Virus record (IMG/VR): IMGVR_UViG_3300012964_000011
Location: 1 to 58,978 of that record
Origin: a virus
Taxonomy: Duplodnaviria > Caudoviricetes
Reading direction: 5' to 3' (one strand)
DNA length: 58,978 bases
Positions 1-58,978 of the stretch are shown here, in pieces; positions within the stretch are counted from its first letter, which is position 1, and each line of letters starts with the position of its first letter. The notes below the pieces were generated by a model. The model was not told where the DNA came from and searched no databases. It saw nothing but the letters and a program-made list of their open reading frames with translations. Position numbers and translations under genes: made by a program.

Positions 1-718
<718 letters not shown>

Positions 719-719
<1 letters not shown>

Positions 720-1549
720 TACTTGTCCCAGATGTATCTGCCTTTGTAGGCATCAACCGTATCCATCAATTTTGACCAGTCCATCTTGGGATGCCAATCA
801 AGATGCTGCCATCCCAATTTTTCCTTGGCATAGACCTGATCCGCCACTTCGCCCGGACGCATAGGTAGGAACTCGATACCAGCCTTGTTACCGGTGTAGT
901 CATTGATAGCATTTGCGACATCCAGTACAGACGTGCAGATACCAGTTCCGGCATCAAACGTCTCATCATTGGTATAGTTAATTGCATCCATAACCATATG
1001 GGCAATGTCATCCGCATGAATCAGATCAACCCCCTGGGTACCGTCACCCCAGACAGGTAGCGGTAGTCCCTGCCATGCCCGCGAGGCGAACGTCGGGATG
1101 ATCTTCTGGGGATGTCCCTTACCCACTGCCTGACCAGGACCGTACGCGTGATATGCGCGAACCGTAGAGGTTCGGAGTCCTTTAGCGTTGTGGTATGCAG
1201 AGATCAGCCTACGTGCACATTCTTTGGTTGCTGCGTAGATGCTGGGGAATCCGGTTGGCATATGGATAGTGATCAGATGAATGCCATTCTCCGCACAGTA
1301 TTTGATGATCTGATGTGCACAAACAACGTTTGTGTGTACAGCCTCATCCGCAACATCAAACAATTCGCCGGTACCGAGCATACCAGCACAATGAATAACT
1401 GTTTTGCATTGTGCAAGTGAATCCAGGTTGTCACTACAAATATTGACACCATTACGTACATCTAACTGTACGATGCCAAATCCCCTGGATTTTGCAACTT
1501 GCACAATAGCGGAACCAATGAAACCACGTCCACCAGTGACACCGATCAT
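719..1549 (-). CDS. NAD-dependent nucleotide-sugar epimerase/dehydratase (extended SDR)
   Basis: TGGRGFIG Rossmann motif, YAATK (YxxxK), YGPGQ, GDGTQ..D.IH. Confidence 0.9.
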
Positions 1550-1570
1550 AAGTACATTCTCCTTGCTGGA

Positions 1571-2245
1571 TTAGATTGGTAAAAATACCTTATGGTCTGT
1601 ATGACCCCAACCAGTTGCCCATTTCAGATTTGTATTCCATTTAAGATCTGAATTACGGATGACAACTGGTAGTGACACCTGATCCTGATGACTCCATCGC
1701 GTGCATTCGAACCACCAGTCACAGCACACAGCGGCTACCTCGTCCGTGTGTCTGCGTACGTTGGTGGTGGACGCGAACAGTCCCCACCGTTCGGGATGTC
1801 CAAGGTGACGGTAGTGTTCTGACTGAAGCCGCATCGCGTCTGGGTACGCACGTCCTACCTTTGCGGTGAATGTTGCCTCGGCGTACACGCAGTCACGCTC
1901 TGCGTGGCGCATCAATGACCAGTCATCGCTACCTATGCAGTCCAGGCAGTACTGAAGGTAATTGGGGTTTGTCACCGTGACAGCAGCATCGACCCAGCAT
2001 GAGATGTCAGTATCCGGGCATGCATCAAACGGATTGAGTTTCCACCATTTGGCTTTCATATTATTGGTCAAACTACCTGCCATTGGCACGTATCTGACTT
2101 TCCATCCAGGTACTGTAAGATTTGGTGTATCTGTATAGAAAATTGACTGTACCTCAACATTTGGTCCTAAATTAGTATTAATACGCAATGGTTTTGGTAC
2201 GTCATAATCACCATACATTGCGGTATATATAGCTAATTTAGTCAC
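1571..2245 (-). CDS. glycosyltransferase, DUF616-like; paralog of 42-719
   Basis: IYTAMYGDYD, KWWKLNP, WVDAA, QDQVSLP; GTG start overlaps the upstream TGA. Confidence 0.8.
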   Translation of the reverse strand: MTKLAIYTAMYGDYDVPKPLRINTNLGPNVEVQSIFYTDTPNLTVPGWKVRYVPMAGSLTNNMKAKWWKLNPFDACPDTDISCWVDAAVTVTNPNYLQYCLDCIGSDDWSLMRHAERDCVYAEATFTAKVGRAYPDAMRLQSEHYRHLGHPERWGLFASTTNVRRHTDEVAAVCCDWWFECTRWSHQDQVSLPVVIRNSDLKWNTNLKWATGWGHTDHKVFLPI

Positions 2246-2697
2246 TTTGGTGTACCTCGCCAAATGATGTCGCAATCCCCACCTGTACGAAGTTCTAGCG
2301 TTTTCCAGGGAAGAATACCATAATCCGCATGTGCACCAAATGTTCCATCAAAATAATGAAATGACTCAATCACCCAGAATGATACGTGTGTTGGATCTGC
2401 AAACGCGTGCCAAGTGTTAGTCGGCATCACCCGAGGGACAATCACATGGAATACGCCACTAGATCTCAGAACACGGTGCACCTCATTGAACACGAAAATG
2501 CGGTCTTCACCCGCACATACATGTTCCATGACATGACTGGCCCGGACCGCGTCTACACTCTTATCCGCTGCTGGTATCCCATCTTCTACACGGCGTTTCC
2601 AGACACCCTGTCCATGTACTGGATCCAGGTTGATATGCCCAGGGGCGGGAATAGTTCCACCACCGATGTCAATCATCAGCACGGGAGGGATCCCCAT
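2242..2697 (-). CDS. class I SAM-dependent methyltransferase
   Basis: IDIGGG motif I, SVDAVRASHVMEH, EVHRVL, DPTH. Confidence 0.85.
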   Translation of the reverse strand: MGIPPVLMIDIGGGTIPAPGHINLDPVHGQGVWKRRVEDGIPAADKSVDAVRASHVMEHVCAGEDRIFVFNEVHRVLRSSGVFHVIVPRVMPTNTWHAFADPTHVSFWVIESFHYFDGTFGAHADYGILPWKTLELRTGGDCDIIWRGTPK

Positions 2698-3356
2698 TTC
2701 GCGAGAAACGTTTCCCGGTCTAAACCGGCTTGACGTGAGAGTACTTCACTGCCAACAGTACTTTCATTCGGGTGCGTATGTGTTACGGGGAACCCCGGTA
2801 CGATCACAGTTCCGCCAAGCACCCTGGATTGCCAGTCAATGTCGTCATCTCCATACCACCAACACAATGTTTCGTCAGCGCGCACACCTGCCTCGCCACG
2901 TAGCATGAATGCGTAGCCACAGAGGCGATGGTAAAGGTTTACAGGTCCAGGAGCACAGTGTGTCAGAGGATGCTTACGACGTTTCGTAATATCTGTAGAT
3001 GCTGCTACGGCACACGTGTCATCCATTGCCTGGACACATGCGTCAAACCATCCTTGAGGGACGGTGCAATCGTCATTGACGACTGCCGTGTCCCATTCGA
3101 TGAAGTCATTCGACCTAGCGTGTGCCGAACACGCATCTAGACCTATATTCCATAGTTTACTAAGGTTCGGCGGATCCATTGGTTCATAAATGTATAATAC
3201 TTTATCTTCTGGATATTCAGGCCATACTACGGAATTACTTGGGTCATTGATCACAACTACGATAAAATCTGTCTGAGGAAGTAGTGCATCTATAGCCAGT
3301 TGTAGCTCACTCGCACGACTTCTAGACGGTATAGTCGCATATCTTCCTGCACGCAT
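2676..3356 (-). CDS. GT-A fold (GT2-like) glycosyltransferase
   Basis: WNIGLD, VVNDD (DxD-like), GYAFML, WWYGDDD; start moved to the ATG at 3356 that follows a leaderless promoter. Confidence 0.75.
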   Translation of the reverse strand: MRAGRYATIPSRSRASELQLAIDALLPQTDFIVVVINDPSNSVVWPEYPEDKVLYIYEPMDPPNLSKLWNIGLDACSAHARSNDFIEWDTAVVNDDCTVPQGWFDACVQAMDDTCAVAASTDITKRRKHPLTHCAPGPVNLYHRLCGYAFMLRGEAGVRADETLCWWYGDDDIDWQSRVLGGTVIVPGFPVTHTHPNESTVGSEVLSRQAGLDRETFLAKWGSLPC

Positions 3357-3420
3357 TGATTCAGCATATCTTAAGATTTCTATTTTACCAACAGGTGATA
3401 TGGCGTGTAATGTAGGCTGT
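3357..3420. promoter_or_regulatory. overlapping divergent leaderless promoters
   Basis: Minus strand TTGGTA-N17-TATGCT-N6-ATG(3356); plus strand TTTACC-N18-TAATGT-N7-ATG(3421); the -35 boxes overlap. Confidence 0.55.
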
Positions 3421-3618
3421 ATGATTGAACGACTGTTGACCCTACGCGAAGTTGCACACCTATTCGGCGTGCGTACTGTGACGATCAGTGAATGGGCAAA
3501 ATCTGGGAAGTTACCATACATAATTTTGCCCACAAATGACCAAAAACGGTTCAAAGAGTCAGAAATCAGACAACTGTACGAGGGAAGATGGGACAATCAA
3601 CCGCTAGACTACAAGTAG
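3421..3618 (+). CDS. BldC-like / MerR-excisionase HTH DNA-binding protein
   Basis: LLTLREVAHLFGV..TISEWAKSGKL resembles BldC LLTPAEVA.MFRV..KTVTRWAKAGKL. Confidence 0.8.
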   Translation: MIERLLTLREVAHLFGVRTVTISEWAKSGKLPYIILPTNDQKRFKESEIRQLYEGRWDNQPLDYK

Positions 3619-3660
3619 ATTGTCAACACGTTTGACAATCAATGATCAAAGTGTTATGCT
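3616..3660 (+). promoter_or_regulatory. leaderless promoter with an inverted-repeat operator over the -35 box
   Basis: GATTGTCAA-cacgt-TTGACAATC; TTGACA-N17-TATGCT-N6-ATG(3667). Confidence 0.65.
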
Positions 3661-3666
3661 CCACGA

Positions 3667-3927
3667 ATGGACATCGACTTTTCCAGAAGACCAGGATTCC
3701 CTGTGGATCCTAAACGACATGATCAACTGGCGGAAACCGTAGCAGATTTGGCACTCACCTGCAACATCATCCAAGGAATGGTTGCGTGTCGCAATGCTGC
3801 CATTGAGACACTGTATGTACGTCACGGGCTGACAGCGGCAGCTATTGGTAGGATCGCAGGGTTGTCCAGGGAAAGAATAGGACAACTTACTCGGCATCTA
3901 AACCGTCCCACATCAGAGGAGTCATAA
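3667..3927 (+). CDS. HTH DNA-binding protein (sigma region 4-like)
   Basis: GLTAAAIGRIAGLSRERIGQL. Confidence 0.7.
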   Translation: MDIDFSRRPGFPVDPKRHDQLAETVADLALTCNIIQGMVACRNAAIETLYVRHGLTAAAIGRIAGLSRERIGQLTRHLNRPTSEES

Positions 3928-3928
3928 C

Positions 3929-4408
3929 ATGTGTGAGTACGAAGAAGAAGATCTGCCAAGCGCAGCTGACATCGCGCTAGAAGACCAAATCAGAGCTGCA
4001 ATACGAGAGGTGAGCAGTGTTCTTGCCAATTCGGCGTCAGCAGGGACTGCTGAATTCATTGAAGACCAGATGCCATTGTCACTCAAGAAGTGGCTGGATA
4101 GTGCTGTGAATGAGTTTCAGCGTGAGGTGTTCTCTCACGCTGAAAACGACACACTTATATCGTGTGCTCACGTAGCTGAAGGACCAACACCAATGTTCAG
4201 CGCTCTCAGATATCCGAGAGTGTTCATGTGTCCGTCATGCGCTGAACTAATAAGCAACCTGGTAGAACGTTCGTCAAAGTGTGATTGTTGTGGATACACA
4301 AGAACTTCGCACTACACAGAGGTAAACACCATCATAGTCCAGGTATTTAGTGCTATGGTAGCAGTCAGGTTGTGCATACACTGTCTAAAGGCAGGACCGT
4401 TAACGTGA
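3929..4408 (+). CDS. hypothetical Cys-rich, putative Zn-binding protein
   Basis: CPSC, CDCC and CIHC; GAGGAG RBS. Confidence 0.6.
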   Translation: MCEYEEEDLPSAADIALEDQIRAAIREVSSVLANSASAGTAEFIEDQMPLSLKKWLDSAVNEFQREVFSHAENDTLISCAHVAEGPTPMFSALRYPRVFMCPSCAELISNLVERSSKCDCCGYTRTSHYTEVNTIIVQVFSAMVAVRLCIHCLKAGPLT

Positions 4409-5820
4409 TTGACTTAAACTTCGTATTACCATCATTTCCACATGATTTACCATCTAAGATCACCTCTGAGCTGTTGACACTTGAACAGTTGAACGCTGCG
4501 AATCTGGCGCTTTCTCGTATCCATGAATGTGAAGATTTGACCTGTCTAGGAGGTCTCGCCGGAACAGGCAAAACGACCGTATTGTCCGAATTTATCAGAC
4601 ATTTTGATCCAGTTTCGTATGCACTATGTGCGTTCACAGGAAAGGCAGTTTCCGTACTACAGCGGAAGTTGGATGCTGCTGATGTATGTACTACACGTAT
4701 CATTGAGCGTTTCGGAAAGGAAAAGGAAGAAAGTACAGTAAGTACCATTCACTCGCTAATCTACTTGCGGCGAGAGACTGTAACGTGTAAGCGCTCTGGT
4801 AGAGCACACACGATCACGTACGGCAGAGGGATGCCCGCCATAGGAGAAGAATTCCCCTCCGGTGGTTTTTGTCAGCCATGCCTAGACGCAGGCGAACAAG
4901 CATATTGCGTAACAGAGACTGATGTGGAGTGGATTCGGCGTCAAAAATTGTGGGAAGGACTACAGGTCATCATCATTGATGAGGCATCAATGGTGTCTCG
5001 TGAGATGTTTGATCACCTATCCAGGTATGGGGTCCCGATCCTGGCAGTAGGAGATCATGGCCAGTTGCCACCAGTGTCCAGTAGGCGAGACTCATTCAAT
5101 CTCATGGCAGAAGCTGGTCTTCACGCAAAGTTGGAGACCATTCATCGTCAAGCAGCCGGATCCCCGATCACCATGTTGGCTCACAAGATCCGAAATGAAG
5201 GATCTATGTCTGTCACTGTAGGTAACTACAGTACAGCGTCATCACGGGTACTCAAAGTGAGTCAGCACAGAATGCCTAAACTGGACTGGAAGTCTGCCAT
5301 GGATCCAGAGAACCGAATGGTTGTCCTGTGCGGAAGAAATGCCACTCGGGTACGTATCAACAGGCAGACCAGGGAACAACTGGGGTACTCGGAACTTCCC
5401 CAGAAGGGGGATCGTGTCGTTTGCCTACGTAATTGCAGACAAGCGTTCAACGGTCAACAGGGAACGATCGTAGAGGTACGATCGATCTCATCTACGTCTA
5501 CTGATACTGGTAGTCAGGTACTCACGTTTAATGTGGCACTTGACGACATGCCAGAGGAGATCCTAACTGGGTTACGCGCTCCTATCTCTCAGTTCAACCG
5601 CCCGACTACACTTACGCAGGACGAGCTACGACAGATGCGGGTAGGCGGAGTGACCATCTGGGACTATGCATACTGCATGACAGTGCACAAATTCCAGGGT
5701 AGCGAGGTGCCTCGCGTAGTGGTAATGGAGGAACGACTTCCGGGATCACAAAAAGATCATGATCGTTGGCTATATACTGCTGTCACCAGGTCATCGAGAG
5801 ATTTACTAATCATCAGTTAA
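4405..5820 (+). CDS. RecD/Dda-like superfamily 1 helicase
   Basis: GLAGTGKTT, IIDEASM, GDHGQLPPV, YAYCMTVHKFQGSE, LYTAVTR; GTGA overlap start. Confidence 0.9.
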   Translation: MIDLNFVLPSFPHDLPSKITSELLTLEQLNAANLALSRIHECEDLTCLGGLAGTGKTTVLSEFIRHFDPVSYALCAFTGKAVSVLQRKLDAADVCTTRIIERFGKEKEESTVSTIHSLIYLRRETVTCKRSGRAHTITYGRGMPAIGEEFPSGGFCQPCLDAGEQAYCVTETDVEWIRRQKLWEGLQVIIIDEASMVSREMFDHLSRYGVPILAVGDHGQLPPVSSRRDSFNLMAEAGLHAKLETIHRQAAGSPITMLAHKIRNEGSMSVTVGNYSTASSRVLKVSQHRMPKLDWKSAMDPENRMVVLCGRNATRVRINRQTREQLGYSELPQKGDRVVCLRNCRQAFNGQQGTIVEVRSISSTSTDTGSQVLTFNVALDDMPEEILTGLRAPISQFNRPTTLTQDELRQMRVGGVTIWDYAYCMTVHKFQGSEVPRVVVMEERLPGSQKDHDRWLYTAVTRSSRDLLIIS

Positions 5821-5829
5821 GGAACACAA

Positions 5830-6033
5830 ATGAAAATCGTAATCAGAGACGCAGACGGTACTACCATCACCCTGGACACAGGGAATCAGACAGTGACGCT
5901 AGAAGCACTGGTTAGAGCGTCATTGGACGTTTGGTATCAGGCATTCGAGCCTAGAGGACCAAAGAGTGCAGCACCTAACGTCATCGTCTCTGACAATGAC
6001 GCAACTACGATCCTTCCGACGTATCATCCTTAG
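5830..6033 (+). CDS. hypothetical protein
   Basis: AAGGA RBS; operon position. Confidence 0.6.
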   Translation: MKIVIRDADGTTITLDTGNQTVTLEALVRASLDVWYQAFEPRGPKSAAPNVIVSDNDATTILPTYHP

Positions 6034-6043
6034 AGGAGCACAT

Positions 6044-6469
6044 ATGCCTGTTATTAGTGGCGAACACGTAATCACGGACAACGGTAGTGAGGTTTATGTA
6101 ACTGGTGACCTCCTGGCCTATGTGAGTGGGAAAGGGACCCGTCATCGTGCGAATCATGATGTATCGGGTGTAATGTGCAATATGTGTAGTTGGTTGGAAA
6201 TTAAGATTTTCCGACTCTCCAAGAATGACCCTCGATATGTAGAGGGTAGCGATCGCACATGGCTAGTCTGGTCCTGTAGCATGAAAGATCCTGAACGATT
6301 CCATATAATCCCAAGAACGTTCATAGACGTCACAGATGCGCACTACATGGTTTACGAAATACTGGCGAAAAGCCTGGATAACACGTTAGGCAGTGTAGCG
6401 CGAAAAGTGTTAGCTACAGCTGCCAGTTTTGATGACATCCTGGCCGACGTGTACGCGGACAAAGCATGA
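6044..6469 (+). CDS. hypothetical protein
   Basis: GAGGAG RBS before the ATG at 6044. Confidence 0.6.
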   Translation: MPVISGEHVITDNGSEVYVTGDLLAYVSGKGTRHRANHDVSGVMCNMCSWLEIKIFRLSKNDPRYVEGSDRTWLVWSCSMKDPERFHIIPRTFIDVTDAHYMVYEILAKSLDNTLGSVARKVLATAASFDDILADVYADKA

Positions 6470-6693
6470 GCCAGTGGTTGGATGAAGAATTGCATATTGA
6501 TGTGACACATTGTCCAGTGTGTCACAGAATGCCAAATAAGATAGTGAATACTATAATTCACATTAACAGACGTGATACTCGTACTCCACATGATCTACTG
6601 ATTTGTGGAGACAGAGTAGATAGGACGGAATATCATCTGGTGTTCCGTGCATCAGAGATACCTACATGGGTACGCTGTGAGAGGACGCATTGA
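6466..6693 (+). CDS. hypothetical protein with CxxC
   Basis: ATGA overlap; CPVC. Confidence 0.5.
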   Translation: MSQWLDEELHIDVTHCPVCHRMPNKIVNTIIHINRRDTRTPHDLLICGDRVDRTEYHLVFRASEIPTWVRCERTH

Positions 6694-7025
6694 TGGCGAC
6701 AAGAACACCCAGCAAACCAGCTAGTAAACCGACACAAGAAACGTTCAATCAGCATCGTCCCAATGGGAAGAAGTGGTCTAGGCATCACAGTATGCTTCCT
6801 GTGCACCCTGGGCACAACACAACTGGACGAACCAAGCCGTCCGGACACAGCGTTGCAGGATACGGAATGCATCACCCTAAGGTGTCACCTGTTGACCATG
6901 TAGTCTTGTTTCAGGTAGTTCTGTTTCAGGAAGAGGAAGCAGCGAAACGTCACATCAAGCGTAGTCAGCGTGCCAAAGCGCGCTCAGATGCCCGTAAAGC
7001 AATGACCAGAAAGCGTTCTCATTGA
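6693..7025 (+). CDS. hypothetical basic protein
   Basis: GAGGA RBS; TGATG coupling. Confidence 0.5.
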   Translation: MATRTPSKPASKPTQETFNQHRPNGKKWSRHHSMLPVHPGHNTTGRTKPSGHSVAGYGMHHPKVSPVDHVVLFQVVLFQEEEAAKRHIKRSQRAKARSDARKAMTRKRSH

Positions 7026-7041
7026 CATCTAGTAGATGAGC

Positions 7042-7069
7042 AATCCAGGGGGTAATTACCCCCTGGATT
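7042..7069. repeat. perfect 28-bp palindrome (terminator or binding site)
   Basis: AATCCAGGGGGTAA|TTACCCCCTGGATT; intergenic. Confidence 0.8.
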
Positions 7070-7084
7070 ACTCAAGGGAGAATC

Positions 7085-7297
7085 ATGAAATCAGATATCA
7101 GCATTCTAAGCATTCTCGACAAAATCACCTACTATCTGACACTCAACCCTAAAGTAACAGCCTGTAGCATAATCACCATTTGTGGTGTTTATGTATTACG
7201 TAAGGCATTGTCCAATAACATGATTAAAATACTATTCTTTGTGTTTGTTACAGCTGGTATGACGTATGCTTGCACAACTGGTATCCAGGGGGGATGA
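7085..7297 (+). CDS. small membrane protein
   Basis: Two hydrophobic segments; GGGAG RBS. Confidence 0.55.
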   Translation: MKSDISILSILDKITYYLTLNPKVTACSIITICGVYVLRKALSNNMIKILFFVFVTAGMTYACTTGIQGG

Positions 7298-7298
7298 C

Positions 7299-7526
7299 AT
7301 GTCCATGTCCAGGTGGATAGCGGCGCTTGTAGCGCTATGGAGACAACTAACGTGGCCTAACGCGTATCGGCCACACGGGTACGTAGCCAGACACTTCGAA
7401 GGCAACCACTACCTAGAGGTACTCACCCTGGCTAGAGCACCAGGATCAGCACCATGCGTGACGACACCGCTTGAAAGAAGTCTGTCAGCTATCAATAGTG
7501 CACACGAGCTAGGCGTACACATCTAA
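7299..7526 (+). CDS. hypothetical protein
   Basis: G-rich RBS; operon position. Confidence 0.5.
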   Translation: MSMSRWIAALVALWRQLTWPNAYRPHGYVARHFEGNHYLEVLTLARAPGSAPCVTTPLERSLSAINSAHELGVHI

Positions 7527-7547
7527 TATTTGCGGAAAAGGTATACA

Positions 7548-8504
7548 ATGCTCATCGTAATTGAAGGAAGTCCAGCAACGGGAAAGTCATATCTGTCATG
7601 CATTATGCATGACAGAATCCGTCGATGTGGAGGTGGAGACACTACTATTCTCGCTCCGAAAATGGACGAGGATGTAGATCCGATCAAGGAATTAATCGTT
7701 CCTCTACTGGACTACAGACCAGGCACAGGTCATAACATCATATGTGATAGCTGGCACTGGTCAGCAGCTGCACAGGAACACATAACGCCAGGTGAGCGCC
7801 TGTACATAGACATGGTACTACAGTCACGCGGAGGATTGATCATCCACGTAGACACTCCAACTGATGTATTGTTTAGAAGAACTAAGAAGTTCGATATCAA
7901 TGCCCTAAGGATATGGAAATCATTATACAATGATATAGAAGCAGTATCGCCAATGAACGTCGTCAATTGGAGCACTGTACGTGTAGATGTGGATTCATTG
8001 ATTGGAATTGCAAGAAGACAAGACACCCAAGCAGCAAGGTTGTCAAAGTACGTGACGTACGTGGGACCAACTAATCCAGATGTAGTTATTTGTGGCCCGT
8101 CACGATCACGGACACTGTGCCGCGACTATAGCGACGATGTGTGCGCAGCTATCCCGGCGTTCGTGCCGGTACGACGTACAACTAATGCACGTCTACTAGA
8201 GTATTTGGCTAGTCCTAATGTGCGACGTAACATATTGCAAGACTACCTGGCATTTCCCACTATTGGGATAATAAGTACAAATGATGTAGATGACGTCAGA
8301 GATATGTATACACAGATGTTCTATCCCAATATGCTAGCATTGGGAACAGAATCACATAAGTCACTAACTAGTGCTCGTATATCTCACGGAGCGATGAAGC
8401 ATCTAGGTAAACTGTCCGGACTCACGGCAGTGACAGCACCCAGATATATCAAGCAACTAATAAACAGTGCACATGATATGACTAATCATCTAGATTGGCA
8501 ATAA
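7548..8504 (+). CDS. thymidylate/NMP-kinase-like domain fused to a possible UDG-superfamily domain
   Basis: LIVIEGSPATGKS P-loop; C-terminal YVGPTNPDVVICG...PAFVP...ALG...H pattern. Confidence 0.55.
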   Translation: MLIVIEGSPATGKSYLSCIMHDRIRRCGGGDTTILAPKMDEDVDPIKELIVPLLDYRPGTGHNIICDSWHWSAAAQEHITPGERLYIDMVLQSRGGLIIHVDTPTDVLFRRTKKFDINALRIWKSLYNDIEAVSPMNVVNWSTVRVDVDSLIGIARRQDTQAARLSKYVTYVGPTNPDVVICGPSRSRTLCRDYSDDVCAAIPAFVPVRRTTNARLLEYLASPNVRRNILQDYLAFPTIGIISTNDVDDVRDMYTQMFYPNMLALGTESHKSLTSARISHGAMKHLGKLSGLTAVTAPRYIKQLINSAHDMTNHLDWQ

Positions 8505-10292
8505 ATGTCTTTACAAAGGATTCAGCTGCACGTAATAGACAGTTGGGAAGAAGCTTGTAAATTCATCTCCTGGGCAGCAACACGGGATGCCCAGGGGAGT
8601 GTAGGAGTCGACACAGAGACGACAGGATTGAACAGGCAAACAGACCGGCCACGGACGATCCAGGTGGGGGGAAGAGAGCACGGATGGTGCATTCCTGTAG
8701 AAGGACCTAACGGGTTTACGGGAATTTTCTCAGAATTCGTACGTTCATACACAGGACAATACATCATGCACAATGCAGTGATTGATAGGCTGATGCTTGA
8801 AAAGATAGGCATCAGGCTGCCAAAGCATCGCATTGGTGATACACGCGTAATGTCTCATATCTTGGAGCCTGACAAGCACACAGCACTAAAAGAACAGGCC
8901 GCTAGGCATGTAGACAAGGGAGCAGCAGAAGCCAGTCATCGCCTGGACAAGGCACTGGGAACCGGTGAAGACGGTTACACATGGGCAACCATCCCATTGG
9001 ATTTCGGGCCATATTGGCAATATGCAGGTTTGGATACCATCCTTACCATACATCTGTATGACCACCACTGGCCACTGGTCCAGGGTGAAGCACCTAAGTC
9101 GTATGATCTAGAGATGGCTGCACAGTGGATCACGGCAGCCATGACTGTTAAAGGCGCACGTGTAGACGTGCCATACGCACGTAAGGCAAAGGATGAACTA
9201 GCTGAGATTGTTACAAGTCTCAGATATGAGATCGAATCAGACTACGACTTCAGTCCAGGCAGCAACAAGAAGATCATTGCATATCTGCAAAGTGATGGAA
9301 TCAACTTTGAAAAGAAGACCAAAGGTGGGGCGTTATCACTGGACGCTGAAGTACTGGCGTCTATCGACCACCCATTAGCAAATCAGGTTTTGCGCTATCG
9401 TAAGGCACAAAAGCTGGTGTCCACATATCTAGAGCACTTCTGCACAGAAACAGATGCTGATAGTCGAATCCATCCAACCATCAATAATCTTGGCGCTAGG
9501 ACAGGACGTATGTCCATGTCTAAGCCAAATATGCAAAACTTACCCAGGGTGTCAGAGGGTGACTCCGACTCTCTGTACGTGCGTAACTCAATAGTCTCCT
9601 CTCCCGGACACACGTTGGTCCTCTGTGATTTCTCTCAGATTGAGATGCGCATATTGGCGTCATACTCCAAGTGCGCACAAATGATCAACGCATTTAAGAG
9701 TCCAGAGGACTTCTTCGTTACTTTAGCACAACAGATATTTAAGGATAGTGCAATTGACAAAGGTGATAGTCGCAGACGTCTAGTCAAGAACGGATGCTAC
9801 GCCCGGATATATGGTGCCGGACCTGGGAAGTTCGCTCGCACCGCGCGCGTAACAGCGCAAGCATCACACGACTTTTTTAGTCGGTTCAACCTGTATTATC
9901 CAGAAGTAGACAAGTTTGTCAGAGCGATCGAATCTACCGCGTGGAAACGTTTCAGATCAGAGAAGCAAGCGTATGCCAGATCTCTGATAACCAGACGTAG
10001 ATTTGTGGCTGATCCAGGTAGGATCTATGCACTACTCAACTACCTGATCCAGGGATGTGCAGCTGAAATTCTCAAGCTTAAACTGGTAGAGCTTGACGCA
10101 ATTGGGCTTGGAAAGTACATGATTCTACCTGTTCATGATGAAATTATCATGGATGTTCCGGATGATGAGGTTTCGAGTGTCATAGATAGTCTGCATGATA
10201 TTATGCATGATGATAGCATTTTAGACGTCCCTATCACTGCTACCGTAGCTACTGGTCGCAGGTGGGGAACCAAGAGTGAGATAGCCTGGTAA
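8505..10292 (+). CDS. polA: family A DNA polymerase (3'-5' exonuclease plus polymerase)
   Basis: VDTETTGL Exo I, TGRMS..PNMQNLP, DFSQIEMR motif A, K...Y..IYG motif B, VHDEI motif C. Confidence 0.95.
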   Translation: MSLQRIQLHVIDSWEEACKFISWAATRDAQGSVGVDTETTGLNRQTDRPRTIQVGGREHGWCIPVEGPNGFTGIFSEFVRSYTGQYIMHNAVIDRLMLEKIGIRLPKHRIGDTRVMSHILEPDKHTALKEQAARHVDKGAAEASHRLDKALGTGEDGYTWATIPLDFGPYWQYAGLDTILTIHLYDHHWPLVQGEAPKSYDLEMAAQWITAAMTVKGARVDVPYARKAKDELAEIVTSLRYEIESDYDFSPGSNKKIIAYLQSDGINFEKKTKGGALSLDAEVLASIDHPLANQVLRYRKAQKLVSTYLEHFCTETDADSRIHPTINNLGARTGRMSMSKPNMQNLPRVSEGDSDSLYVRNSIVSSPGHTLVLCDFSQIEMRILASYSKCAQMINAFKSPEDFFVTLAQQIFKDSAIDKGDSRRRLVKNGCYARIYGAGPGKFARTARVTAQASHDFFSRFNLYYPEVDKFVRAIESTAWKRFRSEKQAYARSLITRRRFVADPGRIYALLNYLIQGCAAEILKLKLVELDAIGLGKYMILPVHDEIIMDVPDDEVSSVIDSLHDIMHDDSILDVPITATVATGRRWGTKSEIAW

Positions 10293-10294
10293 GT

Positions 10295-10771
10295 ATGACA
10301 CATTTGCGTATTCTTGGCATTGATCCTGGAAAGTGCACAGGATTAGCGTTGATCACAGAGAGTGGATTCAGAGCATGGCAAGTAACGGATCGCATAGTTC
10401 CGGCGATCCTGGAAGTCATCCGAGAAAATGTTCCATGTCACATAGCATGTGAACGTTTCGTGCATGGAATGCGCAGTGTCAGGAATACATCACAAAACAG
10501 TGCTGCTATAGTCGTAAACGCGTTGTCCGTACAGTGTGAAGCGCTCGGGATCCCATTCGAGCGTCAGGCTGCCGGAGAAGCCAAGCTACTGTCAAACAAC
10601 TTGTTGCAACGTGTCGGCTTGTACACTGTGCACAAAGAGCACGCTAATGACGCGGCTAAGCATGCGCTATTCTATCTACTCAAACATTACCCAACAGAAT
10701 ACCATAATATGATAACAACTGGACATCTGTACCCAGAAGAGTCAAATGATCCAAAGGAATCAAATGCCTAA
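10295..10771 (+). CDS. RuvC-like Holliday junction resolvase
   Basis: ILGIDPG, CERF, HANDAAKH. Confidence 0.8.
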   Translation: MTHLRILGIDPGKCTGLALITESGFRAWQVTDRIVPAILEVIRENVPCHIACERFVHGMRSVRNTSQNSAAIVVNALSVQCEALGIPFERQAAGEAKLLSNNLLQRVGLYTVHKEHANDAAKHALFYLLKHYPTEYHNMITTGHLYPEESNDPKESNA

Positions 10772-12593
10772 TGCAGACATTAAAGATGGAAAGATCATAG
10801 TCACAGCGTCTTGGCAAGAAAAAGACCTCCTGGTAACTGTACCTGGATCTAGGTACCACAAACTGTCCAACAGATGGGAGTTTCCCCTATCCTGGGCAAC
10901 TTGCATGACGTTGCGTGGAGTGTTTGGTAAGTCTCTTATCATATCTAGAGAACTCAATGAATGGGCAAAACAGGAACTAGCAGTACGTGTAACACCATCC
11001 GAAACACTCAGAGACTGCGTAGACGGTGGACCAAATGCTGTTAGTGGTTTGTATCCGTTTCAGTCATCTTGTGTAGAATTTGGGAAGGTTGCAAGTGACT
11101 TCCTACTATGTGATGAAATGGGTCTAGGAAAAACCATCCAGATTTTATCATTACTTCGAGTCATACATTCTGAAAAACAGGATGTATTACCAGCTATTGT
11201 CATATGCCCGAATTCCGTTAAGGAATCCTGGAATCAGGAATCCAGGAAGTGGTTTCCCGCAGCATCCATCTACGTAGTTTCAGGAACAGCTGCCAAACGC
11301 ACCAAGACGCTCACAGAGGCGTCTAAAGACCCAACTGCACTGGTAGTCATCAACACAGAATCTGTGCGTCTCTACAGTCGTCTGGCGCCGTACGGCAGCA
11401 TCAAGTTGTCACGATGCCGAGAGTGTGATCCAAGGGTAGGGGAAGAGATCAAGTCTTCCCGATGTGACGTACACCCTAAGATCCTCAACAGTATTCAGTT
11501 CAGATCAGTCATTGTAGATGAAATCCATCGTTGTAAAGATCCACACTCAAAGCAAACCCGGGCTGTATGGAATGTGGCACATCAACCGTCAGTGCAACGT
11601 CGCATTGGGATGACCGGCACTCCTATTGCCAATCACCCAGGGGAACTCTGGAGTGTGATGCATGCAATTAGCCCGGAAGAGTACCCGTCCCGGTTGAAGT
11701 TCATAGACCGGTACTGCCAACTGGCGTACAACCCGTACGCAGGGATGGACATCGTTGGACTCAAACCAGATACCGTTGAAGAATTCCGTAAATTCTTCAA
11801 TCCGCGGTTCCGTAGAATTTTGAAATCACGAGTACTTCCGCAATTGCCAAAGAAGGTACGTAGTTACCACTTCGTAGACATGTCACCAAAGCAAACTAAA
11901 GCATACAAAGAGATATCAGACATTTTACAAACTGAATTACCAGATGGCTCACTACTATCTACTCCTGGACATCTAGAGCGCAGACTGCGTCTACTTCAAC
12001 TGGCGCAAGCAAACGTGGAAATTGACAAACACGATTCGTGTGACTGGCAAGATTGGACTGTCAATCTGGTTGAACCATGTCCAAAGCTGGATGCGTTAGA
12101 GCTGATCATAGAATCTCTCGCTAGTGCACCGTTCGTAGTGTGCGCTCAGTCCAGACAACTGATAGACCTAGCTGCCACCCGTCTCACTACCATTGGACTT
12201 CCCTATGGAATGATTGTTGGGGACATGCGAGAGGCACATCGTAACCAAGCTCTGGAGGACTTCCAGTCCGGCAAAACGCAGTGTCTGCTGTTCACCATAC
12301 AGGCTGGTGGTACGGGCCTCACCATGACCAGAGCCGGCACCATGGTGAGGCTCATGCGCTCAGACAGCATGGTGAACAACCTGCAAGTTGAGGATAGGAT
12401 CCACCGTATTGGATCAGAACAGCATGAAAGTGTACATATAATTGATGTCGTCACTCGTAATACTGTTGAAGATGAGCAAATAGGAAATTTACAAAAGAAG
12501 ATGGAAAGACTAGACCAAATTACCCAGGATAACTCACGAACTGACATGCTTGATGCTGAGTACCAACAAATAATTACTTCTACGCTCATTTAG
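10764..12593 (+). CDS. SNF2-family helicase
   Basis: DEMGLGKT, VDEIH, MTGTP, GGTGLTM, QVEDRIHRIG. Confidence 0.9.
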   Translation: MPNADIKDGKIIVTASWQEKDLLVTVPGSRYHKLSNRWEFPLSWATCMTLRGVFGKSLIISRELNEWAKQELAVRVTPSETLRDCVDGGPNAVSGLYPFQSSCVEFGKVASDFLLCDEMGLGKTIQILSLLRVIHSEKQDVLPAIVICPNSVKESWNQESRKWFPAASIYVVSGTAAKRTKTLTEASKDPTALVVINTESVRLYSRLAPYGSIKLSRCRECDPRVGEEIKSSRCDVHPKILNSIQFRSVIVDEIHRCKDPHSKQTRAVWNVAHQPSVQRRIGMTGTPIANHPGELWSVMHAISPEEYPSRLKFIDRYCQLAYNPYAGMDIVGLKPDTVEEFRKFFNPRFRRILKSRVLPQLPKKVRSYHFVDMSPKQTKAYKEISDILQTELPDGSLLSTPGHLERRLRLLQLAQANVEIDKHDSCDWQDWTVNLVEPCPKLDALELIIESLASAPFVVCAQSRQLIDLAATRLTTIGLPYGMIVGDMREAHRNQALEDFQSGKTQCLLFTIQAGGTGLTMTRAGTMVRLMRSDSMVNNLQVEDRIHRIGSEQHESVHIIDVVTRNTVEDEQIGNLQKKMERLDQITQDNSRTDMLDAEYQQIITSTLI

Positions 12594-12603
12594 GAGCATA
12601 GTT

Positions 12604-13566
12604 ATGTTTGAAGTGATGTTACCAAAAGATGACAAAGGAATTCGGGAGATCTCGAACTCAGAGATCCAGACATTCAAGCAATGTAGACGAAAGTGGTGGT
12701 TGAAGTACTCCAGAGGTCTACGGCGTAGAGATGAACTACCAATCTCTGCGATGGCTACAGGTACCCGGATACATTCCGCACTAGAGCACTATTACCAGTC
12801 AGAGTGTGACGTCAACATGCTGATGACTGGGCTTGAACTAGCCATTGAGCAAGACAAAAATCGCATCGTAGAGATGCTTGGAGGCGGATTCCTTCTAGAT
12901 GCGGCACTCAAGACGTTTGTGAAAGCTGCCAACCTTGAACGCGCCATGGTTCAGGGCTACAGTGAATGGATCCAGGAGACGGGAGCTGATTCTACTATTG
13001 AAGTGATTGGGACCGAACTTAAACTATCATACCCGTGCGTAATGAATTTTGGAAAGATACATTTGATCGGTAAAATAGATATTCTTGTTAAAGACTACAG
13101 AGATGGGAGAGTATACATAATAGACACAAAAACTTGCGCATCTTTTGAGCAGTTCACGAAGACTGCCCACATATCAGAACAACCAAAATTCTACCAATAC
13201 CTAGCACAACATACATTACCAGACGAACAACATGCGTCTGGTGCAATTTTCAATTTACTGAAGAAAGTAGGCAGAACCGCAAGAGCTAAGCCACCGTTTT
13301 ATATGAGACATACAGTACATAATAATCCGCAAACTATCTCGTCTCTTGCTTCTGGACTTCCTAATGTTTTGAATGATATTCGCAAAGAGGAAACCAGAGG
13401 AGTACACTACCCGTCACCTACAGGTAGTTGTGTGTGGACCTGCCCATTCTTTGCTATCTGCCACAAGTTTGATGATGGATACCACGTAGAAGAACTTCTC
13501 GCAGAGCAGTACACTGTCAGTGATCCTAACTCCTACTATGGGACCACAGATGACCATACGGATTAG
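12604..13566 (+). CDS. Cas4/RecB-like PD-(D/E)XK exonuclease
   Basis: SNSEIQTFKQCRRKW, GTRIH, GKID, IDTKT, C-terminal C..C.F..IC. Confidence 0.85.
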   Translation: MFEVMLPKDDKGIREISNSEIQTFKQCRRKWWLKYSRGLRRRDELPISAMATGTRIHSALEHYYQSECDVNMLMTGLELAIEQDKNRIVEMLGGGFLLDAALKTFVKAANLERAMVQGYSEWIQETGADSTIEVIGTELKLSYPCVMNFGKIHLIGKIDILVKDYRDGRVYIIDTKTCASFEQFTKTAHISEQPKFYQYLAQHTLPDEQHASGAIFNLLKKVGRTARAKPPFYMRHTVHNNPQTISSLASGLPNVLNDIRKEETRGVHYPSPTGSCVWTCPFFAICHKFDDGYHVEELLAEQYTVSDPNSYYGTTDDHTD

Positions 13567-13729
13567 TGAACAAGGCACAGAACTACTCAAAAACCTGAAA
13601 CAAGATCACAAAGAGACACTACATGCACTACAAATACTGCACAAAATACTAATGGAGATCATCCGTGACAAACCAGAAATCAACAGACCAGAAACCAGCA
13701 AACCTATCGAACACACTGTTCACTCCTGA
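13550..13729 (+). CDS. small hypothetical protein
   Basis: Fills the gap between two genes, GGGA RBS; overlaps the next gene. Confidence 0.35.
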   Translation: MTIRISEQGTELLKNLKQDHKETLHALQILHKILMEIIRDKPEINRPETSKPIEHTVHS

Positions 13730-14480
13730 AGAGTCCCTGTCCTTGCTCATATTCGGGGACCCTAAGGTAGGAAAGAGCACGCTTGCGACCACCGTTCCGT
13801 ATCCTGCCCTGATCATTGACTCAGAGGGTAGTTGGAAGTTCATTAGACGCAGAGGATTCAATGGTGATTTGATCCGTAAAGTCACCTGGAATCCAGGGGG
13901 GGAACTTCCTACCAATAATGGTTCCTGGGATATTTGTATCTCCAAGATAACCTCTTGGGGGGAATTTGAAACCGTGTACAACCGGCTGATCACAGGAAAT
14001 CACGAGTTCGCTACCGTAGTAATCGACTCAATATCAGATGTTCAGAGGCGCTGTAAGCGCAATCTGGTGCAAGGAGATAGTAAGGCCGAGTGGGATGATT
14101 GGGGTACGCTCCTGACCACAATGGATAATCGTGTACAGTCCCTGCGTGACCTCCCACTAGTTACCGGATCGCCGACTCGGTGCGTGCTCTTCATCGCCGA
14201 GAAAGATCTAGATGACCGTTCAAAGAAGTACGGTCCGGCTCTAGAAGGGGCATTTCGCAGAATTCTACCGCATATGGTAGACATATCTGGATACCTCGGA
14301 GTCGGTGACTCCACCAAGAAGGATGAACACGGTAAGCCCATTCGTGTTCAGAAACTAGGAATCGGACGATCAAATCTCTACGTAACCGGAGAACGTGTAC
14401 AAGGTGCATTACCAAATACGCTGGAAAATCCAGACATATCTCAAATGATGATTGACATCTATAGGAATGCTAATAACTGA
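13665..14480 (+). CDS. AAA_24 / Sak4-like ATPase (recombination)
   Basis: GDPKVGKS Walker A, IDSEG, VIDSIS; lies between the nuclease and the SSB. Confidence 0.8.
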   Translation: MTNQKSTDQKPANLSNTLFTPEESLSLLIFGDPKVGKSTLATTVPYPALIIDSEGSWKFIRRRGFNGDLIRKVTWNPGGELPTNNGSWDICISKITSWGEFETVYNRLITGNHEFATVVIDSISDVQRRCKRNLVQGDSKAEWDDWGTLLTTMDNRVQSLRDLPLVTGSPTRCVLFIAEKDLDDRSKKYGPALEGAFRRILPHMVDISGYLGVGDSTKKDEHGKPIRVQKLGIGRSNLYVTGERVQGALPNTLENPDISQMMIDIYRNANN

Positions 14481-14527
14481 CCTAGGCACCAGAAAACAAC
14501 ACATACCAAACTGAAAGGCTCAAAACA

Positions 14528-14998
14528 ATGACATCTATCAACTGGGATGATTTGGCTTCCAGAGCTGAAGAGGCTGAGAAACCAGTATCGGAGGGTAAAC
14601 ACCTATTCCGGGTAACTAGTGCAACCGCAACTGAAACAAAAGATGGAACACCAAAACTGTCCCTACTGCTACATGTCATCGGAGATGACCCGCAGGTTGG
14701 TAAGTCGGTTTTCGGTACCATCGTTCTTGGCGGGAAAGACCCTCAGATACGATTCATGTTCCGGCATCTAGGAGCTTTCGGGATCACCTCAAAGTTCTTG
14801 AGGGACAACAAGCCGTCTCCAGAACAGCTGGCACAGATGTTGGAAGGGCGCCAAATTGGCGCTGAAATCAAGCATACGACTTGGGAAAAGGAACTACAGG
14901 CAACTATTAAGAACTACGTCCCAGTAGAGGACGCAGAACCAGTTGAGATGCCGTCCGCGAAAGATAGCACATCAGCAGACGATGATTACGCATTCTGA
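14528..14998 (+). CDS. single-stranded DNA-binding protein (DUF669-like)
   Basis: Beta-rich core, acidic aromatic tail DDDYAF, position after the Sak4-like gene. Confidence 0.65.
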   Translation: MTSINWDDLASRAEEAEKPVSEGKHLFRVTSATATETKDGTPKLSLLLHVIGDDPQVGKSVFGTIVLGGKDPQIRFMFRHLGAFGITSKFLRDNKPSPEQLAQMLEGRQIGAEIKHTTWEKELQATIKNYVPVEDAEPVEMPSAKDSTSADDDYAF

Positions 14999-15004
14999 GT
15001 AGTT

Positions 15005-15050
15005 ACACGTCAAAGCCCGTAGAAGACACACTCTACGGGCTTTGACGTGT
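15005..15050 (+). terminator. 19-bp stem hairpin ending the replication operon
   Basis: ACACGTCAAAGCCCGTAGA / TCTACGGGCTTTGACGTGT. Confidence 0.75.
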
Positions 15051-15070
15051 CTGTAACAGCTTGGTACCAT
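15042..15070 (+). promoter_or_regulatory. leaderless promoter whose -35 box lies in the terminator arm
   Basis: TTGACG-N17-TACCAT-N7-ATG(15078). Confidence 0.65.
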
Positions 15071-15077
15071 GTCTACT

Positions 15078-15368
15078 ATGGCTGAAGATCAAACAACCAA
15101 AGTTCGCAATCCTAGAGGCCCATCGCTGCACACTGTGCAGCGGGCAGAGGAGCTGTTAAAGGCTATTACTGAGAATCCAGGTGGGACGGTAGGTGAATAC
15201 GCCAGGATCCTGGGTAGGGATACTAGGTACGTATCCCCTGGACTCACACACCTCGCAAAGAGCGGAAAGATCGTACATGTTCACTTTGATAGCGCTCATA
15301 GATATTACTTGACTGGCAGTTCTCCGTATGATACTGTTACATCAGTACAAGATACAGAGATAAGCTAG
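15078..15368 (+). CDS. winged-helix DNA-binding protein
   Basis: AITENPGGTVGEYARILG...LTHLAKSGKI pattern. Confidence 0.6.
   Translation: MAEDQTTKVRNPRGPSLHTVQRAEELLKAITENPGGTVGEYARILGRDTRYVSPGLTHLAKSGKIVHVHFDSAHRYYLTGSSPYDTVTSVQDTEIS
15309..15337 (+). promoter_or_regulatory. promoter for the structured RNA locus
   Basis: TTGACT-N17-TACTGT about 40 nt upstream of the first tRNA-like element. Confidence 0.55.
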
Positions 15369-15377
15369 TTCGTAGTT

Positions 15378-15453
15378 TGGTCTGTAGGTTAATGGGCAAA
15401 CCACAACAGAACGCGCGTAGATGTTGATAAGGGTTCGAATCCCTTCAGACCAA
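15378..15453 (+). tRNA. tRNA-like element with a 13-nt anticodon loop; no assignable isotype
   Basis: Acceptor TGGTCTG/CAGACCA, D arm GGTT/AACC, T arm AAGGG-TTCGAAT-CCCTT; CAACA/TGTTG stem around GAACGCGCGTAGA; no CCA. Confidence 0.7.
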
Positions 15454-15454
15454 C

Positions 15455-16056
15455 GAAACATGCTGCATTAGTAGCATGTTCATTGACAATTACATAGAAT
15501 CCGGAAACGAACTGCCATTTTAGATGCGAAATGTGCGTTTAGATTTGATCATTCGATCAAATCTAAACTATAGCAGAGTAAGTCTTCCTGGCAGGTGACA
15601 CAAGGATGTGTGGCATCACGGTAAACTGCCGGTTTAGACTGTAGTGTAATAGCAGCACTTCCGACGCAATCGGAAAGAGTAGGTGCGAGTCCTACCAGTC
15701 TAACGTGTCACGAATCCCATTGCGAAAGTTGGGACGCGAGGAAACCAAGCGAAACGTAAACCTGTTGACAACTGCACCGTTGATGTGTTTGACATCACAT
15801 CATCAAACTAGTTGTGGCGAGATACTACAGAGAATTGATCTAGAGCAGTGGCTCTGTTTGAGGGAGCAATACCCTCGTATCTCACGAGAGTGACATGATC
15901 TGGACATTAGATGTCCAGATCCGAAAAGATCAATTCAAAGTACTATAAATCACCTAAAAATCCATCTAAAATGTAAAACCAGCACCGAGATCGAAGTAAG
16001 CCATTAATACCCTGTCCGGAAGCTGCCTCGGAGCGTGACCGGATGGATGAGTTCAT
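15455..16056 (+). ncRNA. candidate large structured non-coding RNA(s)
   Basis: No credible ORF; dense nested helices, including GTGACAC/GTGTCAC enclosing tRNA-like element 2 and GAATTGATCT/AGATCAATTC closing a four-hairpin junction. Confidence 0.55.
15635..15703 (+). tRNA. short tRNA-like element, at best an atypical tRNA-Cys(GCA)
   Basis: Acceptor TAGACTG/CAGTCTA, D arm GTGT/GCAC, T arm GTAGG-TGCGAGT-CCTAC; TTCCGA-CGCAA-TCGGAA arm lacks U33; no CCA. Confidence 0.6.
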
Positions 16057-16099
16057 CTATTATCACTCCTGATTGATGAGCATTCAGGAGTGATAATAG
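16057..16099. terminator. 16-bp stem hairpin at the end of the RNA locus
   Basis: CTATTATCACTCCTGA / TCAGGAGTGATAATAG. Confidence 0.6.
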
Positions 16100-16351
16100 T
16101 GTGTAGACAACTTTAGATCTCAAAATTATAGAGGAGTAATCCATGACAATTTGTGGTGCGTATTGCCCACATGGCGGAGTTTGTCTGCTGGAGAAAGGGC
16201 ACGAAGAGTATCACGACACTGGTTTCTGCAAGTTCAATGACAAAGAAGCCATCGGCAAAGAAGAAGCCGATGCGATGCTAGATCCTGATAGCCTCATGAC
16301 GGAAGTATTCAAACGATTCACCTGATGAGTGATAATAGTATGTAGACAACT
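16088..16351 (+). repeat. 25-bp direct repeat upstream of two consecutive genes (16088-16112, 16327-16351)
   Basis: GAGTGATAATAGT(G/A)TGTAGACAACT; contains a GATAAT -10-like box. Confidence 0.75.
16143..16325 (+). CDS. small Cys/His-rich hypothetical protein
   Basis: GAGGAG RBS; C...C..GGVC.L.KGH...H. Confidence 0.6.
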   Translation: MTICGAYCPHGGVCLLEKGHEEYHDTGFCKFNDKEAIGKEEADAMLDPDSLMTEVFKRFT

Positions 16352-16368
16352 ACCGTTAAGGAGTTCAC

Positions 16369-16695
16369 ATGTCTTTAAGCAGAAATTTATATTTTCATCC
16401 TGAAAAAAGCGGTATGACTGTTGTCAGCAGTATTGATTGGTCAACCGAAAATTACGAGTTCGACCTAACCGTGGTCTGGTTTAAAGATGGAACGTATATG
16501 TACGGAGAGGACGCTGGATGCTCTTGTCCAGAAGAATTTGGGGATCATGTACTAGAGTCACTTATACCGATACGCACTAAACAGGACAAGGCAAGATTTA
16601 AAGAACATTTGCATTCACGATCTCGAAATGCTGCCTACGATTCGTCTGTCTATGCAGAACGAATCGTAGGAATGTTATCTCGTATCGAACTATAG
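16369..16695 (+). CDS. hypothetical phage protein
   Basis: AAGGAG RBS; YEFDLTVVW...DAGCSCP. Confidence 0.65.
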   Translation: MSLSRNLYFHPEKSGMTVVSSIDWSTENYEFDLTVVWFKDGTYMYGEDAGCSCPEEFGDHVLESLIPIRTKQDKARFKEHLHSRSRNAAYDSSVYAERIVGMLSRIEL

Positions 16696-17784
16696 TCACT
16701 TGCACGTCTTTAGAGTCTCAGACTTCGAAGTCTGAGACTCTCTTTGTATGTCGTAGGCTCGTGTCCATGCGTCCCACCACCGGGTAGCGTGGTTTTCCAG
16801 TACTAGATGCTCACGAACGATCTCACGCCCTTTAGCGGACATCTCCTGCCGGTACACAGCGTCGTCAGCGAGATGCTTGACTTCCCGGTACCACTCAGCT
16901 GGTTTCTCCGCCAGAATTCCGATACCCAGGGTGTGAATGCGTCGGTACTCGACCCGAGGCGACATCACGCAGGGAACACCGACAGACGCGTACTCCAAAG
17001 GTTTCAACCAACTTTTCGCAGTGTTAAATTCTGACATTGCCAATGGAGCAACACCAACGCCAATTTTAGTGATCATTGATGGCCAGTCTTCAAACGCTGT
17101 GGTTCCTAGACTCCTAGGAAGCTTTGGAAGATCAATAAGTGTATCTAGTCCAGTTAATGATCCAATAGTTACTGTCTCGTACCCTTCACGCATCAAACGT
17201 CCAAGGGATCCACGTAGACGTGTCAAATCTGCACTGTGACAGAAGATGCTGCCTCCGTATCCAATGACAGCTGAGTCCTCGTGTTGGACATCCAGGTAGC
17301 GCCGAGGTACATAGTTGTAGATGACCTCGCCTCGACCATGAGGTGCGTACTTTCGTAGCAGCGCCGGAGTGGACGTCACTACGTACGTGGCATCTTTCAT
17401 TGCTTGCCTGGCATACGATGCCGTATGCGGATTCTTTATCTGCTCAAACCGTTTGCGAAGTCCGTATGACGCAGGGTTGTTAGGATCCACAGTATCTAGA
17501 TCGTCATCTAATTCACAAACGACTGCCGTACCCTGTGCACGGATCAGAGATATTGACTGCATTAGATACCTGTGTGTCGGACGTTGAAACACCATAACGT
17601 CCGCATCTTCTGGATATCTGCATGCAATTACATTATTATCGTATATATCACAATCTATCCTGGATTTCTCTCCTGGATACTCAATATGCACGTCATAGCC
17701 TAGCCGCTGCAATTCCAGCGCAGCCATTATGATCCGGTACTGCCCGCACCCAAACCGGTCAGCTGGATAGACATAGACCCGCAC
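16696..17784 (-). CDS. GT-B fold (GT4-like) glycosyltransferase
   Basis: GCGQYRI, VFQR, ELDDDL, VGVAPL..FN.AKS.LK.LEYASVGVP. Confidence 0.85.
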   Translation of the reverse strand: MRVYVYPADRFGCGQYRIIMAALELQRLGYDVHIEYPGEKSRIDCDIYDNNVIACRYPEDADVMVFQRPTHRYLMQSISLIRAQGTAVVCELDDDLDTVDPNNPASYGLRKRFEQIKNPHTASYARQAMKDATYVVTSTPALLRKYAPHGRGEVIYNYVPRRYLDVQHEDSAVIGYGGSIFCHSADLTRLRGSLGRLMREGYETVTIGSLTGLDTLIDLPKLPRSLGTTAFEDWPSMITKIGVGVAPLAMSEFNTAKSWLKPLEYASVGVPCVMSPRVEYRRIHTLGIGILAEKPAEWYREVKHLADDAVYRQEMSAKGREIVREHLVLENHATRWWDAWTRAYDIQRESQTSKSETLKTCK

Positions 17785-17787
17785 TAC

Positions 17788-18396
17788 TTACCACCTACTA
17801 GGTAGACCACTAGTGTTCTTGTCGTGACACCAATACCACGTTTTCTGGACAAGATGTCCTATTGTACCCATCTTATTACAACGTTCTATGAATCCCCAAT
17901 CTTCATTAGATCGCATACCATCTTCATAAATTCCACCTTCGTCTGGCATGATGAATTCTGCCTCTTTGGCGAGATCTGTCTTTACCAGTGTGGTAACTGT
18001 GGTATGTCTAGGATTCTCCGGGTCCCATGGGTCAAGATAGTGCCCAGGGGGGAATACGGGATCATTTTCGTAAACAATACCTCCTTTCATGATTTTGAAC
18101 CATGAATACACAAAATCGTAATTCCAGTCCAGGGCGAATTTGATCAGGTCTTCCAGATGATTTGGCATGAACATGTCGTCATCGTCAAGAAACGCCACCC
18201 AGGGGGTAGATACGGCGTCTAGTGCACGTTGCCTGGTCTTAGCAGCACCTTCCTTGTACACGTCTGTTGTGATGATGTGCGCGAACGCAGGGTACGTCTG
18301 AGCAGACACACTGTTTACACATCGCATGATCTCTGTTTTTCGCGGTGGAATATGAGGTGTACAGACAGTGATCTCAGCACCACGAATGACGTCCAT
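17788..18396 (-). CDS. GT2 family glycosyltransferase
   Basis: SVSAQT, GAAKTR, WVAFLDDDD, EDW. Confidence 0.85.
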   Translation of the reverse strand: MDVIRGAEITVCTPHIPPRKTEIMRCVNSVSAQTYPAFAHIITTDVYKEGAAKTRQRALDAVSTPWVAFLDDDDMFMPNHLEDLIKFALDWNYDFVYSWFKIMKGGIVYENDPVFPPGHYLDPWDPENPRHTTVTTLVKTDLAKEAEFIMPDEGGIYEDGMRSNEDWGFIERCNKMGTIGHLVQKTWYWCHDKNTSGLPSRW

Positions 18397-18521
18397 TTGG
18401 CCAGACTCCCACGGTAGGGTATTTGTTACTATGAATATTATAGCGTGTGTAGGACGCAAGATCTTTACGTCTAGGTAATACAACTACCAGTAGTTGCGAC
18501 ACTCATATGCGATCGTCTATG

Positions 18522-18692
18522 CTATCTCACATTGGATGAACTACGAATGCGGAGATTTTGACAAATCTCCTCTACGTACTCCACTGTCTCCGTTGCCAAC
18601 TCACGAGCACGTACCAAAGCATCCTGTGCTTCCGGTGACGGAGTACGAGTTTTGCGCCTTACAAAGCTCGTGGCGATTGTGAACGGTGCCAT
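18522..18692 (-). CDS. small lysis-region protein (56 aa)
   Basis: Strong AAGGAGGA RBS before the ATG at 18692 inside ORF 18522..18941. Confidence 0.55.
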   Translation of the reverse strand: MAPFTIATSFVRRKTRTPSPEAQDALVRARELATETVEYVEEICQNLRIRSSSNVR

Positions 18693-18919
18693 GCTACGTC
18701 CTCCTTTACAATTCCCGAGACTTCTGTCAGTTGTAGATTGACTGTATCCATAGCTTTGATAGCAGTCTCTGCGGCAGATCTCCAGGCATCTCTGTCTGTT
18801 TTGATGTCGTCTACCGTTCCCTTGGGGACTATCCATCCCTTTAGAAACATCAGAGCAAACAAACTGAGAAAACCTATCAGACCACCTTGTGTCAGCAGTT
18901 CTGGTGTTAAATTCTCCAT
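18659..18919 (-). CDS. holin-like membrane protein
   Basis: One N-terminal TM segment then a coiled coil; directly after the endolysin. Confidence 0.55.
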   Translation of the reverse strand: MENLTPELLTQGGLIGFLSLFALMFLKGWIVPKGTVDDIKTDRDAWRSAAETAIKAMDTVNLQLTEVSGIVKEDVAWHRSQSPRAL

Positions 18920-18968
18920 TATTTAATTGTAGAGCATGCAACTTGCAGATTTCATATGGTGCACGTTT

Positions 18969-19883
18969 CTACTGAGACAGCGTAACTCCCGTAGCTCTCA
19001 ACTTATCCATGACAAGTGCCAAATCTGTTTGTAGATTCGTCAATGACGACTGTACAGACAATGCTACTTGTCCAGCAATTGCATCAATGTCAGCTTGTGA
19101 TAGCTGTACGGACGAAACTGGCCTGGATACCAGTGTGTCAAGCTTTGACATCATTTCCATCAGGTAAGCGCGAAGTAGATTCGGCTCGCTGGGCTTTCTA
19201 TCATCTACCTCATGTAAATTAGCAATCATTCGGACAAGAACCAGCACACGTTCCGATGCCAATTCCAAGAGTGCATATTCTTGAGCAGATAGCATAGTTC
19301 CGTTACCTCCAGTCTGCGCCAATGATACAACCAGATCCATTGGGAATCCGGGACCAGGATCGGTATGTGTGCCACCAAACACTGTGGTGCACTGTGCATG
19401 TGTACACACTCCACCATTGGTCAATGTTTGATGATCCTTGAAATACAGCAGCTGTTCCGTGGTCAGTACACGTAACGGGATACCACTACGTTGTGCCATT
19501 AGACGCACTGCTTTGGCCGTAGCCTGGATATCCCGCATATCTGCTGTCCAGGTACTCCTAGACCAGTACGCCTGCCCTGTGACCTCTACAGCGTAACCAT
19601 GCTGGTTAGGTACGTGACTGGCACCATGCCAGGCATCACGAGACAACGGAAGTCCCTGTACCAATGCAGGTGAGAAATCGCCAGCGTAGAAGTGAGCACT
19701 GGTAGGGCTAGAATCTCTGCGATTCTTAGCGTATGTAGCTTCTTCTGTAGGTGTAGCATCATTAGCCGTACAGTGAATCACGATCAACATTCGTTGATTC
19801 GCTGGATCATGTGCATTAGATCCGTATGCCGGTCCAATATAGGAGATGCCTTCACCTGGAAAGTCTGGTGAATCTGTCATCAT
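18969..19883 (-). CDS. endolysin, N-acetylmuramoyl-L-alanine amidase (Amidase_2)
   Basis: IVIHCT, SAHF, AWHG, catalytic E, H...HTDPG Zn ligands. Confidence 0.9.
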   Translation of the reverse strand: MMTDSPDFPGEGISYIGPAYGSNAHDPANQRMLIVIHCTANDATPTEEATYAKNRRDSSPTSAHFYAGDFSPALVQGLPLSRDAWHGASHVPNQHGYAVEVTGQAYWSRSTWTADMRDIQATAKAVRLMAQRSGIPLRVLTTEQLLYFKDHQTLTNGGVCTHAQCTTVFGGTHTDPGPGFPMDLVVSLAQTGGNGTMLSAQEYALLELASERVLVLVRMIANLHEVDDRKPSEPNLLRAYLMEMMSKLDTLVSRPVSSVQLSQADIDAIAGQVALSVQSSLTNLQTDLALVMDKLRATGVTLSQ

Positions 19884-19899
19884 AAACCTTATTCATAAT

Positions 19900-20526
19900 C
19901 TAGTACGTTCCAGTCAAATAAAATTGCGAATTCTGTACAAAATTTCCAGAGCCTGGAAGAAATAGCAAACTAGTATACGGACCAGCACCACTGTAGTCTC
20001 CGACACCAGTAAGCCATGCTGGAGAGTCACCAGCCGCACGTCCTGCCCCGCCACCCAGGAAAGACCATGAGGGGTATGTGTTACGTACGGAATACCAGGT
20101 TACTACATCCAGCTTATTAGGCCAGAAAAGACCAGCTGTAGACGTTGCTGCTGGTATATATCCTATATAACTAGATGTAGCAGAATTACTTCCTGATGTA
20201 GTTGCGTTAGTTACACCGATACTTGCACCATAAATAAGCGCATATGAATGTCTACCGGCGGTAGCATCACCATTTACACGCATCAATAGATTCGCAAAAT
20301 CTCCTGCGTAATCCCCACGTGCACTGATGAAGACCTGCAAAGTCTTTAATGTACTAGGTACAGTAAACGTCACAGATGCTTCAGTAGCTGCTGTAACTCG
20401 ATACTCAGCTAAGTACGTTTTTACACGACCATTCAGATCGTTGATATCATCCGTAGCATTCTCTGCCCAACCTACGCGTGTATAGTCTCCGGCAACAGGA
20501 GGTACTAGCGGGTATGTAATAGGCAT
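19900..20526 (-). CDS. minor tail protein
   Basis: Position at the end of the tail module; Gly/Ser/Thr-rich beta content. Confidence 0.6.
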   Translation of the reverse strand: MPITYPLVPPVAGDYTRVGWAENATDDINDLNGRVKTYLAEYRVTAATEASVTFTVPSTLKTLQVFISARGDYAGDFANLLMRVNGDATAGRHSYALIYGASIGVTNATTSGSNSATSSYIGYIPAATSTAGLFWPNKLDVVTWYSVRNTYPSWSFLGGGAGRAAGDSPAWLTGVGDYSGAGPYTSLLFLPGSGNFVQNSQFYLTGTY

Positions 20527-20535
20527 ATCAATTCC

Positions 20536-23500
20536 TTAGTAGTTGGTTACCCATACGGTTGTGCCATCCCACACACCAGCAGCTGCTAGTACAACCGGAT
20601 CAGCTTCAACATCAGATACCCACTTACCTAGTTGTCTTGTATCCTGTACCAATTGAACTTTCTGGTTATAGTCAGATCCATTTATTCTATGCTCTACCAG
20701 CATAGAACGCCAATACTGATCTTTGGGAAGACTCAATTGACCGTACTCACCATCAACGATGATACGATCATAGATTTGACGTCTGGAGTCTCCCAATACA
20801 TTTACGTCAAGTTTTGGTTTAGACCAACACACAGCGTCTAGTATGCTCTGTGCTATCTGAGTAGCACTAAGAGCGTCATGGACTCCAGATATGGTTGCAG
20901 GAAGCGCGCGTACACCACGTACAACAATACTGTAAGCGTCCTGTACCTCCACAGTGCTCTGTTCTCCGGCCAGCACTGAGCCATACAACGCTATGGATGG
21001 CCAACCTTTAGTATTGACAAAATACCATTTAGCAAAACCATCAGTAGTTATCGTGACACCAAGTTTATCTGGATACCAAGTATCATCAATAGTAATGACT
21101 ACATGTCCCACAGTGTCGTATGTTCCACTGCCATCAGCGTCAGTGTTTGCTGTGAAGTAGTTAGTAGCGGGTTTGACATCGGCAGTCGCATCGTTTCCAA
21201 CAATTGCACTAATGTCTACATATGTAATTGGATTAGCTACCTGCAACCATACATGTGTACTGGTACTAGGCTCGACTACCAGTAGTGATGTCTCTTTAGA
21301 TGAGTCATTAATTGCTACTTCTTTAGTCTGAAGTGCAGGTATGTTAGTGTACGTCATTGATATTTTATTGAACACCTTTGATATATCATCTGTCAGATCT
21401 ATCTCTCCAACATTACTATTGGATTCCAGTTCCTCTGCTACAAACTGGTTGTGTGGACTGGCTAGGTGTCCTCTCGGATAGAATACGAATCGATCATATT
21501 CGTCTATAAATGTCCAAGCTAGCTCATCTTGAGCATATTCCCCGAGAAGTTCCCAACCAGTTTTTACGGTAGTGTCCGATACACCACGTCTGAAACCATC
21601 TGATCCAATGACACGAGCCGTCGGAGTCCATGTCCTCTGGTCAATCCAGTAGGGGTATGCGGCTAATCCTGCCTCTACACCAGACGTCAGCTGTAGTTCC
21701 GCGATAGGGACTACGGCGCCGTAGTACAACGTAGCCAGATCATCTACTAAAGGAAGACCTGGAGTCGTCATGGCAGTGCCAGGATTATATGTATACAAAT
21801 CTCCATCTATATACATATACAGTGCATTACCTGCAACATCCCATGCAAAACCAACTGCATGCCACTCCCCATCCAGGGGGAGTGTGGGAGTAGAAGTATG
21901 TGAGTATGTTGCGTGTGTTCCGTCATTCAGCATCAAATACAACTGATATGCGGAATCTATACCACACAGAATGCGTGGTGTTGCTGGCATAGCTGGTGCA
22001 CTTTGATACAACTGAAATTCGAATGGATCAAACACATTACGTTCATCACCACGAATGAAGAATTCCAGTCGCCCCACATTGGACGCTTGAGAAAGGAAGT
22101 CATCCCCATCATCCAGGGGAATATCAGTTCCATACCCTTTAGTTATGCCAGTAGCAGTGTCTTTCAAAAGAGTAGCATTGACATATGGTCCTTCACACAT
22201 GTCAACTGGCATTTGAACACCATTAGCGTCCCAGTTCTGTAAACGTACATTCTGCTCATATTTACCGTTAATGTTGGGTCTATTGGTTCTGCCAGACCCG
22301 TGCATGGTCATGTGTAGTCGAGCGCTACTCCTACGTGGAGGTGATGGATAAACACCAAGTTCATGTAGTGTATTCGTAATAACCCATGTGTTATTGCATC
22401 CCTGTAATTCCTCGGCAATGATAGGTCTATCAAATGTCGCACTTAATTTTGTTTTTGTAGTACTTTGTCCTTCTATATTCGCAGAGTATTCTGCCTGTTT
22501 GATCAGGACACTTGCCATTTGTCCATGGAAAATATCTGGCTCTTCAACAATTCCATCATCAGTAACCAGTGGTACAGATATCACCATTGGAGTTATATCA
22601 TTTGGAATCCCATACAAAGGTGAATCTGTGTTGTATGGGTTCAGGAACTCCTGACCACTCATACCACCAGGACCATCAACAACCGGTACCACTGCTTTGG
22701 ACAGTCCAGCACCCCCAGGAGCTGTAGTCACGTTGCTAGGCATTCCATCATCAATAGAGTGCTCTACCGTGATTCCTGTACCTACGTATGGGCTGAAGTC
22801 TTCATATGCTGAAGCACCAGAGTAGCCTACGCTAGCCCAGTCCAGGGAGACGCTGACAGGAGCTCGCACTACCTCCCCCCTGGACATTGCGCGACCGTAC
22901 GTTGTCTCTGCTATCCCCCATCTAAGGGCCATTACTCCGCCCCAGTTGAGGACTGACGTACCACCGGTGTCACGGAAGTAATTGAAGGGTGACCACACTG
23001 GGTAGTCTTCTATGTAGTACCCCCACACAGCACCAGAGTCATTTCCTAGTGTGCTGTCAACTACACCTATTTCAGTGTAGTTGGTCTCATTAATCATAGG
23101 TTGTGCTACAGAAGCAAAGTTATCACGTTTCCAACCTACTGCTACATAGAAGACACCATAATCTGGTATTGTCTGCATGGATAGTCTCGGCACTGCAATG
23201 TTGACGGCACTATCAGACATGATCGTAGATGATGCTAAAATAAGATCATCTATATCATCATATGTATTCTCAAACACACAAACTTGTGCAGTTGACGTAC
23301 TTCCAGCTATGGCGTTATTGAATGTGCAAGTTATCGTCGATCCACTGTCCGCTACTGTGCCTATCTTCCCAAACACAATAGTGTTGTTCATGTCCAACAT
23401 GAGCGTGAATCCGGCAGGGACATTTGGTACACGTGTCCCGATGCCTAGCACTCCATTGTTACGAATACTGGACACACACATGATTAAGTACGGAGTACTG

Positions 23501-23607
23501 GTATCAACATCTGTCCAGGTGGGAGCGACAGGAGATAATGTACCACCGTTAGCGTCTGCTACAACTACACCAGCACCTACCAGTGCAGGACTTATGTTGC
23601 TAAGCAT
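20536..23607 (-). CDS. large minor tail / baseplate hub protein with a LamG-like domain
   Basis: DGEWHAVGFAWD...YMYIDG LamG pattern; follows the Dit-like gene. Confidence 0.7.
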   Translation of the reverse strand: MLSNISPALVGAGVVVADANGGTLSPVAPTWTDVDTSTPYLIMCVSSIRNNGVLGIGTRVPNVPAGFTLMLDMNNTIVFGKIGTVADSGSTITCTFNNAIAGSTSTAQVCVFENTYDDIDDLILASSTIMSDSAVNIAVPRLSMQTIPDYGVFYVAVGWKRDNFASVAQPMINETNYTEIGVVDSTLGNDSGAVWGYYIEDYPVWSPFNYFRDTGGTSVLNWGGVMALRWGIAETTYGRAMSRGEVVRAPVSVSLDWASVGYSGASAYEDFSPYVGTGITVEHSIDDGMPSNVTTAPGGAGLSKAVVPVVDGPGGMSGQEFLNPYNTDSPLYGIPNDITPMVISVPLVTDDGIVEEPDIFHGQMASVLIKQAEYSANIEGQSTTKTKLSATFDRPIIAEELQGCNNTWVITNTLHELGVYPSPPRRSSARLHMTMHGSGRTNRPNINGKYEQNVRLQNWDANGVQMPVDMCEGPYVNATLLKDTATGITKGYGTDIPLDDGDDFLSQASNVGRLEFFIRGDERNVFDPFEFQLYQSAPAMPATPRILCGIDSAYQLYLMLNDGTHATYSHTSTPTLPLDGEWHAVGFAWDVAGNALYMYIDGDLYTYNPGTAMTTPGLPLVDDLATLYYGAVVPIAELQLTSGVEAGLAAYPYWIDQRTWTPTARVIGSDGFRRGVSDTTVKTGWELLGEYAQDELAWTFIDEYDRFVFYPRGHLASPHNQFVAEELESNSNVGEIDLTDDISKVFNKISMTYTNIPALQTKEVAINDSSKETSLLVVEPSTSTHVWLQVANPITYVDISAIVGNDATADVKPATNYFTANTDADGSGTYDTVGHVVITIDDTWYPDKLGVTITTDGFAKWYFVNTKGWPSIALYGSVLAGEQSTVEVQDAYSIVVRGVRALPATISGVHDALSATQIAQSILDAVCWSKPKLDVNVLGDSRRQIYDRIIVDGEYGQLSLPKDQYWRSMLVEHRINGSDYNQKVQLVQDTRQLGKWVSDVEADPVVLAAAGVWDGTTVWVTNY

Positions 23608-24577
23608 ACCCACCGACCTCCTGTAAGATCAGTGTAGCTTCCATCTTGTTATCATCAGTTAGATATATATGTATATCTGGCTCAAATGATATGACGCTGA
23701 CACCAGGTATCCCAGTCCCTGGTCGCCAATCAGATGGAGTGCTTAAACAGTCGCAGTCATCCTCTCCACATGTACAAACCTCTAGCTGAAATTCATCAAA
23801 GTTTATTGATGATCCATCCACAATTGTAGTTTGATCAACACTCACTCTACAGAGACAGTAGGCAGCGTTACCGGGAGCTGTAGCAGTAACGTACATCTGG
23901 AGCCATGAATTATGCACAGTGTTAGTAGGAGTACCACTTGAAGTAGATATATACGCATCATCGGAGTCATACCACAAGATTTGTGGAGTAACTGTCATGA
24001 CTCCGTAAACTCCACCACCATATGTCCAGAAGGAGAACGTGTAGCACCATCCGGAGACAACAGGAGATCCTACGAAGTCCGTTGTAGGAGTATCCAGAGT
24101 GACGGTTACCGGTGTGGCTGCTGGTGCGCCTGTTACCGGGCAAGATGTCAGATCCAGGAGTAGTGATCGGGGACCACGATGGTACACGTCTGCATCACTG
24201 GACAGTCCTACAGTTACACACGTACCAATATCCAGAGTGAACCCGTTTATGTCATTACTCTCACTGGTTGCACTCGACTGGTTCACAGTCAAGATGTTGC
24301 GTTGTCTAGGATCCAGGAGAGCAAACGGTCCGACACCGTTGTGTCCCTGGGCATATTCGTAGATACGGCAGAACTCTTCATAGGACAGAGCATCCCATTG
24401 CAACGTGTACCGTCGCTTACCACCAAGCAACTTCTGTACACGTACTCCACCAGAGGCAAGCGGATACGTTGACACAGGACGTGTTCTGTCTGCCTGGATA
24501 CCAGATCTAGGCCATTCAATGACCTCTAGGAATCCAGGTAGACCGAAGTAGACATTGCGTGGCGGATGAGATCCCAT
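23600..24577 (-). CDS. distal tail protein with a carbohydrate-binding insert
   Basis: Directly after the tape measure; YTFSFW...W.QMYVTATAP..A CBM-like pattern. Confidence 0.65.
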   Translation of the reverse strand: MGSHPPRNVYFGLPGFLEVIEWPRSGIQADRTRPVSTYPLASGGVRVQKLLGGKRRYTLQWDALSYEEFCRIYEYAQGHNGVGPFALLDPRQRNILTVNQSSATSESNDINGFTLDIGTCVTVGLSSDADVYHRGPRSLLLDLTSCPVTGAPAATPVTVTLDTPTTDFVGSPVVSGWCYTFSFWTYGGGVYGVMTVTPQILWYDSDDAYISTSSGTPTNTVHNSWLQMYVTATAPGNAAYCLCRVSVDQTTIVDGSSINFDEFQLEVCTCGEDDCDCLSTPSDWRPGTGIPGVSVISFEPDIHIYLTDDNKMEATLILQEVGGYA

Positions 24578-26889
24578 TAGAGCCTACTTCTCGCTGGGTA
24601 GTCGTTATTCCTCTTCCGTCTTCCCTGATCCACCAGAGCCGCCAGTTTCTCTGGTTTCAGTGCAGCCTCTACAGCTCTAGCAATCTCTCGGGTATCCGTA
24701 GATCTGTAACCACCAGACATGCCAGAGGCTACGTTGACGTTCACAGTGAGATTGACGGATGAAGTGTTTGACTCCGAGTAAGATTTTGAGTGAGATTTTG
24801 ACTGGCTTGCAGAAAGCACCCGAGCGATGCCACTACGAACACTCATCAGCTCTGGTCCCTGCTCACCTACCCAGAACGGTTTACCATCGGTTGGAGGGTA
24901 TCCACCAGAAGCATATCCATACATATGAACAGCTGCTACCTGACCATACGACATGGCCTGTAGGTTTAGTCCAAGTTCACGAATTCTTCTATTGATGTAC
25001 GCAATTTTACTTTCTATCCGGCTAGTATCCATAGATACTTTGATGTCAGGATTGATTATCTCATTAAGTTTATCATTTATCTTATTCTTGTAATCATTTA
25101 CAGCCTTAACTGAGTTCTGCAATGTCTCTGTAAGATTTGTCCCAAAAACCTCATCCCAAATTTTGGTTATAGGCCATAAAATGGTAAAAACTGTTTGCAT
25201 AATGATTTCAACGACATACGCAATGATAGTAACCAAACCTATCAATCCGGCCGCCAAGACTTTTTTAAATCCTTCCCATATAGCCACTACAGCCACAATA
25301 GCAGCACCGGTCCATTTAATAGCTGTAGGGATTCCAACTTCGAACGTCCATTTTACTATACCAAATACATCATGAATAGCATGGATGAAGATGTCTTTAT
25401 TCTCAACTATCCAGTTCTTTACGGTTACCAGAGCATCCCACATCTTAGACCAGTCTATGGTCTTCAACTTTTCGAATGGTTCTTGAAGTAGCGGACTAAG
25501 CTCTCTCCAATACCCTTTGATCCGCTCTATTACACCTTTGATCTTGCCCTCAAAACCAGTATCCATAACTGGTGCAATCGCAGGATGCATCAGTGTCGCT
25601 GCCGCCACCATAGGATTGCTAGACACTGGTGCTGGTGCTGGTGTTGGAGTCTGCATCCCGTACCAGAAGTCATACCATTTTTGTCTCAACTGCGGTATTA
25701 CTGTGTTGCCGAACACCATTACCAAATTAGTCAGTGATGGAACTATAGGCTTCACAAAATCGACAGCAAACTGTCTCCACTGGTCAGATAGTGTAGACAA
25801 TCGTCCACCGAGCGTTTTGGACTGCTTGACCATGATACCCATTACACCGGAAGTGTTCTGAATACCATCTATGAGGACAGGGATAGCTTCCTTAGCCGGT
25901 ACCACTCCTTCACGTACAAAATCGCGCATTTCTTGCGTGGTCATCTTGTAGTGCTTTGCGAGTATTCCCCACAAGTCAACACCGGGCATTGAATCAGATA
26001 GCTGGTTCATTTCCTGGGCCATGATCTTGCCCTTGGATGCCATCTGCTGGATAGCTAGAGCTGTAGTGCTCCAACGGCCGCCTGTAGCAGCGATACCGTC
26101 ACCTAACTTGGTGATTGCCGGTATCAGTGAGTCGGCATTCCAACCAATCGTCTTGAACGCTATACTCAGTCGTGCAGCTGGATCCAGGATGTCATCCAGG
26201 GTGAATGGGGTCCATTCTGCCCACTTCTTCAATCCTGTGAATACTTCAGGACCCTTTATATCCCCCCACAACATGTTAAATCTGACTTTGATCATATCCC
26301 ACGATATCGTAGTCTTCAAACCAAGCTCTACAAAAGACCTACCAAGTTCGTAAACTTGTGTAGTCAATGACGAAATTAAGTTCTGTACCGCACTGAATAC
26401 TGAACTGGCAATAGTACCAATAGTAAAGATACCAATACCAATACCACTAATACTTCCACCAAGTCCAATGAAGGAAGATGCAGTAGATGTTATAGAGCTG
26501 ACAATTCCACTAAATGTGCTCTGAGATGCTGCACGTGTGCCATCCAGAGAGGCGATGTGTGACCTGGCAGCTGACTGCCACGCATTCCGGTACAACATCT
26601 CCTGATGTCGTAGGGACGCTTCGAGCGCATTGGTGTTTGCCCGTAGTGCAGACTGCATGGACACTGACATTTGGTGGTTAGCATTTTGACTACTACGAAC
26701 AATGGCACGCATGACATTGTCTACAGATCGGCCTAGCTGGTTGAAACCATGCTCTATAGATCGGATAGTCTCGTTGAATCCAGCCTGCAACATGCGGGTA
26801 GCATTACTGACACCCTGATTGACACTTCGATTCAATGGCGTCAAATCACCAATGATTCGAACCGTGAGCGTATCCATAGGTTGTGTCAT
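24577..26889 (-). CDS. tape measure protein
   Basis: TPFTL..., QMASKGKI..QEMNQL, SKTLGGRLSTLSD, GYASGG...VGEQGPEL; start set by the ACGGGGG RBS. Confidence 0.9.
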   Translation of the reverse strand: MTQPMDTLTVRIIGDLTPLNRSVNQGVSNATRMLQAGFNETIRSIEHGFNQLGRSVDNVMRAIVRSSQNANHQMSVSMQSALRANTNALEASLRHQEMLYRNAWQSAARSHIASLDGTRAASQSTFSGIVSSITSTASSFIGLGGSISGIGIGIFTIGTIASSVFSAVQNLISSLTTQVYELGRSFVELGLKTTISWDMIKVRFNMLWGDIKGPEVFTGLKKWAEWTPFTLDDILDPAARLSIAFKTIGWNADSLIPAITKLGDGIAATGGRWSTTALAIQQMASKGKIMAQEMNQLSDSMPGVDLWGILAKHYKMTTQEMRDFVREGVVPAKEAIPVLIDGIQNTSGVMGIMVKQSKTLGGRLSTLSDQWRQFAVDFVKPIVPSLTNLVMVFGNTVIPQLRQKWYDFWYGMQTPTPAPAPVSSNPMVAAATLMHPAIAPVMDTGFEGKIKGVIERIKGYWRELSPLLQEPFEKLKTIDWSKMWDALVTVKNWIVENKDIFIHAIHDVFGIVKWTFEVGIPTAIKWTGAAIVAVVAIWEGFKKVLAAGLIGLVTIIAYVVEIIMQTVFTILWPITKIWDEVFGTNLTETLQNSVKAVNDYKNKINDKLNEIINPDIKVSMDTSRIESKIAYINRRIRELGLNLQAMSYGQVAAVHMYGYASGGYPPTDGKPFWVGEQGPELMSVRSGIARVLSASQSKSHSKSYSESNTSSVNLTVNVNVASGMSGGYRSTDTREIARAVEAALKPEKLAALVDQGRRKRNNDYPARSRL

Positions 26890-26910
26890 TGTTCCCCCGT
26901 GCACACTTTG

Positions 26911-27533
26911 TCAACGTTTAATGGCGTTCAATGCGTCCCTACTGGTTTCAAACGCCTCATCGTCGTCATACCACCATTCCGGAACTGGAATCCCAGGAAC
27001 CGGCATCACCTCAGATTCGTTGTGGTGTTGCAACCATTTGGCACTCCTTATGAGTGCTTTTATCTTCTTTTGACCAGTTTCATCTGTGTATTTCAATAAG
27101 TAATAGTATACTAAATTCAACAGTCGTAACAGTGGCAAATCCAGGGGGGAGATTCCCTTGCTTACGCACCAACCATCAAATAGTTGTCCGGTTTCAGTTG
27201 TATCGTCACAGAATGCTATGAATCCTGTGACGATTCCATAGGGCGTAAACCATACTCCTCAATCAACCACTGCATAATATTCTGGAGTAAAATTACGTTT
27301 ACTTCCATTTCACGCAATTTCTTGGCATCATCAGGAATCAGCACAATATCAAACCACATATGTAGTTCATCCACAAGTTTATCTAGATCTACCACATCAT
27401 CCAAGTTGCTGCCAGACAACACACCCTGCATTTTAGCAAACTGTTTTATAGCGTTTTGTGGCATAATTGCACGTGCAGTGAACACGTAATCTGCTAGCTT
27501 AAACTGCTTAATATCCGAAGAAAAATCCTTCAT
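26911..27533 (-). CDS. tail assembly chaperone pair: 27216-27533 plus a -1 frameshift extension to 26911
   Basis: First ORF ends YGLRPMESS; the -1 frame is open from about 27260 and reads ...FDGWCVSKGISPLDLPLLRLLNLVY. Confidence 0.75.
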
Positions 27534-27542
27534 TGAGAACTC

Positions 27543-27959
27543 CTAATGTCTTCCAGCTTGTAGCGCATCACGCAGAAAATGATTGGGTTCCATACCACGA
27601 ACCCGCTTGGCGAATCTTCTTGACCCACCTTTGTCTACCCAACTAAGCATTCTAGCTCTTCTAGGGTAGATATACCCACCTCTTGGACCATATATGCCAG
27701 TACCATCATGTACCCATCTTGCATAGTAAAGACTAGTGCCTATATCTATAGCGGGATTGATACCAACAACTGTGGGACGTGCCTTGATGTCGCTAGCCAG
27801 TTTACCTGTATTGATCCTTCTCGGATTTCGGTTCAAGTTGCTTCGAGCGGTACGCACCACGTTTTCACCTCTACGCGCAAGGTCCCTACGGGCGATTCGA
27901 TCACCGATAATGCGCGCTAGAATCTCTGCCTGTCCAGAGGACACTACAACTACTCGCAT
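27543..27959 (-). CDS. HK97 gp10-like neck/tail completion protein
   Basis: TGKL..I, YARWVHDGT, V.G..PNHFLRDAL. Confidence 0.75.
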   Translation of the reverse strand: MRVVVVSSGQAEILARIIGDRIARRDLARRGENVVRTARSNLNRNPRRINTGKLASDIKARPTVVGINPAIDIGTSLYYARWVHDGTGIYGPRGGYIYPRRARMLSWVDKGGSRRFAKRVRGMEPNHFLRDALQAGRH

Positions 27960-27968
27960 AACATCCTC

Positions 27969-28514
27969 CTATGTGCATCTACATCCTGTTTGCCAGCTTA
28001 CGATGAATTCTAGCCGACTTCCGCCACAACCACCAGAAGGCCCAACAGGAGTAGACGTACCAATGTAATAGTTTTGTATCAATTGTGGTTGTGCTTCTCG
28101 ATAACCATTCAGAAGACAGCGCACTGTTTCACGTGAAACATGAGCGTCAGACAACATGGTCGATGTAGCTGCTGTCAGTGCAGAATCCAGGGGGGGATTG
28201 CCATTCTCATCCGGAACAGGTACACATCTGATGATCTCCAGTGACATGTTGACTGCCAACAACACTGGATCACAGTTGATAGAGCCTACGTATGGTGAAG
28301 GAAAGTCGTTGCTCGGATACGTAGATCCGATCGACAATACAGCCTGACCGCAGTCATCCTGGCACCAGTCATGTACTACTTCGCCCCATGTTATGTAGTT
28401 ATGTGCTACCGGTCCTCCAGTAGATGTTGCCAGTACGGCCACGACTCCAGCTAGCAATGGGGTCGCAATATCCATTACTGCTGTTTCGTCCATGAAAATA
28501 GCTGGATAAGGCAT
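27969..28514 (-). CDS. tail terminator-like protein
   Basis: Position; DC...L, IIRC, GPSGGCGG. Confidence 0.6.
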   Translation of the reverse strand: MPYPAIFMDETAVMDIATPLLAGVVAVLATSTGGPVAHNYITWGEVVHDWCQDDCGQAVLSIGSTYPSNDFPSPYVGSINCDPVLLAVNMSLEIIRCVPVPDENGNPPLDSALTAATSTMLSDAHVSRETVRCLLNGYREAQPQLIQNYYIGTSTPVGPSGGCGGSRLEFIVSWQTGCRCT

Positions 28515-29317
28515 TATGTGCCTACAATCCTATGACCCATGTTGTCCACGTCGTACACGGCGGATTGACTATGTAACTTACTTGGATTCACAGTTTGAAT
28601 GAAGTAATCAGTCAATGTCAGTCCCAATAGACCATTTGACAAATACTGCAAGGGATCAACAAATACCATGTTGACTCCCTGCCTGTTCAAACTCTGCACT
28701 GCTCTGGGCAATTTGCAAGAACTGTCACAAAGCATGCCCTTAGCTAGCTCAACGGCTAATTCCCCGAGTGCTACTTGTCCAAGTGGAGGAAGGGGTTGAC
28801 CGATGGTCAGCGTTACTGACCACGTGTTGACTTCTGTATCTGCAAAATTCAAGTCATTGCAGATAGGCCATGCAGCACCAAGACGCACTAACTTACGGAA
28901 GTCATCCAGCCGGTACGTAGATGGATTTAGTACTACTCCGTCAATTTTGACCTGTGTTATCTGGTAAACAGGAGACGGGAACCAGACTTCAGACACACTC
29001 GTACACGAGCATGTACCGAGGCATCCTCCACCGCATGTCAGATTGAACCAACTGCCGTTGTAATTCAGAGGTTGTGGCCACGTTTGCCCTGTCCACTCCC
29101 ACCAGTTACCGCCCATCAGAGGACCGTTGTCACACTCTCTACGGCATGGCCGGAATGTAACAGAGCACAGCCCGAACTGGTGCGCCGTAGCTGCGTACAG
29201 GATGTGTGCGGCTACCTGGACAGCCACTCCCGAAATTGCCTCAGATCCTGTAGGCATTGGGCATGACCAGACAGGAACGTCCCATCCGCTACACGGTAGA
29301 GAGCTGTAACCGGTCAT
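28514..29317 (-). CDS. head-to-tail adaptor
   Basis: Cys-rich; ILYAAT..QFG.C, C.LP..V.SL.RQGV. Confidence 0.75.
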   Translation of the reverse strand: MTGYSSLPCSGWDVPVWSCPMPTGSEAISGVAVQVAAHILYAATAHQFGLCSVTFRPCRRECDNGPLMGGNWWEWTGQTWPQPLNYNGSWFNLTCGGGCLGTCSCTSVSEVWFPSPVYQITQVKIDGVVLNPSTYRLDDFRKLVRLGAAWPICNDLNFADTEVNTWSVTLTIGQPLPPLGQVALGELAVELAKGMLCDSSCKLPRAVQSLNRQGVNMVFVDPLQYLSNGLLGLTLTDYFIQTVNPSKLHSQSAVYDVDNMGHRIVGT

Positions 29318-29345
29318 GTCCTGATGTCCTAATCATTTTCCTTAT

Positions 29346-29379
29346 GTTTAGAGCCGTACCTCTCGATACGGCTCTAAAC
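29346..29379 (-). terminator. hairpin after the major tail gene
   Basis: GTTTAGAGCCGTA / TACGGCTCTAAAC. Confidence 0.65.
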
Positions 29380-29407
29380 GGGGGTGGGTGAGAAGTGGCT
29401 AGTAGGT

Positions 29408-30079
29408 TTAGGCCAGTGTCACCGCTCCACATGCAGCTGTTGGAGGCGCGACAGCGGTCAGGTTGTATGCGTAGTGTTCAGTTGCCTGGAATCCAGTACC
29501 GTCAAGATATCCGTTTGGAGGTAGAACCGTAGGCAATACTCCCCAACGGGAACCCCATGACTTGGATTCGCAGGTGAACTTGAACTGAAGTACACCATTC
29601 TCGATGGAGAAGTCACCGAACTTGACATTACCCAGATTAGGCCATGCCCAGTACACGTACTGCTGAACACCAGCAGCATTACAGGCGTCTACTCCGGTGG
29701 CGTTCTGCCAAACCTCAAGAGAGAATCTGGAGGTTACCAGATCAGAACCGAAGAACACACCGGTACCAGTTGTCGCAGTCGATAGGAGTCGTTCCCCACC
29801 GACCTGGACAATCAAGTCAGGATCCAGGGTACAGAGGACAACTTCTAGCTCTACGCGCTTGAGCTGAGGATTACCACGCTCATTGACGCAAAACTCATCG
29901 TTTGCATTACGCTGTAGATACTCAGTCGGGTCTTCGTACTGCGGTGTCGGCTTGATACTGATGAACCCACTCGACACAATAAGTGAGCTAGCAGCGCCGG
30001 TAATCGGATTGCCGCAGACATCCAGAGCGATTGTACGCATCAACTTACCGCGTACCGCTCCTGTGCAGTTAGCAGTCAT
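29408..30079 (-). CDS. major tail (tube) protein
   Basis: G..MR...LD.CG, NAN..FCV, FSLEVW; strong RBS and downstream hairpin. Confidence 0.8.
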   Translation of the reverse strand: MTANCTGAVRGKLMRTIALDVCGNPITGAASSLIVSSGFISIKPTPQYEDPTEYLQRNANDEFCVNERGNPQLKRVELEVVLCTLDPDLIVQVGGERLLSTATTGTGVFFGSDLVTSRFSLEVWQNATGVDACNAAGVQQYVYWAWPNLGNVKFGDFSIENGVLQFKFTCESKSWGSRWGVLPTVLPPNGYLDGTGFQATEHYAYNLTAVAPPTAACGAVTLA

Positions 30080-30100
30080 TTTCTCCCCCGTTACCGACTA

Positions 30101-31063
30101 CTATCGTACTGTATCAGCCACACACAGTGTGCATTCCATGCACATTGGTACTGCTAGATGGCAACATTCGAAGCCTATAGTGTAATTGCGCTCTGCAATC
30201 ACACTTGCAGTGTTAGTAGATTTAATCAGCGAATCAGCACCAGAGATGATCGCTATGTCTGACCTGTAATAGAACACAGGTCCCGTTGCATAGATCCAGG
30301 TGGAGTTTGGATCAGGATTTGCACCATCCGGTCCCGTACCTGGATACCCGCCACCGATCACGTATATGTGTCCAGCTGGAGAACGAAGTTTTCCGTCACC
30401 TGTGCGGATCACCAGATTCTCATGCTCCAGCACTGCCAGTGCGACAGATGGAACATGGATCATTCCTTCACCAACCAGGCACGCTGCCAGGTTGGATTCC
30501 AACAGTCCTATGGCACATGGCGGAGTGATGCTGTGTCCAGTGACAACTGTAGCTGCCGTCTGAAGCGTGACCGTGTATCCGAGTGGATTCGTTTCTACAA
30601 ATGCTGTGTCTTCTGCCAAGTGCGGCATGACCACATTCGGCTGATTGTGCACATTCCCTGTCCAGAATGCACGTTCAACCTGAAAGTCTTCAGCTTTTGC
30701 ATACGCATCACGTATCAACTGCTCTTCTACGTCGAAGAAATCAACAGTCGAGCATCCCATACGTGAGAACACAGTAAATGGTGTAGTGCCTCTATCATCC
30801 AGGATCGCGTTGATGTTCTTGCATACACCATTCACGCACAAATACTCGGGAGCACCAGACGCCCAGGGAGAAGAGTTAATGCACTCATCATAAGTGACAT
30901 CAGCTCCACCACAGTTCGATCGCCATCCGACGCCGAACTGCCACTTGCCACTCGGCCCACCAGCTTCGGCAGTCCTATCCCTAGCCATCCTAAGCAGACT
31001 GTAGGGACTAGTGTCGTATTCCGGAGCACTGACCAGCAGTCTGGCGTTAACTCCCATTGCCAT
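30101..31063 (-). CDS. second capsid protein (putative pentamer or cement protein)
   Basis: Follows the major capsid gene; PFTV, VERAFW, GGGYPG, WIYATG, N...IAER pattern. Confidence 0.65.
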   Translation of the reverse strand: MAMGVNARLLVSAPEYDTSPYSLLRMARDRTAEAGGPSGKWQFGVGWRSNCGGADVTYDECINSSPWASGAPEYLCVNGVCKNINAILDDRGTTPFTVFSRMGCSTVDFFDVEEQLIRDAYAKAEDFQVERAFWTGNVHNQPNVVMPHLAEDTAFVETNPLGYTVTLQTAATVVTGHSITPPCAIGLLESNLAACLVGEGMIHVPSVALAVLEHENLVIRTGDGKLRSPAGHIYVIGGGYPGTGPDGANPDPNSTWIYATGPVFYYRSDIAIISGADSLIKSTNTASVIAERNYTIGFECCHLAVPMCMECTLCVADTVR

Positions 31064-31112
31064 TCCTCCTGATCAGTGCCCCGGAATCCCCCGATAACTC
31101 AACCTGTTGAAA

Positions 31113-32807
31113 CTAACAGGTTGGGCAAGTGTATGTCGTAGCTGCGCCAACCGTTCCGTTCGGGCATATCGGTACAGTCACCAGACGACTCTCGTGCCCA
31201 AACCTAGCTACCAGGAAGCACTCTTCCATCCAAGCAGCCGTGTGATCGTTCGTCGCGTTCAGTGTGGAATCCCGGACAACACCCAGATCCAGGGACATAC
31301 CGTTGCCGCGAACCCAAGTACCGGCAGCGTAGATCAGGAACTGAACCGTAGTCGGCCACGTGGTCATTTCGACCGTGCCCCGACCCGGGAATCCAGTAGC
31401 TCTGACCTGCCAGTCCTGCACGAACTGCACCCGGACAGACCGGATGTTGAACCAGTTCGCGATCTGTGCGTTGGATATCTGGAAGTTGAAGTCCGGCGAT
31501 CCATAGACCCTCTTTGCGAGGTCGGCACGGATGCCACCGAGAATCCAGTCTGGCAGTACGACTTCCAGAACTTCCCAACTGTTCATCGCGTACCTGGTGC
31601 GGTAGTCGATCGCCTGCATCTCGATCGCGTCGAGAACTGGGACCGTGAGTCCGGTACCGGTCGGGCAAACGCTGACCGTGATGGAACCGGTGCATGTCGC
31701 ATCATTGTTCGCAGCAGCCATCTGTGCGATGACAGCAGCGTTGATGCGGTGCACATGACCGGCATTAACCAGTCGGAGGTAGTTTGCGATGCTCTCTGGC
31801 CATGCGCTGGTTGCCAGGTTACCGGCAGTCACACAGAGACCCTCACACTGCAAACGCTTCTCACAGTAGCTGGCACACGGTACGTGGCAACAGGTCTTGG
31901 TGCCGGACTGAGAGGTACCGGTGAGTGCTGCAATGTCCTGTGTCTCATTCCAAGCCCATAGACACGTAACGTCGCTCAGATCCTTGAAACTCGGTGAGAT
32001 TGGCCAGCGGATACCGCCACGGCGAATACCGATGGTCGGAAGGTCCAAGAGGCCATCCGTACCAACGATCTCGTAAAAGTCGTATTTGATCTCAGACGGG
32101 CTGCACCATCCGCCAGATGCAACCAGTGCCGCAGGGTTAGCGACTTCCCGCATCAATTCCTGGACATCCGCAGGAGACGTGTTGTCATCCATCACCGTGC
32201 GGAACTGGCGCTGTAGTGCAGCCACAGGATAGAAGGTCGGGACGCGGGATTTGGTGACCGGAAGTGCCTTTGCTCTAGAGGTCATGGCAGCAATGAGTGC
32301 TTCCATGTTCTCCAGTTTTCCGCCGGTTGCAAATCCAGGGATATCGGCAGAGGCAACCAGAGCACTCTGTGCAAACTTGTCTGTCAGTTTGGGCTGACTA
32401 CCGGTTGGCACGTAGTTCGCAGCGTCAGCGAGCCGGGCGTTGAGCTTGTTACCGTCACTGATGACGTGCTCAACTGGCGTCTTGGACTTGGTTGCAGCTG
32501 CAACAACAGGCTCTGGATCAGCAGGAGCCGGTTCAACCGGTGCCGTGATCTCTGAAACCTGGCTCATTCTGCTGGAAAGCGTCTCTACACTGAGTGCAAC
32601 AGTCTCCGTAGAGAGCTGAGCAGTCCTGGTGGACAGTTCAGTGGATGCAGCTTCCGCAATCTCTACCAGTTCAAGCATTTGAGCATCGTCATTGGCCTCT
32701 AGCGCCAGTGCGAATGCCGATTTAGCGTTGGTGACCAGAGCAGAGAGTTCTTCATTGGACAGTGCGGTATAGTCACTAGGACGCGTTACCGCCGGTGTGT
32801 CTGGCAT
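31113..32807 (-). CDS. major capsid protein with an N-terminal scaffold-like domain
   Basis: Helical Ala/Glu-rich N-terminus, LVASGGWCSPSE, LDLP....RGGI, LDLGVVRDSTLNATND; GC-rich codons. Confidence 0.85.
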   Translation of the reverse strand: MPDTPAVTRPSDYTALSNEELSALVTNAKSAFALALEANDDAQMLELVEIAEAASTELSTRTAQLSTETVALSVETLSSRMSQVSEITAPVEPAPADPEPVVAAATKSKTPVEHVISDGNKLNARLADAANYVPTGSQPKLTDKFAQSALVASADIPGFATGGKLENMEALIAAMTSRAKALPVTKSRVPTFYPVAALQRQFRTVMDDNTSPADVQELMREVANPAALVASGGWCSPSEIKYDFYEIVGTDGLLDLPTIGIRRGGIRWPISPSFKDLSDVTCLWAWNETQDIAALTGTSQSGTKTCCHVPCASYCEKRLQCEGLCVTAGNLATSAWPESIANYLRLVNAGHVHRINAAVIAQMAAANNDATCTGSITVSVCPTGTGLTVPVLDAIEMQAIDYRTRYAMNSWEVLEVVLPDWILGGIRADLAKRVYGSPDFNFQISNAQIANWFNIRSVRVQFVQDWQVRATGFPGRGTVEMTTWPTTVQFLIYAAGTWVRGNGMSLDLGVVRDSTLNATNDHTAAWMEECFLVARFGHESRLVTVPICPNGTVGAATTYTCPTC

Positions 32808-32856
32808 TTTTTCCCCCGTTACCGCTTTTCCCTATTGACTTTACACGCTGCTTCGC

Positions 32857-32886
32857 ATAGTACACACTCCGAAACACAAATGTAAA
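32857..32886 (-). promoter_or_regulatory. capsid gene promoter
   Basis: TTTACA-N18-TACTAT on the minus strand. Confidence 0.5.
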
Positions 32887-32893
32887 GCAGGTC

Positions 32894-33067
32894 CTACCTA
32901 CTATTTGCGTTTCGGAGTGCGGCTATGATGCTGGCTGATGTCATTCCAGCATTACGCCTACGATTGTCAATAGGCGCAGCATTATCTGTTGTTTGCACAT
33001 TAGTACTGCTACTGGAAGCATTCTGGATATTAGCCGGACGCTTCCTGCCTCCACCACAAGCACACAT
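32894..33067 (-). CDS. small MCxCG-type head-region protein
   Basis: MCACGGG start with AGGAG RBS. Confidence 0.55.
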   Translation of the reverse strand: MCACGGGRKRPANIQNASSSSTNVQTTDNAAPIDNRRRNAGMTSASIIAALRNANSR

Positions 33068-33075
33068 CTCGTCTC

Positions 33076-35343
33076 CTAGATCATACATATTCTAGATGTA
33101 GCACATTTACGAACACTTTCTTTCATCCTGGCAGCAAGATTATCACGTTTCTTACACGCGTAATCGTCTGTCATAGATTTGAACATAGCTAGTTGTGCTG
33201 GAGTAAGAGAGTCCAGGGGGGATGATGTATCCGGATTATCAGTGATGATCTCTACATCAACTGGTTCTTCCGCAGGATGTGTCCAGATACCAGCTGCAAC
33301 CAGAGCTGTCTGTTGCCCGGAGGCGACCATGGTAGACAACCTAGGAACTGGAAATCCGGGAACGTTGACTGCGAGCATTGCCACAAGTCGCAGTGCGCCC
33401 TTGATGCCTCGCCAGTCTCCAGATAGTTTTGCTGCCCGTAGTTCAGATACCTTTGTATCTGGAACATCTGGCCGAATCTTTCCAGAGATCCAGATACCAT
33501 AATCATCACAACCACTGGCAACATCTGCCACTACGGTACCGGTGTTGTCATAGTGTGCTACAGCCTTTTCAGCGTCCACACCATACGTAGACGCATGACC
33601 GGTGTCCATGGTGATGGTTCCTGTAGCTACCTCACCAGCGTCTGTCAGAACAGATCCTAGACGGTAATACTCATGTGCATCCTCGTAAGGAGGCTGTACA
33701 CATACCCCCTGGATTCCGGTATGGCAGGTTCCGAAAATCGCAGCATGACCTGAAATACGGCCATCATCTGTGACGGTTACTGGTGTGGGACCATCAAACT
33801 TTGGGTCTTCAAAGTAAGAACGGGATGGAAGCACTGCACTGGCAGTCATAGCAACTTCGTGAACACAGTTGATCTGGGACTCAACGAATGCGGGCAGTGC
33901 AACTACCGTAGCTCCTCTGATCCTTCCAGAATGAATGATCTTGTTTTCCAGGATAGGCGGACCATCCCCGACACTGGGAGCAAACACGTACTCGATGTCC
34001 GCCTCGGAGACATCGTCAACGTCTACGGAAACACCCTTAAGGAAACCATCGTGCACCATTCTGTGTACTTCAAAACCGTTTCCAACCATGTCGAATATGC
34101 CGCTACCTCTGATGATCGACATGTCCTCTGGATCTCTCCAGATATTTTCGATCATCCCAGATATTACAGCTCCCTCGTGTCCAGGGAGGGAGGATGGTTG
34201 CCATTGGAACGGTTCCGGTAGATTTGCCCATGTAAGGGATCCGGGTGCGAATGTCCTGCCATCCCCAGTAGGTCTACCCTCTACGACCAGCACCCCTGTC
34301 CAGGGGATATTTGTAATAGTATCTACATCACTTGCAAATATTTCAGTGTTACTTGCCATACCAACATCTAGATAAGACTGATGATCTTCCATAGATTCTG
34401 TAGCATCGCTTAACGATGGTTCAGCTGCATACAAGGCACGCAATTGCCGGAACGCACTTTGCGCAGTGTCATGGCATCCCATGACCTCGCCGCTACCCTC
34501 TTTGACTACGGCATAGGGCTTACTGTCTTCACACTGCTCTGATCGCACTACTTTGTATGGCATGACGTCCCCCGTGCGTGCCAAAGGAATATCAGTTACC
34601 TGATCATCGTATGCTACCCGTACCTTGTCAAAAGTAATAGGTCCCAATCTATCCATAGCCGCATCATGCACATCTGGATCCAGGGTGTAACCCAAGGTTA
34701 TATGTGCTACGAATGGTGAATGCTGCTTACGAACTGAATCTCCCAGAACATCACGAGCGGACATTTCTGCCATCGTGTGAACTGTCATTAGTTCATTGTC
34801 GTTGTCACCAACATTGAGAACAATTGCCGGATTATCCAGGGGATTAAATGTGGATACTCCGAAAACATTTGCGGATATCTGTGAAATACCAGATACACGT
34901 TGTGCCACACTCATGATCAGATCATCTGGATTAAGTGCGAGTGTATCTGTCTTACCCAGATACATAAGTGTTAGATGTATACTCTCCCTGGGCTCACGTC
35001 CATCTACTGCCAGTTTATCGAGATCACTCTCACTGGGAACCAGTGCGATCATCACGCCATCACTGTTTTCAGCACTGGCTCTGATGGCTGAATCCAGCAG
35101 TTTGCAGGATGTGACCTTACCTAAATACGTCTGTTGTCTGGCACCAGCTGACGTTGCAGAGACATGCTCGTCCACGAGGGTGAGGATGTCTCGGATCGAC
35201 AGTCGAGCGCACTCATCTATCGTAGATTGTACATATTTTGCGGCATCGATTATTTCTTTGCCCGACCTCGACAGCGTCATGCCATGTCGGCCGTAAGACT
35301 TGAAAGTTGAGTAGATCAATTCCCCGTCCATATGCCTACTCAA
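33076..35343 (-). CDS. 2H phosphoesterase fused to a capsid maturation protease
   Basis: GVMIALVP, HLTLMYLG and HITLGY (two HxT motifs); then EGRPTGDGR, GVSVD, GATVV..PAF, LSGDWR, AVNVPGFP; lies between portal and capsid. Confidence 0.8.
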   Translation of the reverse strand: MSRHMDGELIYSTFKSYGRHGMTLSRSGKEIIDAAKYVQSTIDECARLSIRDILTLVDEHVSATSAGARQQTYLGKVTSCKLLDSAIRASAENSDGVMIALVPSESDLDKLAVDGREPRESIHLTLMYLGKTDTLALNPDDLIMSVAQRVSGISQISANVFGVSTFNPLDNPAIVLNVGDNDNELMTVHTMAEMSARDVLGDSVRKQHSPFVAHITLGYTLDPDVHDAAMDRLGPITFDKVRVAYDDQVTDIPLARTGDVMPYKVVRSEQCEDSKPYAVVKEGSGEVMGCHDTAQSAFRQLRALYAAEPSLSDATESMEDHQSYLDVGMASNTEIFASDVDTITNIPWTGVLVVEGRPTGDGRTFAPGSLTWANLPEPFQWQPSSLPGHEGAVISGMIENIWRDPEDMSIIRGSGIFDMVGNGFEVHRMVHDGFLKGVSVDVDDVSEADIEYVFAPSVGDGPPILENKIIHSGRIRGATVVALPAFVESQINCVHEVAMTASAVLPSRSYFEDPKFDGPTPVTVTDDGRISGHAAIFGTCHTGIQGVCVQPPYEDAHEYYRLGSVLTDAGEVATGTITMDTGHASTYGVDAEKAVAHYDNTGTVVADVASGCDDYGIWISGKIRPDVPDTKVSELRAAKLSGDWRGIKGALRLVAMLAVNVPGFPVPRLSTMVASGQQTALVAAGIWTHPAEEPVDVEIITDNPDTSSPLDSLTPAQLAMFKSMTDDYACKKRDNLAARMKESVRKCATSRICMI

Positions 35344-36995
35344 CTTTCCAATTGACGTACATTGGCTGGTGCCTTGCTCCGCATTCCCTTTCCACTGTCT
35401 TTCTTGACAGTGTCTGGCCTAGTTCCTGGTGGTTCTTTGGCAGTCGTCTTGGAAACTAGTGACGGATCTACAGGTTCAACATCTGTGTCAATACCTGGAT
35501 GTTGCATATCATTTGGATTCTTGACCTTACTGATGATGTCTAACATTTCATCATTAGGTACGTCATTGAGCAGTAGTGCAAGTGCTGTCAACGAATCAGC
35601 ATTGGCAGACATCGCGATACGCCGAAGTACGATGTCTCGAATCTCTTTGTCATCCGGTGCATCGTCTTCTGGATCGAACCCGGAAGCGTCACGAAGGGTT
35701 GAGCCCTTAAGCTCGCCACGGTCGAACATTTCCTGTGCTGGCACTGTCCTGTCCGGCACCTGTGACAGTTCAGACGTGTCATACCACATGACGTAACGTC
35801 CACCGTCAGATCGCACCTCTGGCACCTTGTTGGCTGCCAGCATAGGCCCGAGGAATCCAAGGGAGAGTCCGTTACAGATGGTTTCCGCACCAGGAGAAAT
35901 GTAGATCTTGATAGCTGACTCTTCCATTTGCCACTGTCCCCAGTGGTTAATATCAGACATACCAGTCAAAATTTCAGTTGGTATGTTGATGGAAGTAGCC
36001 AAACGCTTTATTGCACGTTCCCTGTCCTCATAGACCTTATCTCCCATTTCGGTAGAAAAGGTCATATGACGGAATGATTCTATGTACTGTGAAGGAACAC
36101 GAATCGGGATAGGAACTGCCGCTGCCGCGGATCCAGGGTTTTGGATAGCTTTAGACGCTATGTCTACTAGATCAGCAATGAAGGGGTCTGGTGCGTTCTT
36201 GTGCTGAGGCTTGGACGGTAGTTGTACCTCATCTGGGATCAACAGGATGCCGTTTGACGCCAACCTGGATAGCAGAATGGCAACTATGTATCGATTATAG
36301 AAGTCAATCTCTTTGAGAATTGGTAGTGCTGCTATGACGGCAGATGATGCCTCACACGCGTACTCATCATCTTCTTGCCAAATACGGGCAACCAGCGTAT
36401 CAGGTCCGAGTGTACGCCACTCATTCTTGACGTCCCCCATGACGTCGTATCGGTTGTGGATTGACGTTTTCCCGTTGCTAGTAGCCTTGACATAGGTACC
36501 TGATTTACGTAGCTCAGAGTTAGATCTGACAGACCACACCCGCTGTCCGTCTACCTCTTCACCAACCAGGTAGGACTCACCCGGTACGGCCAGCTGAACA
36601 GCCAGCTTACGCATCAGTGCAGCTTGCCCGCCGATTCCTCCGCCCAGTTCCTCAACCAGGTTGGACACTGCTACAGCTTCAGTGTCAGCATCTTTATTGT
36701 TGATGATGATCTGAGGATCTTGCCCAGGATAGGCGATTGCTGCCCGAATCCGGACACGGGACATGCTGTTGCCATACCAATCATGGATGGCAAAGTGAAG
36801 TTCTCCCATATTCTTGTAATAGTTCCAAGCTTCAGCCTGGACTGATGTGCGCTGTATGATAAAACTACGAGATAGATCGTCAACCAGTTGTGCAGACGCG
36901 GTGATTCCACTATCACTAATGACTGATCTCTTAGTCATTTGACGTGGCTTGAGTGACACAGGATTACTCCTGCGCACATGTCTACGCTCCGCCAT
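35340..36995 (-). CDS. portal protein
   Basis: QAEAWNYY...GEL, L.VPGE.Y, SRLA.NGIL..P, NHW..W; position after the terminase. Confidence 0.85.
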   Translation of the reverse strand: MAERRHVRRSNPVSLKPRQMTKRSVISDSGITASAQLVDDLSRSFIIQRTSVQAEAWNYYKNMGELHFAIHDWYGNSMSRVRIRAAIAYPGQDPQIIINNKDADTEAVAVSNLVEELGGGIGGQAALMRKLAVQLAVPGESYLVGEEVDGQRVWSVRSNSELRKSGTYVKATSNGKTSIHNRYDVMGDVKNEWRTLGPDTLVARIWQEDDEYACEASSAVIAALPILKEIDFYNRYIVAILLSRLASNGILLIPDEVQLPSKPQHKNAPDPFIADLVDIASKAIQNPGSAAAAVPIPIRVPSQYIESFRHMTFSTEMGDKVYEDRERAIKRLATSINIPTEILTGMSDINHWGQWQMEESAIKIYISPGAETICNGLSLGFLGPMLAANKVPEVRSDGGRYVMWYDTSELSQVPDRTVPAQEMFDRGELKGSTLRDASGFDPEDDAPDDKEIRDIVLRRIAMSANADSLTALALLLNDVPNDEMLDIISKVKNPNDMQHPGIDTDVEPVDPSLVSKTTAKEPPGTRPDTVKKDSGKGMRSKAPANVRQLES

Positions 36996-37051
36996 GTTAC
37001 CCCCGTAAACTCAAGCCTGTTCGATAGCATAGACCATCTAGCTTGTCAACA

Positions 37052-37387
37052 CTAGTCTTCCGATTTTTCCTCCGGCTCCATGTTGGCAATCAAACCAGTC
37101 AATGATGATGCTGATAGACCTACCAATACCCATACAGTCCAGGGGAACCAGGATTGATGCATGACATTAGTCGTGTACAGTGCTAGCCCGGTGGTAAGAG
37201 CAGCAGATACCCACACTCCAGAGCACCAGTCACACTGTGTCAGATATGCAAACCAGTGCTCAGACCCCAGTTTGCGGTCTATCCACTCCCTGGGCAGTCG
37301 AACCAGGGGAATGTAGTCACGTGTCACTAGCCTTGTCACTCTGTGAGTGGCAAAAGTCAATAGAACTAGAATAAGCCATCCTGACAT
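37052..37387 (-). CDS. DUF1360-like membrane protein
   Basis: RVTRLVTRD.I...R, CDWC.GVWVS. Confidence 0.7.
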   Translation of the reverse strand: MSGWLILVLLTFATHRVTRLVTRDYIPLVRLPREWIDRKLGSEHWFAYLTQCDWCSGVWVSAALTTGLALYTTNVMHQSWFPWTVWVLVGLSASSLTGLIANMEPEEKSED

Positions 37388-37404
37388 AAATGCAGAATAG
37401 CAGA

Positions 37405-37454
37405 AAACTCGGTAGGCATTCCTCCCTGGCCTTTAAGGAGTGCCTACCGAGTTT
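37405..37454 (-). terminator. long hairpin followed by a U-tract on the minus strand
   Basis: AAACTCGGTAGGCATTCCT / AGGAGTGCCTACCGAGTTT. Confidence 0.7.
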
Positions 37455-37486
37455 GCTTCTACCCTACCGTGGGCAGGGTGAGTGTA

Positions 37487-37648
37487 TCACCTATCATTCA
37501 TCCTATAGGCGATGTACAGGCTTGAGGTGAAAGTACACAATGCTCCTAAAATCAGGATCATTGGCACACTAGCCACATTTTCAATTGCTGCCAGCACCAT
37601 CAACACTGCCCAGAAGAACACATTCACTGTCTGTACTAAACTCTTCAT
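37487..37648 (-). CDS. small membrane protein
   Basis: TAATG coupling to the terminase; two TM segments. Confidence 0.55.
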   Translation of the reverse strand: MKSLVQTVNVFFWAVLMVLAAIENVASVPMILILGALCTFTSSLYIAYRMNDR

Positions 37649-39111
37649 TACCAACCTCTCTGCGATGCCCAATCTCCAGCAGACAAACCAGATGTCAAAT
37701 CTGTGTACATGTCTTGTACATCAGGCATTATCATAATACTGCTAACATTGTAGAACGCCAAGAGAAGTGCATCCGCGCTGTCAGGTGACATTCCCATGCG
37801 CTGTATGATGTCCTTCTTACGTTCTACCTTTATCTTGCCTTTTGAGTCTAGTATCTCGTACCTGGGAGCGGATAATTCCCGCAATGTGTCATCATCACAC
37901 GCTGATAGGTCCCAGGTACCCTTACGGGTATTTTCCCGTCCGATATTCCACCATATTTCAGCACGTTTATTGAGAAATTTGTCCTCAAGTCCAGGGGTGG
38001 GAGATTCAGCGACATTCACAGGTATGACTTCAATACCATACTCTGACAATAGCTCCTTGAGTCTGCCTGCAATGCCCCAACCTATACCAATCGAGTCTAT
38101 CTTGACCCGCTGTACTCCCCACTCTTTGATGGTGATAGCTAGATCACCTACAGTTGCCATTGGATCTGGATTTCTAAATACCCGTTCCTGCCCTGCTACA
38201 GCCCCTCTACGCTGTCGGATGACGGTACGGTCTCCCCCACCTCCGACGTCTATTCCCGCCTCTACAAGGCCATCTGAAGGTAGCTCCAGGTACTGGCACT
38301 TTTGCAGCTGAGTGAGTGGCATGATCGTGAACGGATCGGACGACGTGGGGAATAGTCCTCCACACTTGGAGATGAAGAGCGCGTCTTCCTCGCCCCACTT
38401 CAAACGTCGATCATCTACCCACTCCCTGGATATGAGCAAACTTCTTAGTCTGCTAGATACTTTCTCATTTGTGAAGTTTGGAGTGTCTTTATACCCAATA
38501 TGAATTACATTCCAACCTGGATCCCGCAAACAAACGTTACCAAATTCTGTATTAGGATCATCAGGATTACCTATTACAAACATACGTGAATTGACGTTTG
38601 ATGCCAAAGTGCTGGTAGCAGTCCAGATGTCAGGAGATATACCGCATCCCTCGTCTAGGATGACGAGGATGTACAGAGCGTGAATACCCTGGCCTGCTGT
38701 AGTGTCGTCATCCCTGGGCTTACGACCGAACGCTACTAGTTGATTACCTATGTACCATTCTGTAAGGTTTGTTCGCCCAGGGAGACCAGCATCCGCATGT
38801 ATTTTGTTGATCTCTCGCCATAAAACCGCCTTGACCTGCGCCGCGGTAGGTGCGGAGGTATAGACAAATGCCTCTCCAACCGGATGTGTGTCCAACCACC
38901 ATCCTGTGGCATACGCGGCAGTTCGGCTCTTACCGGCACTATGGCAAGAATGTACCGCTGTCTTCCTGTTATCACGAATTGACTCTAAAATTTCCTTCTG
39001 CTTACTCCAAAGTTCTCCTTTTACCCGTTCCTCTACCCAAGCAACAGGGTCATAGCGCCAAGACAGAGACTGCGGAGCAATCGCATCCGCAGCCTTTGCC
39101 CAAACCCCCAT
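37648..39111 (-). CDS. terminase large subunit
   Basis: CHSAGKS Walker A, ILDEG Walker B, IGNP, GIDVG..GD, SPDSADAL. Confidence 0.92.
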   Translation of the reverse strand: MGVWAKAADAIAPQSLSWRYDPVAWVEERVKGELWSKQKEILESIRDNRKTAVHSCHSAGKSRTAAYATGWWLDTHPVGEAFVYTSAPTAAQVKAVLWREINKIHADAGLPGRTNLTEWYIGNQLVAFGRKPRDDDTTAGQGIHALYILVILDEGCGISPDIWTATSTLASNVNSRMFVIGNPDDPNTEFGNVCLRDPGWNVIHIGYKDTPNFTNEKVSSRLRSLLISREWVDDRRLKWGEEDALFISKCGGLFPTSSDPFTIMPLTQLQKCQYLELPSDGLVEAGIDVGGGGDRTVIRQRRGAVAGQERVFRNPDPMATVGDLAITIKEWGVQRVKIDSIGIGWGIAGRLKELLSEYGIEVIPVNVAESPTPGLEDKFLNKRAEIWWNIGRENTRKGTWDLSACDDDTLRELSAPRYEILDSKGKIKVERKKDIIQRMGMSPDSADALLLAFYNVSSIMIMPDVQDMYTDLTSGLSAGDWASQRGW

Positions 39112-39123
39112 ATGAGAAGTCTA

Positions 39124-39318
39124 TTATTTTCTACGCCAACGATCAACTAACGTGTGAATATCAGACAGTGACGTGATTACAAACGTTGTTGGCAACATCG
39201 CAAAGAATAGTAAATTAAAATCTGTGTACTCAGACATCAACATAATTGCGGAGCACGATAGTCCAAACATGTAAATGATAACAATTTGAGTGTATGCAAC
39301 TAACTTACGGATATTCAT
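39124..39318 (-). CDS. small membrane protein
   Basis: Two hydrophobic segments. Confidence 0.5.
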   Translation of the reverse strand: MNIRKLVAYTQIVIIYMFGLSCSAIMLMSEYTDFNLLFFAMLPTTFVITSLSDIHTLVDRWRRK

Positions 39319-39319
39319 C

Positions 39320-39496
39320 TCATTCAAGACCTTTCCACAAGAATGCAGCAATCAACCCACTTATCACCACAGATGATATTAGTGCCTTGAATGCATCGAA
39401 TCCAGCACATGTACAGAGTGCAAAAGCCACAAACAGTGCCAATAGACTTAGAATGGTGACTACTGCACGTTTTAGATCATCCGTTACCCTCTTCAT
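39320..39496 (-). CDS. small membrane protein
   Basis: Two TM segments; ATGA overlap. Confidence 0.55.
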   Translation of the reverse strand: MKRVTDDLKRAVVTILSLLALFVAFALCTCAGFDAFKALISSVVISGLIAAFLWKGLE

Positions 39497-39681
39497 TGCC
39501 ACTTACCACCTTTACTACCATAATTCTTGAATGCGAAGAAAATTCTAAAAACTACTGATACTCCGAATGCAATAGCTGCACTCTCCGTATGTTCCATACC
39601 ATTGTTCGTGAACATTACATACAGACCAATGAAGATTGCTAATGATCCTATCCAGAGGAGGAGATTGATGATTGATTCCAT
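39493..39681 (-). CDS. small membrane protein
   Basis: GAGG RBS; two TM segments. Confidence 0.55.
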   Translation of the reverse strand: MESIINLLLWIGSLAIFIGLYVMFTNNGMEHTESAAIAFGVSVVFRIFFAFKNYGSKGGKWQ

Positions 39682-39683
39682 GA

Positions 39684-39944
39684 TCAGTACCTCTTGACAA
39701 TAGACATTGGTATGCACCTAACACCTTGACTGTGAAGTTGAAGTATTACCTCTGTGTATTTCACAATCTCAGTCCCTTCTTGCTGTGTCCAAAATTCCTC
39801 AGCTCCCTTCCTATACTCTTCAGGAATAGTTAGCAGATATGTTGCAAACAAAACCTGATCAGGGGTTCCGGTGCGCTTGACTTCTAGTAGATGATCCATC
39901 ATCAGCCGTTCAGGCACACTATCTGATCTTTCTATTCTCCGCAT
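39684..39944 (-). CDS. hypothetical protein
   Basis: AGGAGGAG RBS. Confidence 0.55.
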   Translation of the reverse strand: MRRIERSDSVPERLMMDHLLEVKRTGTPDQVLFATYLLTIPEEYRKGAEEFWTQQEGTEIVKYTEVILQLHSQGVRCIPMSIVKRY

Positions 39945-40012
39945 CTCTTGCTCTCCTCCTCGTCTAAGTCCCACTCTATGTCATCAATTGACATACTTTG
40001 ATCCTTTCTGAC

Positions 40013-40086
40013 TTGAACTACTTTCTTCAACGTGCTACAATAGCAGATGTCGAACCAATTGACAATCTAGACATTGACAATCTAGA
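40013..40086 (+). promoter_or_regulatory. promoter plus tandem 14-bp direct repeat
   Basis: TTGAAC-N17-TACAAT; ATTGACAATCTAGA at 40058 and 40073. Confidence 0.65.
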
Positions 40087-40103
40087 TGAGGAGACGAAAT
40101 CAG

Positions 40104-40277
40104 ATGGGTAAGCACTCTGAAGAGGCAGGGTACCCGGTCGGAACACGCGGATCTGATTCCCGCATGTCACCCAAGGGGTGGGAGTCGGATAGATCTGCAA
40201 AACCAGCAGAGACGCCGTCTGAGCGTGCCGCAGAAGCACGTCACGAAGGATGGTCAATAACTGGCAGGAACAAGTAG
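40104..40277 (+). CDS. small hydrophilic protein oriented against the late genes
   Basis: GAGGAG RBS, own promoter and terminator, MGKHS start. Confidence 0.6.
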   Translation: MGKHSEEAGYPVGTRGSDSRMSPKGWESDRSAKPAETPSERAAEARHEGWSITGRNK

Positions 40278-40285
40278 GACATAAT

Positions 40286-40322
40286 AACTACACCGGTACA
40301 CTTCACATGTACCGGTGTAGTT
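40286..40322. terminator. bidirectional hairpin between convergent genes
   Basis: AACTACACCGGTACA / TGTACCGGTGTAGTT. Confidence 0.75.
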
Positions 40323-40328
40323 CTGTCT

Positions 40329-40661
40329 TCATCGGTTAGGCCATGCCCACTGACCACGTTGATTACCGTATCTCACTGCATATTCTCGATACGATTTTCC
40401 TAGTCCGAACACCAGGAGATCTACAGTATCGTCATCAGGCAGTTCAGTAAGTACTTCTGCCGGGCGTGATGTCGTCTCATGAACAATCGACGGATCAGAT
40501 GCACTGTACACTGCCCTTGGTTCAGGTCCCCACCGATCAATCACCTCGGCAACGGTAGTATCCCTCGTTCGAATCACAATTGCTGGCGAAATAACATCAT
40601 TACCAGGACCATTATCTATTTTTGACTTATATTGAACTATATCACAAATTCTCGGCTTCAA
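40329..40661 (-). CDS. hypothetical protein, family shared with 48872-49853
   Basis: DIVQY...PAIV...VDLLVF...GQWAWP. Confidence 0.65.
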   Translation of the reverse strand: MKPRICDIVQYKSKIDNGPGNDVISPAIVIRTRDTTVAEVIDRWGPEPRAVYSASDPSIVHETTSRPAEVLTELPDDDTVDLLVFGLGKSYREYAVRYGNQRGQWAWPNR

Positions 40662-40843
40662 AGTTATCTCCTATCAGTTTAAAAGATCAATCGCATGATG
40701 GTCTGAGACTGCTATCTTTTGTTCGGGAAGTACACAACTTGGGTAACACCGTGCATAACAGTCTCTACCAACACAGTGCAATGTCATATATTTACCAATA
40801 TGATCCTTCAATCCACAAAACACACATGTTACATAGAATTTTA

Positions 40844-41173
40844 TCATTCTGTTACATTTTCTCTTACATCATAGTCTAAGTACTCTTCAGTACTGCTCAT
40901 GATACATAATCTCGCATCTCGTAAGAACTTTTCCTGCCTCTTTACACCATCAAGTATGTGCTTTGCAAGTCTTTCAGCATGCAAAGGACAACAAGTAAAG
41001 AATGGGGACCATTCCTCACTTGTGGTATATTTAGTTAGAAACACTACTGAAGCTCGCGAATTAACATCAAGTGGAAACTCTACCCGCATTTCCACTACAG
41101 GCAAACTTGAATACTCATCTAGAAACAAATATCTAGAGATCTTCTTGAATCGTCTAAAGAAACCAATGATCAT
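40844..41173 (-). CDS. hypothetical protein, tandem paralog
   Basis: IGFF..RYLFL..FFTC.P..EEYLDYD shared with 41170-41463. Confidence 0.65.
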   Translation of the reverse strand: MIIGFFRRFKKISRYLFLDEYSSLPVVEMRVEFPLDVNSRASVVFLTKYTTSEEWSPFFTCCPLHAERLAKHILDGVKRQEKFLRDARLCIMSSTEEYLDYDVRENVTE

Positions 41174-41463
41174 GACACATAATCTCGCATATCATAATCT
41201 AGGTACTCTTCAATACCTAGCTGTTTTCGTTGTTTGTCCAGACCCGCAATCAAGTCATCTGAAAGTTCCTTAGCTTGTCCGGGAGTACAAGTAAAGAATA
41301 CTTTCCATTTACCATCTGTAAGATATCTAGATTTAAATTCTACCTTTGGCCTATCACCGATAATTGAGAAATCTACATCCATTTCTATTATTGGTACACC
41401 AGATGGTTCATTAAGGAACAAGTATCGAGAAACCTTACGCAATCGTTCAAAGAAACCAATCAT
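41170..41463 (-). CDS. hypothetical protein, tandem paralog
   Basis: Same motifs; ATGA overlaps. Confidence 0.65.
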   Translation of the reverse strand: MIGFFERLRKVSRYLFLNEPSGVPIIEMDVDFSIIGDRPKVEFKSRYLTDGKWKVFFTCTPGQAKELSDDLIAGLDKQRKQLGIEEYLDYDMRDYVS

Positions 41464-42155
41464 GTCAGTACACCCTCCAGTTCAAGCATCTTGGTACGCA
41501 TGATACCCCTTGCCAGAGCTTCCTGTTCCGGGTCCAAGTCCAGGGATGCGAGAGCAGCGTTAAGGATCATGGCGATGTTCATTGCTTGTTGTTCCATGAT
41601 CTGCACAGCACGTTCCTCTATGCCACATGCAATGGCTATCTTAGCCGTCCGTACAAGCTCCTTACGTGCCTCTCGCCACTGTTGCAGCCAACTGGCATAC
41701 CCCTCTGGGTCCAGGAGAGAAGCGTCGTCAGGTGCCTCTGACACCTTCTTCTGAAGCCATGCAACCTCCCCGGCAGCTTGCTTTACCTCTCGCAGCAACG
41801 CATCCCAAGGGGAGATATCCTCTTCCATGGCTATCATATGTGCCATAATCCACGCTCCATATACATCTACATACATATCACTAGCAGGTCTATGCCTCGA
41901 ACATCTACCTACAGGGTATTTGGTACCGTCACCAGCTGGTTTCTCGCAGTAAGATATAGTACTATGCGTATCTTTACTACGATTTACTATCTTCTTACCA
42001 CACAAACCACCTAATATTGGTTTACCATTTTCTTCAGAACGTCTTATATGAACTAATGCATCTATTCTTGCACACATTGCCAGTGCATCATCACACTTCT
42101 TCGCATATGTGTGATCATGCCGGAGCACCCCTCGTCTGATTCCCTTCTTTGCCAT
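41460..42155 (-). CDS. putative terminase small subunit
   Basis: LCG...C...G.GT..PVGRCS.H, then helical region with GIEER; first late gene; TATGAT-N6-ATG leaderless start. Confidence 0.55.
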   Translation of the reverse strand: MAKKGIRRGVLRHDHTYAKKCDDALAMCARIDALVHIRRSEENGKPILGGLCGKKIVNRSKDTHSTISYCEKPAGDGTKYPVGRCSRHRPASDMYVDVYGAWIMAHMIAMEEDISPWDALLREVKQAAGEVAWLQKKVSEAPDDASLLDPEGYASWLQQWREARKELVRTAKIAIACGIEERAVQIMEQQAMNIAMILNAALASLDLDPEQEALARGIMRTKMLELEGVLT

Positions 42156-42211
42156 TGTGCTATCATAATCCTCTGTACTCGGAATCCCCCTACGCACAGG
42201 AGATCCAATCT

Positions 42212-42508
42212 ATGGATAGGCAAGTTATTCTGATCATTATCGGGCTGTTCACTACAGTATTTCAGCTCTCTGCGGTGTCTCTTCTCATCGCACAGTGTGT
42301 GATGATGACCAGAACTCGGAGAGAGTCCAGGGGGAACAGTCATCCGATAGAAGAGTGCATCTCTCACGGTGAACACACCATAGAGGAGTGCATCAATGAA
42401 GTGATGAAGATGATCCAGGAGGACAAGGAGCGTGAGGTGCTGAGATCCAGCACCATGCGACTCTCTGACCAGTTCATACCACTAACAGAGAGGTCTACTG
42501 TTGACTGA
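42212..42508 (+). CDS. hypothetical membrane-anchored protein
   Basis: AGGAG RBS; N-terminal TM segment. Confidence 0.55.
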   Translation: MDRQVILIIIGLFTTVFQLSAVSLLIAQCVMMTRTRRESRGNSHPIEECISHGEHTIEECINEVMKMIQEDKEREVLRSSTMRLSDQFIPLTERSTVD

Positions 42509-42704
42509 GTCCAGGAGGGGTAGGCGTCCTATCTGTGACGGCAAGGTGTCATTCAATAGTGCAATTCGACTTAAAGAGGAATGTCTACTGTACGTACTGA
42601 ATTATCGTAATGAAACTGGAAAGCCACTCTCATACGTCCTTGGTAGCCTGATTGAACTTGGATACAATGAAATATGTAAAACTATGGAGATTGATAACCT
42701 TTGA
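42501..42704 (+). CDS. small DNA-binding protein (ribbon-helix-helix-like)
   Basis: RRGRRP then a strand-helix-helix pattern. Confidence 0.45.
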   Translation: MTESRRGRRPICDGKVSFNSAIRLKEECLLYVLNYRNETGKPLSYVLGSLIELGYNEICKTMEIDNL

Positions 42705-42946
42705 ACCCTACCTGGTCTTTCGTACTGATGGCAACTGGTATCATAGGTATGTGGATAGCCCCTAGGAATCCTCGCACTGGTTGGATGATCAACATACTCA
42801 ACCAGCTGGTATGGATCGTGTACGCCGTAGCCACATACCAATGGGGGTTCTTGGTATCCGCATTTTTGTACGGAGCAACCTACATCCGATTCTATCTAAG
42901 GTCGTATGATGTCACGAAAAACGCGGAAGGAGCTGTCACAAACTAG
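42701..42946 (+). CDS. small three-TM protein (PnuC/SemiSWEET-like)
   Basis: WSFVL..., GW...NQLVWIVYAV.T.QWGF. Confidence 0.55.
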   Translation: MNPTWSFVLMATGIIGMWIAPRNPRTGWMINILNQLVWIVYAVATYQWGFLVSAFLYGATYIRFYLRSYDVTKNAEGAVTN

Positions 42947-43169
42947 TAGAGCACAAAGGTGTAAAAAGTATGGTTCTGAGAGATCATGGCGTATCAACAA
43001 CCTTGAATTCTGTCCTAGATCAGGCAAACGCATATATCTGTCTGACATGGAGGCAGATCGAATATCGTCCAACGCGAAGGATGCTCCACCGTTGAGTTAC
43101 TACACATGCTGGTATTGCGGCATGTGGCATCTGACCACACAGAGATACAAGAGTAAGGGCAATGGCTGA
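42906..43169 (+). CDS. hypothetical Zn-binding protein
   Basis: C..SGK..Y and YTCWYCGMWHLT. Confidence 0.6.
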   Translation: MMSRKTRKELSQTSRAQRCKKYGSERSWRINNLEFCPRSGKRIYLSDMEADRISSNAKDAPPLSYYTCWYCGMWHLTTQRYKSKGNG

Positions 43170-43449
43170 ACTGAGAGACGCCGTGGAACTACTGACGACC
43201 GGGCGTGCACCTAAGAAGAAGAGAATAAGTTACGCATTGTATCTACAATTTTCAGTGCTACTGTACCTGAATTTAGCACATGCATACTTCTTCATGCTGG
43301 CAATAGGGGTCATCCACCACGAATGGATACCAGCACTTCCTACCATTGGATATGGTTGGTCGCTGATGGTGACTATCTTGATGCGACTAACGTTCAAGGA
43401 TACCAGATTTCCTGGTATCTGGAGAAATGTCGATTGGAAACGAATGTGA
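43162..43449 (+). CDS. membrane protein
   Basis: Hydrophobic segments; PTIGYG. Confidence 0.6.
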   Translation: MAELRDAVELLTTGRAPKKKRISYALYLQFSVLLYLNLAHAYFFMLAIGVIHHEWIPALPTIGYGWSLMVTILMRLTFKDTRFPGIWRNVDWKRM

Positions 43450-43480
43450 TCCGGTACACCCGAGGTCCAGGGGAATAGTG

Positions 43481-43933
43481 ATGACTGATACGAACTATGC
43501 ACACTATGTGCGGCAAAGAGTGAAGCCAGGTGGATATGTCATATCTGAAGTTGATAGACTTGGAAATCCTCAAGATCTCATAGACACATTCATATATGGC
43601 ATACTTGAAGACGCCAAAGAAAATTTAGCTCTTTATACGACATCTGAAAATGGGAACGCTCCCACTACAGACCATGCCATATTTGCACTAGTACCTATAA
43701 CAGAATTGACCAATGAGCCTATTGAATCACCCGTGAAAAGTGAAGCTGAGCTGCACAGTAGTTTCGCGTGTCCAGGATGGGAATACGGCATGACTATCGG
43801 TTGGCGTGGTGGGGACGCAGAAAATCCGCCTAAAGGTGATGGGTGGATACGTAACGTAGAAGCTGGTTGGGAAGGTTGGGAGCGTTTCCAAAACTACGAA
43901 AAGTCTTACTGGCGCCGTCCCTTACAAGGGTAA
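43481..43933 (+). CDS. hypothetical protein
   Basis: GGGGA RBS; Trp-rich C-terminal half. Confidence 0.55.
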   Translation: MTDTNYAHYVRQRVKPGGYVISEVDRLGNPQDLIDTFIYGILEDAKENLALYTTSENGNAPTTDHAIFALVPITELTNEPIESPVKSEAELHSSFACPGWEYGMTIGWRGGDAENPPKGDGWIRNVEAGWEGWERFQNYEKSYWRRPLQG

Positions 43934-43970
43934 AGCGTAGATGTATTACATGTACATGATACATGAATGA

Positions 43971-44004
43971 TAAGGGCGGAAGATGAATTCATCTTCCGCC
44001 CTTA
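43971..44004. repeat. perfect 34-bp palindrome, probable terminator
   Basis: TAAGGGCGGAAGATGAA|TTCATCTTCCGCCCTTA followed by CTTTCT. Confidence 0.8.
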
Positions 44005-44089
44005 CTTTCTGCTAACATGATGAACGCCCATCAGGTCTGGCGGCCTGTCGATGGGCATTCACTCCAACAAAAGATGGGTACAGTATAGC

Positions 44090-46528
44090 ATGGTCACTCC
44101 CTCAGTGCTAAGAGCGTCTCTGTCCCTTTTCATAGATGCCGGACAGTCAGTCATTCCACTATATGGACGTAATTATCATGGTTGTGCCTGTTATGATAGA
44201 ATAAAGCATAAGCACTACAAAGCACCTAGAATTCATAGATGGCGTGAAACTCCGCCTCTTAGTGACGAACTACTCAATGAGTGGCACACATGTGTTAATC
44301 CAAGTGGTAAGAAGTGGATTGACCTTGGACTCAACTACGGTTGGGTAATCCCTCAAGATGTCATAGTCGTGGACATAGAGGGGAGACAGATCAGAGACTT
44401 CGCATCATCTGGACTCATCCCTGATCTGTCCACATGTTCCTACCTGGTCAACACTGCCGGAGGTGGGCTGCACATCGCCTACCGTCTTCCAGCTGGATTG
44501 CAGTCACGTCCTGTCGGGCATGCAACAGTCCAGGAAGCGGACAGTGGTTACCACTTCGAACTACGAGGGTACGGCAACTACGTCGTAGTACCCCCTTCCG
44601 ACGGCCACCGTAGACGCTGGGACTGGCTGAATCGTCCTGGGGTAGTCCAGGGTAGGTTGGAGCTTCCCGCGGCTCCTACGTTTCTACGTGACCTCCTGAA
44701 GCACCCTGTGAGTTCCGGATCGTCCAGGGGTGGCAGTGTCCGGGTATCTGTCTCAGATTTCGACATACAGGAATGCTCCGAGATTCCGGATGGATCACAG
44801 GAAGACCACCTGTACCGGGTGGCATGTTCGCTGCGAGCACGTGACGCGGACGATGACTCTGCACTCGGCATCCTGTACGGAGTAGTTGACGCATTCGTTG
44901 CTTATCGTCCTGATGATCCGTGGACACACGAGCATGCAGAGGCGAAGTGGTCTCACGTCAAAGATCATTACAACGCTGGACCATCAGAGCCTGTAATGGT
45001 GCCTATGCATGGTGTAGGTACAGGTTCGACTGCTGTAAAGGCTATGCGGGCCGTAGCATCTGTAAGTCCAGGAGAAGACGGGGTCATAGATAATATGAGT
45101 ACTTCTCACGTTGAGGCTGAATTCGCCAGTCTTACGCAGAGTATCGAGGATATTGTCCCTACAGTTCTTCCCTCCCCCTCTAATCCAATGGGAGTGGCTA
45201 GGCAACTGGTAGAGGCTTTCCGCGTAGCACAGGGACTGTCTGTCACCTGGTATCAGGGGGACTTCTACCGTTGGAAAGGTACACACTGGGAGCAATGGGA
45301 CAATGATGAAGTCAAAGGATGGTTGTACCGTGCCACGGAGCATGCAACCTATGCGGCACGTGGTAAGGATGGCGCTGTCAAACAGGTTCCGTGGGATCCA
45401 ACCAGACCTAAGATCGCAAATCTCATGTCTGCCCTTGCCAAGGGCGTACTACAGCGGACAGACGAGCCTGTAGACGGCCAGGGAACCATAGCATTCACGA
45501 ATACCACACTTAACCTACATAATCGTGAACTAATACCACATACACCAGAACACTTCAATATGTTTAGTTTGCCATATGCATATGATAAGAACGCCAAGTG
45601 TCCAAGATGGATAAAGTTTCTGGAAGAAACCTTTGGTAAGGATAGTGAACAAATAAAACTTATAGCACAAATGTTTGGATATATCCTCAGTGGACGAACA
45701 GACAAACAAGTACTTTTCTACATACTAGGTGAGGGTGGAACAGGAAAAGGGACTATTGCGCGTGTATTACGAGCAATGGTAGGAAAGCGTGATTCTGTAT
45801 CTTTAGAATTTGATGAGCTTACAGACAGATTTGGTACCGAAAGTCTGATCAACACATCCCTAGCGGTTGTAGGTGAGCCCGACTGGTCTTCAAGACAGAT
45901 CAACAAGGTGATAGATCGAGTATTCAGCATCACCGGTGAAGACGCTCCAGCTGCCAGACGTAAGAACCTCAAAGCATGGAAGGGTGAACTGAAGACCAGA
46001 TTCGTCTTCACAGGTACACAAGACATCTCTTTCGGATCCGCAACAACAGCAGAAGGAACCCGCAGGTTGGTGCTGCTCACCTGTAAGCGTAAAAGCTTGT
46101 CCAGGGGAGAGCGGAACACCAGTCTGACTGCTCAACTGTGTGGGGAGCTGCCAGGGATTCTCAACTGGGCACTCACCGGACTAGATGATCTTGATACTGC
46201 CGGAGACTTCCTGGTTCCGGCAGAGACTATGGGCGACATAGATGATGTCAAGTTGAACAGCAACCCAGTGGAGATATGGGCAGACGATCAATTGGCTGTT
46301 GATTCGGAATCCAAGATAGATTTTGACGAAATGTTCACTGCTTTCTCACTGTGGTGCATAGATCATCATGTGTACCAAAATCCTACACATGACCTACTAT
46401 GGTTCAGAAAGCGGCTTACGGCAATGCATCGTGGTGACATCACGTCCAAACCTGTACGTCCACCAACCGTAGACGGAGTCCGACAGAAACTTGTCAAATG
46501 CAAATTTGGATTGCGGTTGGTTACCTAG
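44090..46528 (+). CDS. bifunctional primase-polymerase fused to a D5-like SF3 helicase
   Basis: VVDIEG, TAGGGLH, ELRG.GNYVVVPPS; CPRWIKFL, GEGGTGKGT Walker A. Confidence 0.9.
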   Translation: MVTPSVLRASLSLFIDAGQSVIPLYGRNYHGCACYDRIKHKHYKAPRIHRWRETPPLSDELLNEWHTCVNPSGKKWIDLGLNYGWVIPQDVIVVDIEGRQIRDFASSGLIPDLSTCSYLVNTAGGGLHIAYRLPAGLQSRPVGHATVQEADSGYHFELRGYGNYVVVPPSDGHRRRWDWLNRPGVVQGRLELPAAPTFLRDLLKHPVSSGSSRGGSVRVSVSDFDIQECSEIPDGSQEDHLYRVACSLRARDADDDSALGILYGVVDAFVAYRPDDPWTHEHAEAKWSHVKDHYNAGPSEPVMVPMHGVGTGSTAVKAMRAVASVSPGEDGVIDNMSTSHVEAEFASLTQSIEDIVPTVLPSPSNPMGVARQLVEAFRVAQGLSVTWYQGDFYRWKGTHWEQWDNDEVKGWLYRATEHATYAARGKDGAVKQVPWDPTRPKIANLMSALAKGVLQRTDEPVDGQGTIAFTNTTLNLHNRELIPHTPEHFNMFSLPYAYDKNAKCPRWIKFLEETFGKDSEQIKLIAQMFGYILSGRTDKQVLFYILGEGGTGKGTIARVLRAMVGKRDSVSLEFDELTDRFGTESLINTSLAVVGEPDWSSRQINKVIDRVFSITGEDAPAARRKNLKAWKGELKTRFVFTGTQDISFGSATTAEGTRRLVLLTCKRKSLSRGERNTSLTAQLCGELPGILNWALTGLDDLDTAGDFLVPAETMGDIDDVKLNSNPVEIWADDQLAVDSESKIDFDEMFTAFSLWCIDHHVYQNPTHDLLWFRKRLTAMHRGDITSKPVRPPTVDGVRQKLVKCKFGLRLVT

Positions 46529-47037
46529 ATTCCCGGTCGGTTACCTAGTTCTGCTGTTCAAACATTCTTAGCATATCAGACAAATAGTGGCATACAGCCC
46601 AGGAGAGAGTTACGCGGAGTGGTAACCAATCTTCTGACTGTATGCCACTATTTGCTTACTACCTGTAATTTTTTCAAGATCATGGTTACCATTTTTCCCG
46701 TGGTTACCAAACCGAAAAAAAGTGGTAACCAGAGTTTCCCCTGGTCAGAGCGTTTGGTTACCTGGTTACCGTGGTTACCGCATTTTCTTGTGTACGTCCC
46801 TCTATAAGAACGTTACGGCTCCATATAATTTACTGCTAATAGCATATGTTAATTAGATACCCCCTATTTCAATACGCTATTAACAGCAAACATACTCTCC
46901 AAAACTCTATATATATATTTCTTAGGTAACCATAGTAACCAGGTAACCAGAGAGGGATCTTAGTACTTTTAGCAGGCAATATAGAAGATCATCGTGGTTA
47001 CCAACTTGGTTACCTTGGTTACCTTTTTGTGGTTACC
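46519..47037. repeat. putative replication origin: GGTWACC iteron clusters around an AT-rich core
   Basis: About 15 GGTTACC/GGTAACC copies right after the primase-helicase, flanking an AT-rich stretch with (TA)n. Confidence 0.8.
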
Positions 47038-47415
47038 CCAGAAAATGTGCCACTTGACCAGGTGCTATTACAGATTGTAGTGGATCAAATACATTGATAA
47101 TTTACGATAGGTGTTGACCTGTGTTTATAGATCAGTGTAGATGATTGATGATCTTTAATAAAGAACTTATCCACACAAAGTAGACAGAAATCTTACCTAG
47201 TGCTACTCAATAACTACCTATCGTAGTCAAATCTGCCTCACCCCCTGGATACTCCGGTAACCACACTGACTGTCAAACACCCCCTGGGCGTACCGAGGAT
47301 GGCGGTTGATTGAGTCCATGGGTAGCTGACAGATGGTCGCTACAGTTGTGTGTATGTCAAGTCATGTGACATACTATCTCTGTACGTATCTGAAGGACCC
47401 GAGGAAGGAAACATC

Positions 47416-47991
47416 ATGAAGACAGTAGAGATCAAGGTTGCCAACAACAGGCTGTATGTAGGAACTCCGTACAACCCCGCCTGGATACTAGGGTGCAAAA
47501 TGCTTGGTGGCAGATGGGATCGGGGAACGATCTCATGGATATTTGACAGCAGAGATGAAGAGAGGGTGCGTTCCCTCTGCAAAAAGATTTTTGGTACAGA
47601 CGGAACAGATAGTAAAGTCGTTACAGTTCGGATAAATGCACATCAGTGGTGGAGAGCATCCGGGAAGGGTTCCAAGATCTGGTTTGCTGGCCGAGAAATA
47701 GCTGGCCGTATGAGCAGAGATTCTGAGGTCTACCTAGGTGAGGGTGTAATCCTCATCGAGGGGAGCTTCCCATCACGTGGCGGAAGCATGCGGTACCCGA
47801 GTGTCGATCCAGATTCGAACATCATCCTAGAGGTCAGGGATGTTCCAGCTGGTCACACTGATATCCAGGTGGGCGGAGTAGAAATAGTCGAGGTCACTGA
47901 AGGTGTGGACTTCGATGCACTTCGGGCAGAGCGCGAACGCCTCATGACTCGACTGGCAGAGATCAACAATATCCTCTCCCCTGGGCAGTAG
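47416..47991 (+). CDS. hypothetical phage protein
   Basis: GAGGAAGGA RBS; TPYN...LGGRWD; C-terminal coiled coil. Confidence 0.7.
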   Translation: MKTVEIKVANNRLYVGTPYNPAWILGCKMLGGRWDRGTISWIFDSRDEERVRSLCKKIFGTDGTDSKVVTVRINAHQWWRASGKGSKIWFAGREIAGRMSRDSEVYLGEGVILIEGSFPSRGGSMRYPSVDPDSNIILEVRDVPAGHTDIQVGGVEIVEVTEGVDFDALRAERERLMTRLAEINNILSPGQ

Positions 47992-48003
47992 CCCCTCACG
48001 CGT

Positions 48004-48032
48004 ATGGACCGGGTAGCCACTACCCGGTCCAT
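48004..48032 (+). terminator. hairpin
   Basis: ATGGACCGGGTAG / CTACCCGGTCCAT. Confidence 0.65.
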
Positions 48033-48309
48033 TCTGCATTCAGGAGTATGTGCCAGAGACACGAATTCCCCTCCTGGGTAGTCCGGTGTACCCTTGGACA
48101 CTTCAGTGCCTCAGAAATCCAGGGGGAGAGTAGGATTGAGATATGATCACCAACGGTGAACGGAAGAGATCCTCACACTGCGCAACATCAGCATGTGTGG
48201 AAGTAATTCGTAGTGGTGCGTTCATGTGTGCAACAGATGGAGTTACGAGTATCTATTTCCTCCTGGATCACTGGAGAGAATTTGTGAAATCACTAAAGAA
48301 AGATTCGAT

Positions 48310-48732
48310 ATGACAATACAGACTGTGCAAGAAAAGACATTACCGCACTCATGTGGTAAATGTGACATACGTTGGAATGGTTATGCAACTGCTCATTGTG
48401 GAGGATGCCACTACACTTTCACATGTATTGGTGCATTCGATGCACATAGATGTGGAACGGGTGATACCGCACACTGCAAGCCACCTGCTCAGTGTGGTCT
48501 GGTCAAATCGGGACGTTCCTACCATTGTTGGGGATTCCCTAGCGATGATGACAATATGGGAGCAATCGCACGTTGGAAGGCGAAACAATCCACCACCTTG
48601 GATCCTGCACCTAATCCAGAGGTGGAAGTGGATGTGTATGGCTCTGTAGAGGACTCTGAGACGTCCGTAGACGCAAGATCCAGTCACATGCTCACCGGTA
48701 CACCTACCCCTGGATTTAGCGCCTTAGCGTAA
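48310..48732 (+). CDS. FDxHR-type Zn-binding phage protein
   Basis: CGKC...W, HCGGCH.TF....FDAHR. Confidence 0.7.
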   Translation: MTIQTVQEKTLPHSCGKCDIRWNGYATAHCGGCHYTFTCIGAFDAHRCGTGDTAHCKPPAQCGLVKSGRSYHCWGFPSDDDNMGAIARWKAKQSTTLDPAPNPEVEVDVYGSVEDSETSVDARSSHMLTGTPTPGFSALA

Positions 48733-48871
48733 AAATGTATGTAGTTGAATATTTGAATACTTAGGTAGATGTACTTAGATGTCTCTACCTAAGTATTTAG
48801 ATATACAGATAAAGCACTGACCTGCAAATATGTATCAACACTGATTTATCAAAGGATGGTATACTCACATC

Positions 48872-49225
48872 ATGTCTGAATTGAAACCGTTCATTGGTAG
48901 TCATGTACACTTCACTGAGGCGATACACATAAAGGATGCTTACTCTGTTGGGTATTCACTTGTTTGTCGTTTTGCTGTCGTCACTTACATTCACAATAGA
49001 TATGATTTGCCAGATGTGTCAGAGGATGACCCTCAGATACACTTTTGGGAGGTTGGACTGGCGATCTTTACTCAGACACATATTTACTTCAGAGAGCACG
49101 TCTTACAGGACCCAAGGGACAGGTACACATCAACAGGACTATCGGAGAATGTCACACGGTGGCGTACGAGCACGTGGCATTGGCCTAGGCAAACATCTGC
49201 ATGCGAAAGTTGGTCATCCAAGTGA
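48872..49225 (+). CDS. hypothetical protein, paralog 1 of a tandem trio
   Basis: P.IG..VHF, CRFAVVT, VGLAIF, TWHWP; TATACT-N6-ATG. Confidence 0.65.
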   Translation: MSELKPFIGSHVHFTEAIHIKDAYSVGYSLVCRFAVVTYIHNRYDLPDVSEDDPQIHFWEVGLAIFTQTHIYFREHVLQDPRDRYTSTGLSENVTRWRTSTWHWPRQTSACESWSSK

Positions 49226-49488
49226 GTAACATACTAGTTGGTAACATCGTGCACTACGTTCCGGAAGGTGCCGTAGGTGTCGGATGTCAAGATTACTGTA
49301 AACGTGCAGTAGTTTATCATGTTTCGAACGTAGTAAGTGCTGAACTGGGATGGCTACACGCACACTGTAGGAGGGCAGTACTACTAGATCTTGTCGTTGA
49401 CAATGAAACATTTATCGATGTACGAGAGGATGATGCACTCATGTGTTCGGGTACGTGGCATCATCCTATTGATCACTCAGATAGATAG
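49222..49488 (+). CDS. hypothetical protein, paralog 2
   Basis: VGNIVHYV, CKRAVV, GTWHHP; GTGA overlap. Confidence 0.6.
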   Translation: MSNILVGNIVHYVPEGAVGVGCQDYCKRAVVYHVSNVVSAELGWLHAHCRRAVLLDLVVDNETFIDVREDDALMCSGTWHHPIDHSDR

Positions 49489-49589
49489 ACATAACTACAA
49501 ATCACCCCCCACCTGGATTAACGTGTTGCAGTTTCTTTGATTAGTAACTGCAACCTATTCCAACCATCCTAGGAAGGTACACTATCAGC

Positions 49590-49853
49590 ATGAATCAGAC
49601 ACCGGAATGCATCGCTAAGATGGTACATTACAGAAGCTATGGTACACCAAATGGAGAGTACCCATCTGTATGTCGAGCCGCTGTCATAACCGAGATTGAC
49701 CCAGAGAATGACAAATTTAGTGAATCTGTAGGGTTGTGCGTGCTGAACCCTACCGGAATGTTCTTCAACCAGCACGTACCACACGATTCTTATGATCAGG
49801 TAGTAAATCGTAGTACCTGGACACCAGGTACTTGGCATTGGCCTTGCCACTGA
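49590..49853 (+). CDS. hypothetical protein, paralog 3
   Basis: VHYRSYGTP.GEY...CRAAVITE, VGLCVLNPTG.FF, GTWHWP; TACACT-N6-ATG. Confidence 0.7.
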   Translation: MNQTPECIAKMVHYRSYGTPNGEYPSVCRAAVITEIDPENDKFSESVGLCVLNPTGMFFNQHVPHDSYDQVVNRSTWTPGTWHWPCH

Positions 49854-49859
49854 TCATAG

Positions 49860-49898
49860 ACGTAGGAGAGGGAGTCCCTCTCCTACGTTTGTCTTTTT
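49860..49898 (+). terminator. intrinsic terminator
   Basis: ACGTAGGAGAGGGA/TCCCTCTCCTACGT then TTGTCTTTTT. Confidence 0.75.
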
Positions 49899-49947
49899 AA
49901 CCATCCTAGGAAGCTAGGTAACCACTACCCTGTGACGTAGACCACTG

Positions 49948-49985
49948 TCCACTAACTTGACTTCAACCTCTCCAGCTGTCATTCT
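49948..49985 (+). promoter_or_regulatory. early promoter sharing GTCCACTARCTTGAC with 54605
   Basis: TTGACT-N17-CATTCT. Confidence 0.5.
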
Positions 49986-50114
49986 ATATGCGGCAAGCAA
50001 AACGGCCAGGGAGACAAGGGGAGTCTTCTGAACAGTTTCTGAATTGTAGTTTGAAAATTACATGCAACATCGTCATCAGATTTAGATCAGTATTTATGAT
50101 TTAGGGAGATCATC

Positions 50115-50537
50115 ATGGCTAAGACACTCTACGATGGATACACCAAAGCCCAGTTGATCAATTGGGCGCGCGATGAGAAGATCCGTGGATATACCCGGAT
50201 GAACGGTTACCAGCTGTTACAGGTCTGTCAGGAAGCCCAGATGGTGCGTAACTACGGTAGAGAGCAGGCTCTACTCGAACAGGGCACCGTAGGTCCCGGA
50301 ACTGTCCTCCAATACCGAGGTCACCCAGACTACGTAATCAGGGTAAGCTCCGGCATCATGCAAGACAGTATGGGAACCTACGTATACTCGGAGACACTCT
50401 CCCTTCCCTATGAGCTACGGTACGGATTCTCGCTTAAGCGTGACGTTGCCATTGATAACGAGCTCAAGGCTTCATCCCCAGAACTACACAAGGACCGTCT
50501 CTACAATCTAGAGCACATTCCATGTACCGAGATCTGA
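50115..50537 (+). CDS. protein with a Rho-N-like N-terminal helical domain
   Basis: TKAQLINWARDEKIRGYTRMN..QLL. Confidence 0.6.
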   Translation: MAKTLYDGYTKAQLINWARDEKIRGYTRMNGYQLLQVCQEAQMVRNYGREQALLEQGTVGPGTVLQYRGHPDYVIRVSSGIMQDSMGTYVYSETLSLPYELRYGFSLKRDVAIDNELKASSPELHKDRLYNLEHIPCTEI

Positions 50538-50586
50538 TCTACTTTCTGGATGTTCGGATATTGCCGAACATCCAAATGGAAGATCA
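50535..50586 (+). ncRNA. repeated intergenic stem-loop, copy A
   Basis: TGATCT-ACTTTC-[11-bp stem]-AATGGA-AGATCA. Confidence 0.7.
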
Positions 50587-50614
50587 AATCATCTAATCAG
50601 AAAGGTTATCTGAC

Positions 50615-51061
50615 ATGAAGCGCAGTGAACTCCACGTAGGAGATGAACTCTATCATGCCACAGAGTGGCAATGGAAAAATCACGAAGGGTATAAGGCTAC
50701 TGTCTGTTCAACAGAGCCTTACAAAGAAAGTACATGGGGTCGTCACTACTCAGTACCTAAGGGTCCTGGGGTTCTAGTAACGATGGGGAATAGCGACTAT
50801 CAACGAGTCGTCACCCTTGGATCCCTACGGGGACCATACGAACAAATAGCGGCAGAGGTAGAAGTCAGAAGAGCAGCCGCACAACTTCAAGAAAAAGAAG
50901 CTGACCAGCTCTACAAAGAGCGTTCCGCGCGAGTTACCGAACTCATCGAACGGGCAACTGCACAGGGCATCACCGCTCGTGTAGAGGATGGTTCTCGATC
51001 TATAGTCCTATCTGTATCCGACTTCACCAAGCTCATTGAGCATCTGGATAGGACAACATGA
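50615..51061 (+). CDS. hypothetical protein
   Basis: GAAAGG RBS; SH3-like N-terminus plus coiled coil. Confidence 0.65.
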   Translation: MKRSELHVGDELYHATEWQWKNHEGYKATVCSTEPYKESTWGRHYSVPKGPGVLVTMGNSDYQRVVTLGSLRGPYEQIAAEVEVRRAAAQLQEKEADQLYKERSARVTELIERATAQGITARVEDGSRSIVLSVSDFTKLIEHLDRTT

Positions 51062-51303
51062 AGAACATCGTAGATGACAACATGAACAAAATCATAGAGG
51101 CTCAACGAAGGTACATAGACGCATGCCTCGACTGCGACGTACTGGTCGACCAGTTGGAGACATGCAATTACGACCCGTCGTTGTCCGAGGAGATGCTACG
51201 TGCCGCTGACCATGCCGCTGTCGTCTTACTGTTACAAATCAAAGTTGCCGTAGACAAACGACGTGAAGCTTGGAAGGACTTGAATACCACACTGAACAGC
51301 TGA
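51058..51303 (+). CDS. hypothetical protein
   Basis: ATGA overlap; AGGA RBS. Confidence 0.6.
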   Translation: MKNIVDDNMNKIIEAQRRYIDACLDCDVLVDQLETCNYDPSLSEEMLRAADHAAVVLLLQIKVAVDKRREAWKDLNTTLNS

Positions 51304-51320
51304 TCAGTCGCTAACCAGTT

Positions 51321-51354
51321 GGGGGTAGGCAAAGTGCCTACCCCTACTGCTTTT
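51321..51354 (+). terminator. intrinsic terminator
   Basis: GGGGTAGGC/GCCTACCCC then a U-tract. Confidence 0.65.
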
Positions 51355-51565
51355 GCAACAACCACAAATGCAATCCTTGCATTCTGAACACGCGTTCATA
51401 AACTTCTAGTCCATATTCACACTATTTATCGATAAAAATCTACACAAATCCACATAAATACTCGACATGAAGAATCAATATTCTAAGTTTGCCCCTCCCC
51501 CTGGATTGATGTACTGTGCCTTGAGTACCGAGATTCCCGGGGATCCAGAACAGAATGGGGACAAA

Positions 51566-52123
51566 ATGCCTGAACCTGTAAGTTTATGTCAAATGACCTT
51601 CAGCCAGAAAATGGCATATGCCCTGGAAAAAGAGGAGGAACTGAAAGAAGGCGAAGTTAAATCGCGGAACCGGGCCAGGTACGGATTGCCGAGCATCACC
51701 GAGACGGTGTGTCGTGACATTTGCCTATCGAAGTCTCAGTACTACCGGGGGAAGAGAATATGGACAGCAAGATGGTCAGATGATCCAGAGGTTGCAGATA
51801 CAGCTGAGGAACTCATCCGCCTCCTGGATTCTTCCGGAATCACGATTGTAGAAGCAGACAAGCGACTGCATAGACTGAGAGACCAGCGAGCGCAGGGAGT
51901 CCGAACAAAGTTTACAGTCCTAGAACAGCATAAACTTCTCAAAACACTGCCCGAACTTGCTGGTATGGCCCTTGCTCTGTCCAGGGTGCCGGAGTTATCC
52001 GGCGATTGTGATCCGGTACTCATCTACCGATCCCTGGATTTTGCGAACCGGGCGAGAAGGGATCTTAAGCATCTAATTGATACACTAAAGAAATTTACCC
52101 CAAACGGGGACTATTTCTCATAG
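51566..52123 (+). CDS. helical protein resembling the HTH half of ParB
   Basis: S.KMAYA.E...R..ICLSKSQYYRGKRI; adjacent to the ParB-like gene. Confidence 0.45.
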   Translation: MPEPVSLCQMTFSQKMAYALEKEEELKEGEVKSRNRARYGLPSITETVCRDICLSKSQYYRGKRIWTARWSDDPEVADTAEELIRLLDSSGITIVEADKRLHRLRDQRAQGVRTKFTVLEQHKLLKTLPELAGMALALSRVPELSGDCDPVLIYRSLDFANRARRDLKHLIDTLKKFTPNGDYFS

Positions 52124-52146
52124 TCACTACTAAAGGAGGATAATCA

Positions 52147-52923
52147 ATGAAACGACCGATCACTACGATCCTAAGAGCATCACAACTCAAGATTGATCCT
52201 ACTGTGCAGCGTAGGATCAACATGTCTCGTGTGTCGGAGATGGCACATAACCTAGAGTATGAGGCGCTGGGATTCATCACCGTGTCAGCACGTAATACAG
52301 ATGAGAGTCAATACTACGTGATTGACGGGCAACACCGCGTAGCGGCTGTTTGCAAGGTGAATTCGGGCTATCAAATGAGATGTCAGGTTTTTTATGGTTT
52401 GACCATCCAGGAAGAGGCACAACTGTTCAGGCTTCTGAATAACACTGCAAAGCCGGATGCCATTGACTCATTCCTGATCAAGTGTGTGGAAGGGGATCCA
52501 GCTTCCCTGGATATTGACAAGATTCTAGAAGAACGAGATTGGTCTGTCTCCGCCCGCGGAGCGGAGCGTGTAGTACGGAGCATCCGGACTATTGAGAAGC
52601 TGTATGCCAGGGGTACTCCGAAGACGTTGGAGAGCACCGTGGACGTTCTTACGGCAGCGTACGGGTACCACTACACCACCATGGATTTTCGTCTCGTGTC
52701 GGGGTTGTGGGAATTTTTCCATAGGCACGTGACAGTTGCGATCCCCGATGAAGGGCGTGTAATCAAGGTCCTCAGCACGTATCCAGGGGGTAGCCAGGCA
52801 CTGATTGGAATGGGCCTAGGACATGCCCTTACCAGGAACGGTGTTGGTACGTGCATCGCACGGGTAGTCACAGAACTATATAACAAAGGACTTAGGACGA
52901 GAATGAAACTCTCAAGCATCTAA
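52147..52923 (+). CDS. ParB/Srx-like (DUF6551-type) protein
   Basis: LKIDPTVQR, YVIDGQHR, EEAQLF..LN; GGAGG RBS. Confidence 0.8.
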   Translation: MKRPITTILRASQLKIDPTVQRRINMSRVSEMAHNLEYEALGFITVSARNTDESQYYVIDGQHRVAAVCKVNSGYQMRCQVFYGLTIQEEAQLFRLLNNTAKPDAIDSFLIKCVEGDPASLDIDKILEERDWSVSARGAERVVRSIRTIEKLYARGTPKTLESTVDVLTAAYGYHYTTMDFRLVSGLWEFFHRHVTVAIPDEGRVIKVLSTYPGGSQALIGMGLGHALTRNGVGTCIARVVTELYNKGLRTRMKLSSI

Positions 52924-52992
52924 TAGACGTTGATGTGCCAACAGTACTCAACTGCTGTTGGCATATCACATATCGAGTATAGGAGAGACACA

Positions 52993-53172
52993 ATGCATAG
53001 GAATTGGAAACCAAAACACGAGCTCAGACCCAACAAAAATGTGAATGTAGTGCCATCTGACGGTAAACTGGTAATGATTGGATGTGCACTAATTGCCGCC
53101 GGGTACGCGATAATCGCGTATCTGGTGAGCCAGATTGACCTGTTTTCGGGAATACCCGTAGGAGGAAACTGA
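52993..53172 (+). CDS. small membrane protein
   Basis: AGGAG RBS; one TM segment. Confidence 0.55.
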   Translation: MHRNWKPKHELRPNKNVNVVPSDGKLVMIGCALIAAGYAIIAYLVSQIDLFSGIPVGGN

Positions 53173-53174
53173 GT

Positions 53175-53462
53175 ATGAATTCCAAAATCAAAATCAGAGG
53201 TTATGTTGCAGCGGCAACTGCATCCCTGGGCTTGTTGGTACTACTCCTCACAACCGCGGCTACATGCGAGAGGACTCCACAGGATACGTCTTGGGGAGTA
53301 GTAATAGAGCACTACCGGGAGGGTGACGAGCCCGGGCCGCATTGGAAGAAGTCTCAGTGGTGCATCAAGTTTAAGAACAAATGGGGTAAAAAAGGATATA
53401 CCTGTTCAGACAACAAGCAGATCTGGACAGATTACCCAATCGGTTCCAATTACAAGAAGTGA
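53175..53462 (+). CDS. putative secreted protein or lipoprotein
   Basis: Basic N-terminus, hydrophobic stretch, AATC. Confidence 0.55.
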   Translation: MNSKIKIRGYVAAATASLGLLVLLLTTAATCERTPQDTSWGVVIEHYREGDEPGPHWKKSQWCIKFKNKWGKKGYTCSDNKQIWTDYPIGSNYKK

Positions 53463-53468
53463 GGCATC

Positions 53469-53984
53469 ATGCACGACATGATCGAATGTATTCATCCTTG
53501 TCCCATACATGAGCCGTCTGAACACCACATGACGAAGTGGCCGATGGTCTGGAAGCCGGACAGGGGAATTATAGAGCGGATGTGTATCCATGGCGTTGGG
53601 CATCCCGATCCGGATTCTCTGACGTATCTACATGGACGAGACGACGGGGTACACGGATGCTGTGGGTGTTGTGCCAGTCCTGAACAGCAACGAGAGGATG
53701 TTGTTGTGAGTAAGCGCCATCTTGGAGATTTCCGAGAGCCTAGCGAGAAAGATCCAGTGACACTTACTGAATATCTGGTGCTAGTTAGAGCGTCATCTAA
53801 CTATCCATGGACAGAAATGCCAAATTACGTGTATCCAACACTAAGTAAGGCATTAGAGGTTTTTGGCCAATACTCGATGGTAACGCTGAATCCGAAGCAT
53901 CAGTACCGCATAGTCCGGAGGACGTGGACAGAGACCCCAGAGGTAGATGTGACGGTTGTGGAGTTGGAGATGGAAAATGACTGA
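53469..53984 (+). CDS. Cys/His-rich hypothetical protein
   Basis: CPIH.PS.HHM, ERMCIHGVGHPDPD, HGCCGCC. Confidence 0.65.
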   Translation: MHDMIECIHPCPIHEPSEHHMTKWPMVWKPDRGIIERMCIHGVGHPDPDSLTYLHGRDDGVHGCCGCCASPEQQREDVVVSKRHLGDFREPSEKDPVTLTEYLVLVRASSNYPWTEMPNYVYPTLSKALEVFGQYSMVTLNPKHQYRIVRRTWTETPEVDVTVVELEMEND

Positions 53985-54282
53985 TGAGCAAATCATCAAC
54001 ATGTTGGTCGATGCGCTAATTCATGGCGGAGTGCCCCTCAAAAAGGCCAGTCGTCTAGCGCAGGATATTTTCGAAGTGCTAGACGATGCTGGTCTCATGC
54101 TGCCGGAAACAGATAGTACTGGACACTGGTATATCGAACTAGATGTGCCTGGATCTATAGACCGTACCAAGGACGAGCACGAGATGTTGTCCGATGTCGT
54201 CGTCCACCGGAATACAAATGGTAGCATTGTAATGCTAGAAATACCAGATACGTACACAATAAGAGGCAACTATGATAAGTGA
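53977..54282 (+). CDS. hypothetical protein with a DUF2283-like C-terminus
   Basis: WYIEL...VVV..N.NGSIV.LEI. Confidence 0.5.
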   Translation: MTDEQIINMLVDALIHGGVPLKKASRLAQDIFEVLDDAGLMLPETDSTGHWYIELDVPGSIDRTKDEHEMLSDVVVHRNTNGSIVMLEIPDTYTIRGNYDK

Positions 54283-54457
54283 TGATCTAAGAGATGAAGA
54301 GCTTCTTAAGGCTAAAGAAGCAGCAAAACTACTCAATGTGCATCCAACTACGATAACTCGCTGGGCTAAGTCCGGTAAACTGCCATACGCACTAACGCCA
54401 GGTGGGCGGAAGTTGTACAGGAAGTCCGTCATACTAGAAATAGTAGATAGAAAATAG
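54272..54457 (+). CDS. second BldC-like / MerR-excisionase HTH protein
   Basis: LLK..EAAKLLNVHPTTITRWAKSGKL...TPGGRK.Y. Confidence 0.85.
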   Translation: MISDDLRDEELLKAKEAAKLLNVHPTTITRWAKSGKLPYALTPGGRKLYRKSVILEIVDRK

Positions 54458-54462
54458 TGGAT

Positions 54463-54539
54463 AGAGATATTAGGCATACCTAATATCTCTCAAGAATAGG
54501 GCACTGATCACCCCGGATAGACTACATGCCCGGGGTGAT
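54463..54539 (+). terminator. two tandem hairpins
   Basis: AGAGATATTAGG/CCTAATATCTCT and ATCACCCCGG/CCGGGGTGAT. Confidence 0.6.
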
Positions 54540-54604
54540 TTCTATCTATACTCATGTATATTACCTGGTCAACACAAGTCTCTAAAGAATCTTGAAAGAT
54601 GCTC

Positions 54605-54642
54605 GTCCACTAGCTTGACATTCCCCTATCACGTGCTAGTGT
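54605..54642 (+). promoter_or_regulatory. early promoter
   Basis: GTCCACTAGC-TTGACA-N16-TAGTGT. Confidence 0.55.
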
Positions 54643-54763
54643 AGTGACATGCCCACGAGGGAACGGGCAACCGGGACAGGGGATCCAGGGAAAAGGTTCA
54701 CTTCAAGTAATTTGACAAAACCATACGAACCACAAAAGATCACTTAATAGTGAGGATAAAGAC

Positions 54764-54958
54764 ATGGAAAACATCATGTTTATCACGGTTTGCGATGTTT
54801 GTGGTGTACAGGTCGCAAGGCGATCTGACACGGACATCCTAGAGGATGTCGAGGGGACACTCTCTGGCACAGGAGGTGTCGCGCCTACGGGCACCGAACA
54901 CGAATGTGACGGATGGCAGGTTGGAACGCACAACCCGAAGATGCCACAGTTCATGTAG
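54764..54958 (+). CDS. small protein with CxxC
   Basis: GAGGA RBS; CDVCG. Confidence 0.55.
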   Translation: MENIMFITVCDVCGVQVARRSDTDILEDVEGTLSGTGGVAPTGTEHECDGWQVGTHNPKMPQFM

Positions 54959-55060
54959 TACAGAGGATGCTTTCAGCTTTCAGACTGACACAGGGATCAT
55001 GACCCGGGCATCCGCGGAACACGGGGGATAGTTGATAGGATTTAGGTAGGAGAGACCACA

Positions 55061-55663
55061 ATGAGTGCACCAGCCATTGACATCAGAGACACGCGACCGG
55101 CTTCAGACCGGCAGGTCGAGTACATCAGAGGACTTCTAGAGACCAGGGATGTCTCACAACTGACTAGCACAATCGCTTTGGACACCATCACCCTTCTGGG
55201 CGGTCTGTACGCAGACACCATCAGCGACTCCATGGCGGACTCGACAATCAAAGCCTTGTTAGCCATACGGCCGGTGCAAGTTCAGGCCGCTACGACCAAA
55301 TCAGAGCCGGTAGAGGTGCCATCATGGGACGCCATCCGGAAGATGACAAGGGACCTTCCGGACGCTTACTACGCGCTGGAAGCGAAAGATGGCAGCAAAC
55401 ACTTCTTCTTCCAGATCAAGACCGGCAAGGACGGGCGCAAGCGCGTCTATCACGTAGTCGGCGCACCAAAAACGTTCAGAAGAAAGTCCATGAAAATGGA
55501 GTGGGTGTACGCAGCAGTAAAGAAGATCACTAACGACCCTAAAGCAGCGGCTCAAGAGTTCGGAAAGATCTTCACGCGCTGTGCGGTTTGCTCCGCACCG
55601 CTGAGCGATCCGGAGTCCCTAGCTCGCAACATGGGACCTGTTTGCGCTACCAGGTTCTGCTAG
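55061..55663 (+). CDS. DUF6011-like Zn-finger protein
   Basis: ASDRQVEYI..L N-terminus; CAVCSAPLSDPESLAR..GPVCA. Confidence 0.75.
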   Translation: MSAPAIDIRDTRPASDRQVEYIRGLLETRDVSQLTSTIALDTITLLGGLYADTISDSMADSTIKALLAIRPVQVQAATTKSEPVEVPSWDAIRKMTRDLPDAYYALEAKDGSKHFFFQIKTGKDGRKRVYHVVGAPKTFRRKSMKMEWVYAAVKKITNDPKAAAQEFGKIFTRCAVCSAPLSDPESLARNMGPVCATRFC

Positions 55664-55729
55664 TTTGATCATTTTTGCACGGTGCACGTACATCCGCATC
55701 ACGTACGTGCACCGACATGAACGATCAAA
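55664..55729 (+). ncRNA. repeated intergenic stem-loop, copy B
   Basis: TTTGATC-ATTTTTGCA-[12-bp stem]-ACATGAAC-GATCAAA. Confidence 0.65.
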
Positions 55730-55751
55730 TCACGAGTGACAGGAGTTTGAC

Positions 55752-55952
55752 ATGTTTGAAATAGGTGCGCAGGTACGGATAGCAGACACCAATGATCAGG
55801 ATCCAGAAGTGGCTGGATGTGTCGGAGAAATAGTAGATATCGTCTTGAGTCCGAAAAGACAACTTGTTGCATGGTACGTGGTACGTGTGACTGATAGATT
55901 CGGATCCGTAACAAATTACTGGTTTCAACCTTTTGAGCTGGAAAATATTTGA
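55752..55952 (+). CDS. small SH3/KOW-like protein
   Basis: FEIGAQVRI...G.VGEIV...Y.V...WF...EL; AGGAG RBS. Confidence 0.65.
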   Translation: MFEIGAQVRIADTNDQDPEVAGCVGEIVDIVLSPKRQLVAWYVVRVTDRFGSVTNYWFQPFELENI

Positions 55953-56005
55953 TTGATCTGCTTTAGTCGTGTTCAGTCCTACTGAACATGGCTATGGAAG
56001 ATCAA
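55953..56005 (+). ncRNA. repeated intergenic stem-loop, copy C
   Basis: TTGATCT-GCTTT-[13-bp stem with G:U]-ATGGA-AGATCAA. Confidence 0.7.
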
Positions 56006-56028
56006 GTACACAACAGAAGGAGACTGAA

Positions 56029-56328
56029 ATGTCAGAAAAGAACGACAGGGAGTGCACTGTACAGGTTTCACACACGTTAGAGGCACTGCTACCAGGAATA
56101 CGGGAGATGGTCAACCGATTCCGCGATGGCACAGAGGCGAGCCCGTACGCGTGTCTGTACACACTGCGAAGGGAGATCGGGTACCTGACACAACACCTCG
56201 CTGGGTATAAAGCGCCGACACTCAACGAGTGTGATGCGGTGTGTCGCATGTATTTCTCATATCAGGGACCCGACGACGGTAGTCAGACATGGGGACCTAA
56301 TAACATCAAAAGAGGGTTACGATCTTGA
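56029..56328 (+). CDS. hypothetical protein
   Basis: AAGGAG RBS. Confidence 0.55.
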   Translation: MSEKNDRECTVQVSHTLEALLPGIREMVNRFRDGTEASPYACLYTLRREIGYLTQHLAGYKAPTLNECDAVCRMYFSYQGPDDGSQTWGPNNIKRGLRS

Positions 56329-56559
56329 GTTCAAATACACAGGACCAAACCCAGTTGGTCCACAACGTAACGGATGGACCATCGTCGGCAAATGTCCCGA
56401 ATGGGACGAAGCACGGACACAACAAGCGCAGGCGTACAGCGCGGCATGCGCAGCAATGAGTAACGGAGAGTGGGACGGTATTTGGTACTAGATTTTTGGA
56501 TCATGTTCAACTCTGTTGAACATGGTCTTGGAGCCTAGTCAACGAGAGGTTGTGCTCAG

Positions 56560-56778
56560 ATGGTCAAATACAGAAGAGTTAATTGGAATGTGTACGGGTA
56601 TTGTGCCACTTGCAACGCGGATCCAGGGGGGGCATGCAAGAATCTACGCTACACAGATGCTAGATCATCTCACCCGCTGTACAACGATACCCCGCACCGT
56701 GGGCGCACGAGGCTCACGGTAGAGCAACAGGAGTGGGAGTACAGCTATAAGCAGCAGTATGAGGACTACTCCGGCTAG
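56560..56778 (+). CDS. phage Zn-finger protein
   Basis: CATCNA.PG..C...PH.GR. Confidence 0.6.
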   Translation: MVKYRRVNWNVYGYCATCNADPGGACKNLRYTDARSSHPLYNDTPHRGRTRLTVEQQEWEYSYKQQYEDYSG

Positions 56779-56857
56779 TTTCTGTGGTATCCGTATGAAC
56801 TATACGGATATCGCAGTGACCGTCCGGTCAGCACAAATATCAAATCAGGAGTTCATC

Positions 56858-58249
56858 ATGTCTAGTGCAGAGACTCAAAGCATTCCAAGCATTCCAAGCA
56901 TTCCAATCATTGAGGTGGATGCTGACCAGCTGTATATGGAACAGACCGGAGAGCTTCCTCGGACCCTGTCCTGGGCGTTGTCCACTGATTCGATATTTAT
57001 CGATGGAATCCTCAAGCGTCTTATGGCCTCAATGCGGTCCGCGGTCTATCGAGGAAACGTCTCTTTCGTTCTGGAATGGGATCATGATACGAAAGCCACC
57101 AGACCAGTTGAGTACGGTATAGAGGCGTTCTGTCAGGGTGATCTGACGGTGTGGTCGGACGGTGGGGAACATTCCCCTCGACCGTGGCGGCTATCCGCCC
57201 GCGTCGAAGCGCGGATGGATGACTACGGGGTTGGAGGATTTCACGCAGTCCCTGATACACCAGGAGAGGCTATTGTAGCCTCCAGGCACACATTGGAGGT
57301 CACTAAATTCGTTGGACAGTCGGTAGCCAACATGATTGTGGGACTGCTCCCTGGTCTACTGGCTCGCGAGCACATTGAAGACCTGCTTGAACTTCCGCGT
57401 TCTAGAATGCCTCTACCGGGTGATGTCCGGGAGTGGGAGGAACTCTCCCAGGACTGGAAGTGTAAGGTACGTCCGCCAGTAGCTGGACCTGATCAGTACG
57501 CCAAAGCTGAGGAAATTTCCAAAATGATAAATGATGAGATTACTGATCATCGAAATGTGATCCTGTCTCTGATTGAAGACATCCTCGGGATTTCTGGCAC
57601 ATACGACCTGAAACCTGGTGACAAGTCTGTAATCAGATGTGATAAAGATATTTACACATTGGATGCTGCCAGACTGGCAAATATACTAACTCTGTGTGGA
57701 TATCCCATCTACACAGATGAAAATGGACTTTCAATACCTCCAAAATCAAAAGATTTTTCCAGTAAATTGTACATGCTAATGGATCTGATTAAACAGTACC
57801 CATGGGTTAATTTAACTCCAAATCTCAATACTATGGCTTCTGTAATTGAAGTCCCTCTCAGTGCATTGGTACGTGCTGGTCTAGACGATTGTCTGGACGC
57901 GGTACGAGCATATGAGAAAACCATTCGAGATCATCTCAAAAATCTGATGGATCAACTTACCGCAGGATTGCTGGATGGTCCTGTAGGACAAATCCAGGGT
58001 ACGTACGATTGGCACGATGACAGTGAGCTGCCGTCAGCCAGTACTATCGCGTCGGCTAGGGATGCCATCATCTCCACCGGATGGTTGGCGGAAGTGCATT
58101 CCGTCGACCAGGAGGGACTACATCCGTGGGGGTTGTACGCGGTCCCATCGGACGGTTGGGACCACGGAATGCGCAGGGTGCTCAAATGGCTAACCGGAAG
58201 TCTCGGAGACACGCTCAAAGTTCTGGTAATGCCGGTTCCTGAACCGTAA
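56858..58249 (+). CDS. large hypothetical protein (463 aa)
   Basis: AGGAG RBS; long ORF with no motif I recognise; AGCATTCCA x3 near the start. Confidence 0.7.
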   Translation: MSSAETQSIPSIPSIPIIEVDADQLYMEQTGELPRTLSWALSTDSIFIDGILKRLMASMRSAVYRGNVSFVLEWDHDTKATRPVEYGIEAFCQGDLTVWSDGGEHSPRPWRLSARVEARMDDYGVGGFHAVPDTPGEAIVASRHTLEVTKFVGQSVANMIVGLLPGLLAREHIEDLLELPRSRMPLPGDVREWEELSQDWKCKVRPPVAGPDQYAKAEEISKMINDEITDHRNVILSLIEDILGISGTYDLKPGDKSVIRCDKDIYTLDAARLANILTLCGYPIYTDENGLSIPPKSKDFSSKLYMLMDLIKQYPWVNLTPNLNTMASVIEVPLSALVRAGLDDCLDAVRAYEKTIRDHLKNLMDQLTAGLLDGPVGQIQGTYDWHDDSELPSASTIASARDAIISTGWLAEVHSVDQEGLHPWGLYAVPSDGWDHGMRRVLKWLTGSLGDTLKVLVMPVPEP

Positions 58250-58260
58250 ACAACCGTAAA

Positions 58261-58316
58261 TTGATCAGCTTTGCCGTATGCTCGGGTAGTTCCCGAGCAT
58301 ACCCATGGAAGATCAA
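58261..58316 (+). ncRNA. repeated intergenic stem-loop, copy D
   Basis: TTGATC-AGCTTTGCC-[11-bp stem]-CCATGGAA-GATCAA. Confidence 0.7.
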
Positions 58317-58339
58317 AGGTTCATTAGTGAGGGTGAATT

Positions 58340-58558
58340 ATGGCAGATCAGGACATTCAAACGGAAGAGAGACACCGTTGGTATTTTGAATCCAGACACA
58401 AGTCAGAATCAGGTACTGAAAATTGGGATTTGGTTGATCAACGTATAGTACACCAGGAAGGCATTGAAGGTTTCGCTTCGACTTGTAGAGAGGAGTACCC
58501 TAATTACGATTTTCGCCTTGTTCATGAGATAGTACGTGAAGAGATCACCTATTTGTAG
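58340..58558 (+). CDS. hypothetical protein
   Basis: GAGGG RBS; WYFES...W...FRLVHEIV. Confidence 0.6.
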   Translation: MADQDIQTEERHRWYFESRHKSESGTENWDLVDQRIVHQEGIEGFASTCREEYPNYDFRLVHEIVREEITYL

Positions 58559-58653
58559 ATGGCCGCGCCCGGCCTGGTAGCCGGGCGCGGATCGCAACAT
58601 CGTGTTGTGGCTGGTGGCGTGGCAAATGAGCACGCGCTGAGCACACGTACGTA

Positions 58654-58893
58654 ATGGGAAAGATGATAGTTGATATGTCAGAATCTTCTACTTTGATCAA
58701 ATTCTACGTGGAATCATACGTAGAAGGTAGTCCGGACTGGAATTGGGTACGAGTTCAAGATTGGCACGAAACAGTAAGCGGAGCGGTTGACGCCATTCAG
58801 AAGCTGATGACTCAAGATTCGGTATCTGGTAGGCATATCAAATACCGAATTGTCCAGGAGATAGTCATTAGTCTAGTTTTACCTACACATTAA
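58654..58893 (+). CDS. hypothetical protein, likely paralog of 58340-58558
   Basis: FYVES...W...YRIVQEIV. Confidence 0.55.
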   Translation: MGKMIVDMSESSTLIKFYVESYVEGSPDWNWVRVQDWHETVSGAVDAIQKLMTQDSVSGRHIKYRIVQEIVISLVLPTH

Positions 58894-58896
58894 CGT

Positions 58897-58978
<82 letters not shown>

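Follow-up and report, generated by a model that had tools for sequence, protein, structure and literature searches.

A dispersed, strand-biased TCCAGGG word in a phage genome and its possible link to replication

Described words and the enzymes that read them

The gene 4 primase of T7 acts at 5'-GTC-3' sites, with a preference for 5'-GGGTC-3' that gives pppACCC; it is a zinc-finger enzyme of the DnaG type and not an AEP, and its sites of 3-5 nt are so frequent by chance that enrichment is unneeded. Cluster A mycobacteriophages carry stoperators, asymmetric sites of about 13 bp that are scattered in tens of copies, drift between lineages with a phage protein, are mostly intergenic and take their orientation from the direction of transcription. 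T5-like phages are nicked on one strand at a consensus, and iteron origins adjoin primase-helicase genes, for example P4 alpha with ori/crr. The helix bundle of the pRN1 primase binds GTG, and the bases 5' of this site template a unit primer of 8 nt that begins with ribo-A (available text of PMC8076596). The Prim-Pol of NrS-1 recognises 5'-TTTGGTTA-3' and 5'-GTG(A/G)-3', GTG sites being more numerous than TTTGGTTA sites (available text of PMC8718748). In phage LLS, 20 of the 23 Chi sites have one orientation and there is one site per 1.86 kb, and in MD8 the split is 32 vs 0 (available text of PMC12315714).

Abundance and strand placement of TCCAGGG

The window, meaning the whole stretch of 58,978 nucleotides analysed here, holds 52 exact matches to TCCAGGG between 1483 and 57999, 38 on the plus strand and 14 on the minus strand. 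An exact string search thus returned the very numbers that a preliminary description had given as approximate, together with every coordinate listed there. Plus-strand copies start at 2304, 3865, 5693, 7044, 7284, 9079, 10048, 13892, 18128, 21872, 22112, 22841, 26195, 27140, 28186, 29823, 31288, 32334, 33212, 34180, 34299, 34679, 34835, 36132, 37138, 37990, 41539, 42326, 43466, 44646, 44723, 46100, 48118, 51980, 52782, 54684, 56622 and 57993, and minus-strand copies at 1483, 2822, 5870, 7061, 15236, 22878, 33707, 38424, 47243, 48708, 51499, 51621, 52032 and 52505. The preceding base is a purine at 49/52 sites (A 30, G 19, T 3, C 0) and a G follows at 27/52; therefore RTCCAGGG is the firm core, while the longer form RTCCAGGGG proposed earlier is right in its purine start and true of about half of the copies in its trailing G.

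Dinucleotide-preserving shuffles (n=100) gave a mean of 6.71 copies over both strands (sd 2.79, max 13) and reached at least 52 in 0/100, and Markov models predicted 4.3 copies on the plus strand and 3.7 on the minus strand at order 2, and 6.8 on the plus strand at order 3. Codon-aware controls, with 200 shuffles each, covered 18,000 codons of 89 called genes. The enrichment reflects selection rather than composition, including at synonymous sites, because the 38 plus-strand copies compare with 11.5±2.4 (max 20) when synonymous codons are permuted within genes, a shuffle that keeps protein, dipeptides and codon usage and gives 7.7±2.0 (max 15) on the minus strand. In the same-protein shuffles, the difference between strands was 3.7±3.1 (max 13) vs 24 observed. 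Permuting codon order within genes gave 7.8±1.8 and 6.7±2.0 on the plus and minus strands, and the strictest control, in which third positions are swapped within genes and dinucleotides are also kept, gave 17.7±2.5 (max 25) on the plus strand. Both the enrichment and the strand bias that had been noticed by eye persist through these codon- and dipeptide-preserving checks.

The strand split of 38/52 corresponds to a binomial p of 0.0012. In the minus-strand late block, 19 copies lie on the plus strand (18 genic, 1 intergenic) and 3 on the minus strand; the respective counts are 19 vs 5 for all minus-strand genes, 15 vs 6 for plus-strand genes and 4 vs 3 for intergenic DNA. Called genes contain 45/52 sites, and the word occupies all three reading frames, on the coding and template sides alike. 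The late-gene split of about 19 to 3, the mixed frames and the independence from transcription direction stated in the preliminary description are all borne out by these gene-strand counts. The plus copies are more evenly placed than random ones (gap CV 0.74 vs 0.96, p=0.029), with a largest gap of 4.2 kb. Between 7284 and 46106, a strongly polar stretch carries 28 copies on the plus strand and 4 on the minus strand while spanning the replication genes and the primase region, both on the plus strand, and the late genes on the minus strand; within its plus-strand genes, 9 sites are on the plus strand (7284, 9079, 10048, 13892, 42326, 43466, 44646, 44723, 46100) vs 1 on the minus strand (15236). 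Polarity is reversed at 47243..52511, to the right of the putative origin, with 6 copies on the minus strand and 2 on the plus strand. This is the most minus-rich arc of the circular map and begins at the first site past the origin; its permutation test is weak, the statistic being reached in 60/300 shuffles for TCCAGGG and 26/300 for YCCAGGG.

Two head-to-head copies, at 7044 (+) and 7061 (-), form a perfect 28-nt palindrome at 7042..7069 (AATCCAGGGGGTAATTACCCCCTGGATT), exactly as claimed before. It sits in the gap between the ORFs 6690-7025 and 7085-7297, and a search for a T-tract terminator at this palindrome found none. Close inverted word pairs, 13-17 nt apart, also occur in the relatives G001, G008, G009, G010 and G016. 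Two copies on the same strand lie within 60 nt of each other in 3 cases, compared with 14.0 expected.

Conservation, primase-helicase gene and putative origin

About one RTCCAGGG-type word per 1-2 kb, mostly on one strand, is kept by the phage and its relatives. Variants of 5'-R-Y-CCAG-N-GGG (ACCCAGGGGG, ACCCAGTGGG, ATCCAGCGGG) are present in 12/21 related IMG/VR phage records, the word-bearing ones spanning host-like GC contents of 0.48 to 0.65, and the classes of the word track the polymerase tree; in G001, CCCCTGGG was observed 29/18 times vs 0.5 expected. The G-rich form is commoner on the DNA-polymerase-coding strand in 12/12 word-bearing genomes (sign test p=0.0005). Moreover, majority-strand copies are evenly spaced beyond chance (Fisher-combined p=1.5e-7 over 12 genomes; CV 0.42 in G001), whereas the minority strand of the same genomes gives a combined p of 0.18. 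Conservation in related phages was also checked at single sites, which in G008, G009 and G016 are kept in 28-54% of aligned cases vs 4-10% for nearby windows shifted by 20-50 nt. In C-class genomes, the C-rich strand often runs on as ...CTGGGTG (19/39 sites in G001, 14/16 in G009 and 12/16 in G016).

A replication and recombination module at 8505..14998, on the plus strand, is common to all word-bearing relatives and consists of a family A DNA polymerase (8505-10292), a RuvC-like protein (10295-10771), an SNF2 helicase (10746-12593), a PD-(D/E)XK exonuclease (12604-13566), a Sak4-like protein (13665-14480) and an SSB-like protein (14528-14998). The candidate reader of the word is the 825-aa product of 44051..46528 (+), a Prim-Pol (AEP) primase fused to a D5_N/SF3 helicase, which matches Pfam Prim-Pol, D5_N and DUF5906 and a PHROG DNA primase. 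The predicted model of its residues 1-400 (pLDDT 60.7; helical bundle confidently modelled at 240-306) finds its best match in the pRN1 primase (9aam, E 7e-6; 3m1m; 1rni), followed by NrS-1 N300, and the helicase part matches PDB 7ola. A Prim-Pol domain is encoded in 12/12 word-bearing genomes, and the two relatives without Prim-Pol (G003, G015) are also without the word.

Directly after this gene lies a putative iteron replication origin (46518..47257) with 16/24 of the genome's GGTTACC/GGTAACC copies. An AT-rich spacer containing a TATATATATATTT run lies between inverted triple arrays at 46755-46779 and 46925-46949, and another array occupies 46996-47037. Iteron clusters occupy the equivalent spot, just past the primase-helicase gene, in G001, G006, G010, G013 and G014. 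Over 10 genomes, the arm from the origin to the structural genes has the word pointing toward the origin in 45 vs 10 cases at up to 6 kb and in 107 vs 38 at up to 20 kb, against 26 vs 25 and 78 vs 90 on the other arm; the arms differ with a Fisher p of 9e-4 (6 kb) and 1e-6 (20 kb).

A priming word and its alternatives

We tentatively favour the view that the word is a replication-linked, strand-specific signal, perhaps a template word for lagging-strand priming by the phage's own Prim-Pol of the pRN1/NrS-1 type. Replication would start at the putative origin, whose iterons directly follow the primase-helicase gene, and the fork through the structural genes would travel co-directionally with late transcription, so that the lagging-strand template of this arm would carry the C-rich form 5'-CCC(N)CTGG(R/A)Y-3'. 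The helix bundle of the primase may bind the 3' part of this form, and the bases lying 5' to that part would be copied by the catalytic domain. A primer made in this way, of about 8-10 nt and with the conserved purine as its first base, would be identical to the G-rich word 5'-R-Y-CCAG-N-GGG, and the length of Okazaki fragments would follow from the density of one copy per 1.5-2.5 kb on that strand.

Such priming is supported by the selection for the word, its occurrence across the clade, the polarity, the even spacing confined to the majority strand, the link to the origin, the presence of Prim-Pol in 12/12 word-bearing genomes and the precedent of pRN1 and NrS-1. From the range of polar signals offered in the preliminary description, the polarity itself has held up, being seen in 12/12 genomes, blind to transcription and tied to one origin arm, and priming fits it best; the RecD-like and ParB-like readers named there, KOPS and modification have not. 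Neither the RecD/Dda-like helicase (4372-5820) nor the ParB-like protein (52147-52923) has a homolog in any of 20 related records, strongest-word genomes included, and a KOPS-like orientation is contradicted by the G-rich strand, which points toward the putative origin and not away from it. Nonetheless, several observations speak against priming. The presence of Prim-Pol fails to predict the word, since G013, G014, G019 and G020 encode homologs (37-40% identity to the G001 primase domain) and are without the dispersed word, and genomes that have the same word can differ widely in their primase domains (identity of G001 vs G007 31%, G000 vs G006 29%). No gene family among those compared separates word-bearing from word-less genomes, and a column test for co-variation gave phylogenetic signal only. 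On the second arm, polarity is merely lost and not mirrored, although simple bidirectional replication predicts a mirror. Unbiased change-point tests put the break right at the origin for G000 and about 0.5 kb away for G010, without reaching significance (60/300, 26/300, p=0.3), and they fail for G001, G006 and G008. In addition, a word of 8-10 nt exceeds the primase words in the available text of PMC8718748 and PMC8076596, and synthesis directly 5' of GTG would give a primer starting with C, as opposed to the ribo-A of pRN1 (PMC8076596).

The main rival, to which we give a distinctly lower probability, is a Chi-like control word that a helicase-nuclease would read directionally on ssDNA, switching from degradation to recombination; the phage SNF2 helicase with the PD-(D/E)XK exonuclease, or a host enzyme of the AdnAB/RecBCD type, would be the candidates. 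If this is true, replicating or concatemeric phage DNA would be protected and marked as self. The accompanying module with its conserved exonuclease, SNF2, Sak4, RuvC-like and SSB-like proteins agrees with this, as does a polarity that follows genome geometry and not transcription, yet the G-rich strand points toward the origin, which is opposite to Chi of E. coli. A nearly constant word at phage GC contents from 0.48 to 0.65 is also hard to reconcile with a signal set by the host. Moreover, among 301 sampled Actinomycetota genomes (11 unpublished), which may not include the host, none is rich in ACCCAGGGG, the densest having about 1 per 29 kb and counts being mostly 1-4x the reversed-word control. 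The one-orientation bias, density and synonymous-site selection do resemble those of the Chi-rich phages LLS and MD8 (PMC12315714). However, in the available text of that source, Chi-rich lambdoid phages are without Rec modules and their 8-nt Chi words cluster near the open DNA end, whereas a Rec module and an even spread of 8-10-nt words are found here.

It is improbable that the copies are dispersed double-strand sites for a genome-organising or regulatory dimer of the phage, with the quasi-palindrome TC(A/C)CCC-W-GGG(G/T)GA serving in the manner of stoperators or NBS/parS. The palindromic core CCCWGGG/CCWGG, a 13-mer in G001 (TCACCCAGGGGGA) that equals its own reverse complement at 10/13 positions, and the close inverted pairs would suit such sites, and a conserved, functionally uncharacterised Zn-ribbon protein (41460-42197) is found in 8/9 near-complete word-bearing genomes with the G000 query and 9/9 with the G001 homolog; it is, however, also present in the word-less G014 and G020. 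The dispersed protein-binding site put forward in the preliminary description, if symmetric, is strandless and leaves unexplained why the asymmetric form is polar in 12/12 genomes; nor does it account for even spacing confined to majority-strand copies, for an orientation that, unlike that of stoperators, does not track transcription, or for 45/52 sites being genic. We consider still less probable another strand-specific transaction, such as site-specific nicks of the T5 or phiKMV type or a sequence-specific base modification. The word does include CCWGG, genes for a C5-cytosine methyltransferase, a thymidylate-synthase-like enzyme and a dUTPase_2 protein are found in most relatives, and glycosyltransferases and a sugar epimerase are encoded in the window. 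Yet the window bears the word and has no homolog of the C5-cytosine methyltransferase or of the TS-like gene, that methyltransferase occurs in 5/5 word-less members of the polymerase clade (G013, G014, G015, G019, G020), which counts against the modification target suggested earlier, and the glycosyltransferase cluster is common only to the window, G007 and G015. The conserved genes yielded no nickase candidate, and neither nicks nor modification explain selection for even spacing. Finally, an orientation signal for a packaging or ejection DNA translocase, polar because the late-gene arm is threaded one way, seems to us very improbable. The polar arm is indeed the structural (late) arm adjoining the terminase genes in 10/10 genomes tested, with a bias direction that is genome-wide, but we know of no phage terminase that reads orienting words, even spacing on the Okazaki scale is not expected, and polarity in the window extends well beyond the late operon, across both the replication genes and the primase region.

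Compared with known systems, the word resembles stoperators in its tens of dispersed asymmetric copies and its drift between lineages, and differs from them in being genic, in all frames and indifferent to transcription direction. Like LLS and MD8, the phage has a short asymmetric word at about 1 per 2 kb, with a strong one-orientation bias and selection in the phage genome; theirs is the host Chi of 8 nt, near one DNA end in phages missing recombination genes (available text of PMC12315714), whereas the phage studied here combines a recombination module with evenly spread copies, and no sampled candidate host group is word-rich. The priming mode proposed would share with T7 gene 4 an uncopied recognition base next to a short templated stretch that determines the primer sequence, and the primer predicted for C-class genomes would also begin A-C-C-C. 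For the origin only, and not for the dispersed word, P4 alpha with ori/crr is comparable, GGTTACC iterons and an AT-rich spacer directly following the primase-helicase gene. With regard to pRN1 and NrS-1, the available text of PMC8076596 and PMC8718748 describes no genome-wide array, polarity or spacing, while the word found here has 8-10 nt and about 50 copies, even, polar and drifting between lineages, with priming as its proposed role. Nevertheless, the phage enzyme has the Prim-Pol domain, helical bundle and SF3 helicase of pRN1 ORF904 and NrS-1, which are the best structure matches of its N-terminal model. Its helix bundle would likewise read a short single-strand word, with the primer made 5' of it (PMC8076596, PMC8718748); the length of the word is near the 8-nt unit primer of pRN1, and its C-rich strand terminates in GTG in several relatives.

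Enrichment and strand bias of the word in the window

An exact search of the 58,978-base window returned 52 copies of TCCAGGG, 38 on the plus and 14 on the minus strand (binomial p=0.0012), and confirmed all the coordinates of this word that had been listed in the preliminary description. Dinucleotide-preserving shuffles gave 6.7±2.8 copies with both strands summed (maximum 13), and an order-2 Markov model expects 4.3 copies on the plus and 3.7 on the minus strand. For the codon-aware controls, gene calling yielded 89 genes, which take up 93% of the window, and 200 shuffles were performed per control type. Permutation of synonymous codons within each gene, which preserves the protein (hence all dipeptides) and the per-gene codon usage, left 11.5±2.4 copies on the plus strand (maximum 20) and 7.7±2.0 on the minus strand, with a plus-minus difference of 3.7±3.1 (maximum 13) against the 24 observed, while the strictest shuffle, in which dinucleotides are kept too, left 17.7±2.5 on the plus strand (maximum 25). 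Enrichment and strand bias thus outlast codon- and dipeptide-preserving shuffles and the word survived the refutation test that was originally proposed for it.

The plus bias was claimed to hold regardless of gene direction and this was borne out, with 19 plus versus 5 minus copies in minus-strand genes and 15 versus 6 in plus-strand genes; in the minus-strand late block the ratio is 19 to 3, one intergenic site included. All reading frames are used and 45 of the 52 copies lie inside genes. As for the extension to RTCCAGGGG, the preceding purine stood (49/52 sites), while the following G is found at only 27/52. The palindrome formed by two copies at 7042-7069 was also confirmed from the sequence; it is intergenic and lacks a T-tract. 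Similar inverted word pairs, 13-17 nt apart, occur in related phage records at 25280-25305 and 48973-48998 of G001, ~21481 of G008, ~571 of G009, ~10871 of G016 and ~36204 of G010, and could form hairpins with stems of ~9 bp.

The window is an entire IMG/VR virus record, its DNA originating from wetland metagenomes and present in 3 sequencing runs. It starts with (GT)21 + CAAC (1-46) and ends with (GT)22 + CAAC (58931-58978), therefore the assembly probably closes on itself, leaving a GT microsatellite of ~42 bp in the genome between the ORF at 58654-58893 and a glycosyltransferase gene at 42-719. The minus-strand late block includes terminase, portal and major capsid genes, and a plus-strand replication/recombination module encodes a family A polymerase, RuvC-like, Sak4-like and SSB-like proteins, an SNF2 helicase and a PD-(D/E)XK exonuclease. 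Further genes encode a Prim-Pol/D5 primase-helicase (44051-46528), a Dda/RecD-like helicase, a ParB-like protein and a cluster of sugar enzymes. The latter (42-3596, minus strand) comprises two glycosyltransferases, an NDP-sugar epimerase, a methyltransferase-like fragment and an uncharacterised 306-aa protein; the cluster is common mainly to the related records G007 and G015, and the 306-aa protein alone has homologs in five further records. In the head region, a 755-aa protein (33076-35343, minus strand) matches an RNA-ligase PHROG by its N-terminal part (~residues 88-260), and head protease and portal-annotated PHROGs by its C-terminal part.

Variants of the word in related phages

No cultured phage matched the window by megablast, and its protein-level relatives are distant actinophages (capsid protein ≤38% identity, polymerase ≤35%). 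Relatives were gathered through the capsid protein and a polymerase alignment, and 20 records (G001-G020) were taken whole or in part. By whole-record k-mer statistics, 12 of the 21 records, window included, carry variants of 5'-R-Y-CCAG-N-GGG, at GC contents ranging from 0.48 to 0.65. The variant is ACCCAGGGGG in G001, G002 and G007, TCCAGGG(A/G) in G006 and the window, ACCCAGTGGG in G008, G009, G016 and weakly G017, and (A)TCCAGCGGG in G010, G011 and G012; in G001, CCCCTGGG counts 29/18 against 0.5 expected. The word is weak in G018, and the same statistics found no such word in G003, G013, G014, G015, G019 and G020. G005 has no word either, and the G004 record is too short for class assignment. 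Word classes track the polymerase tree, with the C class at two places on it. In all 12 bearers, the majority strand of the G-rich form is the polymerase-coding strand, terminase and capsid being encoded on the other one, which supports the idea of a polar signal put forward earlier. Conservation of the sites in related phages, suggested as a check, was found as well: 28-54% of aligned sites are kept in G008/G009/G016 versus 4-10% in shifted control windows, with a weaker contrast in G011/G012 (28-41% versus 22-29%). Word sites are thus conserved yet also turn over. A literature search on the word sequences themselves found no relevant phage work.

A reading at which every lineage carries a different word proved partly wrong, as the words of G013/G014 and of distant relatives are other elements. 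Those of G013 and G014, ACCGGTAAC and ACCGGAAAC, are origin iterons. In the distant polymerase relatives (records L074-079, L065-083), the words are 20-22-bp palindromes, mostly intergenic, and therefore an element of a different kind from the polar word. The palindromes ACCTCCCAAATTTGGGAGGT and CACCTACT...AGTAGGTG are perfect and repeated in L074-L079 and in L065-L067, L080 and L083, records of 31-43 kb with a GC content of ~0.64, and look like operator or terminator sites. In the GC-rich capsid relative G003 (L021-L023), which has neither the word nor a Prim-Pol, (C)TGTGGGA(C) is confined to one strand, with 8-12 copies, and ACCCGGA counts 25/9.

Copies on the majority strand are evenly spaced. 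The coefficient of variation (CV) of their gaps lies below the random mean in 11 of the 12 bearer genomes (Fisher-combined p=1.5e-7), being 0.42 in G001 and 0.74 in the window (p=0.029), at a mean spacing of 2.05 kb and 1.55 kb, respectively. Spacing of minority-strand copies is no more even than random (p=0.18). Moreover, same-strand pairs of words ≤60 nt apart are depleted (3 versus 14.0 expected), and opposite-strand pairs within this distance are at expectation (15 versus 12.1).

The possibility that the word is set by the host was inspected in 301 Actinomycetota genomes, 11 of which are unpublished (G146, G027, G200, G252, G074, G265, G044, G174, G108, G294 and G114 in the separate numbering of this survey), with the same result in the other 290. 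The survey covered this phylum and one word variant only, ACCCAGGGG, which is not dense in any of these genomes: the densest has ~1 copy per 29 kb and most have 1-4x the reversed-word control. Likewise, YCCAGNGGG is not enriched in one MAG containing a related phage contig (188 versus 248 for the control). Within this scope the negative survey makes a host-set word less likely.

The putative origin and candidate readers

The second enriched word of the window, GGTTACC, is clustered, with 16 of its 24 copies within 46518-47257, directly after the primase-helicase gene, where (T)GGTTACC forms inverted triple arrays flanking an AT-rich spacer. Iteron clusters occur at the same place in G001, G006, G010, G013 and G014, and on this pattern we take the cluster as the putative replication origin. 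A 62-aa ORF overlapping the iteron region (46619-46807) is probably not a gene. In 10 genomes the origin was placed at the post-primase gap, for 4 on the evidence of iterons and for 6 from synteny. Across these, the G-rich word on the structural-gene arm points towards the origin in 45 versus 10 cases within 6 kb and 107 versus 38 within 20 kb, while the other arm is balanced rather than mirrored (26 versus 25 and 78 versus 90), so that the two arms differ in word orientation (Fisher p=9e-4 at 6 kb, 1e-6 at 20 kb). In the window alone, orientation mirrors within 6 kb of the origin (8 versus 3). Primase start words would be expected on the lagging-strand template of either arm. The primase-origin segment is inverted in the window relative to the other genomes; polarity still tracks position and not gene strand, and the polar stretch 7284-46106 has 9 plus sites and 1 minus site within its plus-strand genes. 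Unbiased change-point tests of polarity gave no significant result. The most minus-rich arc of the window begins with the site next to the origin on the right, but 60 of 300 shuffles (26 of 300 for YCCAGGG) are as extreme. For G010 the change-point and the origin are ~0.5 kb apart (p=0.3), and no polarity break was displayed at the origin in G001, G006 and G008.

The primase-helicase, which carries the Pfam domains Prim-Pol, D5_N and DUF5906, is the candidate reader. A predicted model of its N-terminal 400 residues has a moderate pLDDT of 60.7, with a confident helical bundle at 240-306, and its best Foldseek matches are the pRN1 primase 9aam (E 7e-6), 3m1m and 1rni, followed by NrS-1 N300; the modelled region has the fold of these two primases, including the helix bundle of pRN1. 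Both enzymes are sequence-specific: pRN1 primase binds GTG, and the bases 5' of this motif are the template for its 8-nt primer (PMC8076596), and NrS-1 primase recognises TTTGGTTA and GTG(A/G) (PMC8718748). The Prim-Pol domain is found in 12/12 bearers and missing from the word-less G003 and G015. Word and primase do not co-vary: the same word accompanies Prim-Pol domains only 29-31% identical, and four word-less genomes (G013, G014, G019 and G020) keep the primase. A column-wise test of proteins against word class, which made use of the polyphyletic C class, gave no class-specific columns beyond phylogeny: G010 grouped with its phylogenetic kin in 16/16 protein families.

No gene family is present in bearers and absent from word-less genomes, leaving no accessory reader gene. 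The Dda/RecD-like helicase and the ParB-like protein, both previously named as possible readers, have no homolog in any relative. Most relatives encode a C5-cytosine methyltransferase, a TS-like enzyme and a dUTPase_2 protein, all absent from the window and found in 5/5 polymerase-clade members that have no word (G013, G014, G015, G019, G020), a distribution on which the methyltransferase was rejected as reader. In G001 (pieces L020:12940-16552 and L018:8356-9288), this module includes a 533-aa C5-cytosine methyltransferase, dUTPase_2, an uncharacterised 483-aa protein and a thymidylate-synthase-like enzyme; the module is found in most relatives but not in the window, and suggests that the majority of the clade may carry modified cytosine. 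Between the origin and the late genes, most relatives also share a Zn-ribbon protein of PHROG 3678 (41460-42197, minus strand, in the window) with an invariant Cys/His pattern, C...C..PAGxGTxHxGxGxCxxHGG, then a helical C-terminus; a homolog search with it returned only 2 proteins.

A probable replication signal and its alternatives

The word ignores transcription, has strand specificity with even spacing (1.5-2.5 kb) on one strand, is polarised on one origin arm and is co-inherited with a replication module; a signal in replication is therefore its best explanation. As the most concrete mechanism we tentatively put forward priming by the phage Prim-Pol. The lagging-strand template would carry the C-rich form, and the primer made by the enzyme would be the G-rich word itself; which protein reads the word, which strand it reads and which way the fork runs are all inferred. 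Perhaps, and we suggest this with greater reserve, a clade probably made of Actinomycetota phages encodes its own lagging-strand priming map, the specificity of the reader drifting together with all genomic sites. Such a map would consist of ~25-60 primer words of 8-10 nt, set by synonymous codon choice and spaced ~2 kb apart along the lagging-strand template, on the arm leaving the iteron origin. Its reader would be a Prim-Pol of pRN1/NrS-1 type, changing its specificity one base at a time (G to T to C at one position, C to T at a second), and a primase of such high specificity would keep priming confined to phage DNA and thereby provide a kind of self-recognition during replication. Should priming indeed be the role of the word, this would be, in the literature surveyed, the first known virus to fix Okazaki fragment starts via long, specific words in genes. 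Moreover, word and reader would be able to co-evolve across genomes differing by 17 points of GC, and replication direction and origins could be read from sequence alone in uncultured phages.

A Chi-like signal, which we regard as unlikely, shares the strong single-orientation bias (38 versus 14, and the same majority strand in 12/12 genomes). In Chi-rich phages (PMC12315714), Chi richness accompanies a missing Rec module and clustering near an open DNA end, whereas this phage has its own Rec module (Sak4-like, exonuclease, RuvC-like, SSB-like), its word copies are evenly spread and their direction towards the origin is a poorer fit. Should the word be Chi-like after all, a recombination-control word would for the first time be linked to a helicase-nuclease of the phage itself. 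Under either reading, synonymous sites in phage genes are under strong selection for a non-coding purpose.

The remaining explanations rank below priming and Chi-like recombination. Double-strand binding sites are improbable. Stoperators of cluster A mycobacteriophages follow transcription in their orientation and are mostly intergenic, unlike the word of the window, which is plus-biased in both gene orientations and mostly inside genes. A nicking target, or the modification target once proposed, is more improbable still. Nick sites of T5/phiKMV type would show as single-strand interruptions at the consensus on one strand; Dcm-type (CCWGG) or other C5-methylation fits poorly with a window that has no homolog of the methyltransferase and with a methyltransferase whose presence does not track the word. 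A translocase signal is the least probable of all. KOPS, the words orienting FtsK, point their G-rich form from origin to terminus on both arms, whereas the word of this clade is directed towards the putative origin on one arm and balanced on the other, contrary to the KOPS-like role suggested at first. The likeness to AEP Prim-Pol primases, on which the priming signal is modelled, lies in a genome encoding a Prim-Pol with a helix-bundle domain, and in the regular, Okazaki-size spacing that primase start words predict on the read strand, which the majority-strand copies fit.

What the first reader, a model, noticed from the sequence alone, without database searches (positions are those of the whole stretch)
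15309..15711. Two tRNA mimics with intact elbow and acceptor stem but broken anticodon arms
Seen: both elements have a perfect 7-bp acceptor stem (U1-A72, extendable to 8 bp), U8-A9, a D arm and a T arm. One has a 13-nt anticodon loop containing the self-complementary ACGCGCGT and only a 2-nt variable linker. The other has a 5-nt loop, or a 7-nt loop without U33. Neither encodes CCA, and both continue AACG. All stems are fully paired, which argues against simple decay. A dedicated promoter sits just upstream. Element 2 is nested inside a larger helix (GTGACAC 15595-15601 with GTGTCAC 15705-15711). Inference: non-decoding tRNA mimics, acting as decoys for anticodon nucleases or tRNA-sensing defences, or as RNase P/Z processing signals that release the neighbouring RNAs.
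Basis: partly seen in the sequence, partly recalled or inferred. Interest (0 to 1): 0.8.

Follow-up and report, generated by a model that had tools for sequence, protein, structure and literature searches.

The report
Non-decoding tRNA look-alikes in a phage
An uncultured actinophage-like virus carries two, probably three, genes shaped like tRNAs whose codon-reading arm is malformed, so they most likely serve as cutting signals or tRNA look-alikes rather than as working tRNAs.

Summary
E1 (15378-15453) and E2 (15635-15703) are true tRNA-family genes: Rfam RF00005 gives 48.2 and 47.7 bits (cut-off 29), and ARAGORN calls them Arg-ACG and Cys-GCA. All stems are paired, but neither has a usable anticodon arm. 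E1 has a 13-nt loop and a 2-nt variable linker. E2 is 2-3 nt short, giving a 5-nt loop, or a 7-nt loop with C33 and no residue 26.

A third, more degenerate element (E3, 15819-15884) lies in the same 774-nt gene-free, hairpin-rich array. The "dedicated promoter" is weak. The AACG trailer is normal for tRNA genes of related viruses.

The virus is an orphan, so no orthologue could be tested for covariation. In 80 viral records sharing a Sak4 relative, 12-13 of 56 above-threshold tRNA hits that I could read have intact bodies with aberrant anticodon arms.

Best reading (about 0.4): selected, non-decoding tRNA bodies cut out by RNase P and RNase Z, which punctuate a structured small-RNA transcript. 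Rivals are trans-acting decoys (0.2) and recently disabled tRNA genes (0.27). Nothing shows expression.

Closest known are phage T5's annotated "tRNA-like stable RNAs" and plant mitochondrial t-elements. This scan has noted similar mimics on other phage DNA.

The parts
15378..15453 (+). E1: tRNA-shaped gene with a 13-nt 'anticodon' loop (15409-15421), a 2-nt variable linker and A73; no encoded CCA
   Evidence: RF00005 48.2 bits; ARAGORN Arg-acg with a forced 3-of-5 stem; descriptor hit with 5-bp stem, 13-nt loop, variable 2
15635..15703 (+). E2: tRNA-shaped gene whose anticodon region is 2-3 nt short (5-nt loop CGCAA, or 7-nt loop with C33 and no residue 26); D loop AATAGCA, T loop TGCGAGT, A73
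   Evidence: RF00005 47.7 bits; ARAGORN Cys-gca; descriptor alternatives; aligns to a Trp-CCA-type phage tRNA in L204 with the same D arm and stem start
15819..15884 (+). E3: probable third, degenerate tRNA-derived element. It has a 7-bp acceptor GAGATAC/GTATCTC, TA at positions 8-9, a 5-bp arm with the 7-nt loop AGCAATA next to the 3' acceptor strand, then A and CG
   Evidence: Fold z = -3.2. The skeleton 'acceptor 7 + T arm 5 + TA' is expected 2.07 times per window on both strands, about 0.014 in this array. Not found by Rfam at E up to 10
15595..15711 (+). 7-bp outer helix (15595-15601 with 15705-15711) enclosing two 5-bp hairpins and E2
   Evidence: Exact complement read; present in the minimum-energy fold, z = -2.9
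15455..15481 (+). Hairpin starting 2 nt after E1's discriminator
   Evidence: Fold
15512..15594 (+). Long irregular hairpin tipped by a perfect 14-bp stem (15537-15550 with 15555-15568)
   Evidence: Fold of 15455-15594, z = -5.6, 0 of 200 shuffles fold as well; self-match
15897..15921 (+). 11-bp hairpin 13 nt after E3
   Evidence: Fold
16057..16098 (+). 16-bp hairpin before ORF 16143-16325
   Evidence: Fold of 16000-16142, z = -4.3
15069..15368 (+). Upstream ORF (99 aa, winged-helix-like). Its stop codon ends 9 nt before E1
   Evidence: ORF list; weak MarR-type PHROG hit and HVO_A0114 hit below the Pfam cut-off
15309..15337 (+).
   Evidence: Read; 8 of 12 consensus matches, not reported by the scan

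Best explanation
E1 and E2 (and probably E3) are tRNA-derived genes that this virus keeps for the tRNA body, not for reading codons. They lie in one 774-nt gene-free stretch, on the same strand as the flanking genes, interleaved with strong hairpins.

Proposed mechanism:
1. The stretch is transcribed, either by read-through from the replication-gene operon or from a weak local promoter.
2. Each element folds into a tRNA-like L shape.
3. Host RNase P cuts at its 5' end and RNase Z cuts after A73.
4. CCA is added.

These cuts set the 3' end of the upstream mRNA, since E1 starts 9 nt after its stop codon. They also release the intervening hairpin RNAs as discrete molecules. The excised tRNA look-alikes cannot decode.

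Shown here: tRNA-family membership, intact stems, non-canonical anticodon arms, the array layout, and recurrence of such bodies in related viruses. Inferred: transcription, cleavage, CCA addition, and that punctuation is the selected role.
For: (1) Both are tRNA homologues: 48.2 and 47.7 bits, E about 1e-8.

(2) All 21 stem pairs of each element are intact, while the anticodon region fails canonical geometry.

(3) What E1, E2 and the degenerate E3 share is a 7-bp acceptor, TA at positions 8-9, a 5-bp arm with a 7-nt loop stacked on the acceptor, and A73-CG. By established knowledge (recalled), this is the part RNase P and RNase Z recognise.

(4) Layout: E1 begins 9 nt after the stop of ORF 15069-15368. 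Hairpins follow E1 and E3 within 2-13 nt. The spacers are unusually structured, with z = -5.6 and -4.3.

(5) Recurrence: in 80 viral records sharing a Sak4 relative there were 64 RF00005 hits.
- 60 were held and read, and 56 of those scored above the cut-off.
- 13 of the 56 lack a canonical anticodon arm (12 clear, 1 ambiguous).
- Of the 13, acceptors are 7/7 in 11 and T arms 5/5 in 12, against 7/7 acceptors in 34 of 43 canonical hits.
- Their anticodon regions range from 4-nt loops to a 49-nt structured insert.
- This pattern is expected if only the upper body is under selection.

(6) Precedent: tRNA-like t-elements direct RNase P/Z cleavage of plant mitochondrial mRNAs (PMC1920247, passages). 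Phage T5's record annotates 'tRNA-like stable RNA with unknown functions' inside its tRNA cluster.
Against: - There is no expression or end-mapping data. No RNA run holds the stretch.
- There are no orthologues, hence no covariation for E1 or E2 themselves.
- The only sequence homologue of E1 found is L325 (80% over 65 nt). It has 2 mismatches in its acceptor stem, as decay would give.
- In related viruses the aberrant elements sit beside ordinary tRNAs, which already provide RNase P/Z sites (G008, G014, G015). There, punctuation alone does not explain them.
- The full D arm and elbow are kept in E1 and E2, which is more than a minimal processing signal needs.
- Detection is biased towards intact bodies.
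- E1 and E2 are not demonstrably paralogues: 24 of 38 gap-free positions are identical, a value reached by 21% of tRNA pairs. So their two compensatory acceptor differences prove little.
Confidence: 0.4

Rival explanations
1. Trans-acting decoys or sponges. The excised, CCA-tailed look-alikes bind host factors that act on tRNA, such as anticodon nucleases of the VapC type or toxins that modify the tRNA 3' end. They protect real tRNAs, and lacking an anticodon keeps them off the ribosome.
For: - The whole L-shape core is preserved in E1 and E2.
- Both 'anticodon' loops contain ACGC. That is the sequence VapC-mt4 requires in an anticodon stem-loop (PMC4705866, passages).
- ACG occurs in 10 of 13 aberrant anticodon regions examined, against 6.0 expected (p about 0.02; post-hoc test with mononucleotide shuffles).
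- Phage tRNAs have been proposed to counter tRNA nucleases (PMC10264068, passages).
- 5 of 43 canonical-geometry tRNAs in related viruses carry C33 instead of U33.
Against: - ACGC itself is not enriched: 4 of 13 against 1.7 expected, p = 0.08.
- The anticodon regions of the aberrant elements differ widely in length and sequence, unlike a bait for one nuclease.
- No tRNA-repair or tRNA-related gene is in the window: no RtcB, CCA-enzyme or TROVE match, and none in the Pfam scans of 30 ORFs.
- The host and its defences are unknown.
- Titrating a catalytic nuclease needs a tight, uncleavable binder, and nothing here shows that.
Confidence: 0.2
2. Recently disabled tRNA genes. These are ordinary phage tRNA genes that suffered indels in the anticodon loop and have not yet decayed or been deleted. 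They have no present function.
For: - E2 differs from a canonical Trp-CCA-type phage tRNA with the same D arm, U26 and stem start mainly by a loop 2 nt shorter (L204). One deletion would do this.
- E1's homologue L325 has an acceptor with only 5 of 7 pairs and a loop without U33.
- E3 looks like a further-decayed copy.
- The window has no working tRNA at all, as expected if tRNAs are no longer needed.
Against: - E1 needs at least two indels (loop +6, variable region -3) yet keeps 21 of 21 stem pairs. By the usual excess of substitutions over indels (recalled, inference), neutral decay should have broken stems first.
- In related viruses the aberrant elements are as well paired as working tRNAs: 11 of 13 with 7/7 acceptors against 34 of 43.
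- Some of those carry long inserts that are themselves well paired (-27 kcal/mol for the G014 insert).
- Of the 4 hits below the Rfam cut-off, 2 still have perfect acceptor and T arms.
- Phage genomes shed useless DNA quickly (recalled).
Confidence: 0.27
3. Unusual but working tRNAs. E2 reads Cys codons with a C33 loop on a shortened arm, and E1 decodes by some non-standard loop geometry.
For: - ARAGORN assigns Arg-ACG and Cys-GCA, and both pass the Rfam cut-off.
- C33 loops occur in otherwise canonical tRNAs of related viruses (5 of 43).
- E2's D-loop and T-loop signature occurs in many phage tRNAs with normal anticodon loops (40 of 48 unique elements).
Against: - E1 has no 7-nt loop in any register, and no contiguous excision restores U33.
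- E2's arm is one base pair short or its loop is 5 nt.
- E2 has A73, whereas U73 is the main cysteine identity element (recalled).
- A 13-nt loop is outside any decoding tRNA described in the review read (PMC7609411, passages).
Confidence: 0.05

Closest known systems
Phage T5 RNA1 and RNA2, annotated 'tRNA-like stable RNA with unknown functions' (record NC_005859)
   Same: Phage-encoded tRNA-like RNAs of unknown function lying in a cluster with other small stable RNAs and hairpins. T5 RNA1 matches RF00005 as a 131-nt stretch, i.e. a tRNA body with a large insert (24 bits).
   Different: T5's lie among about 20 working tRNAs, whereas this window has no working tRNA. E1 and E2 are much closer to tRNA (48 bits) and have small loop defects rather than large inserts. 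I did not test for sequence relationship. T5 infects E. coli, and this virus is distantly actinophage-like.
Plant mitochondrial t-elements
   Same: Non-canonical cloverleaves in transcripts that act as RNase P/RNase Z cleavage signals defining mRNA ends, and are released as small RNAs that get non-encoded 3' nucleotides (PMC1920247, passages).
   Different: They belong to an organelle, not a virus, and there is no homology. Cleavage at E1-E3 is inferred, not shown.
YrlA-type bacterial and phage Y RNAs (Rfam RF02553)
   Same: These are tRNA mimics with T and D arms and tRNA tertiary contacts. The M. smegmatis form is cut by RNase P and gains CCA (PMC4201824, sections 6 and 8).
   Different: YrlA is circularly permuted: its ends lie at the anticodon side and its acceptor is closed by a loop. 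It carries a GNCGAA Ro-binding motif and lies next to a Ro60 gene. E1 and E2 have normal tRNA topology, no YrlA hit at E up to 10 and no TROVE gene in the window.
Phage tRNAs with anticodon-loop mutations proposed to evade host tRNA nucleases
   Same: Phage-borne tRNA genes whose differences from host tRNAs concentrate in the anticodon loop, in phages of actinobacterial hosts (PMC10264068, passages).
   Different: Those are base substitutions in working 7-nt loops of decoding tRNAs. E1 and E2 have loops of the wrong size and cannot replace a depleted tRNA.
Irregular and allo-tRNA-like polycistrons in soil metatranscriptomes
   Same: Arrays of irregular tRNA-like sequences from soil and peat samples that do not work in translation and were tentatively linked to mobile or toxin-antitoxin elements (PMC7609411, passage in section 7).
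   Different: Those have 8/4-type acceptor/T geometry and extra loops. E1 and E2 have standard 7/5 geometry with defects confined to the anticodon and variable region.

Membership tests
Canonical decoding tRNA (Rfam RF00005) | Score at or above the family cut-off of 29 bits | tested here: met
   48.2 and 47.7 bits. E2 was missed by the whole-window gathering search.
Canonical decoding tRNA (Rfam RF00005) | 7-bp acceptor, U8, D arm and T arm with elbow nucleotides | tested here: met
   E1 has G18-G19 and TTCGA. E2 has the A-G / G55 variant, which also occurs in phage tRNAs with normal anticodon loops.
Canonical decoding tRNA (Rfam RF00005) | 5-bp anticodon stem, 7-nt loop with U33 and a purine at 37, residue 26, and a variable region of 4-5 nt | tested here: not met
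   Both are classed 'BAD geometry'. E1 has a 13-nt loop and a 2-nt variable region. E2 has a 5-nt loop, or a 7-nt loop with C33, no residue 26 and a 3-nt variable region.
Canonical decoding tRNA (Rfam RF00005) | Aminoacylation and identity elements | not testable with these tools
   E2 has A73, not the U73 of tRNA-Cys (identity rule recalled). Neither has G3:U70.
YrlA / bacterial Y RNA | Match to RF02553, permuted topology, and a neighbouring Ro60 (TROVE) gene | tested here: not met
   No YrlA hit at E up to 10 in 15000-16200. No TROVE match in the window. Topology is that of a normal tRNA.
tmRNA | tRNA-like domain plus tag reading frame | tested here: not met
   ARAGORN found no tmRNA, and Rfam gave none.
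Intron-bearing tRNA | An insert whose removal restores a canonical anticodon loop, or a group I intron | tested here: not met
   No contiguous 6-nt excision from E1's loop gives U33 (read). No intron family scores above chance in the region: the best is one weak group II hit at 13.6 bits against a cut-off of 49. E2 is too short, not too long.
GOLLD / ROOL large phage RNAs that can embed tRNAs | Match to the Rfam models | tested here: not met
   No hit at gathering over the window or at E up to 10 over 15000-16200. The association with tRNAs is recalled.
t-element-like RNase P/Z processing signal | Acceptor stem stacked on a T arm, located at transcript ends | tested here: inconclusive
   The structure is present in E1, E2 and E3. 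Transcript ends could not be examined because no RNA run holds the sequence.
Phage 'tRNA-like stable RNA' (T5 RNA1/RNA2 type) | Stable, processed, non-decoding tRNA-like RNA encoded in a phage small-RNA cluster | tested here: inconclusive
   Location and fold fit. Stability and processing are not testable here.

The most novel reading that the evidence does not exclude
The 774-nt array is a natural 'tRNA-hairpin' polycistron. Non-decoding tRNA modules recruit host RNase P and RNase Z to carve out a set of phage small hairpin RNAs. This would be the bacterial-virus counterpart of herpesvirus tRNA-miRNA units and of engineered tRNA-guide arrays (both recalled). The released look-alikes would also soak up host toxins that attack tRNA loops or 3' ends. 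E1's palindromic loop could let two copies kiss (self-duplex -15.3 kcal/mol). The elements would then belong to a widespread, undescribed class making up about a fifth of tRNA-family genes in these actinophage-like viruses.
Probability: 0.15. Interest if true: 0.8.

Novelty: new member of a known kind. Interest (0 to 1): 0.5.

Why it matters
Phage tRNA genes are usually explained by codon supply or by replacing tRNAs that host defences destroy. Genes that keep a perfect tRNA body but cannot decode fit neither idea.

If these genes are under selection, phages exploit the tRNA shape itself. It could serve as a handle for host RNase P, RNase Z and the CCA-adding enzyme, or as a look-alike for tRNA-binding host factors.

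In this one group of uncultured viruses, 12-13 of the 56 above-threshold tRNA hits that I could read are of this kind. They are probably being annotated as ordinary tRNAs (ARAGORN does so here), which distorts codon-usage and host-prediction analyses.

Tried and rejected
**Relatives by DNA**
- blastn of 15250-16150 against 50,697 phage records found nothing.

**Relatives by protein**
- Sak4 alone found none in IMG/VR.
- The helicase gave 13 loci at 22-26% identity.
- The best non-self Sak4 in 5.8 billion proteins is 45% identical.
- A Sak4 alignment gave 80 loci. ARAGORN found 4 ordinary tRNAs in the 93 loci held (13 + 80) and none was syntenic.
- The downstream DUF7574 protein has no word-sharing relative. 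It occurs in 1 of 30 related records, so synteny could not be used.

**Exact and degenerate DNA patterns**
- E1's loop found 0 matches in IMG/VR.
- A joint E1/E2 pattern found 0 matches in viral, metagenome and genome collections.
- The E2 elbow pattern was first written with one N too many, so it could not match E2 itself. It returned 57 stretches, mostly a Met-CAU-type family with T loop TGCAAGT.
- The corrected pattern gave 83 matches. Of these, 58 have good acceptor and T arms, 48 are unique, and 7 of the 48 lack a 5+7 arm.
- An E1 D-arm/T-arm pattern in metagenomes gave 33 stretches. Nearly all are ordinary tRNAs, plus the one homologue L325. L325's record is not held, so its surroundings could not be searched.

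**Sequencing runs**
- No RNA holder is listed.
- No variant letters were seen, so there is no microdiversity to use.

**Other**
- Relatives cannot be drawn for a virus record.
- E1-E2 paralogy is not supported.
- ORF 15705-15893 has no family match.
- The literature searches listed no paper describing non-decoding tRNA look-alikes in actinophages. This rests on those three full-text searches only.
Full report
**What the window is.** The window is a whole IMG/VR virus record of 58,978 bases. Its two ends share a 46-nt direct repeat.
- Its capsid protein is about 30-38% identical to those of Microbacterium, Streptomyces, Gordonia and Mycobacterium phages.
- Its replication genes are a family-A polymerase, helicase, exonuclease, Sak4-type recombinase and SSB-like protein. 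They run rightward up to 14998.
- A 99-aa winged-helix-like ORF follows at 15069-15368.
- Then come 774 bases without a credible gene (15369-16142).
- Two small ORFs follow, and the leftward structural operon starts at 16696.
- The finding lies in the gene-free stretch.

**The observation.** ARAGORN finds exactly two tRNA genes in the window, both here: Arg-acg at 15378-15454 and Cys-gca at 15635-15704.
- Rfam's tRNA model scores them 48.2 and 47.7 bits against a cut-off of 29, with E about 1e-8 in the local search. Only E1 survived the filters of the whole-window search. They are therefore real tRNA homologues, not chance cloverleaves.
This covers perfect 7-bp acceptors that extend to 8, TA at positions 8-9, fully paired D, 'anticodon' and T stems, A73 followed by CG, and no CCA.
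- It also covers E1's 13-nt loop with the palindrome ACGCGCGT and its 2-nt variable linker. E2 has a 5-nt loop, or ARAGORN's alternative of a 7-nt loop with C33, no residue 26 and a 3-nt variable region.
- I checked every 17-nt register between E1's D and T arms. None gives a 5-bp stem with a 7-nt loop, and ARAGORN has to draw a stem with 3 of 5 pairs.
- Removing any contiguous 6 nt from E1's 13-nt loop never puts a U at position 33.

**Three points need qualifying.**
- The 'dedicated promoter' matches only 8 of 12 consensus positions and was not reported by the scan.
- E2's elbow is a variant, with D loop AATAGCA and T loop TGCGAGT. That signature is common in viral tRNAs with normal anticodon loops: 40 of 48 unique elements retrieved by the motif have a regular arm. 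It is therefore compatible with a folded tRNA.
- The A73-CG trailer also follows most ordinary tRNAs of related viruses. It is a lineage habit, not a mark of mimicry.

**More in the array.**
- A third element, E3 (15819-15884), has a 7-bp acceptor and TA at positions 8-9. It has a 5-bp arm with a 7-nt loop abutting the 3' acceptor strand, then A and CG. It lacks a proper D arm and the TTC loop, and Rfam does not see it.
- That skeleton is expected 2.07 times per window on both strands. This gives about 0.014 in this stretch on this strand, so E3 is probably a degenerate third copy.
- Strong hairpins sit between the elements: 15455-15481, 15512-15594 with a perfect 14-bp tip, 15897-15921 and 16057-16098.
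- Two of the four spacer pieces folded are far more stable than shuffles, with z = -5.6 and -4.3. The other two are not, with z = -0.6 and -1.6.

**No orthologues.** The virus is an orphan.
- There was no DNA match among isolate phages.
- The best non-self Sak4 is 45% identical. The DUF7574 neighbour has no retrievable relative.
- Exact and degenerate patterns for E1 and E2 found nothing in viral, metagenome or genome collections.
- Public runs hold only identical copies and none is RNA.
- One sequence homologue of E1 turned up in a metagenome contig (L325, 80% over 65 nt). It has the same D arm, the same variable region and an identical T arm. Its 7-nt loop lacks U33, and its acceptor stem has 2 mismatches. 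That is a point for decay.
- E2 aligns with a Trp-CCA-type viral tRNA that shares its D arm, U26 and stem start (L204). By homology, E2's loop has simply lost 2 nt.

**The wider pattern.** I searched the whole records of the 80 viruses that share a Sak4 relative with the tRNA model.
- Of 64 hits I hold 60, and 56 of those are above the Rfam cut-off.
- 43 have canonical geometry and 13 do not (12 clearly; one passes under a looser register).
- The aberrant ones have loops of 4-5 nt, missing stems, or inserts of up to 49 nt that fold into long extra helices.
- Yet 11 of the 13 have 7/7 acceptors and 12 of the 13 have 5/5 T arms, against 34 of 43 canonical hits with 7/7 acceptors.
- They sit in tRNA clusters next to working tRNAs (G008, G014, G015).
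- A complete 44-kb virus found through the elbow pattern has as its only tRNA-family hit an element with a 5-nt loop (G082).
- Five of the 43 canonical tRNAs carry C33.
- Detection favours intact bodies. Even so, hits with one or two broken pairs would still pass the cut-off, and they are rare.
- I read this as selection on the tRNA body independent of decoding. It is class-level evidence, not evidence from orthologues of E1 or E2.

**Mechanism.**
- The three window elements share the acceptor helix stacked on a T-type arm, which by textbook knowledge is the part RNase P and RNase Z need.
- E1 starts 9 nt after the upstream stop codon. Hairpins follow E1 and E3 closely.
- I therefore rank first that these are processing modules. 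Host enzymes excise them, which defines the ends of the upstream mRNA and of the hairpin RNAs between them, as t-elements do in plant mitochondria (PMC1920247).
- The trans-acting decoy idea stays open. Both loops contain ACGC, the sequence VapC-mt4 needs (PMC4705866). But ACGC is not significantly enriched in the class (4 of 13, p = 0.08), and ACG only weakly and post hoc (10 of 13, p = 0.02).
- The pseudogene reading is serious for E2 (one deletion) and for E3. It is harder for E1, which needs at least two indels yet has no broken pair.
- Working-tRNA status is unlikely.

**Known relatives in kind.**
- Phage T5's record annotates two 'tRNA-like stable RNAs with unknown functions' among its tRNAs and other stable RNAs. 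One matches the tRNA model as a 131-nt stretch at 24 bits.
- YrlA Y RNAs mimic tRNA but are permuted, Ro60-linked and absent here.
- Earlier notes of this scan report similar non-decoding mimics in other phages. One is a mycobacteriophage gap with four such genes plus hairpins. Those are unchecked leads and I did not test them.
- My three literature searches listed no description of this class in actinophages.
- Supplementary tables of PMC10264068 were closed and may bear on odd loops.

**Verdict.** These are new members of a poorly understood but already glimpsed kind. Interest is moderate, and the function is untested.

Noticed in passing
window 1-46 and 58933-58978: The two ends of the record are an identical 46-nt stretch made mostly of (GT)n. 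This suggests a circularly closed or terminally redundant, possibly complete genome, although IMG/VR lists it as linear and CheckV puts it at 73%.
   Followed up: no
window, e.g. 7042-7061, 13883-13910, 21871-21889, 27138-27158, 28184-28204, 48117-48135, 56613-56631: The motif ATCCAGGGGG(G) recurs many times on both strands, once as a perfect 19-nt palindrome pair at 7037-7074. It may be a regulatory, packaging or modification site.
   Followed up: no
window 15005-15050 and 16712-16741: A perfect 19-bp hairpin lies right after the SSB-like gene, and a 13-bp hairpin lies at the junction of the convergent operons. Neither has a clear T run after it. They look like terminators of the kind reported for actinobacteria (recalled).
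   Followed up: no
window 15537-15568: This is a 32-nt stretch of two perfect 14-nt inverted arms around a 4-nt loop, starting GTTTAGA and ending TCTAAAC. It is the most stable single element of the array and its role is unknown.
   Followed up: partly
related viral records G027:22342, G023:28473, G016:101406, G023:28550, G056:4038: Five of 43 otherwise canonical viral tRNAs have C instead of the near-universal U at position 33. This may bear on resistance to anticodon nucleases.
   Followed up: partly
L097 (G008:89744-89945): Between the Lys-CUU and Arg-ACG tRNAs of this 92-kb virus lies a further tRNA-like stretch with D arm GCTC/GAGT and T loop TGCAAGT. Rfam did not report it. A fourth element with an 8-nt loop and T loop TGCGAGT follows at 90157-90227.
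   Followed up: partly
L127/L107 (G014:53447-53563), L130 (G012:40472-40565), L129 (G027:11141-11236): Three viruses carry elements with the same acceptor (GGGGTGG) and similar T arms. Their 'anticodon' regions differ completely, at 67, about 45 and 45 nt, and fold into long helices. This looks like an orthologous family with a fast-evolving middle.
   Followed up: partly
window 42-719 and 1571-2275; also 16696-18483: Two paralogous TOD1/MUCI70-like glycosyltransferase genes share a 98-nt stretch at 72% identity. The window also has an epimerase, a methyltransferase and two further glycosyltransferase-like genes, so the virus carries a sizeable sugar-modification set.
   Followed up: no

Follow-up and report, generated by a model that had tools for sequence, protein, structure and literature searches.

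The genome of an uncultured wetland phage contains a hairpin unit of about 55 bases six times, each time in the gap between two co-directional genes, and a seventh copy lies between genes of an unrelated 1.2-kb metagenome contig (L152). Judging by their alignment, the copies are diverged homologues with compensatory changes, and they appear to form a sequence family not yet described; no Rfam family matches the element. We tentatively read the copies as RNA punctuation between cistrons, of the kind provided by the RNase III sites of T7, which combines processing with a protective 3' hairpin; this reading is based on anatomy, and we give it somewhat less than an even chance. The window referred to below is the whole stretch of phage DNA analysed (58,978 nt).

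Detection and placement of the copies

A strict pattern (TGATC-N25-55-ATGRANGATCA) was matched four times, always on the + strand, at 50535-50586, 55666-55727, 55954-56004 and 58262-58315; 100 shuffles averaged 0.03 matches, and none of them reached four. The scan of the phage's own genome returned four forward and no reverse matches, and the four clear copies of the original prediction are real. A covariance model (R1) trained on copies A, C and D only recovered copy B (E 2e-6) and copy E at 56486-56540 (E 0.0021), the latter having been proposed as a degenerate fifth copy at about 56488-56538, and it added a weak sixth, copy F (E 0.15). Each time, the + strand match beat its - strand counterpart. 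A second model (R2), trained on all seven copies (six from the window plus L152), found no additional copy in the window, where its next best match had an E of 0.18. The observation of a repeated intergenic motif is confirmed. The AGATCA sequences near genes 50115 and 54764, which had been associated with it, form no hairpin (fold z of -0.3 and -0.4), and R2 places no copy there.

All window copies are on the + strand. In copy A (50535-50586), the basal stem opens with the three bases of TGA, the stop codon of gene 50115-50537, and the 3' end of the element lies 28 nt from the ATG at 50615. Copy B (55664-55729), with a 12-bp upper stem and an 11-nt loop, starts 2 nt past the stop codon TAG (55661-55663) and ends 24 nt ahead of the ATG at 55752. 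The same distance separates copy C (55953-56005), which starts 1 nt past a TGA (55950-55952), from the ATG at 56029, and copy D (58261-58316), which starts 12 nt past a TAA (58247-58249), from the ATG at 58340. Copy D is the nearest relative of the L152 copy (blastn, 78.6% identity over 56 nt). Copy E (56486-56540) has CUAG/CUAG in its basal stem in place of GAUC and lies 21 nt from the ATG at 56560; its internal TAG (56489-56491) is a stop codon only if the frame 56231-56491 is a real gene, which is uncertain. Copy F (56770-56828), a probable copy missed by the original prediction, has a CCGG/CCGG base and a 16-bp upper stem, contains the stop codon TAG (56776-56778) in its lower loop and lies 31 nt from the ATG at 56858.

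The window copies start between -8 and +12 nt from a stop codon and end 21-31 nt ahead of the next start. The stop codon is located in the helix base or at most 2 nt from it in five of the six, and also in L152, and the distance to the start codon is 24 nt in four of the seven copies (B, C, D and L152). The spacing of 10-15 nt claimed between the element and the Shine-Dalgarno sequence holds for copies A to D (12-13 nt), but not for E (4 nt) and F (20 nt). Copy A is located in a putative operon at 49.9-51.3 kb and the five others in a putative operon at 54.6-58.9 kb; the region is probably transcribed as these two rightward early operons.

Nine terminator-like calls were made between 49500 and 58978, none of which coincides with a copy. 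No copy has a T-run, and no sigma-70-like promoter call falls on any of them, whereas canonical T-run terminators close the operons (49856-49892, 51320-51346, about 54506-54548 and 58897-58930). This supports the earlier statement that the copies are not ordinary terminators.

Fold, covariation and strand preference

All seven copies form an interrupted helix of 21-25 bp. Folding energies of the five first-reported copies lie between -25.0 and -31.3 kcal/mol (z between -4.5 and -7.0), and in each case none of 200 shuffles matches this. Copy F folds at -31.7 kcal/mol (centroid, and also in a 67-nt cut), with a minimum free energy of -32.4 kcal/mol and a z of -4.9 in an 86-nt cut. In the MAFFT alignment the seven copies are in structural register and share invariant U-A and C-G pairs. 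In this alignment 19 of 24 pairs are altered on both sides and pairing is kept in 88.6% of 166 cells, compared with 65.2% in shuffles (0/500 reach it), counts that can be inflated by kinship, six of the seven copies coming from one genome, and that a DNA hairpin gives equally. When the partner is shifted by 1-3 columns, at most 7 both-side-changed pairs and at most 39.6% pairing are obtained. RNAalifold independently yields the same set of three helices, in which 16 of 20 pairs show compensatory changes. Contigs aligned to the element-bearing DNA display no variation, and no RNA run contains this DNA.

The conserved lower part consists of UUGAUC and then CUUU, opposite AUGGAA and GAUCAA, whereas the upper stem varies freely provided that pairing is kept. 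The upper stems had been described as unrelated and completely different; this is wrong, as they align in register with compensatory changes and copies A, C and E have an ATGTTC/GAACAT core in common. The basal stem is fixed, as claimed, to the extent that TGATC/GATCA is present in A-D and L152, but CUAG in E and CCGG in F replace it, both paired. An internal loop is present as well, but it is small: a 1x1 or 2x2 mismatch, accompanied by a module of a U.G wobble and then a U.U mismatch that is invariant in all seven copies.

Several features differ between the strands. The kept U.G wobble would read as an A.C mismatch on the opposite strand, and G.U pairs make up 17 of 158 pairs on the + strand versus 7 of 149 on the - strand. 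Five of the seven copies are more stable on the + strand, among them copy C, which has three G.U pairs on that strand (-28.9 versus -18.0 kcal/mol). Copies A (-32.8 on the - strand versus -29.4 on the + strand) and B (-37.7 versus -31.3) favour the - strand. Because the wobble is kept, G.U pairs are in excess on the + strand, most copies fold better there and all seven, L152 included, are co-oriented relative to the flanking genes, the element probably acts on the sense strand only.

Resemblance to the RNase III sites of T7

Folding of the T7 early intergenic regions gave hairpins of similar size and layout with the stop codon in the basal stem, which we take to be the RNase III sites R0.3, R0.5, R1, R1.1 and R1.3. 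In the 0.4/0.5 gap, an 8-bp basal stem that includes the stop codon is followed by an internal loop and an upper stem of about 10 bp, and 17 nt separate the hairpin from the next start, comparable to the 21-31 nt of the phage element. The T7 sites, too, recur as hairpins of about 50-60 nt that are homologous to one another and lie between co-directional early genes; in both types an interruption separates a lower from an upper stem, and both lack a U-tract. The two differ in that no sequence similarity is evident, that T7 conserves the upper stem together with the loop's 3' side whereas the phage element conserves the lower stem and covaries at the top, and that the T7 interruption is a larger asymmetric loop instead of a small mismatch plus the U.G/U.U module. 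The T7 analogy of the original prediction thus fits in its anatomy, the 0.4/0.5 gap having the same layout as found here, and the interpretation as a whole is partly supported: the T7-like anatomy and the non-terminator character hold, the description of the upper stems as unrelated does not, and the Rho-N-like gene and the attC-like sites (see below) found no support. Cleavage at the RNase III sites of T7 early mRNA is proven according to PMC4858673.

By analogy, the elements would act in cis as RNA hairpins within the sense transcripts of the two early operons. The interrupted helix spans about two turns of double-stranded RNA and would be recognised by a double-strand-specific endonuclease, most simply the RNase III of the host. 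The cut would fall in or near the conserved lower part, leaving the upstream message with a protective 3' hairpin and letting the downstream message start with a free, unstructured ribosome-binding site. We infer both the RNA cleavage and the identity of the enzyme. RNase III, however, requires little sequence specificity, so that this enzyme does not readily account for a lower stem as strongly conserved as the one observed.

Alternative explanations

A recombination linker or small mobile palindromic DNA element is an unlikely alternative. The repeated 55-bp unit would exist chiefly because it allows gene cassettes without an assigned function to be swapped, lost or gained, either through homologous recombination between copies, as proposed for PeSL (promoter-early plus stem-loop) cassettes, or by spreading itself like REP or MITE elements, and this would be compatible with an RNA role. 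L152 speaks for this alternative: R1 matches the element there (E 1.6e-10) amid genes unlike those of the window, tblastx finds no similarity between the flanking genes, and the 56-nt element is the only shared DNA. The proposal that the element marks cassette boundaries thereby gains one data point, from a single foreign copy on a 1.2-kb contig. The carrying region is moreover hyperplastic and consists almost solely of genes without relatives; at 42-59 kb only one gene (DUF6011) has a tblastx match among five relatives, whereas the structural and replication modules are shared. REP/BIME and MITE-like elements are, like the phage element, short imperfect intergenic palindromes past stop codons within operons, and REP elements can spread and are credited with stabilising the mRNA upstream of them. 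Those elements, however, form families in host genomes that number hundreds of copies and have transposases of their own. Across 185,579 species genomes, the strict motif gave 29 pattern matches, none of which folds like the element (0/29), so that it was found in no cellular genome, and no transposase, HUH enzyme or recombinase was found among the approximately 50 ORFs scanned of the apparently near-complete phage genome. No target-site duplications were noticed on informal inspection of the flanks.

The PeSL cassettes of T4-type phages, as described in PMC2839356, resemble the phage element in being concentrated where genes without relatives abound and in placing one motif between different genes in different phages. 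According to the same source, these conserved intergenic motifs flank such genes and mediate shuffling and mini-circle formation, and recombination between copies has been demonstrated (PMC2839356). PeSLs carry a strong sigma-70-like promoter and their stem-loops terminate (PMC2839356), whereas the phage copies have neither call; with no promoter, a defining half of a PeSL is missing. Compensatory changes and an invariant wobble would also be unexplained by pure recombination homology.

Slightly less probable still is an operator for a dedicated phage factor, or a translation device. In the former case, the lower stem with its U.G/U.U module would be bound by a phage RNA-binding protein such as a translational repressor, an antiterminator or an endoribonuclease; in the latter, protein-free case, the hairpin would keep the ribosome-binding site unpaired or appose stop and restart sites for re-initiation. 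A sequence-conserved base below a top that conserves only pairing is the pattern expected for protein recognition at the hairpin base, the recurrent distances to stop and start codons are in line with either form, and the operons with copies encode many small proteins without an assigned function, some with zinc-finger-like domains. The CUAG and CCGG bases of E and F nevertheless weaken the case for strict sequence recognition, and the Shine-Dalgarno spacing spans 4 to 20 nt. No RNA-binding or nuclease domain was identified beside the copies; the protein of gene 50115-50537, which abuts copy A and had been called Rho-N-like, matched nothing in Pfam, not even at E ≤ 5, and nothing in PHROG.

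We consider it improbable that the copies are intrinsic terminators or attenuators without a U-tract that lower transcription stepwise along the operon. Such terminators have been proposed for Actinobacteria, and an actinobacterial host is plausible because the relatives of the phage have 64-70% GC and the distant matches of its primase are mostly phages of Mycobacterium, Microbacterium, Arthrobacter and Streptomyces. The hairpins are also stable (-25 to -32 kcal/mol) and directly follow stop codons. The phage, however, already uses canonical terminators at its operon ends, five copies in one 4-kb operon would silence the distal genes, including one of 463 aa, and termination accounts neither for the sequence conservation in the lower stem nor for the invariant mismatch module.

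Double-stranded DNA sites for a protein, for example sites that serve the ParB-like protein (52147-52923) as operators or in partition, are very improbable. GATCAA follows TTGATC within 60 nt at five places versus 0.47 in shuffles, and two such pairs lie outside the motif, one at 15545-15560 and the other, within the ParB-like gene, at 52193-52220. A duplex-binding protein, however, selects neither compensatory arm changes nor a conserved T.G mismatch, and the conserved outer halves lie anywhere between 40 and 52 bp apart. Such sites would be comparable to repeats of Cluster O and Cluster K mycobacteriophages. Copy A shares the 7-bp arms of its upper stem with the 17-bp palindrome TGTTCGGNNNCCGAACA of Cluster O mycobacteriophages (PMC4351075), with a 6-nt instead of a 3-nt spacer, and copies C and E hold one-base variants of these arms. 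The Cluster O arms are described as invariant over 34 sites, with a 3-bp spacer, no orientation bias and an often intragenic location (PMC4351075), whereas the arms of the phage element vary with compensation, its spacers measure 3-11 nt, and every copy is intergenic and points the same way. The Cluster O pattern has no match in the window at ≤ 2 mismatches. The extended start-associated sequences (ESAS) of Cluster K mycobacteriophages are likewise asymmetric, co-oriented, imperfect inverted repeats with a variable centre, which in siphoviruses of broadly this type directly precede the translation start of many non-structural genes (PMC3203893). In that report they have no known function, and its authors find RNA pairing unsupported given departures in the two arms and favour DNA-binding proteins (PMC3203893); the phage element, in contrast, covaries at most of its pairs. 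ESAS are also tied to a 13-nt start-associated sequence (PMC3203893). That sequence is absent from the phage, with one match at 2 mismatches versus 1.01 expected.

The attC-like single-strand recombination sites for an integron-type integrase that had been suggested are the least credible explanation: conserved outer inverted repeats, a variable, mismatched, paired centre and cassette-like gene boundaries give a general likeness, but neither a tyrosine nor another recombinase was found among the approximately 50 ORFs scanned, the outer repeats TTGATC/GATCAA differ from what we presume to be the integron core-site consensus, and the sense-strand hairpin is favoured, with the element in a fixed relation to stop and start codons.

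Copies and fold of the repeated hairpin

A strict TGATC/GATCA-based pattern matches four times in the window, always on the + strand, against 0.03 matches expected. The repeat of about 55 nt that had been reported between early genes is real, with four strict copies, namely A (50535-50586), B (55664-55729), C (55953-56005) and D (58261-58316), and a degenerate fifth, E (56486-56540). These five sites form single long hairpins with folding energies of -25 to -31 kcal/mol and z-scores of -4.5 to -7.0. A covariance model (R1), for which only copies A, C and D were used, recovers copy B with an E-value of 2e-6 and degenerate copy E with an E-value of 0.0021. R1 also gives a weak match (E-value 0.15) to a further site, copy F (56770-56828), a 23-pair hairpin that extends across a stop codon, with 31 nt between its end and the ATG at 56858. 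A second model (R2), built from all seven copies including one on a foreign metagenome contig (L152), finds no additional copy across the window, its next match (E-value 0.18) being a canonical terminator. Based on both models, six copies are counted in the window.

MAFFT places all seven copies in one structural register. The basal stem comprises 5-8 pairs (UUGAUC/GAUCAA in copies A-D and L152, CUAG in E and CCGG in F) and is followed inward by a 1x1 or 2x2 mismatch, by two to three pairs of which the last is a U.G wobble identical in all copies, and by a U.U mismatch present in 7/7 copies. One more pair and an upper stem of 9-16 pairs then lead to a loop of 3-11 nt, so that the minimum free energy structures contain 21-25 pairs in total. 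The upper stems had been described as unrelated in sequence, which is wrong: U-A and C-G pairs are invariant, the differences are compensatory, and an ATGTTC/GAACAT core is common to the upper stems of A, C and E.

The named structure is paired in 88.6% of 166 cells compared to 65.2% in shuffles, and none of 500 shuffles equals it. Both sides have changed in 19 of its 24 pairs, a count that comes from seven sequences, six of them from one genome, and that reads the same for RNA and for single-stranded DNA. When the partner is slid by one to three columns, at most 7 both-side pairs and at most 39.6% pairing are left. Unguided RNAalifold returns the same three helices, with 16/20 pairs compensatory. 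The structured intercistronic element family is real, well supported by covariation and absent from Rfam. A search of Rfam with covariance models, as proposed in the original prediction, matches the element to no family: at gathering score the whole window yields only a tRNA (15378-15453), and at E ≤ 1 the region yields only sub-threshold chance matches. One of the rejected matches is a plant microRNA precursor model lying over the copy A stem (20.7 bits, threshold 77), which we attribute to chance.

Several features separate the two strands. Read on the opposite strand, the conserved U.G wobble is an A.C mismatch, and G.U pairs account for 17/158 pairs on the + strand versus 7/149 on the - strand. 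The + strand folds better in five of seven copies, by a wide margin in C, E and F, while the - strand folds better in A and B; the orientation relative to the flanking genes is the same in 7/7 copies. No gene for a recombinase, transposase, HUH enzyme or RNase III was found among about 50 distinct open reading frames scanned (42 with Pfam, 20 with PHROGs). Given the compensatory arms, the U.G wobble, the strand bias, the co-orientation and the lack of a recombinase or RNase III gene in that scan, a sense-strand RNA is the most economical carrier of the structure.

Genomic setting and occurrence outside the window

The window (58,978 bases) is an entire virus record of IMG/VR, classified as linear with an estimated completeness of 73%. 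Its DNA is contained in wetland metagenome runs, and no RNA run is listed among those containing it. The contigs of four DNA runs are identical to the window, with no variants and no joints, a comparison at the level of contigs, in which ends and rare junctions are invisible. The same (GT)n run, with CAAC after it, is found at both termini (1-47 and 58930-58978), so the contig may close on itself or be terminally redundant, and hence nearly complete.

The structural module on the - strand is of the siphovirus type (terminase, portal, major head protein and tape measure), and the replication module encodes a family A DNA polymerase, helicases and a primase-polymerase. A 755-aa protein (33076-35343, - strand) has a 2'-5' RNA ligase (2H phosphoesterase) domain at residues 114-233 and also matches PHROGs of virion and portal-associated proteins. 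Two sugar-modifying gene clusters (42-3596 and 16696-18483, both - strand) encode TOD1/MUCI70-like and family 2 glycosyltransferases, an NAD-dependent epimerase/dehydratase and a methyltransferase; they are reminiscent of glycosylation genes noted in Cluster O mycobacteriophages (PMC4351075). The region of about 42-59 kb is a rightward block composed almost entirely of small genes without known families.

No DNA-level relatives were found among 50,697 named phage records (megablast and blastn). The major capsid protein identified six IMG/VR loci with 45-67% identity. As IMG/VR probes, the DUF6011 protein gave 14 pattern matches and the primase two, none of which was confirmed, and a neighbouring 496-aa protein had no relatives in IMG/VR. 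The five relatives found through the capsid protein, compared as whole records, have the structural and replication modules in common with the window; within 42-59 kb, the DUF6011 gene is the sole gene with a tblastx match in them. Since this block is nearly devoid of genes common to the relatives, the motif occupies a part of the genome that evolves fast and in which many genes lack relatives.

The strict pattern is absent from all five relatives, and R1 gives a single match in them, with an E-value of 6.4. A match of R2 (E-value 0.024) lies inside a 274-aa open reading frame of a genome with 64% GC and was taken as chance. In a 59-kb relative (G001), no hairpin follows the stop codon of the DUF6011 homologue. 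The same genome carries a hairpin (35653-35697, corresponding to 15653-15697 of locus L110) where a 179-aa gene ends at a junction with a convergent gene, with the TGA stop within TGATCTT...AAGATCAA and GGAAG ahead of the 3' arm. This single case, detected by neither R1 nor R2, is a possible distant analogue of the motif.

Three collections were scanned with exact patterns, leaving aside the window's own record and near-identical records. Many chance matches and one sequence folding like the motif were obtained, in scans that require exact flanks, which diverged copies such as B, E and F escape. One true copy, namely L152, is among the 49 matches in metagenome_contigs, and the strict pattern gave none among 98 matches in foreign stretches of viral_contigs; neither the 12 relaxed matches in viral_contigs nor the 29 matches in genome_contigs included one. 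Among the 98, 86 are one AT-rich 66-nt sequence (minimum free energy -6.7 to -13.3), which fails to fold into the hairpin, and the other 12 reach only -7 to -16.5.

L152 is a contig of 1,236 nt, the copy of which is scored by R1 with an E-value of 1.6e-10. Paired substitutions distinguish its upper stem from that of copy D; its basal stem includes a TGA stop, and 24 nt separate the end of the element from a downstream GTG start. The flanking genes have no similarity to the window by tblastx, and the DNA in common is limited to the 56-nt element itself (78.6% identity). The beginning of the contig (1160-1236, seen on the - strand) consists of short tandem repeats of GCGGACG-like units.

Gene junctions and candidate functions

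As read from the DNA, all six copies in the window lie between co-directional genes within units bounded by T-run terminators; T-run hairpins close operons at 49856-49892, 51320-51346, about 54506-54548 and 58897-58930. One copy falls in the predicted operon of 49.9-51.3 kb and five in that of 54.6-58.9 kb, where five of seven non-overlapping gene junctions carry a copy and 54958-55061 and 58558-58654 remain. The element starts at -8 to +12 nt relative to the end of the upstream stop codon, which lies within the helix in A, E (frame uncertain), F and L152. Between its end and the next start codon lies a single-stranded stretch of 21-31 nt (exactly 24 nt for B, C, D and L152) that contains the Shine-Dalgarno sequence.

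The gene upstream of copy E is ambiguous between the frames 56231-56491 and 56325-56459. The TTG at 56325, with a good Shine-Dalgarno sequence, overlaps the stop codon of the preceding gene (TTGA), but the frame that begins there has 44 codons and is of low complexity. The other frame looks more like a protein and terminates within copy E, at the TAG of 56489-56491; it lacks an in-frame ATG, and its overlap with the preceding gene amounts to about 98 nt. The ambiguity could stem from a frameshift or from misassembly. A small open reading frame starting from the conserved AUG/UUG/GUG of the 3' arm was considered and rejected: the frames end at 6-68 codons, lack a Shine-Dalgarno sequence and have no consistent relation to the next gene.

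The best explanation, which we hold tentatively, is that the element acts as intercistronic RNA punctuation, rated so because its layout matches that of the early sites of T7. After cutting by a double-strand-specific nuclease, a protective hairpin would remain at the 3' end and the ribosome-binding site would be free. When folded, the gap between T7 genes 0.4 and 0.5 gives an 8-pair basal stem with a UGA stop, an internal loop and an upper stem of about 10 pairs, with 17 nt from the end of the hairpin to the next start; other T7 early gaps contain related hairpins. We take these folded hairpins to be RNase III sites, the T7 record being without such annotation. Ten RNase cleavage sites are known in T7 (PMC6938266). 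Like these sites, the element spans about two helical turns, with 21-25 pairs, a 1x1 or 2x2 interruption and a U.U mismatch; unlike them, it contains no conserved segment in common, judged by eye from the T7 folds and the seven-copy alignment. The T7 analogy drawn in the original prediction stands for layout, without sequence homology to the T7 sites. Judged by its anatomy, the family most likely works like T7 RNase III sites, a reading that explains poorly why the sequence of the lower stem is so strongly conserved.

A DNA-level linker, at which genes without relatives are shuffled by crossover, is an unlikely but serious alternative that can coexist with an RNA role. It is modelled on the PeSLs of T4-type phages, conserved intergenic promoter-plus-stem-loop motifs that serve as crossover points for such genes (PMC2839356). 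The high turnover of 42-59 kb speaks for it, as does the position of the single foreign copy, in L152, between unrelated genes: like a PeSL, the element flanks genes without relatives in a hyperplastic region and recurs between different genes. Unlike a PeSL, it has no sigma-70-like early promoter. With the sigma-70-type consensus, four promoter-like sites are found in the region compared to 12.2 in shuffles, none of them at a copy. The missing promoter half and the restriction to one foreign copy keep our estimate of this linker low.

Somewhat less probable is that a dedicated factor binds the hairpin, or that the hairpin couples the translation of neighbouring genes, a reading kept alive by the conserved sequence of the lower stem, for which punctuation accounts poorly. 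The gene at 50115-50537, which had been called Rho-N-like, has no Pfam match even at E ≤ 5 and no PHROGs match.

More doubtful again is a portable cassette joint with an RNA and a DNA face, in which the RNA base with its U.G/U.U would be the site of a dedicated cutting or marking factor and the 55-bp DNA the crossover point for gene exchange in a wetland lineage. The punctuation element may double as such a joint, which would explain why the window and L152 have nothing but the element in common. In a bolder variant, with the stop at the 5' base beside a restart 24 nt past the 3' base, ribosomes may cross from gene to gene.

We regard terminators lacking a U-tract as quite improbable. The claim that the copies have no U-tract holds, the bases 3' of them being A-rich or mixed without T-runs, and none of nine terminator-like calls in 49500-58978 falls on a copy; unlike intrinsic terminators, no copy combines a G+C-rich hairpin with a U-run. 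Duplex DNA operators are very improbable, as a protein reading the duplex would not select compensatory changes in the arms. The attC-like sites suggested earlier can be set aside almost completely: the scanned reading frames encode no recombinase domain, which leaves room for a host-encoded enzyme, and the outer repeats (TTGATC/GATCAA, CTAG or CCGG) depart from what we take to be the core-site consensus.

The nearest described repeats in actinophage-like siphoviruses are the Cluster K ESAS and the Cluster O palindrome, both of which differ from the element. The 13-nt SAS has one match at two mismatches (5576-5588, - strand) versus 1.01 expected, and the 17-bp palindrome (invariant 7-bp arms, 3-bp spacer) has none at up to two mismatches. 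For ESAS, its authors explicitly state that RNA pairing is unsupported (PMC3203893), the opposite of the result here.

The element is of a kind already known among phage regulatory devices, going by its anatomy, while the family itself is new. To our knowledge, annotation of phages of environmental bacteria is almost wholly protein-level and RNA-level control is scarcely described, and the element is a clean case of phage RNA-level structure with covariation support. Its anatomy points to punctuation of early operons by a dedicated hairpin family in a siphovirus distant from T7; as far as we know, experimental evidence for such punctuation has so far come mainly from T7-like phages and from a few phages of Bacillus. 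R2 could be used to annotate the family in metagenomes, and the invariant U.G/U.U module is a precise mutational target. If the element is a crossover point for gene exchange, the PeSL idea would extend from T4-type myoviruses to an unrelated lineage; a simple stabilising hairpin would be ordinary, yet would help annotation.

Other repeats and hairpins in the window

Inverted repeats closed by TTGATC/GATCAA do recur elsewhere (15545-15560 and 52193-52220), stems of this type having been noted earlier; no connection between these two and the element was found. Five TTGATC-N(0-60)-GATCAA arrangements occur in the window versus 0.47 in 200 shuffles. The repeat at 52193-52220 is a perfect 10-bp inverted repeat with an 8-nt spacer inside a ParB-like (DUF6551) gene. 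AGATCA near genes 50115 and 54764 lies outside any hairpin and represents no copy. GATC as a restriction or methylation signal was rejected, as the tetramer is not depleted (371 observed versus 229 from base composition).

A stretch of about 1.7 kb (15000-16700) separates the replication genes, which run rightward, from the leftward genes. It has no long open reading frame and contains the tRNA gene (15378-15453), just downstream of which lies a perfect 14-bp hairpin (15537-15568) closed by TTGATC/GATCAA at 15545-15560. Long perfect hairpins of 19, 16 and 13 bp are associated with this stretch at 15005-15050, 16057-16099 and 16712-16741, respectively.

Plain hairpins without T-run or motif follow stop codons at 52931-52968 (16 bp), 54463-54490 (12 bp) and 58563-58590 (11 bp). 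The first is positioned like the motif copies, 7 nt past the stop and 25 nt before the ATG at 52994. The last, G+C-rich and located in the junction 58558-58654, matched CRISPR repeat models at 26 bits against a threshold of 45, which was taken as chance.

The 8-mer CCCCCTGG and its complement CCAGGGGG, frequently with the conserved extension CCCCCTGGGT, are hugely over-represented, with 20 occurrences in the window versus about 1.4 expected from base composition, 44 versus about 1.8 in G001 and 21 versus about 6 in a second relative (G002). They are mostly found inside open reading frames on both strands (in the window e.g. at 7045, 7059, 13893, 28187, 52783 and 56623), and a few form hairpins with an inverted partner (7042-7069 in the window). 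This 8-mer looks like a lineage-wide DNA-level signal.
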